Assembly: GCF_004010195.1 (NCBI RefSeq)
Contig: NC_057749.1
Location: 9,435,492-9,499,491, forward strand
DNA length: 64,000 nucleotides
Direction of reading: 5' to 3'
DNA from: Chiloscyllium plagiosum
Lineage: Eukaryota
The notes under the pieces are model-generated. The model did no database searches. It was not told the DNA's origin and saw only the letters and a list, made by a program, of their open reading frames with translations. Made by a program: the position numbers and the translations under genes. Each line of letters opens with the position of its first letter. Positions within the stretch are counted from its first letter, which is position 1. Of the stretch, positions 1-64,000 are shown piece by piece.

Positions 1-147
1 CATTTAAAAGGCATCTGGATGGGTATATGGAAACAAACTGTTTAGAGGGATATGGACCAAATGCTGGTAAATGGGACTAGGTCAGATTGGGATGAGTGAG
101 TTGGACCAAAGGTTCTGTTTCTATGCTGTAAGACTCTATGACTATGA
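1..147 (+). mobile_element. CR1/HER1-type LINE 3' tail fragment
   Basis: catttaaaaggcatctggatggg...ggaccaaaggttctgtttctatgctgt...ctatgactatga matches the 3' end of the longer CR1 copy at 22860-23025. Confidence 0.85.
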
Positions 148-169
148 GCAGAAAGGGTCAAATAGCTTT

Positions 170-280
170 CTGAAATAAAAATAGAAAGTGCTGGAGAAAC
201 CCAGCAGGTCTGACAACATCAGTGGAAAGAGAAACAGAGTTAACATTTGGAGTCTGGTATGACTCTTCTGAGGAACCTTT
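170..280 (-). mobile_element. Degenerate PLE terminal fragment (family C) with decayed hammerhead
   Basis: gctggagaaacccagcaggtctg...gagttaacatttggagtc...gactcttc resembles the copy at 15570-15798. Confidence 0.6.
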
Positions 281-914
281 GTTCCAAATCTTAGCTTTTG
301 CTAATTCTCTGACAGTCTGTGTTAAAATTCTCAGGGAAATGCAAAGGGACTGTTCTCCAAAATAGTTCTCATTGACCATTTTAACCAAGTTTATAAACAA
401 GTATGTTTAAAGTGTGATGTGTTATTACAGCAACAATTTTGGCAAAGAACATTTTTGGAACATTCTTGGGGGAATGGAGATTTCCTCCAGTGCCTGTTTT
501 CATGACACTGTAAAAGGAGCTAGAAAATTTTCCTTTGATCACTCGCTAGAAAACTTTAAACATTTTTACTGGAAATAGCAATCACAGGAAATAGTTTGCT
601 ATGTTAAGACGAGATCACAAGATAAATACAGATGAGGTGGATAATTCAGCTCATCCATCTAAAAACATCCTACAATCTCTGTGCACTTTCAATTCAACAA
701 TTTAAAGAAGAAAAATCATTTCAGGCTTTTATTTCCATGACATTACCAAACTGAAATCCATTCCCAAGTGTTGATTACTCTTGAAGACGTTTCCCTTGGC
801 ATCTATGGTAAAGGAACAATTTTTAAAATTCACTCTTGGGACAACATGACCATTTTCCTGTGCACCAGATGTGACTCCAACCAGTGGAGAATTTGTCCCC
901 ATTGACTCCAGTTA

Positions 915-1899
915 GTCAAATGCAGCCTTGACATTAAGGGCTGTCACTCTTACCTCACCTCTGGAATGCAGCTCTTTTGACCATCTTTAAACTAAGGCTA
1001 TAATGAGGTCAGGAACTGAGTGGCACTTGTGGAACCCAAACTGGGTGTCACTGAGCAGGTGCTGCTTGATAGTACTGTAGCTGACATCTTCCATCACTTT
1101 ACTAATTTTCGAGAGTAGATTGAAGGGCCAGTAAATTGGCTGGGTTGGATTTGTCCTGTTCTTTGTGTACAGGACATATCTGAGCCATATTGTTGGACAG
1201 ATGCCAATATTGGAACTGCACTAGAATAGCTTGGCTCGGGGAGCAGCAGGTTCTGGAGCACGGTTATTCAGTACTATTGCTGGAATGTTGTCAGAGTCTA
1301 CAACCTTTGCCATATCCAGCATCTCCAACCATTTCTTGATATCACATGCAATGAATAGAATTGGCTGAAGGCTGATATCTGTAATGCTGGGGACCACAGG
1401 GGAAGGCCAAGATAGATTATCCACTTGACACTTCTGGCTAAAGTTTGCTGCAAAAGCTTTAATCTTATCTTTTGCACTTACGTACTGGGCTCTTCCATCA
1501 TTGAGGATGGGAATATTTGTGGAGCCTTCTCCTCCAGTCAGTTGTTTGACTGTCCACCACCATTCAAAGTTGGATGTAACAGGACTGCAGAGCTCCATTG
1601 GTTTTTTTGATTCCCTAGCTCTGTCTATCACTTGCTGCTTATACTGTTTGGCATGCAAATAGTCCTGTTTGGTAACCTCACCAGGTTGACACCTCATCTT
1701 CAGGTATACCTGGTGCTGCTCCTGGCATGCCCTCCTGTAGTCTCCATTGAACCGGGGTTGATCCCCTTGCTTAATGGTACTGGTTGAGTGGGGGATATGC
1801 CGGGCCATGATGTCACAGATTGTGTTGGAGTACAATTGTGTTGCTGCTAACGGTCTACAGTGCCTCATGGATGCCCAGTCTTAAGTTGCTAGATCTGTT
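915..1899 (-). mobile_element. LINE family B ORF2 remnant (APE-RT non-LTR element, region preceding and including the RT start)
   Basis: ORF 1221-1868 encodes RRACQEQHQVYLK...WWWTVKQLTGG...DIKKWLEMLDMAKVVDSDNIPAIVL, a typical pre-RT LINE region. It continues with frameshifts into KSNPANY and QFGF-like motifs. Confidence 0.85.
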
Positions 1900-1900
1900 A

Positions 1901-2210
1901 GGGGCGGCACAGTGGCTCAGTGGTTAGCACTGCTGCCTCACAGCACCAGGGACCTGGGTTCGATTCCAGCCTCAGGCAACTGTCTGTGTGGAGTTTGCAC
2001 ATTCTCCCTGTGTGTGTGTGGTTTTCCTCCGTATGCTCTGGTCTCCTCCCACAGTCCAAAGATGTGCAGGTGAATCGACCATGTTAAATTGCCCACAGTG
2101 TTAGGTGAATGAGTCAGAAGGAAATGGGTATGGGTGGGTTACTCTTCAGAGGGTTGATGTGTACTTGTTGGGCCAAAGAGCCTGTTACTGAACTGTAGGG
2201 AATCTAATTT
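1901..2210 (+). mobile_element. HE1-type tRNA-derived V-SINE inserted in LINE B
   Basis: A box tggctcagtgg, B box ggttcgattcc, V-domain ctgtgtggagtttgcacattctcc, CR1-like tail. LINE B resumes at about 2219. Confidence 0.9.
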
Positions 2211-2218
2211 AAAAAAAT

Positions 2219-2392
2219 GAGAAGTCTGTCCCATTTAGCACTGTGATAGTGCCACACGGTGTGACAGAGGGTATTCTCAATGTGAAGGTGGGAATTCATC
2301 TCCACGAGGACTGTGCAGTGGTGAATCTTACCGATACTGTCATGGACAGATGCATCTGCAGCCAGCAGATTGGTAAGGATGAGGTGAAGTGT
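2219..2392 (-). mobile_element. LINE family B remnant (end of the endonuclease region)
   Basis: Continues the element interrupted by the SINE; the minus strand has VHDSIGKIHHCTVLV, an SDH-like APE C-terminus. Confidence 0.7.
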
Positions 2393-2741
2393 GTTTGGGT
2401 GGGATACTCTTCAGAGGGTCAGTGTGGACTTGTTGCGCCAAAGAGCCTGTTTCCACACTGTAGGGATTCTATAGAGATACTGTGGCATCATAAAAGGTGC
2501 TACACAAATGGAAGTCATTCTTTTAAGCAAAGTAAGGGGAAAACAGGCTAAAATAGCCAGAGAGACCTGCAAAAAGGATTTAATTAAAAGGGTATAGTAC
2601 TCTGTTCCCACAGAATGCCCTCTACCAGTTCCAGTGAAGTAAATGCAGGAAATGCATAAAATGTGAGTTAAAGCTGCAATTGAATGTTAAAAGTCACAAG
2701 AAAACTGAATGACCAATGACAGCCTAATTTAGGCATCATTG

Positions 2742-2769
2742 GTGTGTGTGTGTGTGTGTGTGTGTGTGT
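2742..2769. repeat. (GT)14 microsatellite
   Basis: Perfect GT dinucleotide run read directly from the sequence. Confidence 0.95.
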
Positions 2770-3374
2770 TGTATGGTTTTGTTTTTGCTATTCATGCATA
2801 AAGTCTTTTGCAAAATGATGAATTATACTGTATGATATATGCAAGATAATTGTATAATTAAAAGCGCAGAAAATAAACACATGTTTTGATCTGGATTCAG
2901 ACATGGAATAAGCAGACACGGTCTGCATTCACATCTGCTTCCAACATAATTTGGCCTGAAATAGCAACAATTGTTTTCTTCAAGTATCATCCTGCAGGCT
3001 TGTATGATCAATGACACCAAAATGAAATTATATGTCTTTGAAAGTAGACTAGACTAGCATTAGAAATTAGATATCAGACATCGGTGACGTTGGCTGATAA
3101 TGCATTTTAATAACTCAAATAATCTTACACAACAATTATTCGTCAAAGGAAAAACAGAAAGTGCTGAGAAATTCAGCAGATCTGGCACCATCTGTGAGTA
3201 GAAAGCAGAGTTTACATTAAGAGTTTCCAGTGTGACTCTTTGTCAGATGAGTTAGTTCCGACAGTTCATAGTAGTAAGAAAGAAATGAATCCAGACGGAC
3301 CACCCATCATCGAACGAGGCACAGAAATAAACAACAGAAACACATCTGTCAACCCTGCAAAATCCTCCTTACTC

Positions 3375-3562
3375 ACATCTGGGAGCTAGTGCCAAAATTG
3401 GGAGAGCTGTCTCACAGAGTAGCCAAGCAACAGCGTGATATAGCTATTCACAAAATCATACCTGTCAGACAATGTCTCAGACACCAACATGACCATCCCT
3501 GGATATGTCTTGTCCCACGACAGGACAGACCCACCAGAGGTGGTGACACGGTGTTATACAGT
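3375..3562 (+). mobile_element. LINE APE endonuclease N-terminal remnant (probably family B)
   Basis: Translates with frameshifts to LVPKLGELSHR.AKQQ.DI...TIPGYVLSH.QDRPTRGG.TV.YS, matching APE domain motifs. Confidence 0.7.
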
Positions 3563-4822
3563 CCATAAGACCATAAGACATAGGAGTGGAAGTAAGGCCA
3601 ATCAGCCCATCGAGTCCACTCTGCCATTCAATCATGGCTGATGGGCATTTTGACGCCACTTACCTTCACTCTCCCCATATCCCTTAATTCGTTTTGATAA
3701 TAAGAATTTATCAATCTCTGTTTTGAAGACATTTAACGTCCTGGCCTCCACTGTGCTCCATAGCAATGAATTCCACAGGCCCACCACTCTCTGGCTGAAG
3801 AAATGTCTCCTTGTTTCAATTCAAAATTGACCCCCTCTAATTCTAAGGCTGTACCCACAGGTCCCAGTATCCCTACTTGACGATAACAAATTCTCAGCAT
3901 CCACCCTTTCTAAGTCATGTATTATCTTGTAAGTTTCTATTAGAACTCACCTCAACCTTCTAAACTCTAATGAATACAATCCCAGGATCCTCAGCCGTTC
4001 ATCGTACGTTAGGCCTACCATTTCAGGGATCGTCTGTATGAATCTCCTCTCGACACGCTCCAGTGCCAGTATGTCCTTTCTGAAGTGTGGGGTGCAAAAT
4101 TGAATACAGTATTCTAAATGGGATCTAACTAGAGCATTATAAAGTCTCAGTAGCACATCACTGCTTTTACATTCCAACCCTTTTGAGATAAATGACAACA
4201 TTACATTGGCTTTCTTAACCATGGACTCAACCTACAAGTCAACATCTAGAGAATTCTGGACTAGCACTCCCAGATCCCTTTGTACTTTGGCTTTATGAAT
4301 TTTCTCACTGTTTAAAAAATACTCCATGCCTGTATTCTTTTTTCCAAAGTGCAAGACCTCACATTTGCTCACACTGAATTTCATCAGCTATTTCTTGGAC
4401 CACTCTCCTAAACTGTCTAAATCTTTCTGCAGCCTCCTCAGAACTATCTGCCTGTCCGCCTAACTTCGTATCATTGGCAAATGTCGCCAGAATGCCCCCA
4501 GTCCCTTCATCCAGATCATTAATATATAAAGTGAACAGCTGTGGCTCCAACTCTGAACACTGCAGGACACCACTTGTCACTGGGTGCCATTCCGAGAAAG
4601 AACCCTTTATCCTAACTCTCTGCCTTCTGTCAGATAGCCAATACTCCATCCATGCCAGTAGCTCACTTCGAACACAATGGGTCCTCACCTTACTCAGCAG
4701 CTTCCCGTGAGGCACCTTATCAAAGGCCTTTTGGAAGTTTCGGTAGATAACATCCACTGGGTTTCCCTGTCTAACCTACTTGTTCCCTTACTAAATCCAT
4801 GCTGACTTGTTCTGATCCGAAC
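3563..4822 (-). mobile_element. CR1 LINE RT and 3' UTR, 5'-truncated
   Basis: ORFs 4359-4757 (FQKAFDKVPH, YINDLD, FANDTK) and 3947-4222 (RLYNALVRSHLEYC); short tandem tail at the 3' end. Confidence 0.92.
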
Positions 4823-5109
4823 AGTGGGGAAGGTGTTGCCTTCTGAATCCTTAACATTGAATTTGGACCCCATGAAGTCTTATGGCCTCAGATTAAACAT
4901 GGGCAAAGAAACTTGCTGCTAATTACTATGTGCTACCCTCCCTTGTCTATGAATCAGTACTCGTCCATGTTGAACAACATTTGGAAGAAGCAGTGAGGGT
5001 GGCAAGGGTACAAAATGTACTCAGTTCGGGATTGTACTTGAATTTTGTCACCTAAATCATAAAATCCCTACAATGTGGAAAGAGCCCCTTTGGTCCATTG
5101 GTTATACAG

Positions 5110-5221
5110 GGAGAAAGTGAGAAGATTCCTGAAGAAGGGCTCATGCCCGAAACGTCGATTCTCCTGCTCCTTGGATGCTGCCTGACCTGCTACGCTTTTC
5201 CAGCAACACATTTTCAGCTCA
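5110..5221 (+). mobile_element. PLE-terminus mini-insertion (family A) with 15-bp TSD
   Basis: ccattggttatacag at 5095-5109 and 5222-5236; the internal sequence matches the terminus of the GIY-YIG PLE at 16944-17662. Confidence 0.85.
5123..5162 (+). ncRNA. Minimal type I hammerhead ribozyme motif (family A)
   Basis: agattc CTGAAGA a gggc-tcat-gccc GAAA CG TC gattct: core boxes intact, helix II paired, palindromic ACGT helix III, helix I with one U-U mismatch. Confidence 0.75.
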
Positions 5222-5555
5222 CCATTGGTTATACAGCCAGTCCCAGCACCCCATCCAATCCCTGTATTTTCCATGGCTAACCACCTCGCCTACACATTCT
5301 TAGACACTATGGGCAATTTAGCATGGCCAATCCACCTAACCTGCACATCCTGTGGGAGGAAACCCAAGCAGTTACAGGGAGAATGTGCAAACTCCACACA
5401 GACAGTCACCCGAGGGTAGAATTGAATCTAGAATTGAACCCGGGTCTCAAGTGCTGTTAGTGCTAACCACTGAGCCACCGTGTCATCCCTCAACAGTTTA
5501 CAACCATTGCAGGAATCTTTAAGTTCATCACTGATGTAATGTAGAAACTGAAGGT

Positions 5556-5785
5556 CTTGTGATGCATTGGGTAATGTCCTTGTCTCTAAGCCAGAATCCC
5601 TGGATTCAAGTCCCATTCCAGAAGCATGCATACATGTCGTGACCAAACAGATTGATTAGCATCCTGCAACTCTTTCTGCAATGCTTTTGTCAGGCGGGTA
5701 TTTTCTAATAGACTTGTTCAGAGATGTGATTGCACACTACTGGAGCAGGTAGGATTAGAACCTGGATCTCCTGGTTCAGAGTTAG
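5556..5785. mobile_element. Two opposed copies of a short tRNA-headed SINE (family C)
   Basis: The pattern ggtaatgtcc...gccagaa...ggattcaagtccca...aacagattgatta recurs at about 32790-32880, 50825-50935, 50960-51025 and 60520-60620. Confidence 0.55.
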
Positions 5786-5789
5786 GCTG

Positions 5790-6400
5790 CTTTGGCAGCG
5801 GTTGAAGGCCAGGTGGGTCTGGACTCAGGATACCAATGGCCTCCGGGTTTCCTTGAGGCTTCTGCAGTGTCTTTGCGGTGGCATGGTTGGTCTGGCCTGG
5901 CCTGGGACTCCTTTCAGCCGCTTTGGTGGCTGTTTTTGTAAGCGTCAGTCTGGGTCTCCTGTGGCAGCTTCAGTCAGTCTGTGACACCATGTGGCGTTTT
6001 CTTCAGCACTACGTTGGGACCAGCCTCGGATTCCAACTGGGATCGGGTCCCTGAACCCAGAGTCATGAAATGGACTAAATAGATTTTGTCTTAAATTCTC
6101 TTTTTTTTTTGAAATTTTTGTTTCTTTATTACATTACCGTGGAGGATTCTGATTCTGAATTTGTTATTTCTTTATTTTTCTAATATATTACTGTGATTTT
6201 GTATTTTTGAAGGTCTGTAATGCTGGACTTTTATTTCTTTACTTTTTTGATATTTTTTCCCTGGAAATTTGTACTCAATATCTGTACCTAGATACCTTGG
6301 AACATAAGATGGCGCTATAAATGGCAACATGTAAACTTTTCACTGTACTCATGGGAATACATGTGACAATAAATTGGAATTCCAATTCCAATTCCAATTC
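5790..6400 (+). mobile_element. Unclassified retro-repeat with a LINE-like 3' tail and (attcca)n end
   Basis: Tail cttttcactgtact...catgtgacaataaa plus a short tandem repeat; related copy on the minus strand at about 34230-34380 and a tail at about 53470-53550. Confidence 0.5.
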
Positions 6401-7098
6401 AGTTAATTCCTGGAGAGTCTAGAAACATGTAGTAACTGCAATGCAACAGCCTCTCTACACTTTTGCAAATAAATATTAGAAATGCACTGAGGGCCACAGT
6501 TAAAAAAAATCAAAAGATAAATGGAAACTTATCAAAATTAAATCAAAGCATTAATTCCAGGAGTGAAGATGTGCCCCCAGCCCCTGCAATAATGTATTGG
6601 GATTTTTTTTTATCCTGAAAGGGTAGCCTCAGTTCTTTGTCTGAAAGGTTGGCATTGCCAACAGCAAAGTGATCTTCCATAGCATGAACACAATTATTGT
6701 GTGGGATTTGAACATACAGACTTCTGACTTTGAGATACGAGCCACTGAACTACTGCTTAAAAACAAGAGGTGCATCTTCAACTTTGGTCATTCCAGGATG
6801 GAAACTGCAATAGAGAGCAGCCAAATGCTGAATGCCAGTTAGTGCAGGACAGGTGTTCTGCAGGCAGGGACCTGTTTGGCAGGTGTGCTAACATTCTTTT
6901 CCGTTTAAGTATGTACTGTATAGAATCATTAAACTTGCAGACTGAAGCCAAGGAAGAATAGTAATCATGAATTTGGATATAGACAAAATAAATGTAATGC
7001 TTTCAAGTTAAATTATTCCAGATATAAACAGGCAGAGGTAGTATTGACATGTTTGAAAATGGGAAATACTCCAAATGTTCTCTTTTTGCATGTATGAT

Positions 7099-7424
7099 TT
7101 GGAGGTGCCAGTGTTGGACTGGGGTGGACAAAGTTAAAAATCACACAACACCAGGTTATAGCCCCACAGGTTTATTTCAAAGTAATAGCTTTCAGAGCGC
7201 TGCTGCTTCATCAGGGGCAGGACCATAAGACACAGAATTTATAGCAAAAGATTGCAATATATATTGAACAGTTGTTTTAATTGCATGACACTGTAATCTT
7301 TTGTTACAAATTCTGTGGCTTATGGTCCTGTCCCACTTGTTACCTGTTGAAAGAGCAGTGCTCTGAAAGCTAGTGCTTCCAAACAAATCAGTTGGACTAT
7401 AACCTGGTGTTGTGTGACTTTTAA
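7099..7424. mobile_element. Palindromic PLE-terminus insertion (family B) with about 15-bp TSD
   Basis: ttttgcatgtatgat at 7084-7098 and 7425-7439; long inverted arms; same terminus as the PLE at 49108-49790. Confidence 0.85.
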
Positions 7425-7899
7425 TTTTGCATGTATGATGGCAGCCACGTGCACTGCAAATTGCTTCAATTGAGAGCTCAACTGGTAATATACTGGAATA
7501 GCACATGATCAGAGGACATATCTTGACAAGCACAATTCTTTCCACATTTAATTGTCACACATAAACTAAAATAAATCTAACATATAAATCTAATGTAACA
7601 CTTTCGATTGGGTCGCTGGCTGAAATCAAGAGAAATCCTCAGTTATAATTTTAACCCATCATGTCGACCAGGTACATGAATCACTCACTGCTGTAGCATG
7701 GATCAAATAATGTAGCAATGGCCAAGAGATTGATGGTCACTTCAGTGTCTGAAACAAAATCAACATTTTTGTTGGATTGGTCAGCATCATCGAAGTTCAA
7801 GGCTAACAAATAATTCAGGTGACCTCTTCACATTTTCCATTATATCAGTGTCCTTACTTGATTTAAGTTTCATATAGGTTTTGGGGATTACTTGTGACT

Positions 7900-8290
7900 T
7901 ATTAATCCTCAGTCCTCATCCTTGTTTTCAAATTCCTCCGTGGCTTTGCTTTGAGCTTATCATTGCGATCTTCTCCAGATTCAAAAGCCCCCAAATTATT
8001 TCTGCTCTTCTATATCTGGTCTCTGGGACATCCCCAATTTTAATCATACTGTCACTGGTGACTGCAGCTTCAGTTGCCTAGGCCAGAAACTCTGAAGCTT
8101 CCACTCTGCCCCTCTCTGCTTCACTCTCTCCCCATTAGGATGTTTCTTAAAAGCTACCAGTCAGATTGAGCTTTGGCCAACTGACAATATCATCATACGT
8201 GGCTTAGTGTCTTTTCATTTAAAAATGCTCCTGTAAAGTGCATTGTTATGTTTTTCTACTTTAAACATGCTGTATAAATGTAAGTTGTTA
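7900..8290 (+). mobile_element. Old L2-like LINE 3' end
   Basis: Ends ctcctgtaaagtgcattg...gctgtataaatgtaagttgtt; similar fragment at about 19580-19715. Confidence 0.45.
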
Positions 8291-8364
8291 TTATAATACC
8301 ATCTGAATGCCCCCTACTGTTTCACTGGCCCATTGCGTTCATTGGTATATTACAATTTTCAGGA

Positions 8365-9050
8365 CATTGTCATATGGCGTGGAAGCAGACCCTTCAGGTC
8401 CAACCAGTCTATGCCAACCATAATCCCAAACTAAACTAGTCCTACCTGCCTACACTTGGCTCATATCCCTCCAAACATTTCTTATTCATGTACTTATCCA
8501 AGTGTCTTTTAAATGTTGTAGCTGTATCTGCATCCACCACTTCCTCTGGAAATTCATTCCCCACATGAACCACCCGCTGTGTAAAAAGAATTGTTCTTCA
8601 TGTCTTTTTAAAATTTTTCTCCTCTTACCTTAAAAATGTGCCCTCTAGTCTTGAAAGCCCCAACCCTAGGGAAAAGACACCTGCCATTCACCTTATCTGT
8701 ACTCCTCAACCTCCTACATACCAGTGAAAAATGTCCCAGTCTATCCAGCCTGTCCCCATAACTCAAAACCTCTGTTCCTGGCAACATCCTGAGATCCCTT
8801 TCTGAACCCTCAACAGCCAATAGTATCCTTTCTATAACAGGGTGACCAGAACTGGAAACGTACTCCAGAAGAGGCTTCAATGTCTTGTACAACCTCAACA
8901 TAAGTTTCCAACTCCTGAATTCAAAGGTCTGAGCAATGAAGGTAAACATACTACATGTGTTCTTAACTACCCGATCTATTTGTGATATAAACTTCGAAGG
9001 ATTATGAACCTGAACCTCGAGGTCTCTCTGTTCTACAACACTACACAACG
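8365..9050 (-). mobile_element. CR1 LINE 3' fragment
   Basis: ORF 8608-9048 (EQRDLEVQVH, LRLYKTL, TRGHIFKVRGEKF) plus the CR1 3' UTR. Confidence 0.9.
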
Positions 9051-9925
9051 CCAGTTTGTTTTTTAAAAGATGATTGAATGGTTTTTATAGATCAAAAGCC
9101 AGCAAAATATTAATTTAGAAACCATTTCGGATTTAATCAACAAACCAATTCTTGAAGAAATACTAAATAATTCCTGCCTTCATGTTATGCAAAATCAGAT
9201 TGACAAACAGCTTTGTTTTATTCCTTCATGGGCATGGGCGTTGCTGACTGACTCATCCCTAGTTGCCCTTGAGAAGGTAAGCTGCCTTCTTGAACTGCTG
9301 CATGCATTTTTACCTTATGTCACCCATTATAATCCTTGATTTCACAAAAGACTTTGCATCAACAGCAAAGAATGTAGTCGATAACATTCCCCTGTAATAA
9401 TGGGAAAAGAAACTAAACAATGATGCATAGTTTTGGTTGTTATCAGTCACAACTAAATTGGATCTTTATGTGACTTTTGAAATCAAATAACAGTTTCAGC
9501 TATCAACATTTTATGTGCTTTTTACGCTTGACTATTTTGCATCTTCATCATAACGTCAAGGAAGCTGATTGGGTTTTTGTATGTGCTACAGTAAACTGGA
9601 AGTATTTCCTATTGACACTGTGTGCTTGAGCAGATCATATGCTCCAAGTGCTATATAGAGAACACAACATTCGCTGGTCCTGGGTTCTAGAATTTGTCTG
9701 TTTGATGATAACCAACTGGCAACTGCTGGTTGTCATCAGAGCTGTCTAAGTTCATGCCAAGAAGTGTATTATCTAAAGCGTTCTCATTCATGATTCATAG
9801 CTCTTAGAAACATAAGCATCTGAGCTAATGTCTGAGCTATATGATTAAGCTATGAGGTAAGTCATTATCTATAGGGCTTAAACATATACAATGTGTGAGG
9901 GAGATCTCCAGTCTATACCTCATCA

Positions 9926-10147
9926 TTAAAAATCACACAACACCAGGTTATAGTCCAACAGGTTTAATTGGAAGCACACTAGCTGTCAGAGTGCCGCTCC
10001 TTCATCTGGTGACAGTGATCACCTGATGAAGGTGTGGCACTCCGAAAGCTAGTGTGCTTCCAATTAAACCTGTTGGACTATAACCTGGTGTTATGTGATT
10101 TTTAACTTTGTACACCCCAATCAAACACCGGCATCTCCACATCATAA
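9926..10147. mobile_element. Palindromic PLE-terminus insertion (family B) with 13-bp TSD (one mismatch)
   Basis: ctatacctcatca 9913-9925 versus ctatatctcatca 10148-10160; arms ttaaaaatcac...ggtga / tcacc...gtgatttttaa. Confidence 0.85.
10019..10055 (+). ncRNA. Minimal type I hammerhead ribozyme motif (family B)
   Basis: cac CTGATGA a ggtgt-ggc-actcc GAAA GC TA gtg: helix I cac/gtg, palindromic AGCT helix III, one mismatch in helix II. Confidence 0.7.
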
Positions 10148-10834
10148 CTATATCTCATCAGTATCCTATAGGAGTTCTCAAGACCATGGATCACATCACT
10201 GTCAAAATTCCTGACATAAATATCTTGATGAGTATCCCTAAACTAGCAAGCCATAATGCTTCCAAGATATAGGTTCAAATCTCACCATGTGACATTAAAT
10301 CTGAATGTTTAGGAACTCAGGAATTCTGACTTAGGCTAAGCTCTGCTGAGAATGCATGTCCATTCTACAGCTCTGAAGCCAACGTTCTGGCATAAGATAA
10401 TATTACCTGGAAGATGTATTTGTGAGTATGGCTCACATGATCTGATGCCAGTCATAATGCATTGCAGTGGGATGAGTAGTTGCTACGTCTTTCATAATAG
10501 TCATAGTTGGGTGAGTGATGAGATACATACCAATGATACATAACAAATAAACTATGGGCTTTAATTGATGCACTCTCTTACAACTGGAGATCTCCAGTTT
10601 GTATATTATCAGCCAATATCTAAACATTCTAGATTTGGGTAAGTAGAGTGTGAACATACATGAAGAAACTGTGCTGTCCATATTTATTCAGGAGAATTCT
10701 TGTTGGCAAATGTCAATCTCAACAGGCTCCAATTGATTTCTCCTGCAAGATTTCCACAAATATGTCTTCACAAAAAACAAAACTCCAATTAATGAAAATA
10801 AACATGGACCATCATTTAGTCCAATAAGTGGAGG

Positions 10835-11020
10835 GATGGTGGTGGTATTTGGAAGGAAATCAGCTATGCTTCTGTGACCTGGCTTAGGTGTGATTCATAA
10901 TCCACAGTAATGTGGCTAATTTTTTAACTGCACTCTGAAATAGCAAGTCATTCAGTTCAAGGGCAATTAGGGATGGACAGCAAACGTTGCCCTCACCAGT
11001 GACATCCATATTCGCATGAT
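10835..11020 (+). mobile_element. SINE family B fragment (tail shared with LINE B)
   Basis: Ends aagggcaattagggatggacagcaaacg...gacatccatatt, like the LINE B 3' end at 18100-18160; further copies at about 11505-11760(-), 13325-13600(-) and 49790-50030(+). Confidence 0.6.
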
Positions 11021-12384
11021 ATTTTTTAAAAAGGCTTGTGTTGTTGTTTTATCCTCCCAGCAGGTTTTTGTTACTATCCAATTGGTCCCACTCATATCAA
11101 CTATCTCCCCCAGTCCTAAAAACGGTTCCCTTTCAATTCATATTCTGAACTCTTTTGGAAGTGTTTCCATCCCTCTGTCATACAATTGTAAGTTATTGAG
11201 TCGAAACTTTTCAGAACATCTCATCGCCAATTCCTTTGCCAATCATTTCCATTGTTGCTGACCTCTTTGCCACTGGAAATAGTTTCTATTTGTTCTCTCT
11301 AAGAATCTCACCATAAACTCAAATCCATTAAATCTCCCCTTTGAGTTCTCTGCTCTGAAGTAAAATACAATGTTACTTTTAGGTAAAATAGAAAGATCCA
11401 CAGAATGGTTAGAGTGCATTCGGTTGATCATGTTCATGCACACTCTCTGTTCCAGCAACTCACCGAGAGGGTGATTATTAAACTTGACATGAGAGTCTTA
11501 AATTTTTTTCAACATATCACTTCAAGGGATGTGGATGTCAAACCTAAGGATCCTTGAATTAAGTGACTGGTCTGGTAAATTCTGAGGTTACTCATATTCA
11601 GACAGCAGGGTAGTAAACCAGATGGTATTTTGCCACAATCATCGATAGTTTCACACTTTTATGAACTGAAATGAAATGTTCCTGGCTGCAAAGATGGAAT
11701 TGACCTCACGTCCCAGAGCTTTTCTGAATTATTAACGATGTGAGCCATTGTGTCATCATCAATCAGAGGGACAATGCTTCGGAAATGTTCAATAAAAGTC
11801 AGTGCTCTGTACAGTTAGGCTGAAAGTACCGAATGGATCCTTTAAGGTCTGCTCAAATTAAATACCAGATGACACATGCACTTTGATGTAAAATAAATGT
11901 ATTCGCTGAATCTAATTTAGATATGTGCCAACTAATGAATGAATCTGTTAGTTTAAACCATTTAGATATATTTGACTGGCGAGTATCACTGACTTCTGCC
12001 CACGAGGGACTCCTGGGTGATGGCTCAGTGTGAGCGAAACCCCTATCAGATAGTGAAAGGCAGTGAGACACAACAGTTTCTGTATGTATAAAGTAGTTAA
12101 AGTTAACGGATTCGCCTATTAGTTTGCATATATTAAGTCGATTAAGGTAATAGATTTGCTATGTATCAAAGTGCACGTGTCTTCTTGCATTCATTTTGAT
12201 TAGACCTTAAATAACCGATTAGGTACTTTCAGATCAACAAAAAATGCATACTCCAGGACTGACACAACCTAAAATATGTTTTCAGATTAATATAATCAAA
12301 TAATTTATTTAAACAAGGCGTTTTCCTTTTGGTAGAGATATGGAATGAAATAATGATACAGCACGGAAGGAAGCTATTCAGTTT

Positions 12385-12545
12385 CACAAAAACGGAAATG
12401 GCTGGAGAAACTCAGCAGGTCTGGCAGCATCTGTGCAGAGAAAGCAGAGTCAACATTCGGAGTCGAGCGACCCTTCCTCAGAACGCAGCTAGGCTGCAGT
12501 TTCTGATTTTGTTTCAGGTTTCTAGTATCCAGAGTTGTTTAGTTT
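12385..12545 (-). mobile_element. PLE terminal fragment (family C), hammerhead decayed
   Basis: Minus strand reads gttCTGAGGAagggtcgctcgactccgaatgttgact; the GAAA box is mutated. Confidence 0.65.
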
Positions 12546-12849
12546 TATTGAAGTTATCCAGTGGGTGAAGCCGATGTGTAGGGGTGACTAACTTGAAAGT
12601 GCAAAGGAAACTATCAGACGGTTAACACGGCATAAATTTTAGCAGCCTGGTAATTTGTGATATTGACACGCAGTAATGTTGGACCACAGCCACCATTCCC
12701 TGATCTTTACCCACAAGATTATTGGTTCTTCTGCTTTGACTGACTGTTTCAATGCAAAGGTTTGTTTGGCATAATCCTGTCAAAAGGGCAAACAAACGAA
12801 GCTCAGCTGAGTAGTTTAATGTGGAGAAATCTTATGTAAACTTGCAATG

Positions 12850-13290
12850 CTTTAGGGGATCGTGTGTACGTCCTCGCCTTCTGTATAATTTACAGCCTGA
12901 GAGCCCGGACCAGGACTGAGCACCCAGTGAAACGTTGAGGTGCTCTATACAAGTTACGTCATTTTTCTTCGCGGCTTAGCCCCGAGCACTTCTTCTTAGA
13001 CAGCCTTGCGTGCGGAAAGGTTATCTTTCTTAATCTCTTCCCCGGGACAACAAATCAAGTATCTGAAAGGGGAACTGGTTCTGTTTTATTGTCTATTTAC
13101 CAATGGATCCAGAATGTGCAGAGTCACCGGCCGTCTTATTAACTACAAAAGGACATCGCAATCTCCAATTATATCCGGGGCAATTTCATCTGAAAGGGAT
13201 GGAACTCCTTAATAGATTTTAACCAGCACTGCCAGTAAAGCAAACGCCCCCCGCGGGAGCTCCAGTTTCAGTGCTACATGCGTCCCCAGG
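12850..13290. promoter_or_regulatory. CpG-retaining non-repetitive segment, candidate promoter or enhancer
   Basis: Many CpGs against a CpG-depleted background; TTACGTCA (CRE-like) 12954-12961, TTGCGTGCG 13006-13014, GC-rich cgccccccgcgg near 13246. Confidence 0.45.
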
Positions 13291-13644
13291 CCTGTAAAAT
13301 ATTCTATTCTGAGGTAGCTGGATTTGTTCATGGGATGAGGACATCGCTCCCCATGCCAATATTTATTGCCCATCCCTAATTGTTAAGAGTCAGCCACATT
13401 GCTGAGGGTCTGGAATCACGTGTAGGCCAGCTCGTTCCCTTCCCTAAAAGACGTTAGTGAACCAGATGGGGTTTTCCCAACAATGGATTAATTAGACTCT
13501 TAATTACCACACTTTCTTAAAAAAATGCAGTCTCCAGAACTTTACCTGGGTCCCTGGATTAACAATCCATTGGTGATACCGTTAGGTCATTGCCTCCCCA
13601 ATAAAAGCATTAATTGCCTTTCTTCAAGTTTTACACCAAAAGTT

Positions 13645-14410
13645 CTGGATTACTAGGCTGATTCCTGGGGTGGAAGAATTGATGTGTGAAGAGAGACTGG
13701 ATCAGTTTATGGAATCCCTACAGAGCAGAAAGAGGCTATTCAGCCCATTAAGCCTGCACTAACCCTCCAAAAAGCATCTGACCCAGACTCAGCCCCCTTT
13801 TTGTATCCCTGCATTGACCAGGGCCAATGCACCTTGTCTACACATACAAAGTCACTACCAGCAATTTAGTATAATCAATCCCCCCTAACCTGCACAGCTT
13901 TGGATTGTGGGAGAACACTGGAGCACCCAGAGGAAACCCACATAGACACGGGGGCAACCTACAAACTCCACACAGTTACCAGAGGGTGGAATCCAACTGG
14001 ATCCTTGAAGCAATGAGGCAGCAGTGCTAGCCACTGAGTTATGTTGCCTTCAGTTAAGACTATTTTTGCTGGAGTTTAGAAGAATTGGGGAGTGGGATCC
14101 GAGAGAAACACAAAGGATGTAGCTAATGATTTGGTAGTCCAGAACCATAATTTAAAGATATGACATTCCGGACTGAGATGAAGAGAACTTTCTTCAGAGA
14201 GTAGTGAGCCTGTGGAATTCTCTGCCATGGAAAGTGATTAGGGCCAAAAGCACTGAATGTTTTCACAAAGGACTTAGATATAGTTCTCAAGGCTAAAGGG
14301 ATCAAAAGGTATGGCGAAGAACGTAACTAAGTTGGATAATCAGCTATGATTATATTGAAAGGAGAAACAGGGTTGCAGGCTAACTGTCCTACACTTGGCC
14401 CTATGTTTCT
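13645..14410 (+). mobile_element. CR1 3' fragment interrupted by a minus-strand HE1-like SINE (13708-14049)
   Basis: CR1 C-terminal sequence flanks a reverse-complement HE1; possible TSD tcagtt at 13702-13707 and 14050-14055. Confidence 0.75.
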
Positions 14411-14974
14411 CTGGTGTTGCCAGGTCTGATTTAAACTTACTGACTTTGAATGAAACTGACTGTTCAGCTGAAACAAAAATGGCTCTTTCTCTTCACCCAC
14501 CCCATTTCTTTCAAACTCCTGGCCTATTTCTCCCTTCATCTTTCACGGGATTAGGGGCAGCATTGGTTACCCATCCATCCCCAATCACCTTTACAGCTGA
14601 GCAATTTGCTCATTCGGCCATTACAGAGAAGCTGATCAGAGTCAAAGGCACAGGTCTTGCAAGCCAGCTTTACAAATTTGAATGGCTGGTTGTTGACCTC
14701 CACATGTTTTTAAATTCCATCAGGTATCCTGGTTGGACTCGTATACATCCCTGTAGCCTCACCTGGCCTTCCAGAGAATTTCCTTTCATGAAGTTAATTT
14801 GGCTTATTGTATCTCTCAGACCTTTTTTGACTGCTGAATTATCTTTCTTTTTCATTTAGCAGTGTTTCGTACAAGGTATAATTCTTCTGATAGTGAGAAC
14901 TTAGAAGTTTTGCAGGCAATTTTGTGGGCATGGTGGGCTGAACAGCCTGTTCCAGTGCTGTCCCATTGTTCTAT

Positions 14975-15490
14975 TTCTGGCAGCATCTGTGGAGAGAGAA
15001 ACAGAATTATTGTTTCAAGTCCAATATGACTTCTTCTGAAGAAGGGTCACTGGACTGGATAGGACGGACAGCAATGGTCTTGTTCCTAGGGTGGGGGAGT
15101 CCAAAACTAGAGGGCATACGTTTAAGGTGAGAGGGGAAAGACTTAGAAGGGCCCAGAGGGGCAACTTTTTCTGGATCAGGTGCAGGTATGGAACAAGCTA
15201 GCAGAGGAAGTAGTGCAACTGGGTACCATAACAGCATTTAAAAGGTATCTGGATGGATACATGAACAGGAAAGGTTTCAAGGGATGTGGGTGAAATGCTG
15301 GCAAATGGATCCAGATCAGGTGGGATGTCTGGTTCTGACAAGTAAGATGGAAGGGTCCATTTCCATGTGATATGATTCTGACTCCAAATGTTAACTCTGT
15401 TTCTATCTTCACCATCACTGCCAGACCTGCTGAGTTTCTCCAGCATTCTCTGTATTTGTTTGGGACTTCCAGCGTCTGCAATATTTTGTC
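14975..15490. mobile_element. PLE-terminus inverted element (family C) split by a CR1 3' fragment (about 15057-15380, +)
   Basis: ctgaagaagggtcactggact [CR1 tail] gactccaaatgttaactctg: the two halves rejoin into the family C hammerhead region. Confidence 0.65.
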
Positions 15491-15569
15491 TTTATCAACC
15501 TGCTCTTCTAGCTGAGCAAGCCAGCGATCTTATGGCTATGCCTTTGAGCGTTAAGAAATGTATTTTAAA

Positions 15570-15798
15570 AACCCAGAAAGAACTGTAGATGCTGTCAATC
15601 AAAAACAACAACAAAAAAACCCAAAAATTGCTGGAAAAGCTCAGCAGGTCTTGCAGCATCTGTGGAGAGAAAACAGAGTTAATGTTTCGGGTCGATTGAC
15701 CCTTCCTCAGAACTGGTCACTGAACCAGAAACGTTAACGCTGATTTCTCTCCATGTGCTGCTAGACTTTGCTGAGCTTTCGTGGCAATTTCGGTTTTT
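15570..15798. mobile_element. Palindromic PLE-terminus insertion (family C)
   Basis: Inverted arms (ttgctggaaaagctcagcagg.../...gctgagctttcgtggcaa); gttaagaaat repeated at 15550-15559 and 15799-15808. Confidence 0.75.
15677..15714 (-). ncRNA. Minimal type I hammerhead motif (family C), one CpG-decay change in helix III
   Basis: Minus strand: agtt CTGAGGA a gggtc-aatc-gaccc GAAA CA TT aact; perfect 4-bp helix I and 5-bp helix II. Confidence 0.65.
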
Positions 15799-15809
15799 GT
15801 TAAGAAATT

Positions 15810-16690
15810 TGGGTTGGCGTGTAGTATCTATGGTGCTGTCACACAGAAATTCCCTGCATTTCTGGAGAGCTGTTTGTTTAGGGCTTGAACAGGCGTCTTT
15901 ACAGCGTCCCTGGTGTGTAGCTAACCTGTCAGCCAAGCTAGCGTGCGACTGGGTGCTCACTGACTGATTACTAGAGGCAAAGGGGTCAGGAAACCATAAA
16001 CACTGAGAGTGACCTGGGGCAGCGTTGGAAATGAGAGGCTGAGATCAATTGCTCAGAGAGACTCATTGATCTAGATTGTTGACGTGACTGGGAACAGTAG
16101 CGTGCGAGCGGATGCTCACTGGTGTCTCAAGTTTATAAGCTGAAGGTAGCTGAACACAAGAAAAAAAATCACAAAAATGTGTCGTTGATAGGACGGGAGA
16201 AGAATTAGGAAATCCTGGTTTCACCACTCCTTGTAGACACGTACATTTATTCATTACTATTATCCCTGTGTGTCTTTTTTTTCCCCTGTCGCTTTCCAAT
16301 TTATTTCCAGCATGGAAACAGCAGCAAAGCCTTCAGGGTTGGGGGCAACAACTTTACAGAAAACCAGCACCCCGCTCAATTTTCAGCAGCTTCTGGAAAG
16401 GCGTTAGCGGCGTTTGCATTATTGCGGGAGTCGCTTCACACGCATTGGATGCTTATGGAGTGCACAGCAAGATCCCACCGGGCTCACTGCTGGAAGGCTT
16501 CCTGCAACCGAGGAGATTCGTTTCCACGAGACATTGACTCCCCTCCCCACCCCAATCCCAGCGTGGCAATTAAACATAGCGTCTAATTAACAACGGTACA
16601 CACAGTGGTAATATGGCACGCTTGGTTTTTGTGTTTGCACCATTGGAATGTGTCGGCCAAATTGAGGCTTGGCACGTTGCATTGGAAGGT
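15810..16690. promoter_or_regulatory. CpG-retaining candidate promoter or first-exon region with clustered GCGTG motifs
   Basis: GCGTG/CACGC cores at 15817, 15941, 16100, 16439, 16561 and 16617 (plus 16901); duplicated 24-mer; possible donor AAG|gtagct at 16145/16146. Confidence 0.5.
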
Positions 16691-16692
16691 TG

Positions 16693-16810
16693 TGCAGGCA
16701 CCCTGCCTCTATTCCTGATGAAGGGCTTTTGCCCGAAACGTCGATTTTCCTGCTCCTCGGATGCTACCTGACCTGCTGTGCTTTTCCAGCACCACTCTAA
16801 TCTAGACTCT
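16693..16810 (+). mobile_element. PLE terminal fragment (family A)
   Basis: caggcaccctgcctctattcctgatgaagggcttttgcccgaaacgtcg...ttttccagcaccac is nearly identical to the right arm at 34910-34989. Confidence 0.85.
16711..16746 (+). ncRNA. Minimal type I hammerhead ribozyme motif, intact core (family A)
   Basis: attc CTGATGA a gggc-tttt-gccc GAAA CG TC gatt, with the canonical GUC cleavage triplet. Confidence 0.78.
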
Positions 16811-16943
16811 GCTCTACGCAAGAGTGCACTCTCCTCAGGTCAGCATCCTCACTCCTTCAACACTGCCTCCATCGCCTCTTCGCCCCAGCCCCCCTCCCCC
16901 CACGCACACACATACTTGTGTGAACCAACACTTGATCCCAAAT

Positions 16944-17662
16944 GGAGGAAGTGAGGAATGCAGATGCTGGAAAAAGCACAGCTGGTCAGGCAACATCCGA
17001 GGAGCAGCAGAGTCGTAGTTTCAAGCATAAGCTCTTCATCACAAATGTGGGAGTAAGGCCAAAGAGGGCTAAGAGATAAATGGGAGGGGTCTAGGGCTGA
17101 GGGATGGTAGCTGGGAATGTGATAGGTAGATAGAAGTAGGGGTGATGGTGATAGGTCGGAGGATGGAGTGGATAGGTGGGGAGGAAGATGGACAGGTAGG
17201 ACAGTTCCAGAGGATGGTTTGGAGTTGGAGGATTGGATCTGCGATAAGGTGGGGGGAGAGAAGATGAGGAAACTGGTGAAAACAATATTGATCCCATGTG
17301 GTTGGAGGGCCCCAAGGCCAAAGATGAAATGTTTTTCCTCCAGGCATCAGGTGGCTAGAATCTGGTGGTGGAGGAGGCCCAGGACTTGCCTGTCCTTGGC
17401 AGAGTGGGAGGGGGAGTTGAAGTGTTTGGCCACTGGATGGTGGGGTTGTTTATTGTATGTCCTCCGAGACGTTCTCTGAAACATTCCATAAGTCTTCCTG
17501 ATGTACAGGAGGCCACATCAAGAGCAACTGACACAGGAGATGAGGTGTTTGGAGGTGCAGGAAAATCTCTGCCGGATGTGGAAGGATCCTTTGGGGCCTT
17601 GACAGAGGTGAGGGGGGAAGTGTGGGTGCAGGTTTTACACCTCTTATGGTGGCAGGGGAAGG
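16944..17662 (-). mobile_element. Penelope-like element 3' part with degenerate GIY-YIG endonuclease
   Basis: Minus strand encodes FPCHHKRCKTCTHTSPLTSV, HLISCVSCS*CGLLYIRKT (GIY-YIG-like), HFNSPSHSAKD.QVLGLLH and GALQPHGINI, followed by the family A terminus. Confidence 0.88.
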
Positions 17663-17979
17663 AACACAAGCAGGACTTGTGATCGTGACACAGATGCTGT
17701 CCCTCAACAACCATGCATCATAATTCTGGGAAAGGAGGAGATTCACAGAGGCTTGTGACACTGATATGCTCTGGGCTTTGCTAGCACTCAGACCATGGTT
17801 CTGTTCCTAAGACAAACTTGGAGGGGAGATCCTGAAGGTTGGCTTTTGAGACTGATTAAGGGCATCAGTTCTGTGATGGCACCTTCCAAACCACCTGGAA
17901 GCTCAGGGATATTAGAGAATTGGAAAATTCTTGTTTGAATGTTCCTCTTCAGCCACCCATCAACCTATATGGAATTATA

Positions 17980-18165
17980 CCATCATTCCTTCACTTGTCA
18001 CTGAGTCAAAAACTTGGAATTCCCTCCCTAACAGCACTGTGTATGTATCTGCACCGCATGGACTGCAGAGGTTCCAGAAAGATAGCTCACAATCTCTTTC
18101 CCAAGAGCAATCGGGAATGGGCAAGAAATGCTGGCCAACCCCATGACACACGCATTCTATGAACA
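17980..18165 (+). mobile_element. LINE family B 3' end
   Basis: SKTWNSLPNSTV...PHGLQRFQK C-terminus and tail gggcaagaaatgctggcc. Confidence 0.7.
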
Positions 18166-18889
18166 ATTTATTATTTTTTTCTAAATGTTCTGGATTTGGA
18201 AACACTGGTTTCCAAACACTGGTTCTGTTACTTGGCAGCAGTTGGATGAGCAATCTGTGGTTTGGCAGAACAGTGGGAGGAAATATGGGATTTGAGTGTG
18301 AATTTTTGGAGTGTAATGAATGATAGAAGTGTTTGGCAATCATTGAAGTAAATGAGGGAATCGTGAAGATTTCATTGTCTGTTTTTCATTATTTGGCCAA
18401 ATTCATTGTCAGGGTAGATCTGTGCCCATTGTTTTATAAATCATTCAGAAAAATGGTCCCTGCTTTTTGAACAAACATTACTTTTACGTTTACAAAACGC
18501 TGTCCAGCAGTCTTATTATGCATTAAGAAAATTCTAAAATTTGCATCAGGAAATGACATTTTTCAAACAAGTTTCAAAGTTCATACTGCAGGTTTTCGAT
18601 TCCCTAAAACTTTGCCCGACGTAAACCAGACTTTGCTGTTCATTAAAGGTGAAGGAATGACAAACAACACATGCCAATGCTGCAGCTGTGAACAATCATA
18701 ATGAATTTTTTGATCCTGAGTGTAAACAATCTGAAAATGGTGTCATTTCTCAGAGCAATTTTGAAATCATTCATGAAAAAAACACAAAGAAACCCATTCT
18801 TCTGCAACTTCTCCCCATTCTCTTCAGCAAACATGAGGTTATTCAAAACTCTGTCTGACTAGCACCAAATCCTGTTCACCCATCATTGT

Positions 18890-19390
18890 GTCCTGTTCTC
18901 ATCCTCGTTACAGGAAGGATATCATTGAGCTGGACAGGTTTAAAAGCGATTTACCAGGATGTTGCCAGGAATGGAGGGTTTGAGCTATAAGGAGAGTAGG
19001 CTGGGAGTGTAGGAGGTTGAAGGGTGACCTTATGAAGGTTTATAAAATCGTAGGAGTATAGATAAGGTAAATGGCTGGTGTCTTTTCTCTAGAGTGGAGG
19101 ATTTCAAGAAGAGAGGGCTTTTTTTAAGATGAGAGGAGAAAGATTTTAAAAAGACATGAGAGGCAACCTTATACACAGAAAGTGGTTCGTGTGTGCAACG
19201 AGGTTCCAGAGGAAGTGGAACCTCGTTGCACAATTACAATGTTTAAGAGTAATTTGGATAAGTACGTGAATAATAAATGTTTGAAGGGATGTGGGCCAAG
19301 CACAAGGCAGGTGGGACTAGTTTACTTGGAGTTATGGTCAGCATGGACTGGTTGGATTGGAGGGTCTGTTTCTTTGCTGTATGACTCAAT
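18890..19390 (+). mobile_element. CR1 LINE 3' fragment
   Basis: Homologous to 22510-23025 (FTRMLPG, WNELPEEV-like, 3' UTR). Confidence 0.85.
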
Positions 19391-19719
19391 GGATGAACAA
19401 CACAAACTCCTCATCTGTGGAAGCAATCCAGTGAATCCCTTCTGAACTGCTTCTTGTGCAATTACATTTTTCCTCAAGTAAGGAGACCAAAGTAATAAAT
19501 GCAATACTGCAGGTGCTGTCTCGCTAATGCTTTACAACACTTCCCTACTTTTATACTCTATTCCTTTAGCAATCCAAAATTTCTGCACTCATCCAATCCT
19601 GGACTGTTGAGCATCCCTGATTTTAATTCCTATAGTTGCTAAGGCCCCAAGTTCTGGAATTCCTTTCCCTGCACCTCTCTGCTTCTCAACCTTTCTTTAA
19701 GATGCTGTTTAACTAATCT

Positions 19720-20180
19720 CTTGAGTCATGTTGAAAGACGAGCAGAAGCAATTTACAAGAATCTTGTCAGTATTTAGAAACTGCAGTGATGGGAATAGAT
19801 TGCAGAAGTTGGAACTGTTCTCCTTGGAGAGCAGAATGCTGAGAGGAAATATGTTTGAGGTTTGAAATCATGAGCAAGCTAGACAGAGTCAACAGGGAGA
19901 AACTGAACCCACTCTTAAAAAAACGAATGAGAGGGCAAGATTGAAACTGATGTGTGAACAAAGCAAAGGTGATGTGAGACCAATTTTTTTTCACTCAGTG
20001 TAGTTAGCCTTTGGAAGGCACTGGAAGCAAGTTCAATTGAGGCATTCAAGAGGGTGTAGCATGAAATGGTGTGCAGGGATACAGTGAAAAGGCAGGAAAT
20101 TGGCACTAGCCAATAGAACCAATGCAGGCAAGACAAACTGATTGGCCTCCTTCTGTACTGTAGCAATTCTTTGACTCTGT
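19720..20180 (+). mobile_element. Old CR1 3' fragment
   Basis: Degenerate LFSLE.R.LRG and conserved 3' UTR layout. Confidence 0.55.
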
Positions 20181-20339
20181 GATATCTTTGCATTGTTCCT
20201 TGTGCTTGTTTATTATGTTAAACTGGTAGACATATTCATATTGTTGTCTTTCTTTATCTCTCAAAGACGCATCACTTTGTTTGAGAAAACTATTAGGAAT
20301 TACGTTTTCTGATGCATTCTAAAAATTCATTGCATAAAA

Positions 20340-20667
20340 GGGCAGCACGGTGGCACAGTGGTTAGCACTGCTGCCTCACAGCGCCAGAGACCCGGGTTCA
20401 ATTCCCGCCTCAGGCGACCGACTGTGTGGAGTTTGCACATTCTCCCCGTGTCTGCGTGGGTTTCCTCCGGGTGCTCCGGTTTCCTCCCACACTCCAAAAA
20501 TGTGCAGGTTAGGTGAATTGGCCACGCTAAATTGCCTGTAGTGTTAGGTGCAGGGGTAAATGTAGGGGAATGGGTCTGGGTGGGTGCGCTTCGGCGGGTC
20601 GGTGTGGACTTGTTGGGCCGAAGGGCCTGTTTCCACACTGTAAGTAATCTAATCTAATCTAATCTAA
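20340..20667 (+). mobile_element. HE1 V-SINE, full-length, young subfamily
   Basis: Intact A/B boxes, V-domain, many retained CpGs, (aatct)4 tail. Confidence 0.93.
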
Positions 20668-21609
20668 AAATATGTAGAATGTTTGCCTGACCTTTTCCTT
20701 TTTTGCTTCTTTTGAAATATTATTCTAGCTATTGGTTTTTAGATCCAATAGGAGGAGTTTATCACAAATTTGTTTAATCACCATCCCTAATTTTATGTGC
20801 TTCTTGCAGATCGCCAACAAATTTTACTAGTTAGGGCAAGAAGATCCTCCACAGATTCACTCTTTTTTTTCTCGTAACTGAAGCCTCTTATACCTGGTAG
20901 CGTTCTCTCACCTTTTGATGATTTCATAGAAGTAAGGCATCTAAAACAGTACTGTAAGTGAACCATTAATTTATTTTGGTTTACTCTTGTGTTTCTGTTT
21001 TTGGATGCATTATAAAACCTAGGATTGCATTTTTTTTCACTTAATCAACGTGTTTGCTCATTTATAAAGTTTGTGCCACAATTTCTCTGCTTTCCTGCTT
21101 CCTTGCTGCTCAGCATTAAACTTCATTTAACTTCTCTCTGTCTAATCCTCTACATCTTAATATTGCTTTAGAAAGCCAGTTGTGAAGAGCAGAACGAAAG
21201 CCAATCCTAACATTCTCTTAAATTTATTTACGGAGTTGCACATTGTAAGTGTGTACATCCTAACTCAATAACCACATGTTTAGTCTGTTTATCTGTTTAG
21301 GAGCTCAAGTTATTCCCCAGTTAATATCCCATCTGCATAAAATTAAACACTCATAACATTGTGTAGTGCACAGCAGTCAGTTTGACTTAACATTAAGCTC
21401 ACCAGCTGACACCTGACAAGATCCCAATCTTTCCCCAAGAACTGAATATTTCACCTTCATAATTTCTATTTATTCAGAATGAAATTTAATAACCTGATAA
21501 AAATCAGTGGGTATGCAGTGTAAAGATTTGTTTCCATGGTTTGCGAAAGGAATAAACCCTGTATGTAACACTAATACAGCACTTGGGCATTTTTCAGTAT
21601 CATGTTTAT

Positions 21610-23025
21610 CATCACTGTTTAAGAAAGGTAACTATAGACCGGTGAGCCTAATGTTGGTGGTGAGGAAGTTGTTGGAGGGAATCCTGAGGGACAGGATTTA
21701 CACGTATTTGGAAAGGAAAAGACTGATTCGGGATAGTCAACATGGCTTTGCGCGTGGGAAATCATGTCCCACGAACTTGATTGAGTTTTTTGAAGAAGTA
21801 ACAAAGTGGATTGATGAGGGCAGAGTAATAGATATGATCTATATGGACTTCAGTAGGGCTTTCGTCAAGGTTCCCCATGGGAGATTGGTTAGCAAGGTTA
21901 GATCTAATGGAATACAGGGAGAACTAGCCATTTGGATATAGAACTGACTCAAAGGTAGAAGACAGAGGGTGGTGGTGGAGGGTTGTTTTTCAGACTGGAG
22001 GCCTGTGACCAGTGGAGTGGCGCAAGGATCGGTGCTGGGTCCTCTACTTTTCATCATTTATATAAATGATTTGGATGTAAACATAGGAGGTATAGTTGGT
22101 AAATTTGCAGATGACACCAAATTTGGAGGTGTAGTGGACAGCAAAGAAGGTTACCTCAGATTACAACGGGATCTTGATTAGATGGGCCAAAGGGCTGAGA
22201 AGTGGCAGATGGAGTTTAATTTTGATAAATGCGAGGTGCTGCATTTTGGAAATGCAAATCTTAGCAGGACTTATACACTTAATGGTAAGGTCTTAGGGAG
22301 TGTTGCCGAACAAAGAGACCTTGGAGTGCAGGTTCATAGCTCCTTGAAGGTAGAGTCACCGGTAGATAGGATAGTGAAGAAAGCTTTTGGTATGCGCTCC
22401 TTTATTGGTCAGAGTATTGAGTACAGGGGTTGGGAGGTCATGTTGCGGCTGTATAGGACATTGGTTAGGCCACTGTTGGAATATTGCATGCAATTCTGGT
22501 CTCCTTCCTTTAGGAAGGATGTTGTAAAACTTGAAAGGGTTCAGAAAAGATTTACAAGGATGTTGCCAGGGTTGGAGGATTTGAGCTATAGGGAGAGGCT
22601 GAATAGGCTGGGGCTGTTTTCCCTGGAGCGTTGGAGGCTGAGGGGTGACCTTATAGAGGTTTATAAAATCATGAAGGGCGTGGATAGAATAAATAGACAA
22701 AGTCTTTTCCCTGCAGTAGGGAGTCCAGAACTAGAGGGCATAGGTTTAGGGTGAGAGGGGAAAGATATAAAAGGGACCTAAGGGCAACTTTTTCACACAG
22801 AGGGTGGTGTGTGCATGGAATGAGCTGCCAGAGGAAGTGATGGAGGCTGGTACAATTACAACATTTAAAAGGCATCTAGATGGTTATATGAATAGAAAGG
22901 GTTTAGAGGGATATGGGCCAAGTGCTGGCAGGTGGGACTAGATTGGGTTGGGATAACTGGTCGGCATGGACGGGTTGGACCAAAGGGTCTGTTTCCAAGC
23001 TGTACATCTCTATGACTCCATGACT
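21610..23025 (+). mobile_element. CR1/HER1 LINE, 5'-truncated, near-intact RT domain and 3' UTR
   Basis: ORFs 21507-21941, 21969-22181 and 22182-22754 share one frame separated by point stops: [47 protein letters not shown]. Confidence 0.95.
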
Positions 23026-23289
23026 GTATCAGTAATGATTAATTTCATTGGAAAATGACCTTTTTTTAATGGTGTATCTATTATTCACCAAGAAGAAACC
23101 TAGGAGAATCTATTGTCTTTATTGGAACAGGACTTGCAACCTTATATTAAATCTGCCTCTCCGCAAATCCTGCAGGTTGTAATAAAACAAAAATTGTAGT
23201 TTCAGTTTTTAAAATAATTCCTTACATGTCTCCATGAATATTGGAATTGTAGGAAAAGTTTGGAGAGAGCTCCAAGCCCTAATGTTACT

Positions 23290-23450
23290 CTGGAAACAAA
23301 AAATGCTGGAAATCACAGCGTGCCAGACAGCATCCATGGAGAGAGAGCAAGCTAACATTTCAAGTCTGGATGACTGTCCATTGTGTCCTGCTGTAATTTC
23401 CAGCGTTTTTTTTATTTCCAGTACAGATTCCAGACTGCAGTAATTTGCTC
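23290..23450. mobile_element. Degenerate PLE-terminus inverted fragment
   Basis: aaaaaatgctggaaatcacagc / gctgtaatttccagcgtttttt inverted arms; related to family C. Confidence 0.55.
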
Positions 23451-23707
23451 CTACTTAATATTTCTCTGCTGATTTCAAGAAAATGAGATCTGTACCACAT
23501 CTCATTACAACCAGCAGCTAACAAGAGAAAACTCAAGGTTTGCATTCGGGCTATCCCTATTGCTGTGAGATGGCATCAGCAACTTGCCACAGAGCAACAG
23601 GACCTGTTGAAGAGCTAGTCTTGCTACAATACAGCTAATAGTTTCAGATAGAGATACTATCACTCATTTAGACAACTGTTTAAAAATCTTTTCACATTTC
23701 ATTGCAG

Positions 23708-23788
23708 TTCGAGTTGCCGTACAACAGGTCAGTTGTCACTTGATCAGTGGGCAGGCAATCTTCCAGCACTACTGCTTTCTGGATGCAG
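23708..23788 (+). other. Candidate internal exon (81 nt) of an unidentified gene
   Basis: Acceptor ttttcacatttcattgcag, donor CAG|gtatgg; open in two frames; phase-2 frame reads SSCRTTGQLSLDQWAGNLPALLLSGC. Confidence 0.4.
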
Positions 23789-24829
23789 GTATGGTCGCTA
23801 TTATATATAACATAGGTGCTGCATTCAATTGTGAAATAGTCCAGGCATTATAGATTCTACAAGCACTTCAGTCAGACATGGGCAGTCCTTTTTAGGCCTG
23901 GAGAATAGCATAGTAAGAAACCATTTTGCCCTGGTCTCCTTCTCTAGAACTTTGTTTCCAGTTTAAAAATTCAACACAGACTTGAACTGTTCATTATGTT
24001 TATTTGCTAAGTTGTCTAGGAGTCTGGCACTGAAAACAATGAAAGTTTTTTATCACACATTTTCATTGAGATTTTTGTTCCAGAATAGAGTTGACTTTTT
24101 ATGTATAAGTATTGCTGCATTAGGATCCCAATTTGTGAGTACACAGGACAAGGATGATCTTTATTATAATCTGTCTTGACACACTATTGCAAAGAACACA
24201 TTGCATGGAAAAAGCAAGGGTACGAAAATAAGTGGTAGCATTCCAGGGTGGAATTGAAACACCAAAGAAGTAATCTTTCTCATACAAACCTGAATAAAAC
24301 ACATAAGCAGAAGTCAATAAATAGATATATGAAGAGATGAGATAATAATTCTAATCCAAATGTACTATGTGAAGAATGCCTTCTTTCCCGCAGTTATGAA
24401 TGGACCTCTTGGATGTTAAAGTTGACCTTTCTCTGCATCTTCTCTATAGCTTTAATACTATATTCTGCATTCTGTTCTATTACCCTGATGTATTTGCAGT
24501 TAAACTTTTCGCAGGTTGCAGTTAAATCTTTGATGCAGTGAAGAAAGGTTCCACCCTGAAATGTCCTTCGTGTTCTGGAATATTTTGCAAAGGTTTTTGG
24601 TCCTTTTGAGACTTGAGCCTTGGAAATGCCCTGAAAAGTCAAAATATGGCAGTAAGCCTATGAGCTACTCCACCATTCAATAAGATAATGGCTGATCCGA
24701 TTGTGGTCACAGTTCCACTTTCGCATCAGTAACTTGTTTGCGTGGATCATAATGGTTTCCATGAGCTCCCACATGCAGTAGCCTTGACACGTTATCTAAA
24801 ATTCCACCCTTAAATTTTTTTTATTATTG

Positions 24830-25118
24830 GATTACTTACAGTGTGGAAACAGGCCCTTCGGCCCAACAAATCCACACTGACCCTCTGAAGAGCAACCCAC
24901 CTAGACCCATTCCCCTACACCGAACACTACAGACAATTTAGCATGGCCAATTCACCTAACCTGCACATTTTTGGACTGTGGGAGGAAACTGGAGCACCTG
25001 GAGGAAACCCACGCAGACACTGGGAGAATGTGCAAACTCCACACAGACAGTTGCCTGAGATGGGAATTGAACCCAGGTCTCTGGTGCAGTGAGGCAGCAG
25101 TGCTAGCTACCGTGCCAT
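24830..25118 (-). mobile_element. HE1 V-SINE
   Basis: Reverse complement of the HE1 consensus from tail (attacttacagtgtggaaacagg) to head. Confidence 0.9.
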
Positions 25119-25124
25119 GTTACT

Positions 25125-25725
25125 CTTTTCTTATACATTCATAGGATGTGAGCATCACAAGTTGGACCAGCATTTATTTTCCATCCTTTGACATCATTTG
25201 GAAGTGGTGGTGAGCTGCCTTCTTGAACTACTGCAGTCCATTTGGTTCAGGCATAATGCCACTACGGAAGGAGTTCCAGGACCTTTATCCAGTGATACTC
25301 ATTCTCGTTCCAAATCAGAATGGGGAGTGGCTTGGAGGGGTACTTGCATGTGGTGATGTTCCCATGTATTTGCTCTCCTTTTCTTTCTAAATGGTAGCTC
25401 CCATGGGTTTAGAAGGAGCTGCCTAAGGGGCTTTGTTGGATTTCTGCAGTGTATCTTCTAAATAGTACACATTGCTGAAACTGAGTGTCAGTGGTGGAGG
25501 GAATGAATGTTTGTGGATTTGGTGCCAATATGATATTGAGCTTCTTGAATGTTGTTTGAGCTGCACTCAACTAGGCAAGTGCAGAGTATTCCACCACGCT
25601 TCTAACTTTTGCCTTGTAGATGGATAGGTTTAGGGATTCAGGAGCTGAGTCACTTGCTGTAGGATTCCTAACTTCTGACCTGCTTTTGCATCTATGGTAT
25701 CTCTATCGCTAGTCCAATTCAGTTT
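25125..25725 (-). mobile_element. LINE family B 3' fragment, degraded
   Basis: 3' tail (agcatttatt..ccatcc) and C-terminal RT-region remnants; similar to 26860-27285. Confidence 0.65.
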
Positions 25726-26859
25726 CTTTCCTACTTACATCGCCTTTTATATTTTATTAACTTGACCACCGGTTTGTGTTCAATGTTAAAATTTAAGAAT
25801 AGTAAAGGCCTTAACTACTGACCAGAGACACACCAAACTGACAGCTCTTTTTTAAGTTATGGAGCAAGAACCAATTCCAGTCAGCTTGAATGAATCAAGC
25901 TGTGTCCCTAACTCCTTCCTGGAGTCCTTTCTAGTTTGCTCCCTTCCTTAAATTACAGCTGCCATAGTAAGCTTTTCACCTTGTCTCCAGAGCATTAGGC
26001 TGGCTCTTTGGATTACTGGTTGAGTGACATTACCACTATGCTACCATCTCGCTGTAGAATAATTTTGGAGCAACGTAATTAGTTAGCATCCACAAAATAC
26101 TGTAGACATCCCTCTATTAGCTTTGTTGGTTATTTAGACTTTCTCTTGATCTTTCCCTCCATTATTTAGTCTATCCCTTGCTACCACCCAGATATGCGAA
26201 TTTCCAGAACACAGATCCTAGCACAGTTCAGTTGTAGGCCCCCCAACAGTATAGTTCCCAATTCCCCCAGTACTGGTGCCAGTGCCTCATGACTTGAAAT
26301 GGATATCTCTCAAACCAATCTTTCATCCACCCATTCACCTCTCTGGTCTTCTTTGTCCTCTAATTTGCTCATGGTTCAGGTAACATGCTACGATTAATAC
26401 CTTTGAATTCTGTTTTTTTAAATTCAGCCTCTAGCTTCTCATACTCCCTAAACCCAGAAACTCTTTCTGAGTGCTATTTATATTGTTGGAACCCACATGA
26501 GTCAAAGGAATCTTCTCCCTTCCCACTGCAAGATCCTGTCCAGCAAAGAGTAGTTGACATGAACTCTAGCACCGGGCAGCAACGCAGCCTTTGGGCTCTT
26601 GTACTTTTGGTAACACAGAACTGTGCCCAACCCACTGACTATACTAGCCCTTAATGCCACTGCATTCCTATGTATTCCCCAAGCTCAAAAAGCTTTCTAT
26701 AAGACAGTGCCCTGGTCAGTTAGCTCACCCACCCTTTACCCCTAGCTCTCAAACAAGCTTTAAAAGAATCTTGATGATCACAGGGTTGACGATCTTGCAT
26801 TCCTGCCTTCTGAGTCCCCTTACTTGCCTCATGAGGACAGCCTCCTGTCTGTGACCATT

Positions 26860-27285
26860 GACCAATTTGTTAAGCCCGGTCCCAAGTTTCTGATCTTCAA
26901 TATAGCTCCTTGTTCGAAGGTGCAGCCGAAGGAGTCTATGTGAGTTACTCCAGCGCATCTTGTTTATAGCCCAACCTGCTGCTACTGTGCATTGATGGTG
27001 GAACGAATGAATGTTGAAGGTGGTGGATGGGATGCCAATCAAGTGAGTGGCCTTGTCCTGGATGGTGTTGAGCATCTTGAGTGTTGCTGGAAATGTGCCC
27101 ATCCATGTAAGTGGAGAGCATTTCCTTATACTGCTGACTTGTGTCTGTGGATAGGCTGTAGAAAGTCAGGAGGTGAATTGCTTGCCAGATTCTGATCTGT
27201 TCTTGTAGCTACAGTATTTATATGGCTGATCCAGTTCAGCTCTTGGTTAATGGTAATCTGCAGGACATGGATGATAGGGAATTCT
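26860..27285 (-). mobile_element. LINE family B C-terminal fragment
   Basis: ORF 26749-27102 contains TLKMLNTIQDKATHLIG.PSTTFNIHSFHHQCTVAA. Confidence 0.75.
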
Positions 27286-28254
27286 TTTGTGCACAGGCCC
27301 ATCAGGAAGCCCTGATATAGACCCAGGTCTGATTGTATTTTTCTAGCTGTTCATTTCTTAAATCAATTTTTTATGTGCCCTGAGATTCAGCATACTTCCA
27401 TTGCATTTATCCTATTTTCTACTCTTAAACATTAACTCCCAAACTTTTATACCAATATTAAACTTTTTCAGCAACTGTTGCGGACAAAATAATATCACCT
27501 GTTATACTGGAAAGGAAACAATAATTGTGAATCATTTTTTGTTGATCTGTCCTGTATAGCACAGTTGCTCTTCAATTCATCTTTTGCCATATTAATATAT
27601 CTGATTTTAGCACAAAGTACTTGACACTCTTACCCTTTCTGTGACACTGTAAATCAGATGGTTACTTTGCTGCTACTTGTTGAATGAGTGGCTGAATGCA
27701 TTGGCAACAGGGACCCAGTGACTTGCCAAGTGCAATTTCTGTTCTCACGTGATTCACTCAGGTCTGAATCTGTTCTTGGCAAAGTTGCTGCTCAGGCCAT
27801 AGAGAAAGTAAAACTGTGCCAATGGATCAGCTTACATTTCCTAAACCACACATCTTTTTACATGAATGCCTATTTATCAGTGAGCTTGTACTGTGGAAGT
27901 CCATCAGTCGGGAGCAGGAATGAGGCTGTGCGAAATTGGTTCACAGTGGAGAGAAACTGAACTCTCATGGCATCTGTGCCAATTTGATGGCACTGCACAT
28001 TATAGAGATAAAAGGACCTAGGGCCTACCCCACAGCCTAATCAGTTATTTCAAATATTTCTTCACGTCATCATTGCAAAGTAGCAGCAGATGTGACTTCA
28101 GGAACTGTGCCCAACCAGGCAAGTGCTGTAATGATACTATAATTTAAATACTTCCTGCACATGTTGAGTCCATCAAGGTTAAACAGAGTTGCGTTGGAAA
28201 TGCTTTAACATTGAGTCATTTCTTTAGCAGAATTACAAAAGAAAACAGTGGTTG

Positions 28255-28552
28255 AATCATAGAATCCCCACAGAGTGGTAGCAGGTCATTCAGCCCATCA
28301 AGTCCACACTGACTTTCTGAAGAGCAACTGACCTAGATCACTCCATCCCTGTAACCCCACATTTCCCATGGCTAACCCGACTAGCCTGCACATTAAGGGC
28401 AATTTAGCATGGCCAATCCACCTCACCTGCAGGTCTTTGGGCTGTGTGAGGAAACCCACAGAGACTATGCAAACTCCACACAGACAGTTGCCCGAGACTG
28501 GAATCGAACCTGGGTCCCTGGTGCTGTGAGGTAGCAGTGCCAACCACTGAGC
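28255..28552 (-). mobile_element. HE1-like SINE
   Basis: Reverse-complement head, V-domain and tail. Confidence 0.85.
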
Positions 28553-28797
28553 CTAGTTAGGAAGTCACAGGAAGCAGAGGTCAATATTGTAACCCTGTAG
28601 AATCAACAAGTGTAGCAAAAATATATGACTGAAGTGTATTCTTTGCACATATCATTAAGCAAATATGGTAAAATATCAGAAAGTTTTGCCTTTTTATTTA
28701 CAATCTGGAATGCACATTCAATTTGAGGATATAAAAATGCTTTGCTAAAAAGCCTCTAGATCTAATAGGTAACCAAGACCCCTATTTTTCCTCGCAG

Positions 28798-28866
28798 TTC
28801 AGCTGTAACAATGGCTTCCCATACGTCGGATATTCGATGCTGGCATGGTCTGGATCCAAAGTTCAG
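28798..28866 (+). other. Candidate internal exon (69 nt)
   Basis: Strong acceptor cctatttttcctcgcag, donor CAG|gtaggt; phase-2 frame SAVTMASHTSDIRCWHGLDPKF with a Kozak-like acaATGg. Confidence 0.45.
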
Positions 28867-29962
28867 GTAGGTGACTCAGGAAGGACTGAAGAGGCAGCTG
28901 TACGCAGAGATAGAGCTAGTGGAAAGCCTGCCTGGAGTATCCAGCATTGTGTCCAAATTTTTAAAACATAATAAAAAAATTAAATATACTTCTCCTACCC
29001 TTCACTTCTCCTGCACAAACACATTCTCCCAGTGGCCCTTCTGCTTACCCCCACGATACCTCACAACCTTTATGCCATCTGTAACCCTCTATCCAACCTC
29101 ACCAGCCTCTTAAATCAATCATATCTTAGGTTCCATCCACCACACTTTGCCCTTAAGCCTACAATATTAACTTAGTTAATATCTGCCATGGTCCAGACCT
29201 TAGGATTTGTGCAGAATTGAGTTAAAATAAAGTTCTATAAAGTAAAATCATAAACGTTCATTGCAGACTTCATAATGTTGAAAAACAAATGTATTTGTTT
29301 AAAAACCCATTTAGTACATTTACTTTCTTTAACTACTTAATGCCTTATAATAACAAATATTGCATAATCTGTTATCACAACAAGCATTGGAATTCATAGG
29401 CCCATATCAAAGAGCCAATAACCACTTTACAATCAAATTGTAAAATGGTAGGCATCCCACTGTGATAACAGAATGTTGTGAAATCATTCATGTATGATAA
29501 TCCAGTCATGGAAACACTCAGATCTATACCAATAGGCAAAATGAAATAGATTTAAAGATTTTAAGGATTCAACGGGTAAAATTTTTAACTGGCTTCACAG
29601 CTTGACAAGTGCTCTTAACACTCTTGACAGGTCCCTTTGACAAGGGCCTCTGATCATTAATTTTGATAGGTCTGATCACTGTTCCAATGAGATTAACAGT
29701 AATGTAATAATAAATCTTTAATGCACAATTACACCTACTGTTAACAAATACAAAGAGCTCCAAACCTGCTCCAGATGTTCCCAGGACAAGATCCAAAGGG
29801 AAATCCTATGTCTCCAAAAGGGAATTGTACAGAGACTGGTTCTAATGAATTCACAAAGTTCATACTTGATCTTACCAGGTTGAATCAGCACACTCCAGTT
29901 TCACTTTCCAAGGCACCCAAAAGCCAAGTTCTCTGAAGGCAGCTGATAATCCATCACAACTT

Positions 29963-30262
29963 GGGCGGCACGTTGGCACAGTGGTTAGCACTGCTGCCTC
30001 ACAGCGCCAGAGACCCGGGTTCAATTCTTGCCTCAGGCAACTATCTGTGTGGAGTTTGCACATTCGCCTCATGTCTGTGTGGGTTTCCTCCGGGTGCTCT
30101 GGTTTCCTCCCACAGTTCAAAGATGTGCAAGTCAGGTGGATTGGCCATGCTAAATTGCCCGTAGTGTTAGGGGAATGGGTCTGGGTGGGTTGCGCTTTGA
30201 TGGGTCGGTATGGACTAGTTGGACCGAAGGGCCTGTTTCCACACTGTAAGTAATCTAATCTA
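29963..30262 (+). mobile_element. HE1 V-SINE
   Basis: Full-length; possible 5-bp TSD aactt on both sides. Confidence 0.9.
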
Positions 30263-30656
30263 AACTTACATCCCATCCACTACCCTTTGCCCTTAAATCT
30301 ACATTGCTAAGTTGCCTAGTATCTGCCCTCGGTCCAGATGCAGAAATGAGATAAAATAAAGTTCTATGGCAGCTACCTCTGTAAAACACAAATGTGTGAA
30401 ACCTATCCCAGTCGCCAGTAAAAATGGCAAATGCTGTGTTTGTCATGTAATATTTGGCTATTTTCACCATAATACAGAAATTATCTGTCATAATGAAAAT
30501 CTGGGTGTGAGAATCATTACTGTTCACATCAATATTTTTGAGCAAGGTGAACATTATACTTTTGTATCAAATAGTAAGAAAATAAATCTTCTGATCATTT
30601 AAGGATAATTAACATTGGTTTTCTTATTTTTCTTTTGTGCTATGTTTTTTTTTTAG

Positions 30657-30724
30657 GGGGAATCCAGACAGAATCAAGTTGACTTTGAAGTTTCATTCTG
30701 TAATAATGGGTTTCTTGTCTAACG
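30657..30724 (+). other. Candidate internal exon (68 nt)
   Basis: Long polypyrimidine acceptor ttttcttttgtgctatgttttttttttag, donor ACG|gtaata; continues the frame as GNPDRIKLTLKFHSVIMGFLSN (phase 1 out). Confidence 0.4.
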
Positions 30725-30739
30725 GTAATATATAGTTTC

Positions 30740-31060
30740 ATTCTTAATGCAGACATTGTTGAAGATTATGAGTGTTTGATGGAGTGGTGAAGGAGAAACC
30801 GTTGTCACTGACAGGAAGGTAAACCAGATTTAAGATCAAAAGAACAGGAGAGGAGATGAAAGAAAATTTTACTCAGTGTGTTGCTGTGGTTTGAAATGCA
30901 GTATCTGAAAAGGTGGCTGATGCAGATACAATACAGTAGCATCTTTCAATATGGAATTGGATACTTGAAAGGGAGGAATTTTCTGAGTAGTGGGTCGGAA
31001 GGCTCTCTTTCATAGAGTCAGCATTGATGTGATGGGCCAAATGAGTCCAACTGTACCATA
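30740..31060 (+). mobile_element. Old CR1 3' fragment
   Basis: Degenerate CR1 C-terminus (ENFYS.CVA.VW.A) and 3' UTR. Confidence 0.5.
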
Positions 31061-31064
31061 TCAT

Positions 31065-31605
31065 AAAGTCATAGAGATGAGAGTACAGCTTGGAAACCGA
31101 CCCTTCAGTCCAACTTGTCCGTGCCAACCAGATATCCTAAATTAATCTGGTCTCATTTGCCAGCATCTAGCCCATATTCCTCTAAACTCTTTCTATTTAT
31201 ATACCCATCCAGATGGCTTTTAAATATTGTAATTGTACCAGCCTCCACCACTTCCTCTGGCACCTCATTCTATTCACACACCACCCTCTGCATGAGAAAT
31301 TTGCCCTTTAGGTTCCTTTTAAATCGTTACCCTCTCACCTAAAACCTATGCCCTCTAGTTTTGGAGTTCTCTTCCCTCAGAAAATGATCTTAGATATCAT
31401 CCTATCTATGCCCCTCATGATTTTATAAATGTCTATAAGGTGACCCCTCAATCTCTGACCCTCCAGGAAAATTGCCCCAGCCTATTCAGCCTCTCCCTAT
31501 AGCTCAAGCCCTCCAACCCGGAGAACATCTTTGTAAATCTTTTCGGCACCTATTCAAGTTTAACAGCATCTTTCCTGTAGCATGGAGACCAGAATGTAAT
31601 ATTCC
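31065..31605 (-). mobile_element. CR1 3' fragment
   Basis: Reverse complement of about 22480-23020. Confidence 0.9.
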
Positions 31606-31609
31606 ATAT

Positions 31610-31895
31610 GATTGATACAGTGTGGAAGCAGGCCATTCAGTCCATTGAGTCCACACTGACCTTCTCAGCATCCCACCCAGACCTGTCCCCATACCCTATC
31701 CTTGTAACCCAGCATTTGTCATGGCCAATCCACTTAATTTGTACATCTTTGGACTGTGGGAGAAAGCCAGACCACCTGGGGGAAACCCATGCAGACATGG
31801 GGATAATGTGCAAACTCCACACAGACAGTCACCCGAGGCTGTAATCGAGACTGGGTCCCTGGCGCTGTGAGGTAACAGTGTCAACCACTGAGCCG
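31610..31895 (-). mobile_element. HE1-like SINE
   Basis: Reverse-complement HE1 features. Confidence 0.85.
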
Positions 31896-32094
31896 TCCAA
31901 CATTATTATGGCTTCAACAAAGCCTTAAAAAAAATGTTACAAAGCTCATCTCTGAGGAGGTAGTGGTTTAGTGGTAATAGCACAGAACGAATAATCCAGA
32001 ATCCCAGCCAAATATTCTGGGGCTGTGGGCCATTCTACTGCATGTTTTATGTATATATCCACTTTCTAATCAACCTGTTCAGGGATGTTATTAC

Positions 32095-32305
32095 ATTTTT
32101 TTAAATTTGAAAAAATATACTTTATTCATAAAAATTATCTTTGCAGGTGGGGCTAGATTGGGTTGGGATATCTGGTCGGCATGGACAGGTTGGACCGAAG
32201 GGTCTGTTTCCATGCTGTACATCTCTATGACTCTACAGAGGCATAGACACAGTTCTGTTCTGTACAAATAGCATATCCAGGAAACAAACAAACATTGCAG
32301 TTTGA
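32095..32305 (-). mobile_element. Probable L1/Tx1-type poly(A) 3' end containing a CR1 tail insert (32143-32235, +)
   Basis: The minus strand ends aataaagtatatttttt..aaaaaaa; the inner segment matches the CR1 3' end. Confidence 0.45.
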
Positions 32306-32310
32306 CTCAT

Positions 32311-32610
32311 GGGCGGCACAGTGGCACAGTGGTTAGCACTGCTGCCTCACAGCACCAGAGACCCGGTTCAATTCCCGCCTCAGGCGACTGACTGTGTGGA
32401 GTTTGCACGTTCTCCCCGTGTCTGCGTGGGTTTCCTCCCACAGTCCAAAGATGTGCAGGTCAGGTGAATTGGCCATGCTAAATTTCCCGTAGTGTTAGGT
32501 AAAAGGGGTACATGTAGGGGTATGGGTGGGTTGCGCTTCGGCGGGGCGGTGTGGACTTGTTGGGCCGAAGGGCCTGTTTCCACACTGTAAGTAATCTAAT
32601 CTAATCTAAA
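32311..32610 (+). mobile_element. HE1 V-SINE, young
   Basis: A/B boxes, V-domain, CpGs retained, (aatct)3 tail. Confidence 0.92.
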
Positions 32611-33529
32611 CAAACCAAGGACATCTCTTATCTATGTAAGATTAAATTTACGTACTTTTGAGGCACTGGCAATGTCCAATAATTGTACGGATCCTCGACT
32701 TAACTTCAGCAGGAAGTCCTCAGACAGTGGTCTTTCCTCACTGTGCCTTGGTGGTACTGCCACAGGCTCTAGTGTGTCCCTCAGCACATAGACCTGGACC
32801 TTGGAATAGTCTGCAATAGGTAGGATTTGAGCCTGAGTCTGTTGGCTCAGAGGTAGGCACACTACCACTGCATCACAAGAACCCTTTCCCCTTAGTGTGA
32901 GCCAGTAAATATAACCTGTCAGGTCCCATACCACAACTTGTGTAATCTATCTAGCAGGCAAATGCCTATTGCACTTGAGTCACATTCCTTGATCTAGAAT
33001 TAACACATTTTGTTTTACATGAGTTGTACCTTGGCTAAAGTACCAGATGAAATGAGTGCCATATGAATGCATTAGCTCTCCTCTACTGATCGTGTCAGCT
33101 ACCATTTCCATTGTCTAATTCCTGAGATTCTATAAATAGAACAGAAAACTGTGAAGCAAAGAAAACATCCTTTAATTAACAGTGTTTCCATTGAGAAATG
33201 GATTAAAGTTGCAATATGGTGGGTTTTTTGACTTCAAAGTAAAGCTTAAATATAGTGAGAAGCCTGGTGGGGTGGTCAGACTGGTGGGTGTCTAATCCAT
33301 AACTTTTATGCTGACCATTCATCTAGAAAATAACACCATTCAATAAGTTATAGCCCAGACTTGAAGATCAAGTATGCCTTTAAGTTAGAAATAACAACTC
33401 CTGAATTTGTTTTGAATGTTGTAATTGGGTTTTTAACCCAGAAGACAACAGACTGAGGTTTAAATTTAAACTAAGAAATACAGTTCTGGACAGCAAGGAC
33501 ATCAAAACTTTAGAATTAAGTGCAAAAAA

Positions 33530-33960
33530 TATTTATTGGAATGCAGCCAGCAATGAGAAACAAGAGAAAATGGGGCTTTTCTTAATAGTGTACAGAAGGT
33601 TCAGGCAAATTAAATACTGTAATGGCATTCAAAAATCATGAAGTCCTTTTGATAGATAGTAAAGTTGGAGAAGCATTTTCATTGGATGGAGGATTGGTAT
33701 CCAAAGGATACAGGTTTAAGGTAATTGGCAAAATAACCAGAGGTAATATGAGGTTTATTTTTGAAGTTGCAAGTAATGATGATCTGAACTGCATGCTTGA
33801 TAGGGCATAGAAGCAGATGCAACAGGAGGAACTTCCATGAGGGAATTGGTCTGTGGGCAAAAGGGAGGAGAATAGGGATAAATGAGAAGCCCTTTCAAAG
33901 TGATGGCATATACACAATGGGCTGAACAGCCACCTTCCGTGCTGTATCATTCTATGACTC
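33530..33960 (+). mobile_element. Old CR1 3' fragment
   Basis: SKGYRFKVIGKITRG and degenerate 3' UTR. Confidence 0.55.
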
Positions 33961-34765
33961 AAGAATTGATTAGGTTAGTTTTGAGATTGTGGCTGGGTAT
34001 TGCCATGTTGAAATGATAAAGTCTGGAATTTGGAAGGAATTGAATGATGGATTCTCAGTTTTGAAATGTTGGCAAAGAATTAAACTAGGCAGGAGATTCT
34101 TCAATAAATCACAGTAAGGATACAAAACAGAAGGATATGAACAATAAGGCAGTTGGAGTTTAGGAATATTCTGAGGTGTGGTTGTCGTATGGATAAAATA
34201 TAGAGCAAAAATAGTTGATGATGGATTTAGATTTTATTGTCACATGTACTCAAGTACAGGGATACAGGAATACAATTAAGTGTACAATATCGCCATTTGT
34301 GGCACCATCTTAGGTACAAAGGTACCTAGGTACAAAATCTTAGGTAGAAAAATGAAGAAATAAGTTAGAAAATTCAACACTAGAGTTCGAGGATGGTTAT
34401 TAAAAGGTTTCTTTACGTTTCTTAATATATTGACTGTAAAAGAATATGAAGACTTATAGTTATTTGGCACCATTTACCATCTCAGGACATCCCAAAGTGC
34501 TCTATAGTCAATTAGATACTTTATTAAGGTATAGTCACTGTTGTAATGCAGCTATTAAAGTAACTATTATTGAGACCAGCTATTTATTCCACACTCATTT
34601 TACTGATAGAATCTTTATTCCCAGGCTGCTTTGGTAGATTTGAACTCATTTGGCTGAATCATCCTCTCTCTTTCTCATCTTAATTCACACCCTTTTCACA
34701 TTTTGTTACCTTTTTCCACTATTAAAAACCCCTTGGCTTTGGCACTAGGCCTCTACACCATCTGG

Positions 34766-34991
34766 GTAAAAACAATGACTGCAATTGCTGGAAATCAGTG
34801 TGGTGCTGGAAAAGCACAGCAATTCAGGCAGCATCCGAGGTGCAGGAGAATCGACGTTTCGGCAAAAGCCCTTTATCAGGAATACAGGCAGAGTGCCTGA
34901 AGGGTGCCTTTCAGGCACTCTGCCTGTATTCCTGATGAAGAGCTTTTGCCCGAAACGTTGATTTTCCTGCACCTCGGATGCTGCCTGAACT
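34766..34991. mobile_element. Palindromic PLE-terminus insertion (family A) with 16-bp TSD
   Basis: cctctacaccatctgg at 34750-34765 and 34992-35007; arms about 34823-34901 and 34910-34989. Confidence 0.9.
34928..34963 (+). ncRNA. Minimal type I hammerhead motif (family A)
   Basis: attc CTGATGA a gagc-tttt-gccc GAAA CG TT gatt; one helix II mismatch. Confidence 0.62.
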
Positions 34992-36394
34992 CCTCTACAC
35001 CATCTGGCCAATTGTTCCTCCTTTGCCTTTGTCAAAAGTATAAAAAGGAACCTATTTTGCAACACCTGACAGTTCTGAAATAAGTCACACCAAACCTCTA
35101 ATGTTAATTCTGTTTCACTCTCACAGATGCAGCCAGAGTTTCTCCAGCACTGTGTTTATTTCAGATTTCCAGCATCCTTTATTGTTTTTATTGCCTGAAT
35201 CATTATTAACATTGCCTCTGTGTTATTCATCCAGCAATGTTGCTACTGTGCTACTTTACCACAGCCTTCCCTGCTCCTGGGATCAAATTCTTCCAAGATA
35301 TTCCCAAGGACTGTAAAATTCCCTTTCAAGTGTCCTCAGACTTTCTACATCTCCTCCACCGAGCGGATGCCTTTGGGAGAACCCATATCATTGCCACCAC
35401 TCCCAGGGACATGACACAACTCTAACAATGCCCATAGATGTGAGCACAGCTTGTTTCTGCTGCTGTTACATTATCGCAGAGACTTTAATTTTGTAAGCTG
35501 ATCATCGTGCAGAAAAATGTTGCTTTTGACAGAATATCTCCAGCCTACTGTTTCATACACAGATGAGTTTTCCAGTGTAATACAATTTAAAAATATTAAT
35601 CTAAAAATAGAAAAGATCTAAAATACATTTTTCCAACTACCTTGACATTGTGGCAACAAGAGCTGATGGAGCAATGGAGTATTTATAGCATAATCTTACG
35701 CACATAGTTTAAATGCTATTGTATACAGGAGCCAGAGGAAGTCTTATCCCAATGTCCTGCTTAATTAATAAGATATCCTTGGCCATAGCTTTAATGCAAT
35801 TATTCAAAGGATGGTTTGAAGAGATAAGCAAAGCTATGGATATTGATGTCTTGGAGAAGAAATAGCTTTCCTTAACAATGCAGCAACAAGGACTTGCTGT
35901 GGAGGCTGTAAGAATTGTGCATGAGGATATTTAGCTTTCTTTGCTGACATAGTAAAGTAATTAGTTAGTACATTAACTTGCTCCAAGGTCAATAATAATA
36001 ATAATGAAAGAACTGGACTCTTCCACACTGGACTGTTTTGAAGTCTGCATTGCACAGGCTTTGACCTTTCTAACCTAAGATGATAAATTGAGATCCTGTA
36101 AATGTCACAGAATCCTGTTCCATGTTAATGGGACCAATCTAGCCGCTTTCAAAGTGGAATTGATCCCAACTGGAGGCTCCCACCACCCATTTTGTGTGGC
36201 TGCTCTCTGTCCTTGACACATCGCTGTGGATAACCAATGAAAATCAGCACTTGCTCAATTGCTCCTAGCCTTTCCTAATATCCCACCTCCTAACAGACAT
36301 TTGAAGGCATAAATGCTGAATGAAATTGACTGTTGAAGCCAACCCTGAACTCCCAATTCACAAAGACCTTCAGAGCTTATTAAATATGCAACAG

Positions 36395-36640
36395 AAACAC
36401 AGAAGGTGGTACGTGTATGGAATGAGCTGCCAGAGGAAGTGGTGGAGGCTGGTACAATTGCAACATTTAAGAGGCATTTGGGTGGGTATTTGAATAGGAA
36501 GGATTTGAAGGAATATGGGTTGGGTGCTTGCAGGTGGGACTCGATTGGGTTGCGATATCTGGCCGGCATGGATGGGTTGACGGGGGACGGGTTGGACCGA
36601 AGGGTCTGTTTCCATGCTGTACAACTCTATGACTCTATGA
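36395..36640 (+). mobile_element. CR1 3' tail, followed by a family C PLE terminus (about 36645-36770)
   Basis: VVRVWNELPEEVVEAGTI.TFKRHL and 3' UTR, then agaagggtca...gaaactttaac. Confidence 0.85.
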
Positions 36641-38334
36641 GCTCAGAAGAAGGGTCATTCCTGCCCCGAAACTTTAACCATGATTTTTCTCTCTCCACAT
36701 ATGCCGTCAGACCTGCTGAGTTTCTCCAGATTTCTGTTTGGATTTCAGATTTCCAGCATCTGCAGTTCTTTTCTTTCCATACTCTCCCTTCAAGGGCACC
36801 ACATATCCTTCGTCAGTGGCATTTGAAGGAAAGTCTTGTATGTGACTCTGGTCAGACAGATCAGTTGTGTTCACTACATTGTGAACAAATGTGGCGGATG
36901 GAAGTTTGCCACAGGATTCAAGGCAATCCAGTGAGCAGCAGACAGTGCTGTGGTGTGGCTGCCCAATAAGTGCAGATATTATAAAGCTGTGAGATATCAT
37001 GTTGATAGAAGAGACAAGGTCTTCCAGTTAGGGTAGTGAAAACTGACCCTGTTGCATTCTTTCTCTCTCCACTGTTAAAACAGATGCAAAGCATTCATTT
37101 AAGATGTCATCTATTTCCTTGTTATCCTTTATAGTTTACATTGCAGTCAAGCTTGTATTAATCTTTAACATTGTTCTACTCCCTTTTACATTCTCAATGT
37201 ACTTATAAAAAACCTTTATTGTTAGGTTTGATATTCTTTGCAAGTATTTTCTCCTATCCTTGTAACCTTTTATAGCTTTTTTTTATTTCTTCCCCAGTCC
37301 TTTCAGATTTCCACATTCCCTTTTGTAAACCTTTTCTGTCAGCTTGCCTTATTTGCCAACCAGGTTTGTTTAACTACACAAGTGTGGCTTTTACAACTTG
37401 GGGATAAACCCTGGTGTTATATTGTAACCAAATGTTTCTATAAACACTTCCCAGTTGTTGCACTCATTAATGGTTGAGCCCCAGTTTCCTGCAGCTTTGT
37501 CACGTTGATTTTTAAAGCCTGCCTTACTTAAAATATTGGACTATGATTCTTCTTTTTCTCATACCTAATATTAAATTTAATGTCTTTATGATCACCATTC
37601 ACAAGGCATTCTAATACCATTCAATTTGTCAAAAATGCTTTATTAATGCACTTTCTATGACCACCAACTTTTCCAATGGGACTTGCACCAAGACCTTCTA
37701 GTGGCCCTAATTATTACACCCCAAGATGTTTATTGGAAAGTGTGAATTAGCAGTTCACTTTACATATTGTCTGCTTTGTTTCTTCATTGAAGAGAAATCC
37801 AGACATCGACTTCAATGTGTAAAACAAGCTATCACTCAAAGACCAATCTCACCCACTTTGTTTAGGAAAACTGACCTGAATACATTGCAAATAAATCTGT
37901 TTTACGACTTGAACTGTTCCAGTCAAATGAAAATTAAAACCACTCATTCTAACCACAATATTTTTGCAAGAGGTTTTCTTAATGTAACTATTTGTATATC
38001 ACACCATGCTGCTATATTGTTACTACCAGAAGGAGGTTTACAGACAACTCCTGGCAAGGAGTCTTGCATCCTTTGCTTTGCCCTAACTCAACCCACAGCA
38101 TTTCCACTGCCTGATCCACCTTCCTGGCACACTTTTTCTGTGCTTTTCATCAATATCACTGTTGGGTTTTCTTATTCAATTTCACCCTCTCTTTTGAGCT
38201 AATCACAACAACATTAGAACTATCATCAAAGGTTTTCTGGGATAAAGAGCAGTAGGAGAGGGACAAGGGTTTAGGATGCAGCCGCAATCTTGGTGAATGG
38301 CAGGCAAACAGGTTGAAAGGCCTCCTTTTGTTGC

Positions 38335-38440
38335 TGAAACAAAAGCAGCAATTGCTGGAGAAACACAACAGGTCTGACAGCATCTGAGGAGAGGGAAACA
38401 CAGTTAACGTTTCAAGTCCAGTGATTCTCCTTCAGAACTG
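38335..38440 (-). mobile_element. PLE terminus (family C), hammerhead partly decayed
   Basis: Minus strand: cagtt CTGAAGG agaatcactggactt GAAACGTT aactg. Confidence 0.65.
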
Positions 38441-38667
38441 TTCTCCTTTTGTTCCTGTGGCCCTGACTGTGGGAATCCTTTCCCCCAGCAATTATCGAAG
38501 GCTGGGTCTCTGAACTGAGTTGGATAGATCTTATATTGAGAAAGGCTTCTTGGGCGGGGCACAATGGAGTTTGGGCTAAATCAAACCAGCTGTGATCTTA
38601 GTGACTAATAGCACAGTCTCAGCGTTGTAGAAGTTTTCAGCACAGAAAAAGTCCTTTTGCCCCTTCG

Positions 38668-38965
38668 CGGCAGCACAGTGGCTCAGTGGTTAGCACTGCT
38701 CCCTTACAGGGTTCCAGGTTCGATTCCAGCCTTTGGCAGCTGTCTGTGTGGAGTTTGCACATTCTCCCCGTGTCTGTGTGGGTTTCCTCCAGATGCTCTG
38801 TTTCCTCCCAAAATCCAAAGATGTGCAGGTCAGGTGGACTGGCCAAAATAAATTGCCCGTAGTGTTCAGGGATTTACAAGTTGGGTGGATTGCAGGGTGG
38901 GATGCTCTTTGGAGAGGGGTCAGTGTGGACTCGATGGTCCGAATGGTCTATTTCCACACTGTAGA
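38668..38965 (+). mobile_element. HE1-like SINE
   Basis: Head ggcagcacagtggctcagtggttagcac, V-domain, tail. Confidence 0.85.
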
Positions 38966-39149
38966 GCCTAACTACTCTCATCCCATTGATGGGCCGAATG
39001 CTTTTCTCCTGCTCCTATGTTCAATATTTCTGCAATTGTTCGGCTGAGTATTTTTAACGCGCATTCTGAATTTCTTTTTGGATATTATGCATTCAAAAAC
39101 AGAACTTCCCCTTCCCTTTTTAGTGCCTATTTCCTCCGTGCACGTTTAA

Positions 39150-39820
39150 AAAATTGATGCAACATTACATGACATAGCGAACTGTAAAACCCTTTCTCTG
39201 ATTTCCACAACCCCCTCCCCCAATCGGCTTCAGGCGAGGGGTCCTATGTTCAGCTTGCAGATGTAAACGGGGCTTCCCTGTTTTTTTTTGTAAATTCTGC
39301 TCGCTCTTAATAAAAATACTCCCAGAGGAGTTGCTGCCTGGAATGTTTCCATTTGTTCGACACACACCCAAATGTTGGAAAAAGGACAGACTATGTGTGC
39401 ACACACACACACACACAGAAAGATAGATTTGAGTGGATGATGGCTGGGGCTGTGACCAGCCGGATTGTGCGACACACACAAAGGTTTGAAGAAAAAATGA
39501 GTTCGTGTGTAACGAGAGCCACAATTGGAGCAATTGTCCAGCCTGAACAATTGGCTATCGTGCAACTGAGACAAAAAATGGCCTTGCGTGCGAACGCGAT
39601 TGAGAGGACGTGAGATGCCAAGAATCGTATGGCAGGTAATGCAACTTGAACTATTCGCTCAGTCACGCAACAGTCCCAAGCAAACTGCACCGGAACACGC
39701 CTGCTTCTGTACACCCTTCCCTTGCCAAAGACATCAATCTCGAGAGGGCAATCACGTTCCCTCTTTTGTTTTATTCCAACTGCTGAAGCAAACAGCTTCG
39801 ATTTAACCTCGCCATCATTT
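39150..39820 (+). promoter_or_regulatory. CpG-retaining candidate alternative promoter or first exon ending ATG GCA G|gtaatg (donor at 39636)
   Basis: Non-repetitive and CpG-rich; CCAAT near 39220; GCGTG cores at 39586, 39664 and 39696; donor CAG|gtaatg. Confidence 0.4.
39400..39417. repeat. (CA)9 microsatellite
   Basis: Read directly from the sequence. Confidence 0.9.
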
Positions 39821-40213
39821 AATAGCCACTAATACATTAATTTTCTAATAATCTCCCCCCAGTCCCCCCAGTTTGGGGGATGAATCCACCACCTCTTGTC
39901 TGCAAGGGTCTGGAATGTACTGAGTCATGAGGATGGGTCACTGGTTACCCCCCACCCCAAAGGTTAACTCTGATTTCTCTCCACAGATGCTGCCAGACCT
40001 GCTGAGCTTTTCCAGCGATTTCTGTTTTTGTTTCTGAAATGTACTGCCCTTGAGTGTGCCATATTCAACCTCTGCACGCCTATACATACATACACACTGC
40101 AGAAAATATAATGTACACGGTTAGGGGGAGAAGACTGGGGAAGGATGTTATTATCGATGTTATTATCCAGGGAAGAGTTACAGAGTCATACAGCAAGGAA
40201 ACAAATCCTTCAG

Positions 40214-40438
40214 GAGAAAGTGAGGACTGCAGATGCTGGAAATCAGAGCTGAAAATGTGTTGCTGGAAAAGCGCAGCGGGTCAGGCAGCATCCAAGGAAC
40301 AGGAGAATTGACATTTTGGGCATAAGCCCTTCTTCAGGAACGATTCCTGAAGAAGGGTTTATGCCCGAAACGTCGATTCTCCTATTCCTTGGATGCTGCC
40401 TGACCTGCTGCGCTTTTCCAGCAACACATTTTCAGCTC
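40214..40438. mobile_element. Palindromic PLE-terminus insertion (family A) with 15-bp TSD inside a CR1 tail
   Basis: aaacaaatccttcag at 40199-40213 and 40439-40453; 95-bp arms 40246-40340 and 40344-40438 with a 3-nt spacer. Confidence 0.92.
40342..40380 (+). ncRNA. Minimal type I hammerhead motif, intact core (family A)
   Basis: gattc CTGAAGA a gggt-ttat-gccc GAAA CG TC gattc. Confidence 0.75.
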
Positions 40439-40502
40439 AAACAAATCCTTCAGTCCAACTCCTCCATGCTGAACAAGTTCCCCAAACTAAATTAGTCCTA
40501 TT

Positions 40503-40730
40503 TAGAGTCATAGAGATGTACACCAGAGAAACAGACCCTTCGGTCCAACTCGTCTGTGCCGACCAGATATCCCTAATCTCGTCCCATTTGCCAGCATTTG
40601 GCCCCATATCCCTCTAAACCCATCCTACTCATGTGCCCATTCAGATGCCTTTTAAACATTGTAATTGTACCAGCCTTCACTACTTCGTCAGGCAGCTTGT
40701 TCCATACACGTACCACCCTCTGCATGAAAC
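40503..40730 (-). mobile_element. CR1 3' tail
   Basis: Reverse complement of the CR1 3' end (agagtcatagagatgtaca...). Confidence 0.85.
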
Positions 40731-41014
40731 ATCATAGATGCCCTGCAGTGTGGCAGCAGGCCATTCACCCCATTGAGACCCTCTAAAGGGTATAAATTAC
40801 TAATATTCACTTTTAGATGCACATATCAATTAAACTGCAAGTGTTTCAGAAAAACAAAAAAAAGAACAAAGTCTAGTTGAGTACAGGAACAGGCCCTTTG
40901 TCCCACCAAGACTGCAGACACATGATAGCTTTTCTAAAGTTAAAAACCTTTTGCCTCTACAGGCTCTGTATCTGTTCCCTGCCTATTTATATATAGTATG
41001 CCTACAGGGCAGGC

Positions 41015-41675
41015 CATAGAATCCGTATGGTGTGAAAGCAAGCCATTCAGCCCATCAGGTTCACACCAACCCTCTGAAGAGCATCTCACCAAGACCTACC
41101 CCTCTACCCTATTCCTGTAACCATGCATTTCCCACAGCTAATCCACCTAACCTACACACCCATGCACACTATGGGCAATTTCCCATACCTAATTCACCTA
41201 ACCTGTACATCTTTGGACTGTGGGAGGAAACCAGAGCACCCGGAGGAAACCCACGCAGACACAGGGAGAACATGCAAACTCCACACAGACAGTTACCTGA
41301 GCTGGAATTGAACCCGGGTCTATGATGCTGTGAGGCAGCAGTGCTAACCACTGAGCCACTGCCTGCATATAGAGGACATTTAGCCCATCGAATTTGCAAT
41401 GATCCTTCGAAGAGCATCCCCCCCACCTTATCCATATAACCATGCATTCACCATGGCGAATCCACCTAGCCTGCACACTACAGAGCAATGTAGCATGGTC
41501 AAACCATATACTGACACATCTTTTGAACTGTGCGAGGAAACCAGAGCACCCAGCAGAAACCCACACAGACACAGGGTGAACATGCAAACTCCACACAGAT
41601 GGTTACCCCAAGGCTGGAATCCAACCCAGTTCCCTGGGACTGTGAGGTAGCCGTGCGAGCCACTGAGCCACCATG
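41015..41675 (-). mobile_element. Two tandem HE1-like SINEs (about 41015-41360 and 41380-41675)
   Basis: Two sets of reverse-complement V-domain and tRNA head. Confidence 0.8.
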
Positions 41676-41689
41676 CCAAGAAAAACCTC

Positions 41690-42150
41690 CCTCTTGACCC
41701 ATATCTCTCTGAACCTTTCTTATGCATGTACCTGTCCAAATTCCTTTCAAATATTATAAGTGTACCAGCATCCACCACTTTCTCTGGTAGTTCAGTCCAC
41801 ATATGAATCACTCTCTGTGTGAAAAAGTTTCCCCTCATGTCCCTTTTAAATCTTTCCCCTCTCACTTTAAAAATATGCCTTCTAGCTTTGAACTCCCTAT
41901 CCTAGTGAAAAGACCTTTCCTATTTACCTAAACTATGTCCCTCATGATTTTATAAACCTCTATATGGTCACCCCTCAGCCTCCTGCGCTTTTGTGAAAAA
42001 AAATCGCAGCCTATCCAGCCTCTCCTGATAATTCAAGCCCTCCCGTCCCGGTAAAATCCTTGTCAATGTTTTCTGCACCGTCTCCAATTTAATAATAACC
42101 TTGCTATAGCAGAGCCACCAGAATGGTACACAGTACTCCAAAAGTGCCTT
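41690..42150 (-). mobile_element. CR1 3' fragment
   Basis: RGERFKRDMRGNFFTQRVI.MWTELPEKVV; LLEYCV.FW. Confidence 0.85.
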
Positions 42151-42429
42151 TTGCTTAAAAGTGACATGCACGTCTGGAGAGTTTGTGTTGACATGATAGG
42201 CTGAATGGCCTCTTCTGGCACTGTTATAATTCAACAACCTTTAACATTCACACTGAAAGATTACACCTCTCTCATCATGTAAGGCCATCCAAAGCTGTAT
42301 TTTAATGACATATTCACACACTCCACTGTTACTTTGTTTCCCCAGACTTTACTTGTGATCTCCCCCTCTCTGTTCCTGCATTTGTTGATCTATAATATTT
42401 ACCATGCTGTGAGAGTACGTCTATGAATG

Positions 42430-43460
42430 GTCATGTCCTGAGAGTGAAAGGGACAATTTCAGAGTTTGCAAATGATTTGAAACTTGGAAGTGTTTGAGGA
42501 GGGCAGTGCAGAACTTTGAAAGAATGTGGGCAAGTTGGCGGAGTGGTCAGAAGGTGGCAGGTAGATATCAAGGGGGAGAATTGTGGGGTATTACATTTTA
42601 GTAGAAAGCACATAGAGAGACAACATAAAGGACACTTTGGTAAAGTCTGTGCAAGGGCAGAGAGACCGAGGTGTATACGTGCATAATAAGTCATTGAAGA
42701 TGGCAGAACAGATGGGCAGCAATGTTAATAAAGCACAGTATCATTGGGAAGAATCTTTATAGGGATCTGAGCAATGTGGGTAATGGTGAGAGGGGTGGCA
42801 GAATCAGACAGGGTGTTCAGCAAGACCTTTCTTGACGTTGGGAGCAACTCATGCTGTCTTTGATGCTCATCACTAGTCGCCTGATGAGATTCTCACTGTG
42901 CAGCAGTGAGTTATCAATTGAGGAAGATTATTGTTTGTTAAAAATCTTGTTGACAGCCCAATGTGCCTCATTAATATTCAGCTTTCTATTTTAGCAAACT
43001 TGCCTAGATATTGAGAAAATTCAACATGGAAACCAAAGCACATACCTGGTCACTCCGAATGACCTCCATGTGGACACCAAGCACCAATACCTCAAGTTAC
43101 ACACCATTCTACAAAATTGATAAAAGAGCGTTGATGGATGTGGTATACTGAAATTTTCAAAAGGCTTTTGATAAATTCCTCTACAGGAGGCTGGATTGGA
43201 AATATTAAAGCATTGTGGATAGCAGGTAACACATTGCATGAATTAATGATTGGCTAACTGACAGAAAACAGAAAGTAAGAACAAATAGGTAATTCTCACT
43301 GTATATTGTGACTAGTAGGATACCATGATATACAAAAATGATTTGGAGATGGGGACCAAACACAACATTTCCAAATTGGCAGACAATTCAAGTAGGAATT
43401 TGTATTGCGAGGAAGATGTACGATGGCTTCAGGAAGGTTTGGACAGGCTTTGTGAAACAT
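42430..43460 (+). mobile_element. Two old CR1 RT fragments (about 42430-42750 and 43100-43460)
   Basis: Degenerate FANDLKLG and FSKGFDK / SKLAD motifs; the intervening sequence is not assigned. Confidence 0.5.
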
Positions 43461-43919
43461 AACAGACTTCATTCTTACTGTTGAAATTCTTGAAACAATT
43501 ACAAATTGAAACTAAAGATTGCATCAAATACTCAGACATTCAGGCAGTATCTGTAGAGAAACCAAGTTAACATCAGTTAACAGATTATGCTTGGCCTGTT
43601 GGGCTTTTCCAACTTTTTTTGTTTTATTTCAGATTTCCAGAATCCACAGGATTTTGTTTTCTGAATAGTCCTTAAGACAATTACCCATTGTTTAATGAGG
43701 TGTTTTACTGATATTTTATTTCATATGCTCTGAGAAGCTAATTTTATATTTGTGTAATACCAAATTTCTTCAAAGTGATAATTCCTTTTTTTCTGAAATG
43801 CATTTGTTGGAAAAGTTTGTATTTTAGTTTAGCTTCTATCTAATCCAAATGTTACCCAAGTGTTTGCTATCTGCAAATTTAAATTAATAGTTAAGGATAT
43901 TAAACAGTGTCCCCTCGGT

Positions 43920-44221
43920 GGGCGGCATGGTGGCTCAGTGGTTAGCACTGCTGCCTCACAGCACCAGGGTCCCAGGTTCGATTTCAACCTCAGGCAACTG
44001 TCTGTGTGGAGTTTACGTGGGTTTCCTCTGGGTGCTCTGGTTTCCTCCCACAATCCAAAAGATATGCAGGTCGGGTGAATTGGCCATGCTAAATTGCTCA
44101 TAGTGTTGAGTGCATTAGTCAAAGGGAAATGGGTCTGGGTGGGTTACTGTTTGGAGGGTTGGTGTGGACTGGTTGGGTCGAAGGGCCTGTGTCCACGCTG
44201 TAGGGAATCTAATCTAATCTA
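43920..44221 (+). mobile_element. HE1 V-SINE (internal deletion)
   Basis: Head, partial V-domain, (aatct)3 tail. Confidence 0.88.
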
Positions 44222-44341
44222 AAGTTGCTGATGTACTAGAAATCGCTGAGATGTTGCTGTTTTTGCTGTATACAGGTAGTCCTCTTGTGTGGCAGTGAAA
44301 GCACTTGGTAAGATGTGTATAACTAGAACGAAGTTAGAGGA

Positions 44342-44875
44342 TGTAGTGATTGGAACAAAGTTGGCCAGGTGGATCTTGTTGAGTGTGAGGTCCCTGATTG
44401 AGGCTGTTAACTTGGGCTAATCAGGGAGCCCTCGCTGACAGATATAAACTGGAGTCTCCATGTTAGCATTGCCCTTATCAGGCTTTGATTGTTGCTGTTT
44501 CATTAGCCACATGGATGTTTTCCTGGTGGTGGTGAATATAGAATAAAATTCATGCACAATTGAGTCTTTTTAATGAGTCGTTACACACTCAGCCATGGGT
44601 GGTGTGGGCCAAGAAGAAGTGCTAATGCTGGGGCTCTTTTGGGTGCAGTGGTAGTGTGGGAAATAAAAAATGATAAACAGGTGATTCAGAGGTAATCCTT
44701 CTGACTGCTTGCAGATCCGCAACATTTTTGGTTATTAGGAGCTTAACTTTCCCTGAGGCAGAGTCTCCTCATCTAGGGACTGGCTCTGAGTAAACTACTC
44801 AGAGTCCATGTACAGTGCACCTGTAAATAAAGGGTGACTTGGTGACTGGATACTGGCCTCTGTGCAGTCATTTCA
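44342..44875 (+). mobile_element. LTR-like element (TG...CA)
   Basis: Starts tgtagtgattgg; internal hairpin tccctgatt/aatcaggga, TATA-like gatataaa near 44441, aataaa near 44826, ends tttca; no clean TSD. Confidence 0.45.
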
Positions 44876-45381
44876 GCAGGGATGTTAGCATTAAGTGCCT
44901 TTAACTTCCTAGGTTGTTGTGTGTAAGAATGGCTCCTTGACATCTGCTGCTGCTACATCCCAAGTCATCCCCTTGACTTGGTGCTAGCTTTAACATGCAA
45001 GAAAAGAGAAAACCTTATAGTTGTCATTGCTAGATTGTTGGGCAGCTTTCTTTGAGGTCAGTGGTGAATGCTCTGCTTTGCTATTGGATCACAAAATCAA
45101 CACCAATTTATCCTGATATGAATTGGTGTCAAATTTGTCTGATTACACTCAGTGAAGCACTTTGGAAACATTTTATAGCCCTCCTGGCTCTGCATAGTTG
45201 AAAGTATTTGTCGAGTTCTATAACTTCATTGTTGCTGTAGTCCAGTTTCCATTAGGGAAGGACGGTAAAATTGCGGGATCTCTGCACAGACCGGTATCTT
45301 CTCTGCCTCTGGAGGAGAGTGGTTTGATACTTTGTGAGGATTCTTCTTGGATTAATACCATCAAATTCTAATTAAATTGTC

Positions 45382-45790
45382 GGCTGTGGCACAGCGGCTA
45401 GCATTCTCATCACTGAATTACATCGTTCCGGGTTCAAGTCCGAGTTCAGGTCTTAACCAGAAAATGCAAGGTTAACACTCCTATGTGGCGCTGTGGAGTG
45501 TTGCACCTGTCAGAGGTGCCAAATTTCTGATAAAGATGAGTCTCTGTCAGTCTTCTGAGGTGGGCGTAAAAATTCCGTGGCATTTTTTGTAAGAAGATCA
45601 CGTGGTTATTGCCAGTGTATTGTTGGCATTATTTATTATTTCTTTTATCAACTTTGCAAAAACTACTCAGCTGACAATTATCATATTGTTATTTGTGGAA
45701 CCCACTGTGTCCAAATTGACTACTACACCATGTGCAATTCAAAAGTATTTCATTGGCTATAAAGCTCTTGGAGTTCAGCAATTGTGAAAA
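45382..45790 (+). mobile_element. Deu-domain SINE (SacSINE1/AmnSINE-like), near full-length, old
   Basis: tRNA-like head (tggcacagcgg, ggttcaagtcc) and Deu-like core tttgtggaacc..ctgtgtccaaattg...ttcaaaagtatttcattggct; other pieces near 53170-53265, 53560-53730 and 60290-60510. Confidence 0.6.
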
Positions 45791-45844
45791 GAAGTCGGCA
45801 TAAAGTTATGAGTTTCTGGCAGTAACCCTTGACTCACAGGGCCA

Positions 45845-46255
45845 CTTTAGAAGAATGAGGGGGGATCTCATAGAAACATTGAAAATTCTGTTGGGACTGG
45901 ACAGGCTAGATGTGGGAAGAATGTTTCTGATGTTGACGAAGTCCAGCATTAGGGGTTCACAGTCTAAGACTAAGGAGTAAGCCATTCAGAACTGAGATGA
46001 GGAAGGATTTCTTCACTCAGAAGCTGAACCTCGGGAATTCTCTCCCACAGAAGACTGTTGGGGCCAATTCATTAGATAGATTCAAGAGGGAGCTAGATGT
46101 GGCCTTTGCTGCTAAAGGGATCAAGGGGGGGGGAGGTGGAGAGAAAGCGGGAGTGGGATACTGAGATTACATGGTCAACCATGATCACATTGATCATGGT
46201 GCAGGCTTGAAGGGCCAAATGGCCTACTCATGCACCTATTGTCTATGTTTCTGTG
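45845..46255 (+). mobile_element. CR1 3' fragment
   Basis: FRRMRGDLIET.KIL and 3' UTR. Confidence 0.8.
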
Positions 46256-46899
46256 TTTTCTAAACACTTCAAAGTGGTGAAGCTTGCATCTATGCTCACA
46301 TTTACAATTTAATGACAGTAATGATGCTTGCATTTCCCTTTCTGCATTCACAAATCAAACATTCTCCTGATCCTGAATGAATGTTACTAACTGGGATTAA
46401 CTGTATCCCTGGACATGTTCCTATGCTTCAGGCATTATTTTGCCAACATATCCAACTTTGTGACATACTTCCTTTCTAGGCCAATTGGAAAGCAAATAGG
46501 CTCACTGCCCAGCTGGATGAGGCTTGACTGGCAGCCAATCAACCCTTCTTTCCAATTTTCAGTATTTTTAGACATGGTAAAGAGAAATGGTCAAAACAAA
46601 TTACATCTTTTTAAAAATGTCCGTATAATTCTTTTCTCACATACAAAAATGCCCTGAAGACTGATCTTTAATTCCTGGACAGTCCAGGCCAGTTCGGGGT
46701 ATTGGGAACCCTCTCTGAAATTAAGGTAATTGCAAAAAGAGAGCAGAGGAAAACATGGGGAGTATCCTTGCCATGAAACAAATGGTTAAGTGTCTGTCTG
46801 AATGAATCTGCTTCCTCCTCACTCTATAATGCACAGCTAATACTTTGTATGTGTTTCGGGGGGGTGGAAGAAATCAGGGAATGGGAATGTATTCACAAA

Positions 46900-48530
46900 G
46901 GAAGATACAAATAAAATACCAGATTGTTGGGGAATACAGGGTTTGAAACTGAAATAAATCAGTATTACCAGGGAAATGGTGTTAGGAAAACTAATGGGGT
47001 CAAAGGAGCTAAATCTCTGGGCCTGATAATCTAAATTCCAGAGTACTTAAGGAAATGGCCCTAGAAATAGATGCATTGTTGATCATTTCCCAAGATCTAG
47101 TAGTCCCAGGAACAGGTGCTATAGATTAAGGGATAACTAATGTCACTATTTAAAAAGAGAGGCAAGGAGAAAGCCAGGAATTATAGACTAGTCAGCATGA
47201 TGTCAGAATCTGGAAAATGCTTGAGTGTTATAAAATAATTAATAGCTTTGAACTTGGAAAACAGTGGCAGGATTGGATAGAATCAATAAGGATTTGCAAA
47301 AGGAAAATCATGATTGACAAATCTATTGAAATTCTTTGAGATTGTAACTTGTCGGGTTGATGAGGACCTAGTGGATGTGGTTTATTTGGACTTGCAGAAA
47401 GCTTTTGATAAGGTCCCACATGAGGGATTAATGTGTTAAATTAAAGCACATGGGATTGGAGATAGTGTACTCATATGGATAGAAACTTGGCTGGAAACAA
47501 AGAGTTAGAATAAATGGGTCTTTTCTCGAATGGCAGCTTGTGACTAGTAGGTACGAGGGATCAGTGTTAGAACTCCAGCCATTCACAATTTCATATTAAT
47601 GATTTGGAGGAAGTAGCTAAATACAATTTCTCCACATTTATAAATGAACAAAACTGGCTGGGAGGCTGACCTGTGAAGTGGGTGCAGAGAGGCTTCAGTG
47701 TGATTTGGACACGCTTAATGAGTGGGCAAATGCATGGCGGATGGAATATGTTGTGGATAAATGTGCGGTTATCCACTTTGGTACCAAAAGCATGTTATTA
47801 TCTGATTGGCTACAAATTGAGAGAGAGGAATGTGCAAAAATAACCCGTGTTTCCCTGAACATCAGTTGCTGATGGTAAGCATGCAGCTGCAGCAGGCAGT
47901 GAAGAAGGCAAATGGGATGTTGGCCTTCATAGCGAGAGAATTCAAGTTCAGGAGCAGGGATGACTTGCTGCAGTTGTACAGGGCCTTGGTGAGACCACAC
48001 CGGGAATGTTGTGTGCAGTTTTGGTCTCCTTATCTGAGGAAGGATGTTCTTGCTCTTGAGGGAGTGCAGTGAAGGTTGACCAGATTGATTCCTGGGGTGT
48101 CAGGAGTGACGTATGAAGAGAGACGGAGTTGGTTAGGCTTATATTCACTGGAGTTCAGAAGAATGAGGAGGAAACTCTCATAGAAACCTATAAAATTCTA
48201 GAATGAGTCAGGTTAAGTGCAGGAAGGATGCCCATTATGATGGGGGAGCCCAGAATCAGGGATCACAATCTTCGGATGTGCAATATACCATTTATGACTG
48301 AGATAAGAAGTTCCATCACCCAGATGGTGGTGACCCTATGGAACTCGCTACCACAGCAAGTTGTTGAGGCAAAAACATGATGATTTAAAGAAGAAGTTGG
48401 ATGTAGCATTTGTAGCTAATGGGAAAAAAGGATATGGATTGGCCAGTCTATTGAACATGATCATAAAGGATGGGAGAATAGACATGAAGGGCTGATTGGC
48501 CTATTGCTCCTATTTTCTACACTTCTATGA
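46900..48530 (+). mobile_element. CR1 LINE, degraded, about 1.6 kb
   Basis: NYRLVS, KAFDKVPH, KKANGMLAFIAR and LYRALVRPH motifs, plus the 3' UTR. Confidence 0.88.
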
Positions 48531-49107
48531 AAGGGCAGGGGTGTGGTACTGGTTGGATTGCTCTTCCAGCAAGGCACAGCAGACACCTTAGGCCAAATGG
48601 TCTCCTTCAGCTGTCCAATGTCAGCTGTCTCTCGATTTGAGGTTGATGTCCGCTCGGAATCATGGGTTTCTTTGTGTGACTGAGCAAGCCAATCCTGTAC
48701 TCACAGAAGATAGTATGTGAAGCGCTGGATTTAAAAAAACAAATTCACTTCCTCTAAATATTCTGTGATTCCAGTGAATGCTTCCTGCATGTCAAAGGTG
48801 GTGGTTCCATTGATTGATGGTCTCGGATTAATGTTTAATCAAAAGGGAAACTCCAACGGTATTTTCAGAAACTCTTATCTGATTCCAGGCATCAGCCATA
48901 TTTCCCTAATGATGAAAAGGAGAAATGGTAAAAATAATGAAAAAATCCAGGGGAAGATGGAAAAACAATTTCTTGCTGGTGGATGCCAACAACTATTATG
49001 TAATTGATGTTCATGGGGGAGGGGCAAGGGTAGAAAATGTTTAAGGATTTGGTGGTGTAGCAGTGATATCACTGAACTAATAATACGAGGCTGAAGCTAA
49101 TACTGTG

Positions 49108-49790
49108 TTGTGGAGGTGCCAGTGTTAGACTAGGGTGGGCAAAGTCAGAAGTCACATGACACCAGGTTATAGTCCAACAGGTTTATTTGAAGTCACAAGC
49201 TTTTGGAGCGCTGCTCCTTCATCAGATGAAGTGGAGGGAAGCGCACAAGTGCAGAATATTTATGAAGGGATTATGGTCAGATAATTCCAGATCATTAAGA
49301 GATTTGAGAGATAAGTAGAAATGGTGTGAGTGGAGAGTCGACAGGCTGAATAACCAGTCTTTGCAGGTGATCAAAAGTGTCAGACAGTGTGAGTAAAGTG
49401 TCAACAGTTGAATAACAAGTGAACCATCATCTATGAATTGATTAATTAAGACAGAAGATAACTACAAAAGGTCAAAAATAAGATGGCACGAGAGACAAAC
49501 CAAATGGCTGGAATAACATGATAGGTGTCAATGTCCCATGATGAGGGTCTAACCCAAGTAATCCAAACTAATTAAGGTAGAGAGATGATAACAAGTTATC
49601 AAGGTGATGGTGTGACAACAGAATAGTAAGGAAGATTTTCCAAACACAAAACAGTATGATGGGGTTACATGTAGCGTGGCATGAACCCAACATCATGGTT
49701 GAGGCCATCCTCATGGGTATGGAACTTGGCAATCAGTTTCTGTTTGGCGATTCTGCATTGTATGTCTCGAAAGCTGTCTTGCTGTGAGAG
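49108..49790 (-). mobile_element. Penelope-like element 3' end (family B): GIY-YIG C-terminus, 3' UTR and terminus
   Basis: Minus strand RIAKQKLIAKFHTHEDGLNHDVGFMPRYM* (stop at 49665-49667); the terminus has CTGATGAaggagcagcgctccAAAAgctt (hammerhead with G12A). Confidence 0.85.
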
Positions 49791-51109
49791 GCATGGGCCA
49801 CCACAACAGCTGATAAAATGTGAGTTCAGCTAATCAAATATAAAGGTAATCTCAGCAATGGTGATCATGAAACTATCATTGATTATTGTAAAAAACCATC
49901 AGATTTACTCATGCTCTTTAGGGAAGAAAGCCTACTGCCCTAGCCTACATCTGACTCCATTCCCACAGCAATGTAGTTGACTCTTCAAATCGCACTGAAT
50001 TGGCCTTGCAAACCACTCACTGTCAGAGACACCTGTATCTCTGAGCAACAATGGTAGAAGCCTTATAACCAAGGAGACCATGGGAGAATAAACAGATGGA
50101 GTTGATTCTGGAAATAATGAATAAAGCTAACTCTCAATTCAAACTGAAGATCTAAACTTCTCACAGAGAAGAAAGCTTTCTTCCCATCACCATCCAGGTC
50201 AAATCCTAACTCTTAAACCTTAACCCTGTTCATATCTCGTCTTCTGAACTAAAATGACACATTGAAGCCATTGGAAAGTTTCCTACCAATTGCTCCACAT
50301 TCCTAAAGCTTGATTCAAATCATTGTCACATTGGTGAGACCACAAAAGTCCTTCACTTCGGGTCATCCTAAGCATGTAAGTGGTGCTATGTAAATGCCGG
50401 TCTTTACCTCTCTAGCCCAGTACGTCGATAACGTCTCCTTTGTCCCCTGAGATGGGGAATCAGGTGGAGACAGTGATCCATGTACATTGTAGCTGTGTGT
50501 AGCCACAATTTGTTGACATCCCTTCGCAATATATCCTTAATGGGTCATAAGCATCCATAATCCTGGAGAAGCTAGTTAAATACAAGCTAATATATCTGCT
50601 ATGAGTATTGTAACATAATCCCTGATATGTCTGCAGGTTATACTTCAGCATGAAAGGCTTCAATGGAACAGCTATTTATCTCTGTTCAGCTGGAGATGCT
50701 GCCTCTAGGATTGAAACATACAATGGATAGTTGTTAGTGAGTTATGAATCAAAAAAGATTTTTAAGTAAATTATCGATAAACTGTTGATTACTCTTATCA
50801 TCCTAGAGTGTTATTCAGGTGGGGGTCATAATAATATGGTAGTAATGTCCCTATCTCTGAGCTAAGAAGCCTGGGTTCAAGTCCTACTTGCTTCAGAGCT
50901 GTGCAATAACTTCTCTAAACAGGTTGATTATAAATATCTAAAAGGCCAATACGGAAAGAACTCTTGTGGTGGTGTGGTAGTGTCCGTACCTTGGAGCCAG
51001 AAGGCCTGGATTCAAGTCTCACCTAAGGCTGTAAATACGAGCAGATTTAGGCGATTCAGCCCATTGAGTTTGCTCCACCATTCGGTCATGGCTGATAGAG
51101 GTGTGTAAC

Positions 51110-51375
51110 AAAAGCAAAAATAGCTGAAGAAACTCAGCCGGTCTGGCAGCACCCGTGTGGACAAAGCAGAGTTAGCGTTGCCATATCAGTAACCCTTCTT
51201 CAGAACTGATAGCAGCCAGGAAACATTTGTATGTATGCGGAAGTGGGGGAGGTGAAGTGGGGAAAAGAGTGAGCAGATAGGTGGACATGAAGCCCAGAGA
51301 GAGAGAACAGTGCGACAAACAAGGGATGACTGATAGTAAACCAGGAACAGAGAAATGCTGATAATGGGGACCTTT
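51110..51375 (-). mobile_element. PLE 3' UTR and terminus (family C)
   Basis: Minus strand cagttCTGAAGAagggttac...aacgctaactctg preceded by a pyrimidine-rich UTR. Confidence 0.6.
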
Positions 51376-52274
51376 AGGTAGGTGTGTAATCTCATTTCTG
51401 AACAGATTGACTGGAAAATATCTAAAATGCTAATACAAATGTTTGAGTCACTTAATCTCATCTGTTGCTGCCATAATGTTATCGGTAGGACGTCCCCATT
51501 AATCAGCTGTGCACTTGTTCAATTTCAGGAGTAATGCATTCTTGCTGGGATTATGCTGTCCCCCTGGGCTCAGACTGGTTGGTCAGACAGCAGTTTGACA
51601 GCAGGCAAGACTTATGCCATTTTTAAACTTAACAAAAAAGCCAAACCAATGCTGGAAATACATGGCAGAGCCAATCAGCATTTACAAAGAGAAAGGAGAG
51701 GTGGTCGGATGATGGAAATGGAACCTATAGCAGGTCTGATATCAGATGGCCATGTGCTCAGTGGCTTGTGTACTTGCAGCATTAGCAGGATTTTCTTTTT
51801 GAGTCTTTCACTCTGACATAATTTCCTGGGCTGCTCAGTCATGTTTGATCTCTCCACCCTCTCGTTCGATCCCTAAATTTCACAGCCCTGGCAGGAAGCT
51901 TCAGGAGCAGTGAGTTCTTTGGTTTTCCTTCATTTTGGCTGGACTTCCAAAACTCAGACTTACCAGTAAAACCTGCTGTGCACCATGGTAACAGGGGTAG
52001 GCTGTTAGGCCCCTGAGTCAGTTCTGAAATGTAGCAACAAGATGTAGGCCATTCATCTCCTCAAGTCTGCTGAAGAAGATAAGAACAGGAGTAAGCCATT
52101 TAGTCCCTGGAGGAGTCTATAATGGAGCTCAGTAACTGGAGTAGGCCATTCAGCGTCTCAAGGTGCTCTGCCATTCAAATAGATCTCAGCTGTCAATGCC
52201 ATTTGCTCACCTTTGCTCCATATCATGTGCTGCTCCTGTCTAACATGGATACTGTACCAGCAGAGACTGTGTAG

Positions 52275-53110
52275 AACAAAGAACAAAGAATAGTACAGGA
52301 AGGAGCAGGCCCTTCGGCCTATCTAGTCTGTGCTCATACATGACGCCTTTCCAAACTAAATCTTTTTGCCTCTACACAGTCTGTATCTCTCTCTCTTCCC
52401 TGCCCATTCCTGTATCAGTCAAGATGCCTCTGAAACATTGGTATTGTACCTGCTTCTACCACCTCCTCTGGCAATGCATTCCTGGCATTTACCACCTTCT
52501 ATTAGAAAAACTTGCCTCTCCTTTAAACTTTACCCCCTTTACCTTAAACTCTCATCTCTTAGTAATTGACATTTGCACTGTGGGACAAAACCCTCCGGCT
52601 ATCCAGTCTTTCCATGTCTCTCATAATGTTGTAAACTTCTATCAGATCGCCCTTCAGACTCTGATGCTCAAGTGAAAACAAACCAAGTTTGTCCAATCTC
52701 TCCTCACACTTATTACAGTTCTGATCAGGCAGCTACCTGGTATATCTTTTCTGTACCCTCTCCAAAGCCTCTACATCCTTCTGTTAGTGTGGCGACAAGA
52801 ACTATACAGCTGCAACATGACTTGCCAATTTTTATACTCTATGCTCTGACCAATGAAGGCATGCAATGTCATCTTTTTGACCAGCTTGTCCACTTGTGTT
52901 GCCATGTTCAGTGAACTGTGGACCTCTGTACATGAAGACTTCTGAGGCTTCTGTCATTTACTGTATACCTCCCTCTTGCGTTAGATCTTCCAAAATGCAT
53001 CACCCCACATTTGGTCTGATTAAACTCCATCTGTCAATTCTCTGCCCAAGTCTCCAGCATATCTTTATCCTCTGGCAACGCTCCTCTCTATCCACAGCTC
53101 CCCCATTCTT
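52275..53110 (-). mobile_element. CR1 3' fragment
   Basis: Reverse complement of a CR1 subfamily similar to 56200-57207; (aaagaac)n tail. Confidence 0.8.
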
Positions 53111-54749
53111 AGGGCGTAAAAGATCTAACACTAACAGGGCGTTCATCCTGCCAAACTCACCAAAACTGGTCACTATCACATTACTGTTTGTGGGAGCTTG
53201 CTGTGTGCAAATTGGTTACCTTGTTGTCCAAGTATAGCAGTAACAATACTTCACATGTGCTTTATTGTTTCTAAAAAAATGTTGGATAGAAGTTGAGGTA
53301 GACATTATATAAGTGCAATTCTGTTATTCCTTCCTTTATTATGACCAGTGGTGTTCCGCAGGGATCAGTGCTGGGACCCCCGTTGTTTTTAAAACATATA
53401 AATGATTTGGAGGGGAATGTAGATGATCTGATTAGTAAGTTTGCAGGTGACACAAAGGTTTGTATGGTCTTGCTTACAATGAACTGCCTGTACTGCTCAC
53501 AAGCAAAGCTTTTCACTGTACTTAAGGTACACAAGACAACAAATTAAATCAAACATCCAGCTAGGAGAGAAGACAGGGCCTCCGTTTGGAGTCTCATTCC
53601 AAAGACAGGACCTCTATCAGTGCAGTGCTCCTGTAGGACTGTACAGGGAGTGTCAGCTTACATGGTGTGCTGAAGTTTCCGGAGTATGAGCTACAACTTT
53701 CTGACTCAGAAGTAATGGTGCTATCAAGTGAGCCATGGCTGACGATGTTCAATTTGTAACACCTTAAGAACAGAATTACCTGCCAATTGAACAACTCGTA
53801 GAGGCCTGATTGCTGTAATTTAGTCACTGGGTGGAATCACTTGGGATTCAATTGGTTATAAAGTAGGACTGGAAAAGTAGGAAACATGTTGGATACATTT
53901 TAAATTGTAAATTTCTTTCTGCAAGGTATAATTATTTATCAATGTTGAAAAAAATGGTAATGCATTGTTTCAAAGTGATTTCAAAATAGAAGGAGTGTTA
54001 AAGTATTTAAAAGTATTTCAAAGAGAAAGAAACCTTTTCTGACGTCAGGAGCAGCTCACCATTTATGATGTTCCAATGACCTGAAAGGTGCTACATAAAT
54101 GTACTATAATTCCCCGATCAGTTCTGAACCTAAAACCTGCTCTTCTTTCTACCTTGGACTTTCTGCAACAACATAGTTTTGTTCAAGCAGAGTCTTTTTC
54201 CTGCTCATTATCTCCTTGCCTTCTAACATCCCTACACTCATGGATTCCTCAGCTCTGAGGGTTCCACTGCCTATCCTTTCGGTACATTGCTACCTTCATG
54301 CACAATCTCTGCACTTCAACACCCAATCTCTTGGGGTGTCACGGTGACTGTTGGGGAATGTTATGCTTGGCCTATGGATTTTTGTGTCAATTTTAAAAAA
54401 AATTGATGCAGGTGACCATATTGTCCACGAATGTAATAGGCCTCTTGTAATGATCTTTCTGTAGCCTGTTTGAAAGATGTTGGATACTCAATACCAAACT
54501 GGTATGTCTTTTTGGAATGCTTCTGTTTTGGTTGGCAGTGTTGTTTTTTTTGTCTTTTTGCTTGGATTAGTTGATCAAACTATTCAATCCTCTTTGATGT
54601 TGTTCCTGTTGCCCCCTTCAGTTCCACTTTAAGAGAACCATAGTTGAGCTGTGTACTGTGTGACAATGCAGTCCTTCCTTTCTCTTCCCTATGGTGTTCA
54701 AACTATTTTATTTATCCTAGAGTAGAATATGTTCAATTCATGCAGACCA

Positions 54750-55440
54750 TGAACAGGGAACAGGAGTAGGCCACTCAGCTGTTCGAATCTGCTCTACCAT
54801 TTAGTAAGATCATGGTTGATATGATTTTAATCCCAACTCTACATTCTTGCTTATTCCTGATGATCTTTCATACCTCTGTACCTCTGCCTTCAAAATCTTT
54901 AAATATTCTGCAATTATTGCCTTCCAAGGAAATGAATTCCAAAGACTCTGAGAGGATAAAAAATGGTTCCTCAGCTTTGTTTTAAATAGGTGGCATGGTG
55001 CCTGAGTGGCTACCTCACTGTCCCAGGGACCTGGGTTCAATTCCAGCCTCGGGCAATTGTCTGTGTGGAGTTTGCACATTCTCCCTCTGTCTGCGTGGGT
55101 TTCCTCCCACAGTGCAAAGATGTGCAGGTTAGGTGAATTGGTGATGATAATTTGCCCACAGTTTTCAGGGATGTGTAGGTGAGGGGTTAAGGTAGGAGAA
55201 TGCATCTGGGAGGGTTGGTGTGGACTTGTCCAGCCAAATAGCCTGTTTCCACAGTAGGGATTCTATGGTAGACACCCTTTATTTTTGAACGATAGACCCT
55301 AGCGCTAGATTCTCCCGCAAGAGGAAACATCCTTTACACATCCACCTGGTCAGGTCCCTTCAGGATCTTCTATGTTTCAATTATATCATCCTTGACCCTT
55401 CTGAACTCCAGAGCTTACAGGCCTAGCCTGTGTAACCTTT
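54750..55440 (-). mobile_element. CR1 3' fragment interrupted by a + strand HE1 SINE (about 54990-55268)
   Basis: CR1 3' UTR and C-terminus on both sides of an HE1 copy. Confidence 0.75.
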
Positions 55441-56199
55441 CCTGTCGAGAGTGTGGTTCTGGAAACGCACAGCAGGTCAGGCAGGATCCAAGGAGCACGA
55501 GAGTCAGTGTTTCAGGCAAAAGGTCAAGAACGAGGGACTTCATAGGAATAGCTAAAGAAGCAATGGTAACATGAAAAATAATTTTTATATCGAATCTGAT
55601 ACCAATCAGGATTCAATCATGACTTTAAAAAGGAAATTGGATAAAGGGAATTGGATAACCAGTTGAAGAAGGAGAATCTGTGGGACTGCAAGGAAAGTCT
55701 GAGGATTGAACACAACTGATGCAGAGAGCTTGCATTGACAAGATGGACTGAATGGTCTCCTTTTATACTGTAACATTCTATTATTAATGATTCACTCTTA
55801 CCCACTTCGAGAAACCCTCCCTTTTCTCCACCACCTGGTCAAATTTATTTTTGTTCAGTCCCTTTTAGTAACATTTGCATTTTGACAGCAATTGTTATGT
55901 TAATGAAACCCTCATAGATGCACACATGGCTGGTTGTGGCTGTGGGCAGGTAGAGCTGAGATGTTACATGAATGATGAAGTAGGTTGAGGTGAGACTGCT
56001 GAATGTTATATAAATCCTGAATTAGTTTAAACCCAATCTGAAAAAAGTTGGTCTGAACAGTGTCAGATGTCACATGACACAGGTTATAGTCCAGCAAGTT
56101 TATTAGAAATCAGAAGCTTTTGAACCACTGCTTCCTCATCACCTGAATAGTGTGACACTTGAAGTTAAAGCTTGGATTAATTTATAACTATGATGTTGT

Positions 56200-57207
56200 T
56201 TTTATGACTGGAGATCTGTGACCAGTAGTATTCTGCGGGGATCAGTGCTGGGACCCTGTTGTTTGTAATATGTATAAATGGTCTGAAGAGGAACGTAGTT
56301 AGCCTGATCAGTAAGTTTGCAGATTACAGAAAGAATGGGAGAGCTATAGATAGCGAAGTGTTTGCCAGAGGATACGTCAGGATATAGATAAGTTGGAGAC
56401 TTGGATGGAGAAATGACAGATGGAATTTAATCTGGACAAATGTGAAGTGTTGCATTTTGGAAGATTTAATGCGGGGATAAGTATACAGTAAATGACAGAA
56501 TCTCTTAGTAGCATCAACATTCAGAGGAGTCCAGGTGTACAGGTCCATAATGCCCTGAAAGTGGCAACACAAGTGGTTAAGGTAGTCAAGAAGGCATATA
56601 GCATGCTTGCCTTCATTGGTTGGTGCATAGAGTATAAATAATGGCAAGTTATGCTGCAGCTGTGTATAACTTCAGTTAGGTAACATTTGGAATATTGTGT
56701 ACAATTCTGAACGCCACACAACCAGAACATGTGGAGGCTTTGGAGAGGGTACAGAAAAGGTTTACCAGGATGTTGCCTGGTTTGGAAGGTATTAGCTATG
56801 AGGAGAGGTTGGACAAATTTGTTTTGTTTTCACTTGAACGTCGAAGGATGAGGGGAGACCTGATGAGAGTTTGCAAAATTATGTGAGGCATGTATAGAAT
56901 GGATGGTCAGTGTCTTTTTCCCAGAGCAGAAATGTCAACTACTGAATGACATAGATTTAAAAAAAGGTAAATTTAAAGATGTGAGAGGCAAGATTTTTAC
57001 ATAGAGGATGGCAAGTTCCTTGAATGTGGTGGAGGTAGATACAGTAGCAACATTTAAGAGTCATGATGATAGACATATGAATAGGTAGGAAATAGAAGGA
57101 TATGGACCGTATAGAGGCAAAAGGTTTTTAGTTTAGAAACGCATCATTTGTTGGTGCAGTCTTGGTGGGCCGTAGGGCCTGTTGCTGTGCTATACTATTC
57201 TTTGTTC
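56200..57207 (+). mobile_element. CR1 RT 3' half and UTR
   Basis: GSVLGP, SKFAD, ALERVQKRFTRMLPGLEGISYEERLDK. Confidence 0.9.
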
Positions 57208-57229
57208 TATCTGTAGATTGATAGGTTTG

Positions 57230-57610
57230 TCTTCTGAGAAAGGTTGAGCAGGTTGGACCTATACTCATTGGAGTTTAGAAGAATGAGAGGTAGCCCAAGG
57301 GAAACACACAAAATTCTGAGGTTGCTTGACAGGGTGGGGATACTCAAATAACTTTTCCACTTGTGGCAGAATCTAGAACTAGGGAACACAGTTTAAAATA
57401 AGGAGTTTCCCATTTAAGATGGTGATGAAGAGGAATTTATTTCCTCAGGAATTCACTTCCCCAGAAAGGAGTGGGTCATTGAATAGATGTGTTAACATAA
57501 TTTTGATTGGACAGGCGAGAAAGTGAAGCTGAAGCTCCAGTCAGATCATGCATCATTATATTAAATAGTTGAGGCAGGTGCACTGGCTGTTTGGCTGCCT
57601 TCATCTATTT
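57230..57610 (+). mobile_element. CR1 3' fragment (older)
   Basis: LYSLEFRRMRG and degenerate UTR. Confidence 0.65.
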
Positions 57611-58609
57611 CTTATTAATCAGCAGTTAATACTGATCATTTACAATTGCCAACCAGTTTGAAAGAAATTTATCTCAGTCACTGACCAATATGTGGAAAGA
57701 AATGTGTGGTTGAGCAGTAAAATTAAAGATCCCTTCTTTTATCTTACTACTGTTGCAGCAAGAATGAAATATGGTGTTTAGTGTTAGTTCTAGGAATTCA
57801 ATTCTTCCTTCTCTACAAGTTTGCATTTTGGCTTGGCACCAAACCTGCTTAAAAGACAATCTCTATTACTTTGAAAGTTTGCAAAGTTGGTTTTGAAACT
57901 AAGCCATGCAGATATTCACGGATTTGATCCCTGCTCTGTGCCTGTGTTAGCTGATCTGAGCCTCAGCTGGAGTGTAGGTTTTGTGGTTGGCCTTCCAAAC
58001 AGTCAGAGGCAAGTGAAAAGTCATCGGGGCTCCAGCTTCCACTTGCTGGGCAGTGACCCCTACTGGTGTGTGCTTGCGGTGCAGGTGAAAACTGAAGGGA
58101 GCTTTCACCTGAGATTTGTAGATGTGTTTGTCAGACAGGTGCACAAACCTGTAAAGTTTTCTGTAGTGTGTAGGCTTACATGTATGACGCAGGGTTATGG
58201 TTCACTCTAGGGGAATCATACTTTGATTGAGTTGCTAAATTGAGGTCTCATCTAGATTTGGTTTAGACAGATGATACTATTTTAAGGAGAGCAGGGTGTC
58301 CTACTCAACACTCCTTTTCTCAAACAACTCCACCAAAAGCAAATCTACTAACTGTTTATTTCACACGATTGTTAGAGTACAGAAGAAGCTCATCATGCCT
58401 GCATTGTTTCTGCTTGAACAATTTGCTTTGTGCCATTCTCCCAACTTCTCCATATTGTTTGTTTTCAGCTGATGGTCTAACTAGTTCTCAGTGTTCCAAA
58501 TAATCTGCCTCCACCATGCTCTTAGACAGTGCATCCCCAACCTTAACCACTCTGGGTGGGTTTTTTCTCATGTCACTTTTGGATCTTTCACACTTACTTC
58601 AAGGCTGTT

Positions 58610-59070
58610 CCGTATCATAAGGACATAGGAAATAGGAACAGGAGTAGGCCATCTGGCTCTTCGAGCCTGCTCTGCCATTCTTTTTGTGGTCCCATCCCCA
58701 CTTACCTGCCCTTCACTGTAACTCTTAACTCCTTTACTGTTCAAAAATCTATCCTTGCTTAAAAAAATTAAACAAGCTAGCCTCAACTAGCGGGGAATTT
58801 CACAGATTCACAACCTTTTGGGTGAACAAGCTCCTCCTCAACTCAGGCTTAATCTGCTTCCCCTTATTTTCACGCTATGCTCTCTAGCTCCAGTTTCACA
58901 CACCAGTGGAAACAACCTCCCTGCTTCTATTTTATCTATTCCCTTCATAATTTTATATGTTTTTATAAAATTCCTCCATATTCTTCTAAATTCCAAAGAG
59001 TATAATTCCAGTCTATTAAATTTCTCCTCATAAGCCAGTCCTCTTATTTCCGGAATCAACATAGTTGATT
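58610..59070 (-). mobile_element. CR1 3' fragment
   Basis: ORF 58838-59128: LAYEEKFNRLELYSLEFRRI...SVKIRG. Confidence 0.85.
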
Positions 59071-59399
59071 TGCGATCATTCTTGATCCTTGTGAGCGGAA
59101 TTGCTTTCTCCCAACCTACTCTGTCCAAGTTTCTCTTGGTTTTGACTACCTCAGTCTAATCTCCTCAAAACCTTTCTTTCGCCAAGGAATGCGGTCCTAT
59201 TTTCCTGAGTCTGTCTTCATAACTGATGTTCTTCATTCCTTGCCCCATTCGTGTGAATTTTCTCTGCATTGTGTTTGTGGACTGTTTAATTCCGGAATGT
59301 GTGCTCCCTTGGCCGATGTATTAATAGATAAGGACTCCATGGAGCAGACCTTGTGAAGCACTTTAAGATTTTTAAAAGTTGTTTTTCTTTTCCTCCATC

Positions 59400-60030
59400 C
59401 AGGAGTTAGTGCCTTCCCACTACTCAAATCACCATGTTTTTTTTGTAAACTTGCAACCACCACCAGTAAAAACACCCATTTATCCAATTGAGTATGTACA
59501 AGCAAAACCCATAACTGGCAATTCAAGCCACCAAATGTGAAGGGGGTGAGGTAAGGAGAGCGAGACAAGACGAAATCAAAATGGAGTTGGAGGAGGAAAT
59601 AAAGCATTGTATCTCCCGTGGTGCCCACCTCTCTCTAAAGGCATCAAGAGCATTGATGGACACCGGATGCTCCTTCCCCAAGGATACCCAGTCATGAATA
59701 TAACCGTGGAAGAAGGGCAGACAGTTGGCAGAGACAACCCCTTCCATGGCTCGCTGCCTGGACCTGTTTATAGCCAGCCCGGCCATGCCCACAAGGAGTA
59801 GCGCCTCTGATCTGCCCACAGCCCCCCAGCACACGCTGCCCAAAGATCAAGAACATAGGGCTGAAGTGCAACCAAAAACTGGTCAAATAACTGGTTAAAT
59901 AAGGGAGTGCAAATGGCCGCAACAAATGTGGTCCATGGACTCCACAGCGCCGCAAAATGAACAGTTGGGCTGGGAGTCTGTGAACTGCCACAATCTACTA
60001 TTGTGTGGGATTGCTGAGTGCAACACTCTC
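59400..60030 (-). mobile_element. L1/Tx1-clade LINE C-terminus and 3' UTR
   Basis: Minus strand CSFCGAVESMDH.C (CCHC finger), then LLVGMAGLAINRSRQRAMEG...FRERWAP.EIQC. Confidence 0.75.
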
Positions 60031-60622
60031 CACCTTCAGATCCCTGAAGACTCCCATGTACTTTGAGATGTTTATTTTTAATTTTCCCCCGAACCAACCT
60101 GCTTAGACATTACACATCTCTGGAGCAGGTGGGACTTAAACCTGGGATTTCCAGTCGGGAGGACTTCTTTCAGTTATTAAGTTCATGAGATGCAGGTGTC
60201 ACTGACAATTTCAGCACTTACTGCCTATCCCTCACTGAGAAGGCAGTACTGAGCAGATCTGTGGCCCTGTAACCCTCTTGCTTGAATCAAACAAAATCTG
60301 TGTTCAAGTCCCACATTTGAGCCCAAAAATCAAACAGACAATCTAGTGCAGTATTGAGGATGTGTGCACTACCTATTGGAGGAGGTGTTCGAGCAAGATC
60401 TCAACTATGTGCTTGGTGCGTGTACAGGATCACCATTTGAAGATGAGCCGGGGGGAGTTATGCCTGGAGTTCTGGCCAGTGCTTACCTTTTAATTGCCAT
60501 CTCTAAAAGCAAATGGCGTGGCTGTCTTGTGGTGCAGTGGTACTACCCCTATCCCTTGACCAAGGTTCAAGTTCTACCTTCCCCAGAAGTGTGCAACAAC
60601 ATCTCTGAACAGGTTGATTAGT

Positions 60623-60745
60623 GAAACAGAAAAGAACCATAGATGCTGGAAGAAGGGTCACTGAACATGAAACGTTAACTCTGATTTCTCTCCACAGATG
60701 CTGCCAGACCTGCTGTGTTTTTCCAGCAATTTCTGTTTTTGTTCA
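60623..60745 (+). mobile_element. PLE-terminus mini-insertion (family C) with 8-bp TSD
   Basis: tgattagt at 60615-60622 and 60746-60753; gaagaagggtcactgaacatGAAACGTTaact. Confidence 0.65.
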
Positions 60746-60767
60746 TGATTAGTTAACTAGTCTGTTT

Positions 60768-61414
60768 TGTGACAATACTAAGCCTTTAAAAGGTGTATTT
60801 GTTCCTTTTTTTTTTGAAGAGAGGTTTTCAGTAAGCGATACCGAGCTGTCTATTACAAGCCCATAAAGTAAACCGCTTGAGAGACCTTGGCTTTTTAAAA
60901 AATGTTGGAACAATAGAAGCAGACTGAATGGGTGGGGCAAACTCCTCCCGAACCAGGGTTTTTAGTTTTTCATTTTTCAGGAGCAAATGCTCGGTTTTTA
61001 AACTTGTTTTGGAAGCTGCAGTACATCTCTTTCTGGTATTGTCTCCAAGTTTTGATGTTTTTTCCTCTTGGACTGGAGAAATACCTGTGAGACAATCTAT
61101 TTTACTGAACTTGCCTTTTTCCCAGGGTGTGTTGTTGGGATGTTACTGTATTAGAACAGTTAATTAGTAGTCATGAATATATCTAATTATTTTGTTAAGA
61201 ATTTTGATAGAGTTACAGTTAAGCTAGTTCTTTTTATTTTATCTGTTTTTAACGGCAGTGTAAAAATGAAGTGTGTTTTGCTGAAGTTTGAGTAGGTTGA
61301 CCAATCGAATACATTTGGAACACAACACCTTACACTTACCTTTAAATAAGAAAAGGTTAGGGTCTCGACTATCTCCTAAATATATTTTTAGGGGGTTTGG
61401 TCGGAGACTTAACA
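60768..61414 (+). mobile_element. Solo LTR (Gypsy/ERV-like)
   Basis: Begins TGTGAC, ends TAACA; flanks gttt/attt (3 of 4 match); no internal ORF. Confidence 0.55.
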
Positions 61415-61418
61415 ATTT

Positions 61419-61629
61419 CAGAAGTCAGACAACACCAGGTTATAATCCAACAGGTTTATTTGAAATCACAAGCTTTCATAGCGCTGCTCCTTTGTTAGGT
61501 GAAGTCTGATGAAGGGGCAATGCTCCGAAAGCTTGTGATTTCAAATAAACTTGTTGAACTATAATCAGGCTTCATCTGACTTCTGACCTTGTCCACCCTG
61601 GTCAAATACCGGCACCTCCACATCATGCA
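61419..61629. mobile_element. Palindromic PLE-terminus insertion (family B) with 9-bp TSD
   Basis: taacaattt at 61410-61418 and 61630-61638; arms cagaagtcaga...aagctttc / gaaagctt...tctgacttctg; + strand core CTGATGA a ggggc-aat-gctcc GAAA GCTT at 61506-61534. Confidence 0.85.
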
Positions 61630-62869
61630 TAACAATTTGTTTTGTTGACTTCCAAAGAGTACAAAGGGGGATGGGTTTGCTCTGAGCAGAGCTGACTTAT
61701 TTTCTGCTATTAACCCCGACTATTAACACTAACTCTACATCTGTATCTCTCTGTTACACCCACAAGCACACCATTTGCCTCTTACACTAGGCATACTTAC
61801 CATCTGCTCTATTTTCTCCTTCTTCCCATTTACAATAAGAAACAGCACTTTCCAGCCCTCTTCAATTCCAAAGATGAGTCCTCCCAGACAAGAAATGTTA
61901 ACTCTTTGCACAGACATTGCCAGAAGTGCTGAGCTATTCCAGCACTGTTTTTAAAAGAAGACATTTATATGGGCTGTCAAAAAAATACAAACAGGGTCTA
62001 GTGGGAGACAATGGTATGTTTAATGGCTGAGTTTACAAAATGTAAAAAGGGTTTTCTGAGACAGTAGGTTCTTGGTAGGTATGAGGCAGATACATGTTAC
62101 ATTGCATTCTGGGAATAAACCTATCAAGAGAAGGATCTCAGTCTACTTTCATACTTTACTGTCTGGCTCAGATCCATTAAACAAGTTTGACACTGGAGCA
62201 GAACCTTTCTCTTTAAGTTGCACCAGGCATTCTTCAGCATCTGCCTGAACCCGTCAACACAACTTGGGTCCAGTGGCTTATCATTAATCTCTAAGTCCCA
62301 CATTCGCATGCCCAGTTTAGTCTCTGAGTTTAATTCTGTCACATTGAGAGTCAGAGGGCAACTTGAGTTATAGCTGAGTACCACTGACTATATATAGAAA
62401 TCAGTGCCTGTTGGTTTTTTTTGTGCGCGTTGATTACAGATTTAAAAAAAGCCATCTTTAGCCATGCATTTAAAGGAAGTTTCAATGATGATTTGGGCTT
62501 TGCATGTGCTTGTTGTGCTTATCAGTTTAAATTCCTGTAGCAACTGATGGAGGATAACAGTACAGTTGACACGCCAAGAGATTGTCTCTCTGGGACTGTA
62601 GACACCCTCCATTTACCAGCACTTTTCTTCAATGCCCTACTGAAGATGTAGCGTTATCCCAACGGGATTCCGTAGCAGGAGTGCCCTATGTGCATTTCTC
62701 CTCAGGCAATCTAACCCTTGATATATATTTAGCTTGAAATGAATATGATGAAGAATTTGTGTGTGTTCCTTCACTGCCGGCCACAAAGACAAACACCATT
62801 GACAATAAGTCAAAATGCACTAAAAGTTGGGGTACCAACTCTTCCTGATCCTATGCGCAAGCTGTGTTT

Positions 62870-63190
62870 TAAGTGGTTAGCACTGCTGCCTCACAGCGCC
62901 AGGGACCTGGTTTTGATTCCAGCCTTGGGCGATTGTCTGTTTGGAGTTTGTATATTCTTCCCATGTCTGCATAGGTTTCTTTTGGGTGCTCTTGTTTATT
63001 CCCACAGTCCAAGGATGTGCAGGTTAGGTGGATTGGTCATACTAAATTGTCCATAGTGTCCAGGGATGTGCAGGCTAGGTTGTTTAACTGTGGTAAATGT
63101 GGGGTAATGGTGATAGGGTGGGATGCTCTATGGAGGGTTGATGCAGACTTAATGGGTCAAGTGGCCTCTCTCTGAACTGTACAGATTCTT
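62870..63190 (+). mobile_element. HE1-like SINE (older)
   Basis: agtggttagcactgctgcctcacagcgccagg head, V-domain, tail. Confidence 0.8.
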
Positions 63191-63496
63191 AGAAATTCTA
63201 CATTTTCAAGTTGTAAACACGGCTTTCAGTCAGGTGACAAACAACCTAAACCAATCTATTTATGGCATGCCAGATTAAATCAACGATGTTGACCCGGTTA
63301 GTGTAAGGCAGTCAGTAAAATTCCATGTTCTGTCATAATGTTTGAGAATGCTGATCTTAGAATATTAATGAGACAATGGACCTAGGTCATAAAAGAACAA
63401 GTCAGACCAGATCCTTTTGCCTTTCCAGTGAGCATGTGAGAAAACATGTGTACAAGGATTGAGTAAGAAAGTATAATGGTACAAACATTAAATGAG

Positions 63497-63590
63497 CTTA
63501 AAAATGTGTTGCTGGAAAAGCGCAGCAGGTCAGGCAGCATCAAAGGAGCAGGAGAATCAACATTTCGGGCATAAGCCCTTCTTCAGGAAT
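63497..63590 (-). mobile_element. PLE-terminus mini-insertion (family A) with 11-bp TSD and hammerhead motif
   Basis: cattaaatgag at 63486-63496 and 63591-63601; minus strand attc CTGAAGA a gggc-ttat-gccc GAAA TG TT gattct. Confidence 0.85.
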
Positions 63591-63659
63591 CATTAAATGA
63601 GAACAGGTTTGATTTGGATTCCTTCCTTGGTCACATAGTGTAGCCACCTAGCGAAGAAT

Positions 63660-64000
63660 ACAAGAATAGAAACAGAATACTCAGCTCTTTTGTGTCTACC
63701 CCACCATTTAATTAAATCATTGCCAGTCTGGGAATTTTTGGAGGAGATAGTTTCAGCCTTCCACCATTGTTCGTGTGAGGAAACTTTTTCCTGAGTACCT
63801 GTGCTCCATTTTTAATGTTATTCCATTGTTCGGGACTCCGCTACCAGGGAAAATGTGTTTCTCCGCTATCGCTCTTTTAATTACCTTGGAACACCTCAAT
63901 TACATTGTCCCTTGTTTTCTAATACTCAACAGAACGCGGACCTAATCTTTGCAAACTTCTGTGATAACTCTGTTGAATCGGTACTGCATCCTTTCCACCA
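63660..64000 (-). mobile_element. Old CR1 3' fragment
   Basis: Degenerate reverse-complement CR1 UTR and C-terminus. Confidence 0.5.

Follow-up and report, generated by a model that had tools for sequence, protein, structure and literature searches.

Cervera & de la Peña (2014; PMC4209133) described minimal hammerhead ribozymes (min-HHRs) in metazoan Penelope-like elements (PLEs) as type I motifs with CUGANGA and GAAA boxes, a G10.1-C11.1 closing pair, a loopless helix III with palindromic positions 15.2-16.2 and a short helix I. They form several consensus families per genome with compensatory changes between them, and occur mostly singly or as close opposite-strand pairs, few of them in full PLEs. 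In vitro, min-HHR monomers gave no cleavage and dimers low cleavage (PMC4209133). The hammerhead of an Anolis PLE is reported to have cleaved only when the element's own protein was added, and reads ending at the cleavage site were not found (PMC11167929).

The motifs in the window, by which we mean the whole 64,000-nt stretch of Chiloscyllium plagiosum DNA analysed here, match the min-HHRs of PMC4209133 in layout, family structure and dispersal, a known arrangement. Very probably, they are min-HHRs in the pseudo-LTRs (pLTRs) of at least three canonical, endonuclease-bearing PLE lineages, and the copies in the window are integration debris.

Nine sites had been named in a sequence-only reading, and we confirm that observation as real: each lies where it was placed and has both core boxes (5129+, 7190-7214-, 10023+, 15685-15710-, 16715+, 34932+, 40347+, 61506+ and 63563-63586-), in a common layout where CTGANGA and a single extra base precede the helix II hairpin, which is followed by GAAA, NN and TH. 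By itself the bare box pattern is weakly above chance, with 10 matches in the window compared to 3.67 ± 2.28 in shuffles and at least 10 in 2 of 100 shuffles; the tenth match, at 50144, falls outside the nine sites and is a chance one. Decisive for the reality of the motif was the full descriptor (G10.1-C11.1, four or more paired positions in helix II, complementarity between 15.2 and 16.2, U16.1 and any base but G at 17), which is passed by 5129, 16715, 40347 and 61506; when a single mismatch is tolerated in helix II, 10023 and 34932 pass as well, making six matches, compared to none in 300 dinucleotide shuffles at either setting. Because four of the nine named sites pass the full descriptor, calling all the cores intact was an overstatement. 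The lesions of the remaining three sites are mostly CpG decay: a G.U closing pair and a C.C mismatch at 7190-, a helix III reading ACAT at 15685-, and a helix III reading ATGT with U at position 17 at 63563-. The consensus helices proposed for families A, B and C are correct; the perfect GGAGC/GCTCC helix is found in none of the three named family B sites of the window. An Rfam search of the window returned no hammerhead match, even at E <= 10, and its RRE and mir-1993 matches are spurious, their source being the A2 fold-back hairpin at 34750..35007. The assignment to minimal type I hammerheads of the PLE kind is upheld. In the minimum-energy fold of the A1 monomer, helices I and II form and the core is open.

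The earlier figure of about 10 decayed copies was too low: BLAST with four unit types as queries gives 30 unit arms in the window (A 9, B 8, C 13), 21 besides the nine named. The elements are as follows.

5095..5236 (+): family A (A1) solo insertion, unit 5124-5221, with a full min-HHR at 5129-5156 (+) (CTGAAGA-A-GGGC/TCAT/GCCC-GAAA-CG-TC), an inverted 14-nt distal-tail piece at 5110-5123 and a 15-bp target duplication CCATTGGTTATACAG at 5095-5109 and 5222-5236.
7084..7439: family B long-arm fold-back, one insertion, with arms 7093-7215 (-) and 7342-7429 (+) head to head, each reaching ~60 nt upstream of its own HHR, TATAAAT box included; 15-bp target duplication TTTTGCATGTATGAT; HHR 7190-7214 (-) with decayed helix II.
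9926..10146: family B fold-back, arms 9926-10012 (-) and 10015-10146 (+); HHR 10023 (+) with one helix II mismatch, core boxes broken in the (-) arm.
12396..12484 (-): decayed family C unit, HHR region present but broken.
15611..15798: family C fold-back, arms 15611-15722 (-) and 15697-15798 (+); HHR boxes 15685-15710 (-) intact, helix III ACAT through CpG decay.
16691..16807 (+): family A unit of the A2 subtype (loop TTTT), full min-HHR 16715-16742, with at least 20 nt of shared sequence upstream of the core.
16965..17663 (-): PLE 3' end remnant, with an endonuclease coding remnant (Cys-rich linker and GIY-YIG) at 17320-17663, 3'UTR at 17029-17361 and a decayed family A unit at 16965-17041, in which GTGATGA replaces the core box and CTAC stands at helix III.
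34750..35007: family A2 fold-back, arms 34794-34899 (-) and 34912-34994 (+); 16-bp target duplication CCTCTACACCATCTGG; HHR 34932 (+) with one helix II mismatch.
40199..40453: family A1 fold-back, arms 40246-40340 (-) and 40342-40439 (+), the left arm running on into a longer tail form at 40214-40245; 15-bp target duplication AAACAAATCCTTCAG; full min-HHR 40347 (+), in which one pair is G.U.
49106..49233: family B unit or fold-back; in the (-) copy helix II is a perfect GGAGC/GCTCC, and AAAA stands in place of the GAAA box (G12 to A).
51107..51326 (-): decayed family C unit, 5'-truncated, extending ~100-180 nt upstream into PLE 3'UTR.
61412..61630: family B fold-back, arms 61422-61502 (-) and 61506-61626 (+), flanking repeat 9 bp; full min-HHR 61506 (+), in which one pair is G.U.
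63486..63601 (-): family A1 solo, unit 63493-63591 (-), HHR boxes intact; 11-bp target duplication CATTAAATGAG adjoining the unit's 5' edge at -5.
Decayed or 5'-truncated arms: 185-254 (-), 3150-3212 (-), 14976-15016 (-), 15380-15462 (+), 36640-36729 (+), 38337-38443 (-), 39954-40033 (+), 55450-55522 (-), 56070-56120 (-), 60649-60740 (+) and 61903-61950 (+).

The copies are mostly ~100-nt units (HHR plus tail) or head-to-head fold-backs flanked by 9-16-bp target duplications; the rest of the debris is a small number of longer copies lacking their 5' part, together with arms that break off within the unit. Duplications of 15, 16, 15, 11, 15 and 9 bp surround solo units and whole fold-backs; a fold-back is a single insertion event with one 9-16-bp target duplication. 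The BLAST arm map of the window contains no regular head-to-tail unit array. The short copies are dead-on-arrival integration products; the fold-backs would arise by reverse transcription primed on both cut DNA strands.

The derivation from Penelope elements, also proposed by the sequence-only reading, is upheld by a physical tie between each of the three families and PLE coding sequence in this genome. For family C, an endonuclease (EN) frame used as query matched 150 of 150 scored places (among 66,837 first-look candidates), and 25 of the 30 loci fetched have a same-strand C unit downstream of the frame, at a distance of 256-465 nt in 18 of the 25. At locus L048, C units 3.66 kb apart enclose an open frame of 509 aa, which combines a YIDD reverse transcriptase (RT) motif with a Cys-rich linker and a stretch resembling GIY-YIG. 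This frame has 282 relatives, one of which (P0028) scores 29.4 bits for RVT_1 and 25 bits for GIY-YIG, above the 22.6-bit cut-off of the latter; the EN frame of locus L017 is 47% identical to P0028 residues 667-730 (E 1e-18), and the shark EN frames alone gave no match to Pfam GIY-YIG. For family A, the query was the EN remnant of the window at 17320-17663 (-) (98 aa at 46% identity, E 2.6e-18); it too matched 150 of 150 scored places in the genome (among 79,042 candidates). Of the 900-nt stretches fetched downstream of the matches, 18 of 20 contain a same-strand A-type unit, and A1 copies with upstream sequence are collinear with the family A PLE 3'UTR (alignment, E 1e-40). Family A and C units lie ~300 nt downstream of RT/GIY-YIG frames. 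For family B, two HHRs separated by 2,517 nt at locus L071 lie within 229-nt repeats that are 94% identical (pLTRs) and that enclose frames with PADKG and YVDDIF RT motifs; no endonuclease was seen in this, the only full family B copy examined. A full element starts with a TATA-like box, a ~30-40 nt spacer, the HHR and a ~60-100 nt tail or 5'UTR, continues with the ORF (RT, Cys-rich linker, GIY-YIG endonuclease) and ends with a ~300-nt 3'UTR and a repeat of the promoter-HHR-tail block. No open full-length element of the A1 type was found, and therefore this most abundant subfamily may be mobilised in trans.

The very large genomic reservoir that had been predicted is borne out by 105,660 exact matches to three strict family patterns (87,506 for A, 17,799 for B and 355 for C), compared to none for the reversed pattern of any family, and a 20-nt segment taken from the family A tail was counted 165,276 times. 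The short copies thus counted exceed a hundred thousand, and most are dead.

Three families whose helices differ by compensatory changes were likewise recovered by a between-family covariation test on 36 distinct core-intact HHRs. Paired cells amounted to 80.2%, compared to 67.5 ± 1.4 in shuffles (reached in 0 of 500) and 14-42% with slid partners, and double-change cells to 48, compared to 18.9 ± 3.2 (again 0 of 500); the count of pairs with a double change, 8 of 9, was reached in 195 of 500 shuffles and is not significant. Three features are fixed between lineages, namely the core boxes, U16.1 and the additional base that follows A9 (A in 58 of 59), and helices I, II and III vary by compensatory substitutions. 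This covariation suggests selection on the ribozyme fold in replicating master elements. Within families, copies decay about neutrally, fastest at the two CpGs located in C11.1-G12 and in helix III (ACGU). Conservation of the core within a family barely exceeds that of the remaining unit (0.83 vs 0.81 in 25 C copies; 0.91 vs 0.76 in 18 A copies, where the comparison set includes non-unit upstream columns), and therefore the functional case depends on a small number of changes between families whose sequences are related.

In the elements, the hammerhead probably serves in processing or organising PLE RNA; following published work, it would do so as a dimer joined by helix III, a 4-nt palindrome, and/or together with an element protein. 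The genomic copies themselves would be inert. As judged by inspection of the sequence, the sharp 5' edge of A1, 5 nt before CUGA, may mark where transcripts from the pLTR promoter begin. The A2 units, which start 20-33 nt upstream of the core, and the long-arm B fold-back 7093-7429 both begin further upstream, at odds with this promoter/start reading.

The same edge lends some weight to another account, which we regard as a real though minority possibility: the short units would be a SINE-like non-autonomous class rather than random truncations, ~100-nt RNAs starting from the pLTR promoter just 5' of the hammerhead, ending in the tail and copied in full, in trans, by PLE RT, with the hammerhead mainly a protein-binding handle. 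In the window, the four A1 arms all have their 5' ends at -3 to -5 relative to CUGA, where a target duplication or fold-back junction adjoins them. Of 20 distinct HHR-selected A copies, 14 start there too (8 fold-back junctions, 6 solos), the other 6 extending upstream. The window has 22 arms of families A and C, and just 2 of these extend as far as the 3'UTR. A TATA-like box stands at a fixed upstream distance in the three lineages, its first T near -36 (A1), -33 (C) or -40 (B), and therefore transcription is predicted to start at about -3 to -10. The copies far outnumber the open coding copies encountered, and the protein requirement in Anolis (PMC11167929) would suit a binding handle. However, the short units lack the upstream promoter and are therefore unable to found a lineage, so that they would be by-products and not a self-sustaining family. 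The upstream starts of the A2 units and of the B fold-back also speak against this account, and copies of graded length, with 5' ends at about -25 to -285, are what ordinary 5' truncation predicts.

That many genomic copies are active ribozymes cutting host pre-mRNAs, as monomers or trans-dimers, and shaping the transcriptome is very improbable, despite ~10^5 intact-motif copies genome-wide, four window copies that pass the full descriptor and a palindromic helix III offering a dimer route with a predicted cofolding gain of -3 to -9 kcal/mol. Against it stand the inactive monomers and weak dimers in vitro (PMC4209133), the missing cleavage-site reads for the Anolis element (PMC11167929) and the neutral decay of the copies. 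About half of the window arms lie within fold-backs, whose transcripts are predicted to form a near-perfect hairpin of ~95 bp that sequesters the core (-180.8 kcal/mol for the A1 fold-back 40199..40453 as RNA). Forward and reverse genome counts are equal, which is uninformative on orientation relative to genes. Cleavage by genomic copies within host pre-mRNAs, to which the inference of the sequence-only reading pointed, looks unlikely.

That the fold-backs are MITEs, or the motifs chance matches inside an unrelated repeat, is barely credible: ~200-nt palindromes with short flanking target duplications and a bare box pattern marginally above chance would fit, but this is contradicted by the RT/GIY-YIG linkage of families A and C and by the strict descriptor (0 matches in 300 shuffles; reversed patterns 0 genome-wide), the unit also occurs solo and with graded upstream extension into the 3'UTR that follows RT/GIY-YIG frames, and the target duplications vary from 9 to 16 bp, whereas those of DNA transposon families are typically of fixed length.

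The preferred reading, min-HHRs of PLE pLTRs left as integration debris, can be set against the described systems. The host lineage differs from those of PMC4209133, whose main text and two supplements do not name cartilaginous fish; the 105,660 exact matches are at least 10 times its largest counts (~4,000 in coelacanth, ~9,000 in Xenopus), and helix II has 4-5 bp here compared to 7-8 bp in its Schistosoma families. PMC11167929 describes, for the Poseidon-type PLE PAc of Anolis carolinensis, a hammerhead at the pLTR/ORF junction, just before or overlapping the ORF start, as here; cutting and extension of both DNA strands in vitro, which fits the head-to-head fold-backs; and an internal reverse-transcription start, with which the two alternative ends of the units, ~+95 and ~+130, would agree. 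Unlike in PAc, the family B ATG lies ~130 nt past the hammerhead start and not inside the CUGAUGA box, and the evidence there is biochemical, whereas the present elements are known from sequence alone. Animal non-LTR retrozymes (bioRxiv 10.64898/2026.07.22.740005; Cervera & de la Peña 2020, PMC7229834) are also non-coding repeats with type I hammerheads related to PLE pLTRs, reported in one sampled chondrichthyan; theirs are head-to-tail tandem arrays giving circular RNAs, whereas the window units are dispersed solos and inverted pairs outside any regular tandem array. With the insertion architecture of canonical EN+ PLEs in Craig et al. 2021 (PMC8557442), the elements here share heavy 5' truncation, partial tandems producing pLTRs with the HHR inside them, a neighbouring 5'-truncated copy in inverted orientation and a short piece of tail at one end; unlike there, the dominant product here is extremely short, ~100 nt, and the A1 5' end is fixed at the hammerhead edge.

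The sequence-only reading had named nine hammerhead sites in the window, each with both core boxes, and assigned them to three families (A, B and C). A pattern search of the window confirmed all nine: CTGANGA-N(8-20)-GAAA matched at 10 places, nine of which are these sites while the tenth (50144) is a chance match. Taken alone, the bare box pattern was only marginally above chance (10 observed compared to 3.67 ± 2.28 in shuffles, with 2 of 100 shuffles reaching 10). The full descriptor of the minimal type I hammerhead ribozyme motif (min-HHR), defined by one extra base after A9, G10.1-C11.1, at least four paired helix II positions, complementary 15.2/16.2, U16.1 and a non-G at position 17, had four matches, at 5129, 16715, 40347 and 61506. 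Allowing one helix II mismatch added 10023 and 34932, for a total of six. Neither the strict nor the relaxed descriptor matched anything in 300 dinucleotide shuffles, thereby removing doubt over the reality of the motif. The other three named sites keep both boxes but are damaged in helix II or III.

BLAST searches with four unit types, a unit being the hammerhead and its tail, revealed 30 unit copies, or arms, in the window (9 of family A, 8 of B and 13 of C), 8 of which are cut short within the unit and have no hammerhead. One family B copy, at 49106-49229(-), has a perfect helix II and reads AAAA in place of the GAAA box, a natural example of G12 to A, the classical inactivating substitution. 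An Rfam scan of the window gave no match at gathering score, and no hammerhead family was among the 15 matches at E ≤ 10. Rfam hammerhead models may require a closed helix III, in which case the missing match is expected.

To describe the core, we used 154 unit matches reaching the hammerhead region in 285 kb of sequence (the window plus loci fetched from elsewhere in the C. plagiosum genome), 59 of which retained both core boxes at hammerhead spacing. Of these 59 copies, 58 have A as the single unpaired nucleotide separating A9 from G10.1, 57 have U16.1, and none has G at position 17. The 10.1-11.1 pair closing helix II is G-C in 34/45 A, 5/7 B and 2/7 C copies, and mostly G.U in the rest because of CpG decay of C11.1-G12. 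Positions 15.2/16.2 are C-G in 34/45 A copies, G-C in 7/7 B copies and C-G in 1/7 C copies, the other C copies having CA or TG. Helix III has no loop, and its complementary 15.2/16.2 positions make it a 4-nt palindrome.

Consensus helices of the three families (helix II pairs listed inward from 10.1-11.1)
Family A: helix II G-C, G-C (A-U in the older subfamily), G-C, C-G; helix III ACGU; helix I GAUUC/GAUUC
Family B: helix II G-C, G-C, A-U, G-C, C-G; helix III AGCU; helix I CAC/GUG
Family C: helix II G-C, G-C, G-C, U-A, C-G; helix III ACGU; helix I AGUU/AACU

Covariation was assessed on 36 different hammerheads with intact cores, taken from both the window and the fetched loci. Pairs were counted on an anchored layout, as a MAFFT alignment misplaced family B relative to the GAAA box. 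Helix cells were paired in 80.2% of cases, compared to 67.5 ± 1.4 in shuffles (0/500 as high) and 14-42% with slid partners, and 48 cells carried double changes compared to 18.9 ± 3.2 in shuffles (0/500 as high). The number of pairs with any double change (8 of 9) was not significant, 195 of 500 shuffles being as high. Compensatory changes between the consensus families are present, in a comparison of three or four related lineages. The predicted minimum-energy fold of a monomer of A1, a subtype of family A, has helix I and helix II with the core open. Dimer cofolding predicted an intermolecular duplex over the palindromic region and did not yield the textbook dimeric hammerhead; as evidence for a dimeric hammerhead, such modelling is weak.

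The unit shared by family A copies is about 100 nt long: it starts 5 nt ahead of CUGA and extends to about +95, or in some copies to about +130. Most copies have no Penelope-like element (PLE) frame beside them. Two RVT_1 fragments in the window, 4359-4775(-) and 21501-21941(+), were rejected as PLE sequence, as both are of LINE type (YINDLD...FANDTKLGG) and unrelated to the hammerhead units; the unit at 5124 has one of these LINE-type reverse transcriptase (RT) fragments at a distance of 350 nt. Pairs of A motifs on one strand, separated by 0.8-3.8 kb, were likewise rejected as full elements, the intervening RT frames being of LINE type (FADD/FANDT) and not PLE.

The link to PLE coding sequence came through the endonuclease (EN). 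A Pfam GIY-YIG search of the genome gave one weak match, on a 1-kb contig, among the 150 of 14,403 candidates scored; this match and a frame in locus L017 provided an EN-like query. The L017 query matched at all 150 places scored (of 66,837 candidates), and 25 of the 30 loci fetched have a C unit downstream of the EN in the same orientation, the gap being 256-465 nt in 18 of the 25. Locus L048 contains two C units 3.66 kb apart around an open frame of 509 aa that includes a YIDD motif, a Cys-rich linker and a GIY-YIG-like stretch, while locus L049 gave an RVT_1 score of 30.1 bits. The L048 frame has 282 database relatives, the closest named ones being elasmobranch. The shark EN frames alone had no Pfam match. 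One protein relative of the L048 frame, P0028, has RVT_1 plus GIY-YIG at 25 bits, above the GIY-YIG cut-off; the GIY-YIG region of P0028 aligns with the EN frame of L017 (E 1e-18).

For family A, the window itself contains the remnant of an EN at 17320-17663(-), with a 3′UTR and then a decayed family A unit after it. Relatives of this remnant were found at 150 of 150 scored places (of 79,042 candidates), with an A-type unit 3′ of them in 18 of 20 fetched downstream stretches, and A1 copies extended upstream align to the 3′UTR of the remnant. For family B, locus L071 has two hammerheads in 229-nt repeats, 94% identical and 2.5 kb apart, around PLE-type RT frames; an EN was not seen in this copy. 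These elements have the features of canonical EN+ PLEs, namely a coding frame, hammerhead-bearing pseudo-LTRs (pLTRs) flanking the ORF, frequent 5′ truncation and an adjacent inverted truncated copy.

Long runs of N, either assembly gaps or withheld sequence, adjoin PLE or LINE sequence in L015 (4198-5360), L017 (about 2320-5610) and L050 (454 N), and the run in L015 cuts off one inverted pair of units. The 3′ part of the PLE frame of L048 carries an inserted copy of an abundant tRNA-derived SINE family, whose head is GGGCGGCACAGTGGCTCAGTGGTTAGCACTGCTGCC and which has at least 12 copies in the window.

Copies of the tRNA-derived SINE in the window
1901-2120, SINE copy
20339-20557, SINE copy
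29962-30186, SINE copy
32310-32500, SINE copy
43919-44113, SINE copy
62854-63072, SINE copy
24905-25117, inverted SINE copy (example)
31714-31894, inverted SINE copy (example)

The sequence-only reading had also proposed a very large genomic reservoir of hammerhead motifs, and genome-wide counts in the 3.56-Gb assembly bear this out. Exact matches to strict family patterns numbered 87,506 for family A, 17,799 for family B and 355 for family C, and the reversed-pattern controls gave 0 for each family. A 20-nt stretch taken from the family A tail was counted 165,276 times. The genome holds at least 165,000 family A units, and three hammerhead lineages.

Conservation within families was measured on copies picked via the EN and not via the hammerhead. 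Core conservation is 0.83 in family C compared to 0.81 for the rest of the unit, and 0.91 in family A compared to 0.76 for a comparison set that includes non-unit columns. The worst-conserved columns are CpG, at 0.56-0.63. From this pattern it follows that selection worked on master elements and not on inserted copies. Families A and C have two CpGs at critical hammerhead positions, C11.1-G12 and 15.2-16.2. In old copies these have become TG or CA, so that 10.1-11.1 is a G.U pair and helix III reads ACAU or AUGU, as at 15685(-) and 63563(-) in the window and in loci L037, L041 and L058. It is because of this decay that so few family C motifs remain exact.

Single target duplications flank both solo units and whole fold-backs, in which two arms of one family stand inverted, head to head. 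Since one duplication surrounds the whole fold-back, each fold-back is one event.

Target duplications in the window
5095/5222, 15 bp
7084/7425, 15 bp
34750/34992, 16 bp
40199/40439, 15 bp
61410/61630, 9 bp
63486/63591, 11 bp

The window contains six or seven head-to-head pairs, and in all adjacent inverted pairs the tails point outward. Priming on both cut DNA strands would yield such head-to-head fold-backs; the accessible part of one study reports priming of this kind in vitro for an Anolis element (PMC11167929). A fold-back transcript is predicted to form a near-perfect hairpin (−180.8 kcal/mol, z = −27.8), in which the core would be hidden. Sub-threshold Rfam matches to HIV RRE (E 1.5e-08), mir-1993 and mir-680 at 34823-34989 were rejected as artefacts of the fold-back hairpin of A2, the other subtype of family A; they are an annotation trap.

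Four family C arms (14976(-), 15380(+), 15611(-) and 15697(+)) form a nest inside 800 nt, at 14976-15798, a grouping that points to several rounds of PLE insertion, either into an older copy or next to one. Among C arms on one strand, the smallest spacings are 317 and 635 nt, and these arms lie within a nest of inverted pairs; the 30 BLAST arms in the window include no regular same-strand tandem array.

The four A1 arms of the window all stop 3-5 nt upstream of CUGA, and of the 22 A and C arms no more than two extend into the 3′UTR. A TATA-like box is found at a conserved distance in all three lineages, its first T about 33-40 nt before CUGA.

TATA-like boxes
Family C: GCATATAAACC, loci L018-L046
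Family A: CATTTATCTCTCAGCC, loci L051-L070
Family B: GCTATAAATTC, L071 and window 7216-7260(-)

This box is probably the pLTR promoter. We infer that transcripts begin at the edge of the hammerhead, which would account for the constant 5′ end; this simple picture does not suit A2 units or the long-arm family B fold-back. We put forward tentatively, and with more doubt than confidence, that the dominant product of these shark-type PLEs may not be the outcome of random truncation but a full retrocopy of a short RNA, whose transcription the TATA-type promoter of the pLTR would initiate about 5 nt ahead of the hammerhead. In that case the hammerhead would mark precisely the 5′ end of the template and would serve chiefly as a handle gripped by the dimeric RT/EN protein. 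The promoter-less hammerhead-plus-tail units and fold-backs, more than 10^5 in number, would then be a direct genomic record of that RNA and of two-strand priming.

On sequence grounds, we assign the motifs to the min-HHRs of PLEs, a known kind, and the finding leaves known hammerhead biology unchanged. It provides a clean, well-populated vertebrate example, material for covariation-based minimal-hammerhead models, and material for studies of PLE integration in its fold-backs, tails and fixed 5′ edge. In annotation, the units should be masked as PLE fragments and not taken for ribozyme genes, microRNA precursors or RRE-like structures. Full-text searches, and searches inside the 2014 min-HHR paper (PMC4209133) with the covered part of its supplements, gave no description of shark min-HHR families. 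Earlier work reports PLEs in the whale shark and in vertebrates at large (PMC8455134 and PMC4350176, accessible parts), and PLE-related retrozymes in one chondrichthyan, according to the accessible part of a 2026 preprint (bioRxiv 10.64898/2026.07.22.740005). A non-LTR retrozyme is a head-to-tail tandem array of hammerhead monomers, whereas the window arms show no such array. Unlike the Rfam hammerhead families, the window motifs lack a covariance-model match, current Rfam models missing them. In contrast, the min-HHRs of metazoan PLEs (PMC4209133) share with the shark motifs the extra nucleotide, G10.1-C11.1, palindromic 15.2-16.2, a short helix I and covarying families, and likewise occur mostly as dispersed copies or opposite-strand pairs. 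The insertion architecture of the shark units is also the same as that of canonical EN+ PLEs, as far as the accessible part of PMC8557442 describes it.

Follow-up and report, generated by a model that had tools for sequence, protein, structure and literature searches.

Hairpin insertions in the window

Two short insertions without an open reading frame, A1 (34766-34991) and A2 (40214-40438), lie in the window, the 64-kb stretch of Chiloscyllium plagiosum DNA that was analysed as a whole. In each, a unit that bears a hammerhead is duplicated head to head and only one side has a tail, and each is flanked by an exact direct repeat (16 bp at 34750 and 34992 for A1, 15 bp at 40199 and 40439 for A2), all as described in the first-pass annotation. 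In A1, the left target-site duplication (TSD; 34750..34765, plus strand) is followed by the tail-bearing arm (34766..34906, minus strand), which holds the tail end and the terminal unit of a Penelope-like element (PLE) with its putative hammerhead core and stops about 27 nt upstream of that core. The tail-less arm (34907..34991, plus strand) starts about 25 nt upstream of its core (34932-34959) and is followed by the right TSD (34992..35007, plus strand). The arms (34821-34904 and 34907-34991) are identical at 78 of 84 positions, with 2 nt between them. The tail of about 55 nt reported earlier is not a single long tail; it combines a tail of normal length with roughly 30 nt that the tail-less arm lacks at its end, this arm stopping about 30 nt short of the end seen in other family-A copies.

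The left TSD of A2 (40199..40213, plus strand), whose final two letters also match the element terminus, precedes an unpaired tail of 32 nt (40214..40245, minus strand) that would span the segment between two reverse-transcription start sites. This tail is followed by the tail-bearing arm and centre (40246..40342, minus strand), by the tail-less arm (40343..40438, plus strand), which starts 4 nt upstream of the hammerhead core (40347-40374), and by the right TSD (40439..40453, plus strand). A2 landed in the 3' tail of a LINE, which we take to be HER1-like. Arms of 95 nt with 3 nt between them had been noted earlier and were recovered here. All differences between arms, six in A1 and six in A2, are transitions. 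Since the A2 arms are as close to a sister copy (88-90 of 95 positions identical) as to each other (89 of 95), the comparison accommodates copying from one template and from two equally well.

Thirteen TSD-bounded copies were recognized in the window, six with two long arms, two with a stub and five with a single arm. The same architecture had been claimed for four other copies of families B and C; its two-arm form was recovered in all four, with TSDs weaker than those of A1 and A2. B1 (7084..7439, minus strand; element 7099-7424) has an exact 15-bp TSD, arm ends about 42 and 78 nt upstream of the core, and a TATA-like hexamer in each arm. B2 (9913..10160, plus strand; element 9926-10147) has a 13-bp TSD with one mismatch and a centre near the core, B3 (61410..61638, plus strand; element 61419-61629) a 9-bp TSD and a tail-less arm ending at -7, and C1 (15550..15808, minus strand; element 15570-15798) a 10-bp TSD whose left copy lies 10 nt outside the start given earlier.

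The earlier list was composed of symmetric cases only, and families A, B and C also provide TSD-bounded copies with a stub or a single arm. In the A2 subfamily, the copy at 5110 (5095..5236, plus strand, 15-bp TSD) combines an A2-type tail-less arm with a tail arm reduced to a stub of 11-14 nt, and the copy at 63497 (63486..63601, minus strand, 11-bp TSD) has the tail-less arm only. An A1-subfamily single arm (16695..16801, plus strand), for which no TSD was found, starts 20 nt upstream of the core. Family B includes a single tail-less arm (56053..56153, minus strand, 11-bp TSD with one mismatch) and a long copy (49106..49800, minus strand, far end approximate) with an initiator-like motif at -7 and a TATA-like motif at -39 from the core. 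Family C includes two single tail-less arms (38322..38453, minus strand, 11-bp TSD; 39909..40046, plus strand, starting at -4, 14-bp TSD with one mismatch), a copy with a 22-26-nt tail-arm stub and a tail-less arm (60615..60756, plus strand, 11-bp TSD with one mismatch), and a longer single arm (51099..51389, minus strand, 10-bp TSD) with initiator-like and TATA-like motifs at -4 and -32/-28.

The direct repeats, 9-16 bp long across copies, are target-site duplications made on insertion, beyond what chance would give: random 225-nt pseudo-elements had a flanking repeat of at least 9 bp in 4 of 2000 draws and of at least 10 bp in 1 of 2000, and this lone draw (a 16-bp repeat) was probably a hit on a real element. 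Their earlier reading as products of insertion was borne out for A2, whose 15-mer is present once in five paralogous LINE tails of the window; for the other eight of the nine sites tried, no paralogous empty site was found. At the orthologous site of A2, public run X13 covers part of the left flank with no skip joint among the rows listed, and run X1 has no depth there.

Penelope-like origin of the terminal unit

A long family-A copy (16945..17720, minus strand) joins the terminal unit to broken C-terminal GIY-YIG coding remains (17269-17663). These remains gave 646 protein matches at E<=0.001 in a full HMMER scan. All nine matched proteins that were scanned had a GIY-YIG match and five of the nine had RVT_1 as well, several matches falling below the Pfam cut-off, and tblastn placed the C-termini of matched proteins of 752-891 aa at 17269-17663. 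Since the terminal unit is contiguous with GIY-YIG remains matching proteins that carry both reverse transcriptase (RT) and GIY-YIG domains, the family-A hairpin unit is, judged from its sequence, the end of an endonuclease-bearing (EN+) PLE. The link to an ORF of this kind holds for family A only, and the window contains no RT part. A direct Pfam scan of the GIY-YIG remains of the window (three pieces) returned no family, a PDB search with the GIY-YIG piece gave no meaningful match (best E 0.83), and a word-index search gave no homologue. Families B and C had no protein match, and a 41-aa piece of the long family-B copy had none in Pfam or tblastn.

A motif scan found five intact cores of putative minimal type I hammerhead ribozymes (as defined in PMC4209133) in the terminal units. 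For the A2 and 5120 copies, the minimum-energy folds contain stems II and I, and no fold exceeds shuffled sequences in stability. Rfam gave no matches over the whole window at gathering thresholds, nor did scans of viral, metagenome and genome contig collections. The insertions also present the head-to-head inverted 5'-truncated copy and the 30-40-nt tail on one side only, and the first-pass annotation noted that PLE insertions often carry an inverted terminal repeat; inverted copy and tail together are the published signature.

Probable two-strand priming and the ends of the arms

We consider the hairpins to be one-off products of ordinary EN+ PLE integration in its shortest form, generated by two-strand priming, and give this reading a probability of roughly three in four. 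The PLE protein would nick both target strands 9-16 bp apart, a spacing suggested by the TSDs, and each nick would prime cDNA synthesis on PLE RNA, one at an inner start site and the other about 30 nt further 3'. The two cDNAs would extend toward one another and be joined, leaving a TSD, the tail and its arm, the mirror arm and a second TSD, with the second arm full, a stub or absent. For a lizard PLE, two priming start sites with the tail as the segment between them, and the nicking and extension of both strands, are described in vitro in the accessible text of PMC11167929. The hammerhead 5' edge where most arms end would correspond to the RNA 5' end, or transcription start, with about an even chance that this end would be reached by priming from start sites lying within the 5' terminal-repeat copy.

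Eighteen of 25 arms stop within -11..+11 of the hammerhead 5' edge, where the stop rate in more upstream sequence predicts 10-24% (P <=5e-7), in a zone that was picked, as were the motif patterns, after seeing the data and with arm ends read by hand. The remaining seven extend into the element body. Longer copies show initiator-like and TATA-like motifs at the pile-up region, the initiator-like 7-mer occurring by chance in 14% of 12-nt stretches, and both arms of A1 end away from the initiator-like point, at -25/-27. A tentative interpretation, to which we give somewhat less than even odds, is that the short copies are run-off products, in which priming at both start sites of the 5' terminal repeat is followed by copying to the capped 5' end of the mRNA, so that the pile-up would mark the transcription start of each family. 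For families A and C that start would be the initiator-like A at -4, and for family B the one at -7, with a TATA-like motif 28-32 nt upstream. The promoter of fruit-fly Penelope is TATA-less and its start lies 46 nt before an intron (PMC2377424), so that transcription beginning precisely at the hammerhead is not established in other systems.

Two other accounts of the pile-up were rejected. Templates cut by the hammerhead are ruled out by the retention of the core in the arms. A splice acceptor at the pile-up point, where the fly intron ends, finds no AG in family A, the AG being kept in two family-C copies. A G that could be cap-templated precedes the arm in A2 and 5110 and is ambiguous in 63497, but carries no weight as evidence, since its share in reads, about 9-10% of the arm depth that starts there, is by rough estimate within chance.

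The same arm ends would arise if a short non-autonomous RNA, a terminal unit of about 130 nt starting just before the hammerhead, were mobilized in trans in the manner of a SINE, the hairpin still being built at insertion; tail-bearing short copies could then be secondary sources if the promoter is internal. Most arms span this same unit, copy numbers are large (75,204 and 104,440 contigs from two DNA runs aligned to A2), Penelope has an internal promoter (PMC2377424), terminal repeats are described as sufficient in cis for mobilization in trans in a rotifer (PMC3846280), and non-autonomous PLE derivatives are on record (PMC8557442). However, the seven arms that enter the element body, and 247 reads of run X21 with loose letters before 40343 whose consensus resembles that body, indicate that long templates are in use. 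Furthermore, 97% of the aligned X21 reads continue into unlike sequence, with no sharp start or end listed, in a fragmented single-cell polyA library that is poor for small RNA. We regard such an RNA as an unlikely source.

Just as unlikely, in our estimate, is a difference in mechanism only, in which a single cDNA folds back and primes itself by template switch, in place of two separately primed nicks; the origin would again be one-off. Self-priming has been proposed for the palindromic junctions of rotifer PLEs (PMC3846280), and it would suit the near-symmetric centres of A1 (-27/-25) and A2, the variants common to both A1 arms and missing from the sister copy at 16695, and the 2-nt insertion common to both B2 arms. 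It would hardly yield the 11-14-nt stub of the far tail end in 5110 or a one-sided tail, however, the A1 centre lies beyond the small hairpin able to self-prime, and it is two-strand nicking and extension that were seen in vitro (PMC11167929).

Palindrome centres and the question of a mini-element

Centres differ within a subfamily (40214 versus 5110 and 63497; 7099 versus 9926), no two copies of one subfamily in the window have a common centre, and the second arm varies in extent, from missing altogether to full length. Four public runs (X1, X13, X15 and X21) aligned to A2 gave 601 joints with many junctions, none dominant. The 13 skip joints among the 15 joints listed were all different, each with a depth of at most 470 against arm depths above 1 million. 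Depth at the A2 centre base 40341, relative to summed arm depth (40333 + 40351), was 4.9% in X1, 2.4% in X13 and 0.4% in X15, and 26 of 598 reads in X21; the outer ends were fixed in all four runs, with loose ends at 40212-40214 and 40428/40432. A near-symmetric centre 4 letters out at 40338 recurred, with a depth of 68,846 in 6 contigs of X1 and 21,588 in 7 of X13, as did centres 3 letters out at 40340 and 1 out at 40342. Summed, these classes amount to 1.8% (X1) and 0.4% (X13) of arm depth, shares that are not copy numbers because hairpins are under-recovered in short-read contigs and some joints in X1 and X13 are uncounted. The 40338 centre makes up 5% of local depth in X1 and 0.8% in X13, an unevenness that leaves room for a small lineage. 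An apparent joint between opposite strands (40255>40429) was discarded as an alignment artefact, its positions mirroring each other across the palindrome.

The first-pass annotation had offered two explanations and proposed to separate them by clustering centres. Extremely truncated PLE integration products are favoured by the continuum of arms, the differing centres and the many distinct read junctions. A self-propagating class akin to retrozymes or MITEs, with the palindrome copied as a unit, is very improbable. It could draw on the three or four near-symmetric centre classes that recur at high depth, unevenly, in two species, but these are as expected when two arms that stop at the same point are joined through overlaps of 0-2 nt, and their share of arm depth is small. 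The differing centres within a subfamily, the variable second arm, the lack of a dominant junction, the TSDs of 9-16 bp and the absence of terminal inverted repeats all count against it. Tandem units, terminal inverted repeats and circular-junction reads were not seen among window copies and reads, and the search for circular or unit-length RNA found the end-to-start joint 40432>40212 in none of the raw RNA reads and no sharp ends (about 2% of one polyA library). A search across public sequencing runs listed no RNA run carrying the sequence. The comparison of centres gave a mixed answer: no centre is shared per subfamily in the window, which speaks against a lineage, but minor centre classes recur in reads. 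Since the arms have a preferred, fixed stopping point, a few centres would recur without common descent, and the shared-centre test is confounded.

That the hairpins are long inverted PLE insertions with centres deleted later, or assembly collapses, is the least probable account of all, for although long palindromes are unstable and no aligned contig spans the whole A2 locus, TSD-bounded single-arm copies without any palindrome end at the same point and the arms differ by 6-7%, which is not expected from collapse of one sequence.

Implications and comparison with known systems

The proposed new class of mini-retroelement is not upheld, and the value of these copies lies in what they reveal of PLE integration. 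The hairpin insertions are most likely the shortest form of a known PLE insertion pattern, rebuilt at each landing as opposed to spreading as a mini-element of its own, and their arm ends may mark where the element RNA begins. Tens of thousands of short copies with fixed outer and variable inner ends offer an in vivo test of two-strand priming. If the short copies are indeed run-off products, the RNA start site would be readable from DNA alone, two-strand priming in vivo would have left a very large fossil record in the genome, and a SINE-like offshoot might spring from tail-bearing copies in which the start site is retained. Shared palindrome centres are no proof of descent from a single master, and annotation calls for caution, as such hairpins are mistakable for MITEs or retrozymes.

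MITEs are short, non-coding, hairpin-forming and flanked by TSDs, as the shark hairpins are. In contrast to MITEs, the shark hairpins have no terminal inverted repeats (one terminus is the unpaired tail), and they vary in TSD length (9-16 bp) and in size and originate from a retroelement. Animal non-LTR retrozymes, as described in the accessible portions of Cervera and de la Pena 2020 (PMC7229834) and bioRxiv 10.64898/2026.07.22.740005, are likewise short and non-coding with a type I hammerhead, are related to PLE terminal repeats and have TSDs >4 bp. They differ in being head-to-tail tandem units cut by the ribozyme into circles, whereas the shark units are head to head, have a minimal core and start upstream of this core instead of at the cut site. 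Every two-arm copy listed is head to head and none is tandem; the arms run through the core and end on its upstream side, and no joint or loose end occurs at 40375 among the rows listed for the public runs.

In the accessible text, the lizard element PAc (Poseidon, Anolis carolinensis; Frangieh et al. 2024, PMC11167929) resembles the shark copies: both outer ends are fixed and lie about 30 nt from each other, the tail being the intervening segment, hammerhead stem/loop II contains a start codon, and nothing points to copies that begin where the hammerhead cuts. The sequences are unlike, however, and in shark copies the reading frame opened by this start codon terminates at the tail; hairpin insertions without an ORF and a 5' pile-up are not among the features described in that part of the source. 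Titles and abstract openings in the literature, a scope exclusive of subscription papers, Repbase, Dfam and the supplementary figures of PMC11167929, gave no description of ORF-less PLE hairpins or of the 5' pile-up.

The closest counterpart is the EN+ PLE insertion, described in the accessible text of Craig et al. 2021 (PMC8557442) and Arkhipova et al. 2013 (PMC3846280) as an adjacent inverted 5'-truncated copy with a one-sided 30-40-bp tail. The shark hairpins differ in having no ORF between or behind the arms, a very high copy number, TSDs of 9-16 bp compared with 8-10 bp given for the rotifer, and arm ends that pile up at the hammerhead 5' edge. They share with EN+ PLEs the head-to-head terminal unit, the palindromic junction, the one-sided tail and the TSD, together with a minimal hammerhead in the unit and GIY-YIG in longer copies.

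Hairpin insertions and their target-site duplications

The two hairpin-shaped, ORF-less insertions A1 (34766-34991) and A2 (40214-40438) bear out the architecture claimed for them in the first-pass annotation: flanking A1 are exact 16-bp repeats, and its arms are identical at 78/84 positions; the repeats around A2 are exact over 15 bp, and its arms, each of 95 nt, are identical at 89/95. Flanking repeats of at least 9 bp were reached by 4/2000 random pseudo-elements. The long, clean duplications ascribed to four further copies (7099-7424, 9926-10147, 61419-61629 and 15570-15798) held in part, with repeats of 15 bp, 13 bp (one mismatch), 9 bp and 10 bp, respectively. Since the A2 15-mer occurs once in each of five paralogous LINE tails within the window, the A2 duplication is younger than its target; paralogous empty sites were sought for nine insertion sites, and A2 was the one that yielded them. 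The LINE and SINE would be HER1 and HE1, pointing to a shark-like host. An inverted pair at 31778-32438, with 71-nt arms separated by 519 nt, comes from two oppositely oriented copies of this SINE and has no relation to the hairpin insertions. No orthologous empty site of A2 was seen in 4 runs, in which hairpins are under-recovered and some joints uncounted.

Beside the symmetric copies to which the first-pass annotation kept, the three sequence families (A, B and C) have other forms, making up 13 copies with TSDs in the window: six with two long arms, five consisting of the tail-less arm only, and two stub copies (5110-5221 and 60626-60745) with the tail arm reduced to 11-26 nt. The copy at 5110 has the tail-less arm and both outer ends in common with A2, its other arm being the stub. 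Family-C copies at 12376-12540 and 23294-23446 have a long tail-less arm, a short tail arm and a decayed or absent TSD. A two-arm family-C copy (14976-15487), its tail-bearing arm interrupted by a LINE 3' fragment (~15060-15375), has a tail-less arm ending at +62, as in A1.

Identity of the terminal unit

Each arm contains a minimal type I hammerhead core, as defined in the available text of PMC4209133; a motif scan found five cores intact, and Rfam gave zero matches in the window. A longer family-A copy, from 16945, runs on into broken coding sequence, a 107-residue piece of which (stops read through) had 646 protein matches at E<=0.001. Among nine proteins picked by length or rank from 150 matches listed, GIY-YIG matched in 9/9 and RVT_1 also in 5/9, several under the curated cut-off, and their C-termini align to 17269-17663. 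The layout of these coding remains is that of a Penelope-like element (PLE) and identifies family A as a PLE terminus. For families B and C the assignment is putative and goes by common architecture and hammerhead only. A 26-codon frame (40323-40245, minus strand) opens at an ATG within hammerhead loop II and closes with a stop codon where the tail begins, whereas the ORF of a lizard PLE begins at stem II and carries on.

Integration and the arm-end pile-up

The accessible part of PMC11167929 describes a lizard PLE protein, a predicted dimer, with both strands nicked and extended, two adjacent internal start sites with the tail between them, and no need for hammerhead cleavage. The present insertions have two fixed outer ends, ~30 nt apart and on opposite insertion sides, variable inner ends, and TSDs of 9-16 bp. 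One arm would be primed from each nick and the arms then joined by 0-3-nt overlaps; more tentatively, priming within the 5' terminal repeat of the PLE RNA might lead to run-off at the RNA 5' end. Self-priming of cDNA in place of two separate nick primings, put forward for rotifer PLEs (PMC3846280, in the portion available), fits A1 best and remains a rival.

With ends read by hand and the zone picked after the data were seen, 18/25 arms end within 11 nt of the first base of the hammerhead core, where the frequency of stops farther upstream would predict 10-24% (P<=5e-7). The 25 arms reach the hammerhead and have an inner end set by TSD or partner arm, including two long copies with approximate ends; excluded were four stub arms short of the core and nine copies lacking a TSD or clear partner. 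An initiator-like 7-mer lies at this point in longer copies, its A at -7 (49106) or -4 (51107) relative to the core, and the loose-end consensus of reads places it at -4 in the A2 subfamily. Three A2-subfamily copies and a family-C copy at 39923 begin at -4, and the tail-less arm of the family-B copy 61419-61629 at -7; the copy 7099-7424 has no initiator match. By the usual consensus and spacing, a TATA-like hexamer lies 28-32 nt upstream of the initiator-like point in longer copies. Transcription of fruit-fly Penelope likewise starts inside the upstream repeat, 46 nt before an intron, but from a promoter described as TATA-less in the available text of PMC2377424. The pile-up as an RNA start site is a testable reading and the useful residue of this analysis, although it leaves the A1 arm ends (-25/-27) unexplained. 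About 400 nt from A2, a CpG-richer stretch with CCAAT-like boxes (39230-39830, read by eye) looks like a promoter region.

Palindrome centres in copies and reads

A short template mobilised in the manner of a SINE is a possible, if not a likely, source of the insertions. Less likely still is the palindrome as a self-propagating mini-element lineage, one of two alternatives in the first-pass annotation: within subfamilies, no centre is common to two copies in the window, and those of 7099-7424 and 9926-10147, of one subfamily, lie 40-70 nt apart. Four of 24 listed public runs were placed on 40030-40520 at 88% likeness; three contributed contigs (75,204, 104,440 and 16,253) and the fourth raw RNA reads (2,513). 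In favour of such a lineage, four near-symmetric centre classes recur, totalling 1.8% and 0.4% of arm depth in two DNA-contig runs (X1 and X13), and the share of the largest is six times higher in X1, read shares not being copy numbers because hairpins are under-recovered and some joints uncounted. Outer ends are constant, with loose ends accumulating at 40212-40214 and 40428/40432 and flanks of low agreement. Inner ends vary: there are 601 joints, and among 15 listed, 13 are distinct skips with a depth of at most 470. At the centre base the four runs reached 4.9%, 2.4% and 0.4% of summed neighbouring arm depth, and 26/598 reads; 18 of these 26 RNA reads carry a different letter there.

At 40324, 40243 and 40249, raw RNA reads carry certain letters much more often than do DNA contigs under the same species label (for example A>G at 40324, 59/201 RNA reads versus 1.3% of contig depth), through either subfamily bias or editing. 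Two family-A copies of different subfamilies (16695-16801 and that from 16945) stand tail to tail, 143 nt apart. A similar joint, 40432>40212, turns up at low depth in three runs (14, 9 and 3 contigs) and probably marks neighbouring insertions and possibly a target preference; it occurs in none of the raw RNA reads, from a library ill suited to revealing circular or unit-length RNA.

Comparison with known systems

The hairpins do not fit the retrozymes in tandem arrangement or boundaries (PMC7229834; bioRxiv 10.64898/2026.07.22.740005, both in part), nor the MITEs in termini or TSD. Among openly accessible texts, leaving aside Repbase, Dfam and figures in supplements, no published description of ORF-less PLE hairpins or of the arm-end pile-up was found. 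The hairpin insertions are a real feature of a known kind: the typical PLE insertion, as the accessible portions of PMC8557442, PMC3846280 and PMC8969392 present it, is an inverted truncated copy with a 30-40-bp tail on one side, and the hairpins have this same pattern of inverted copy and one-sided tail.
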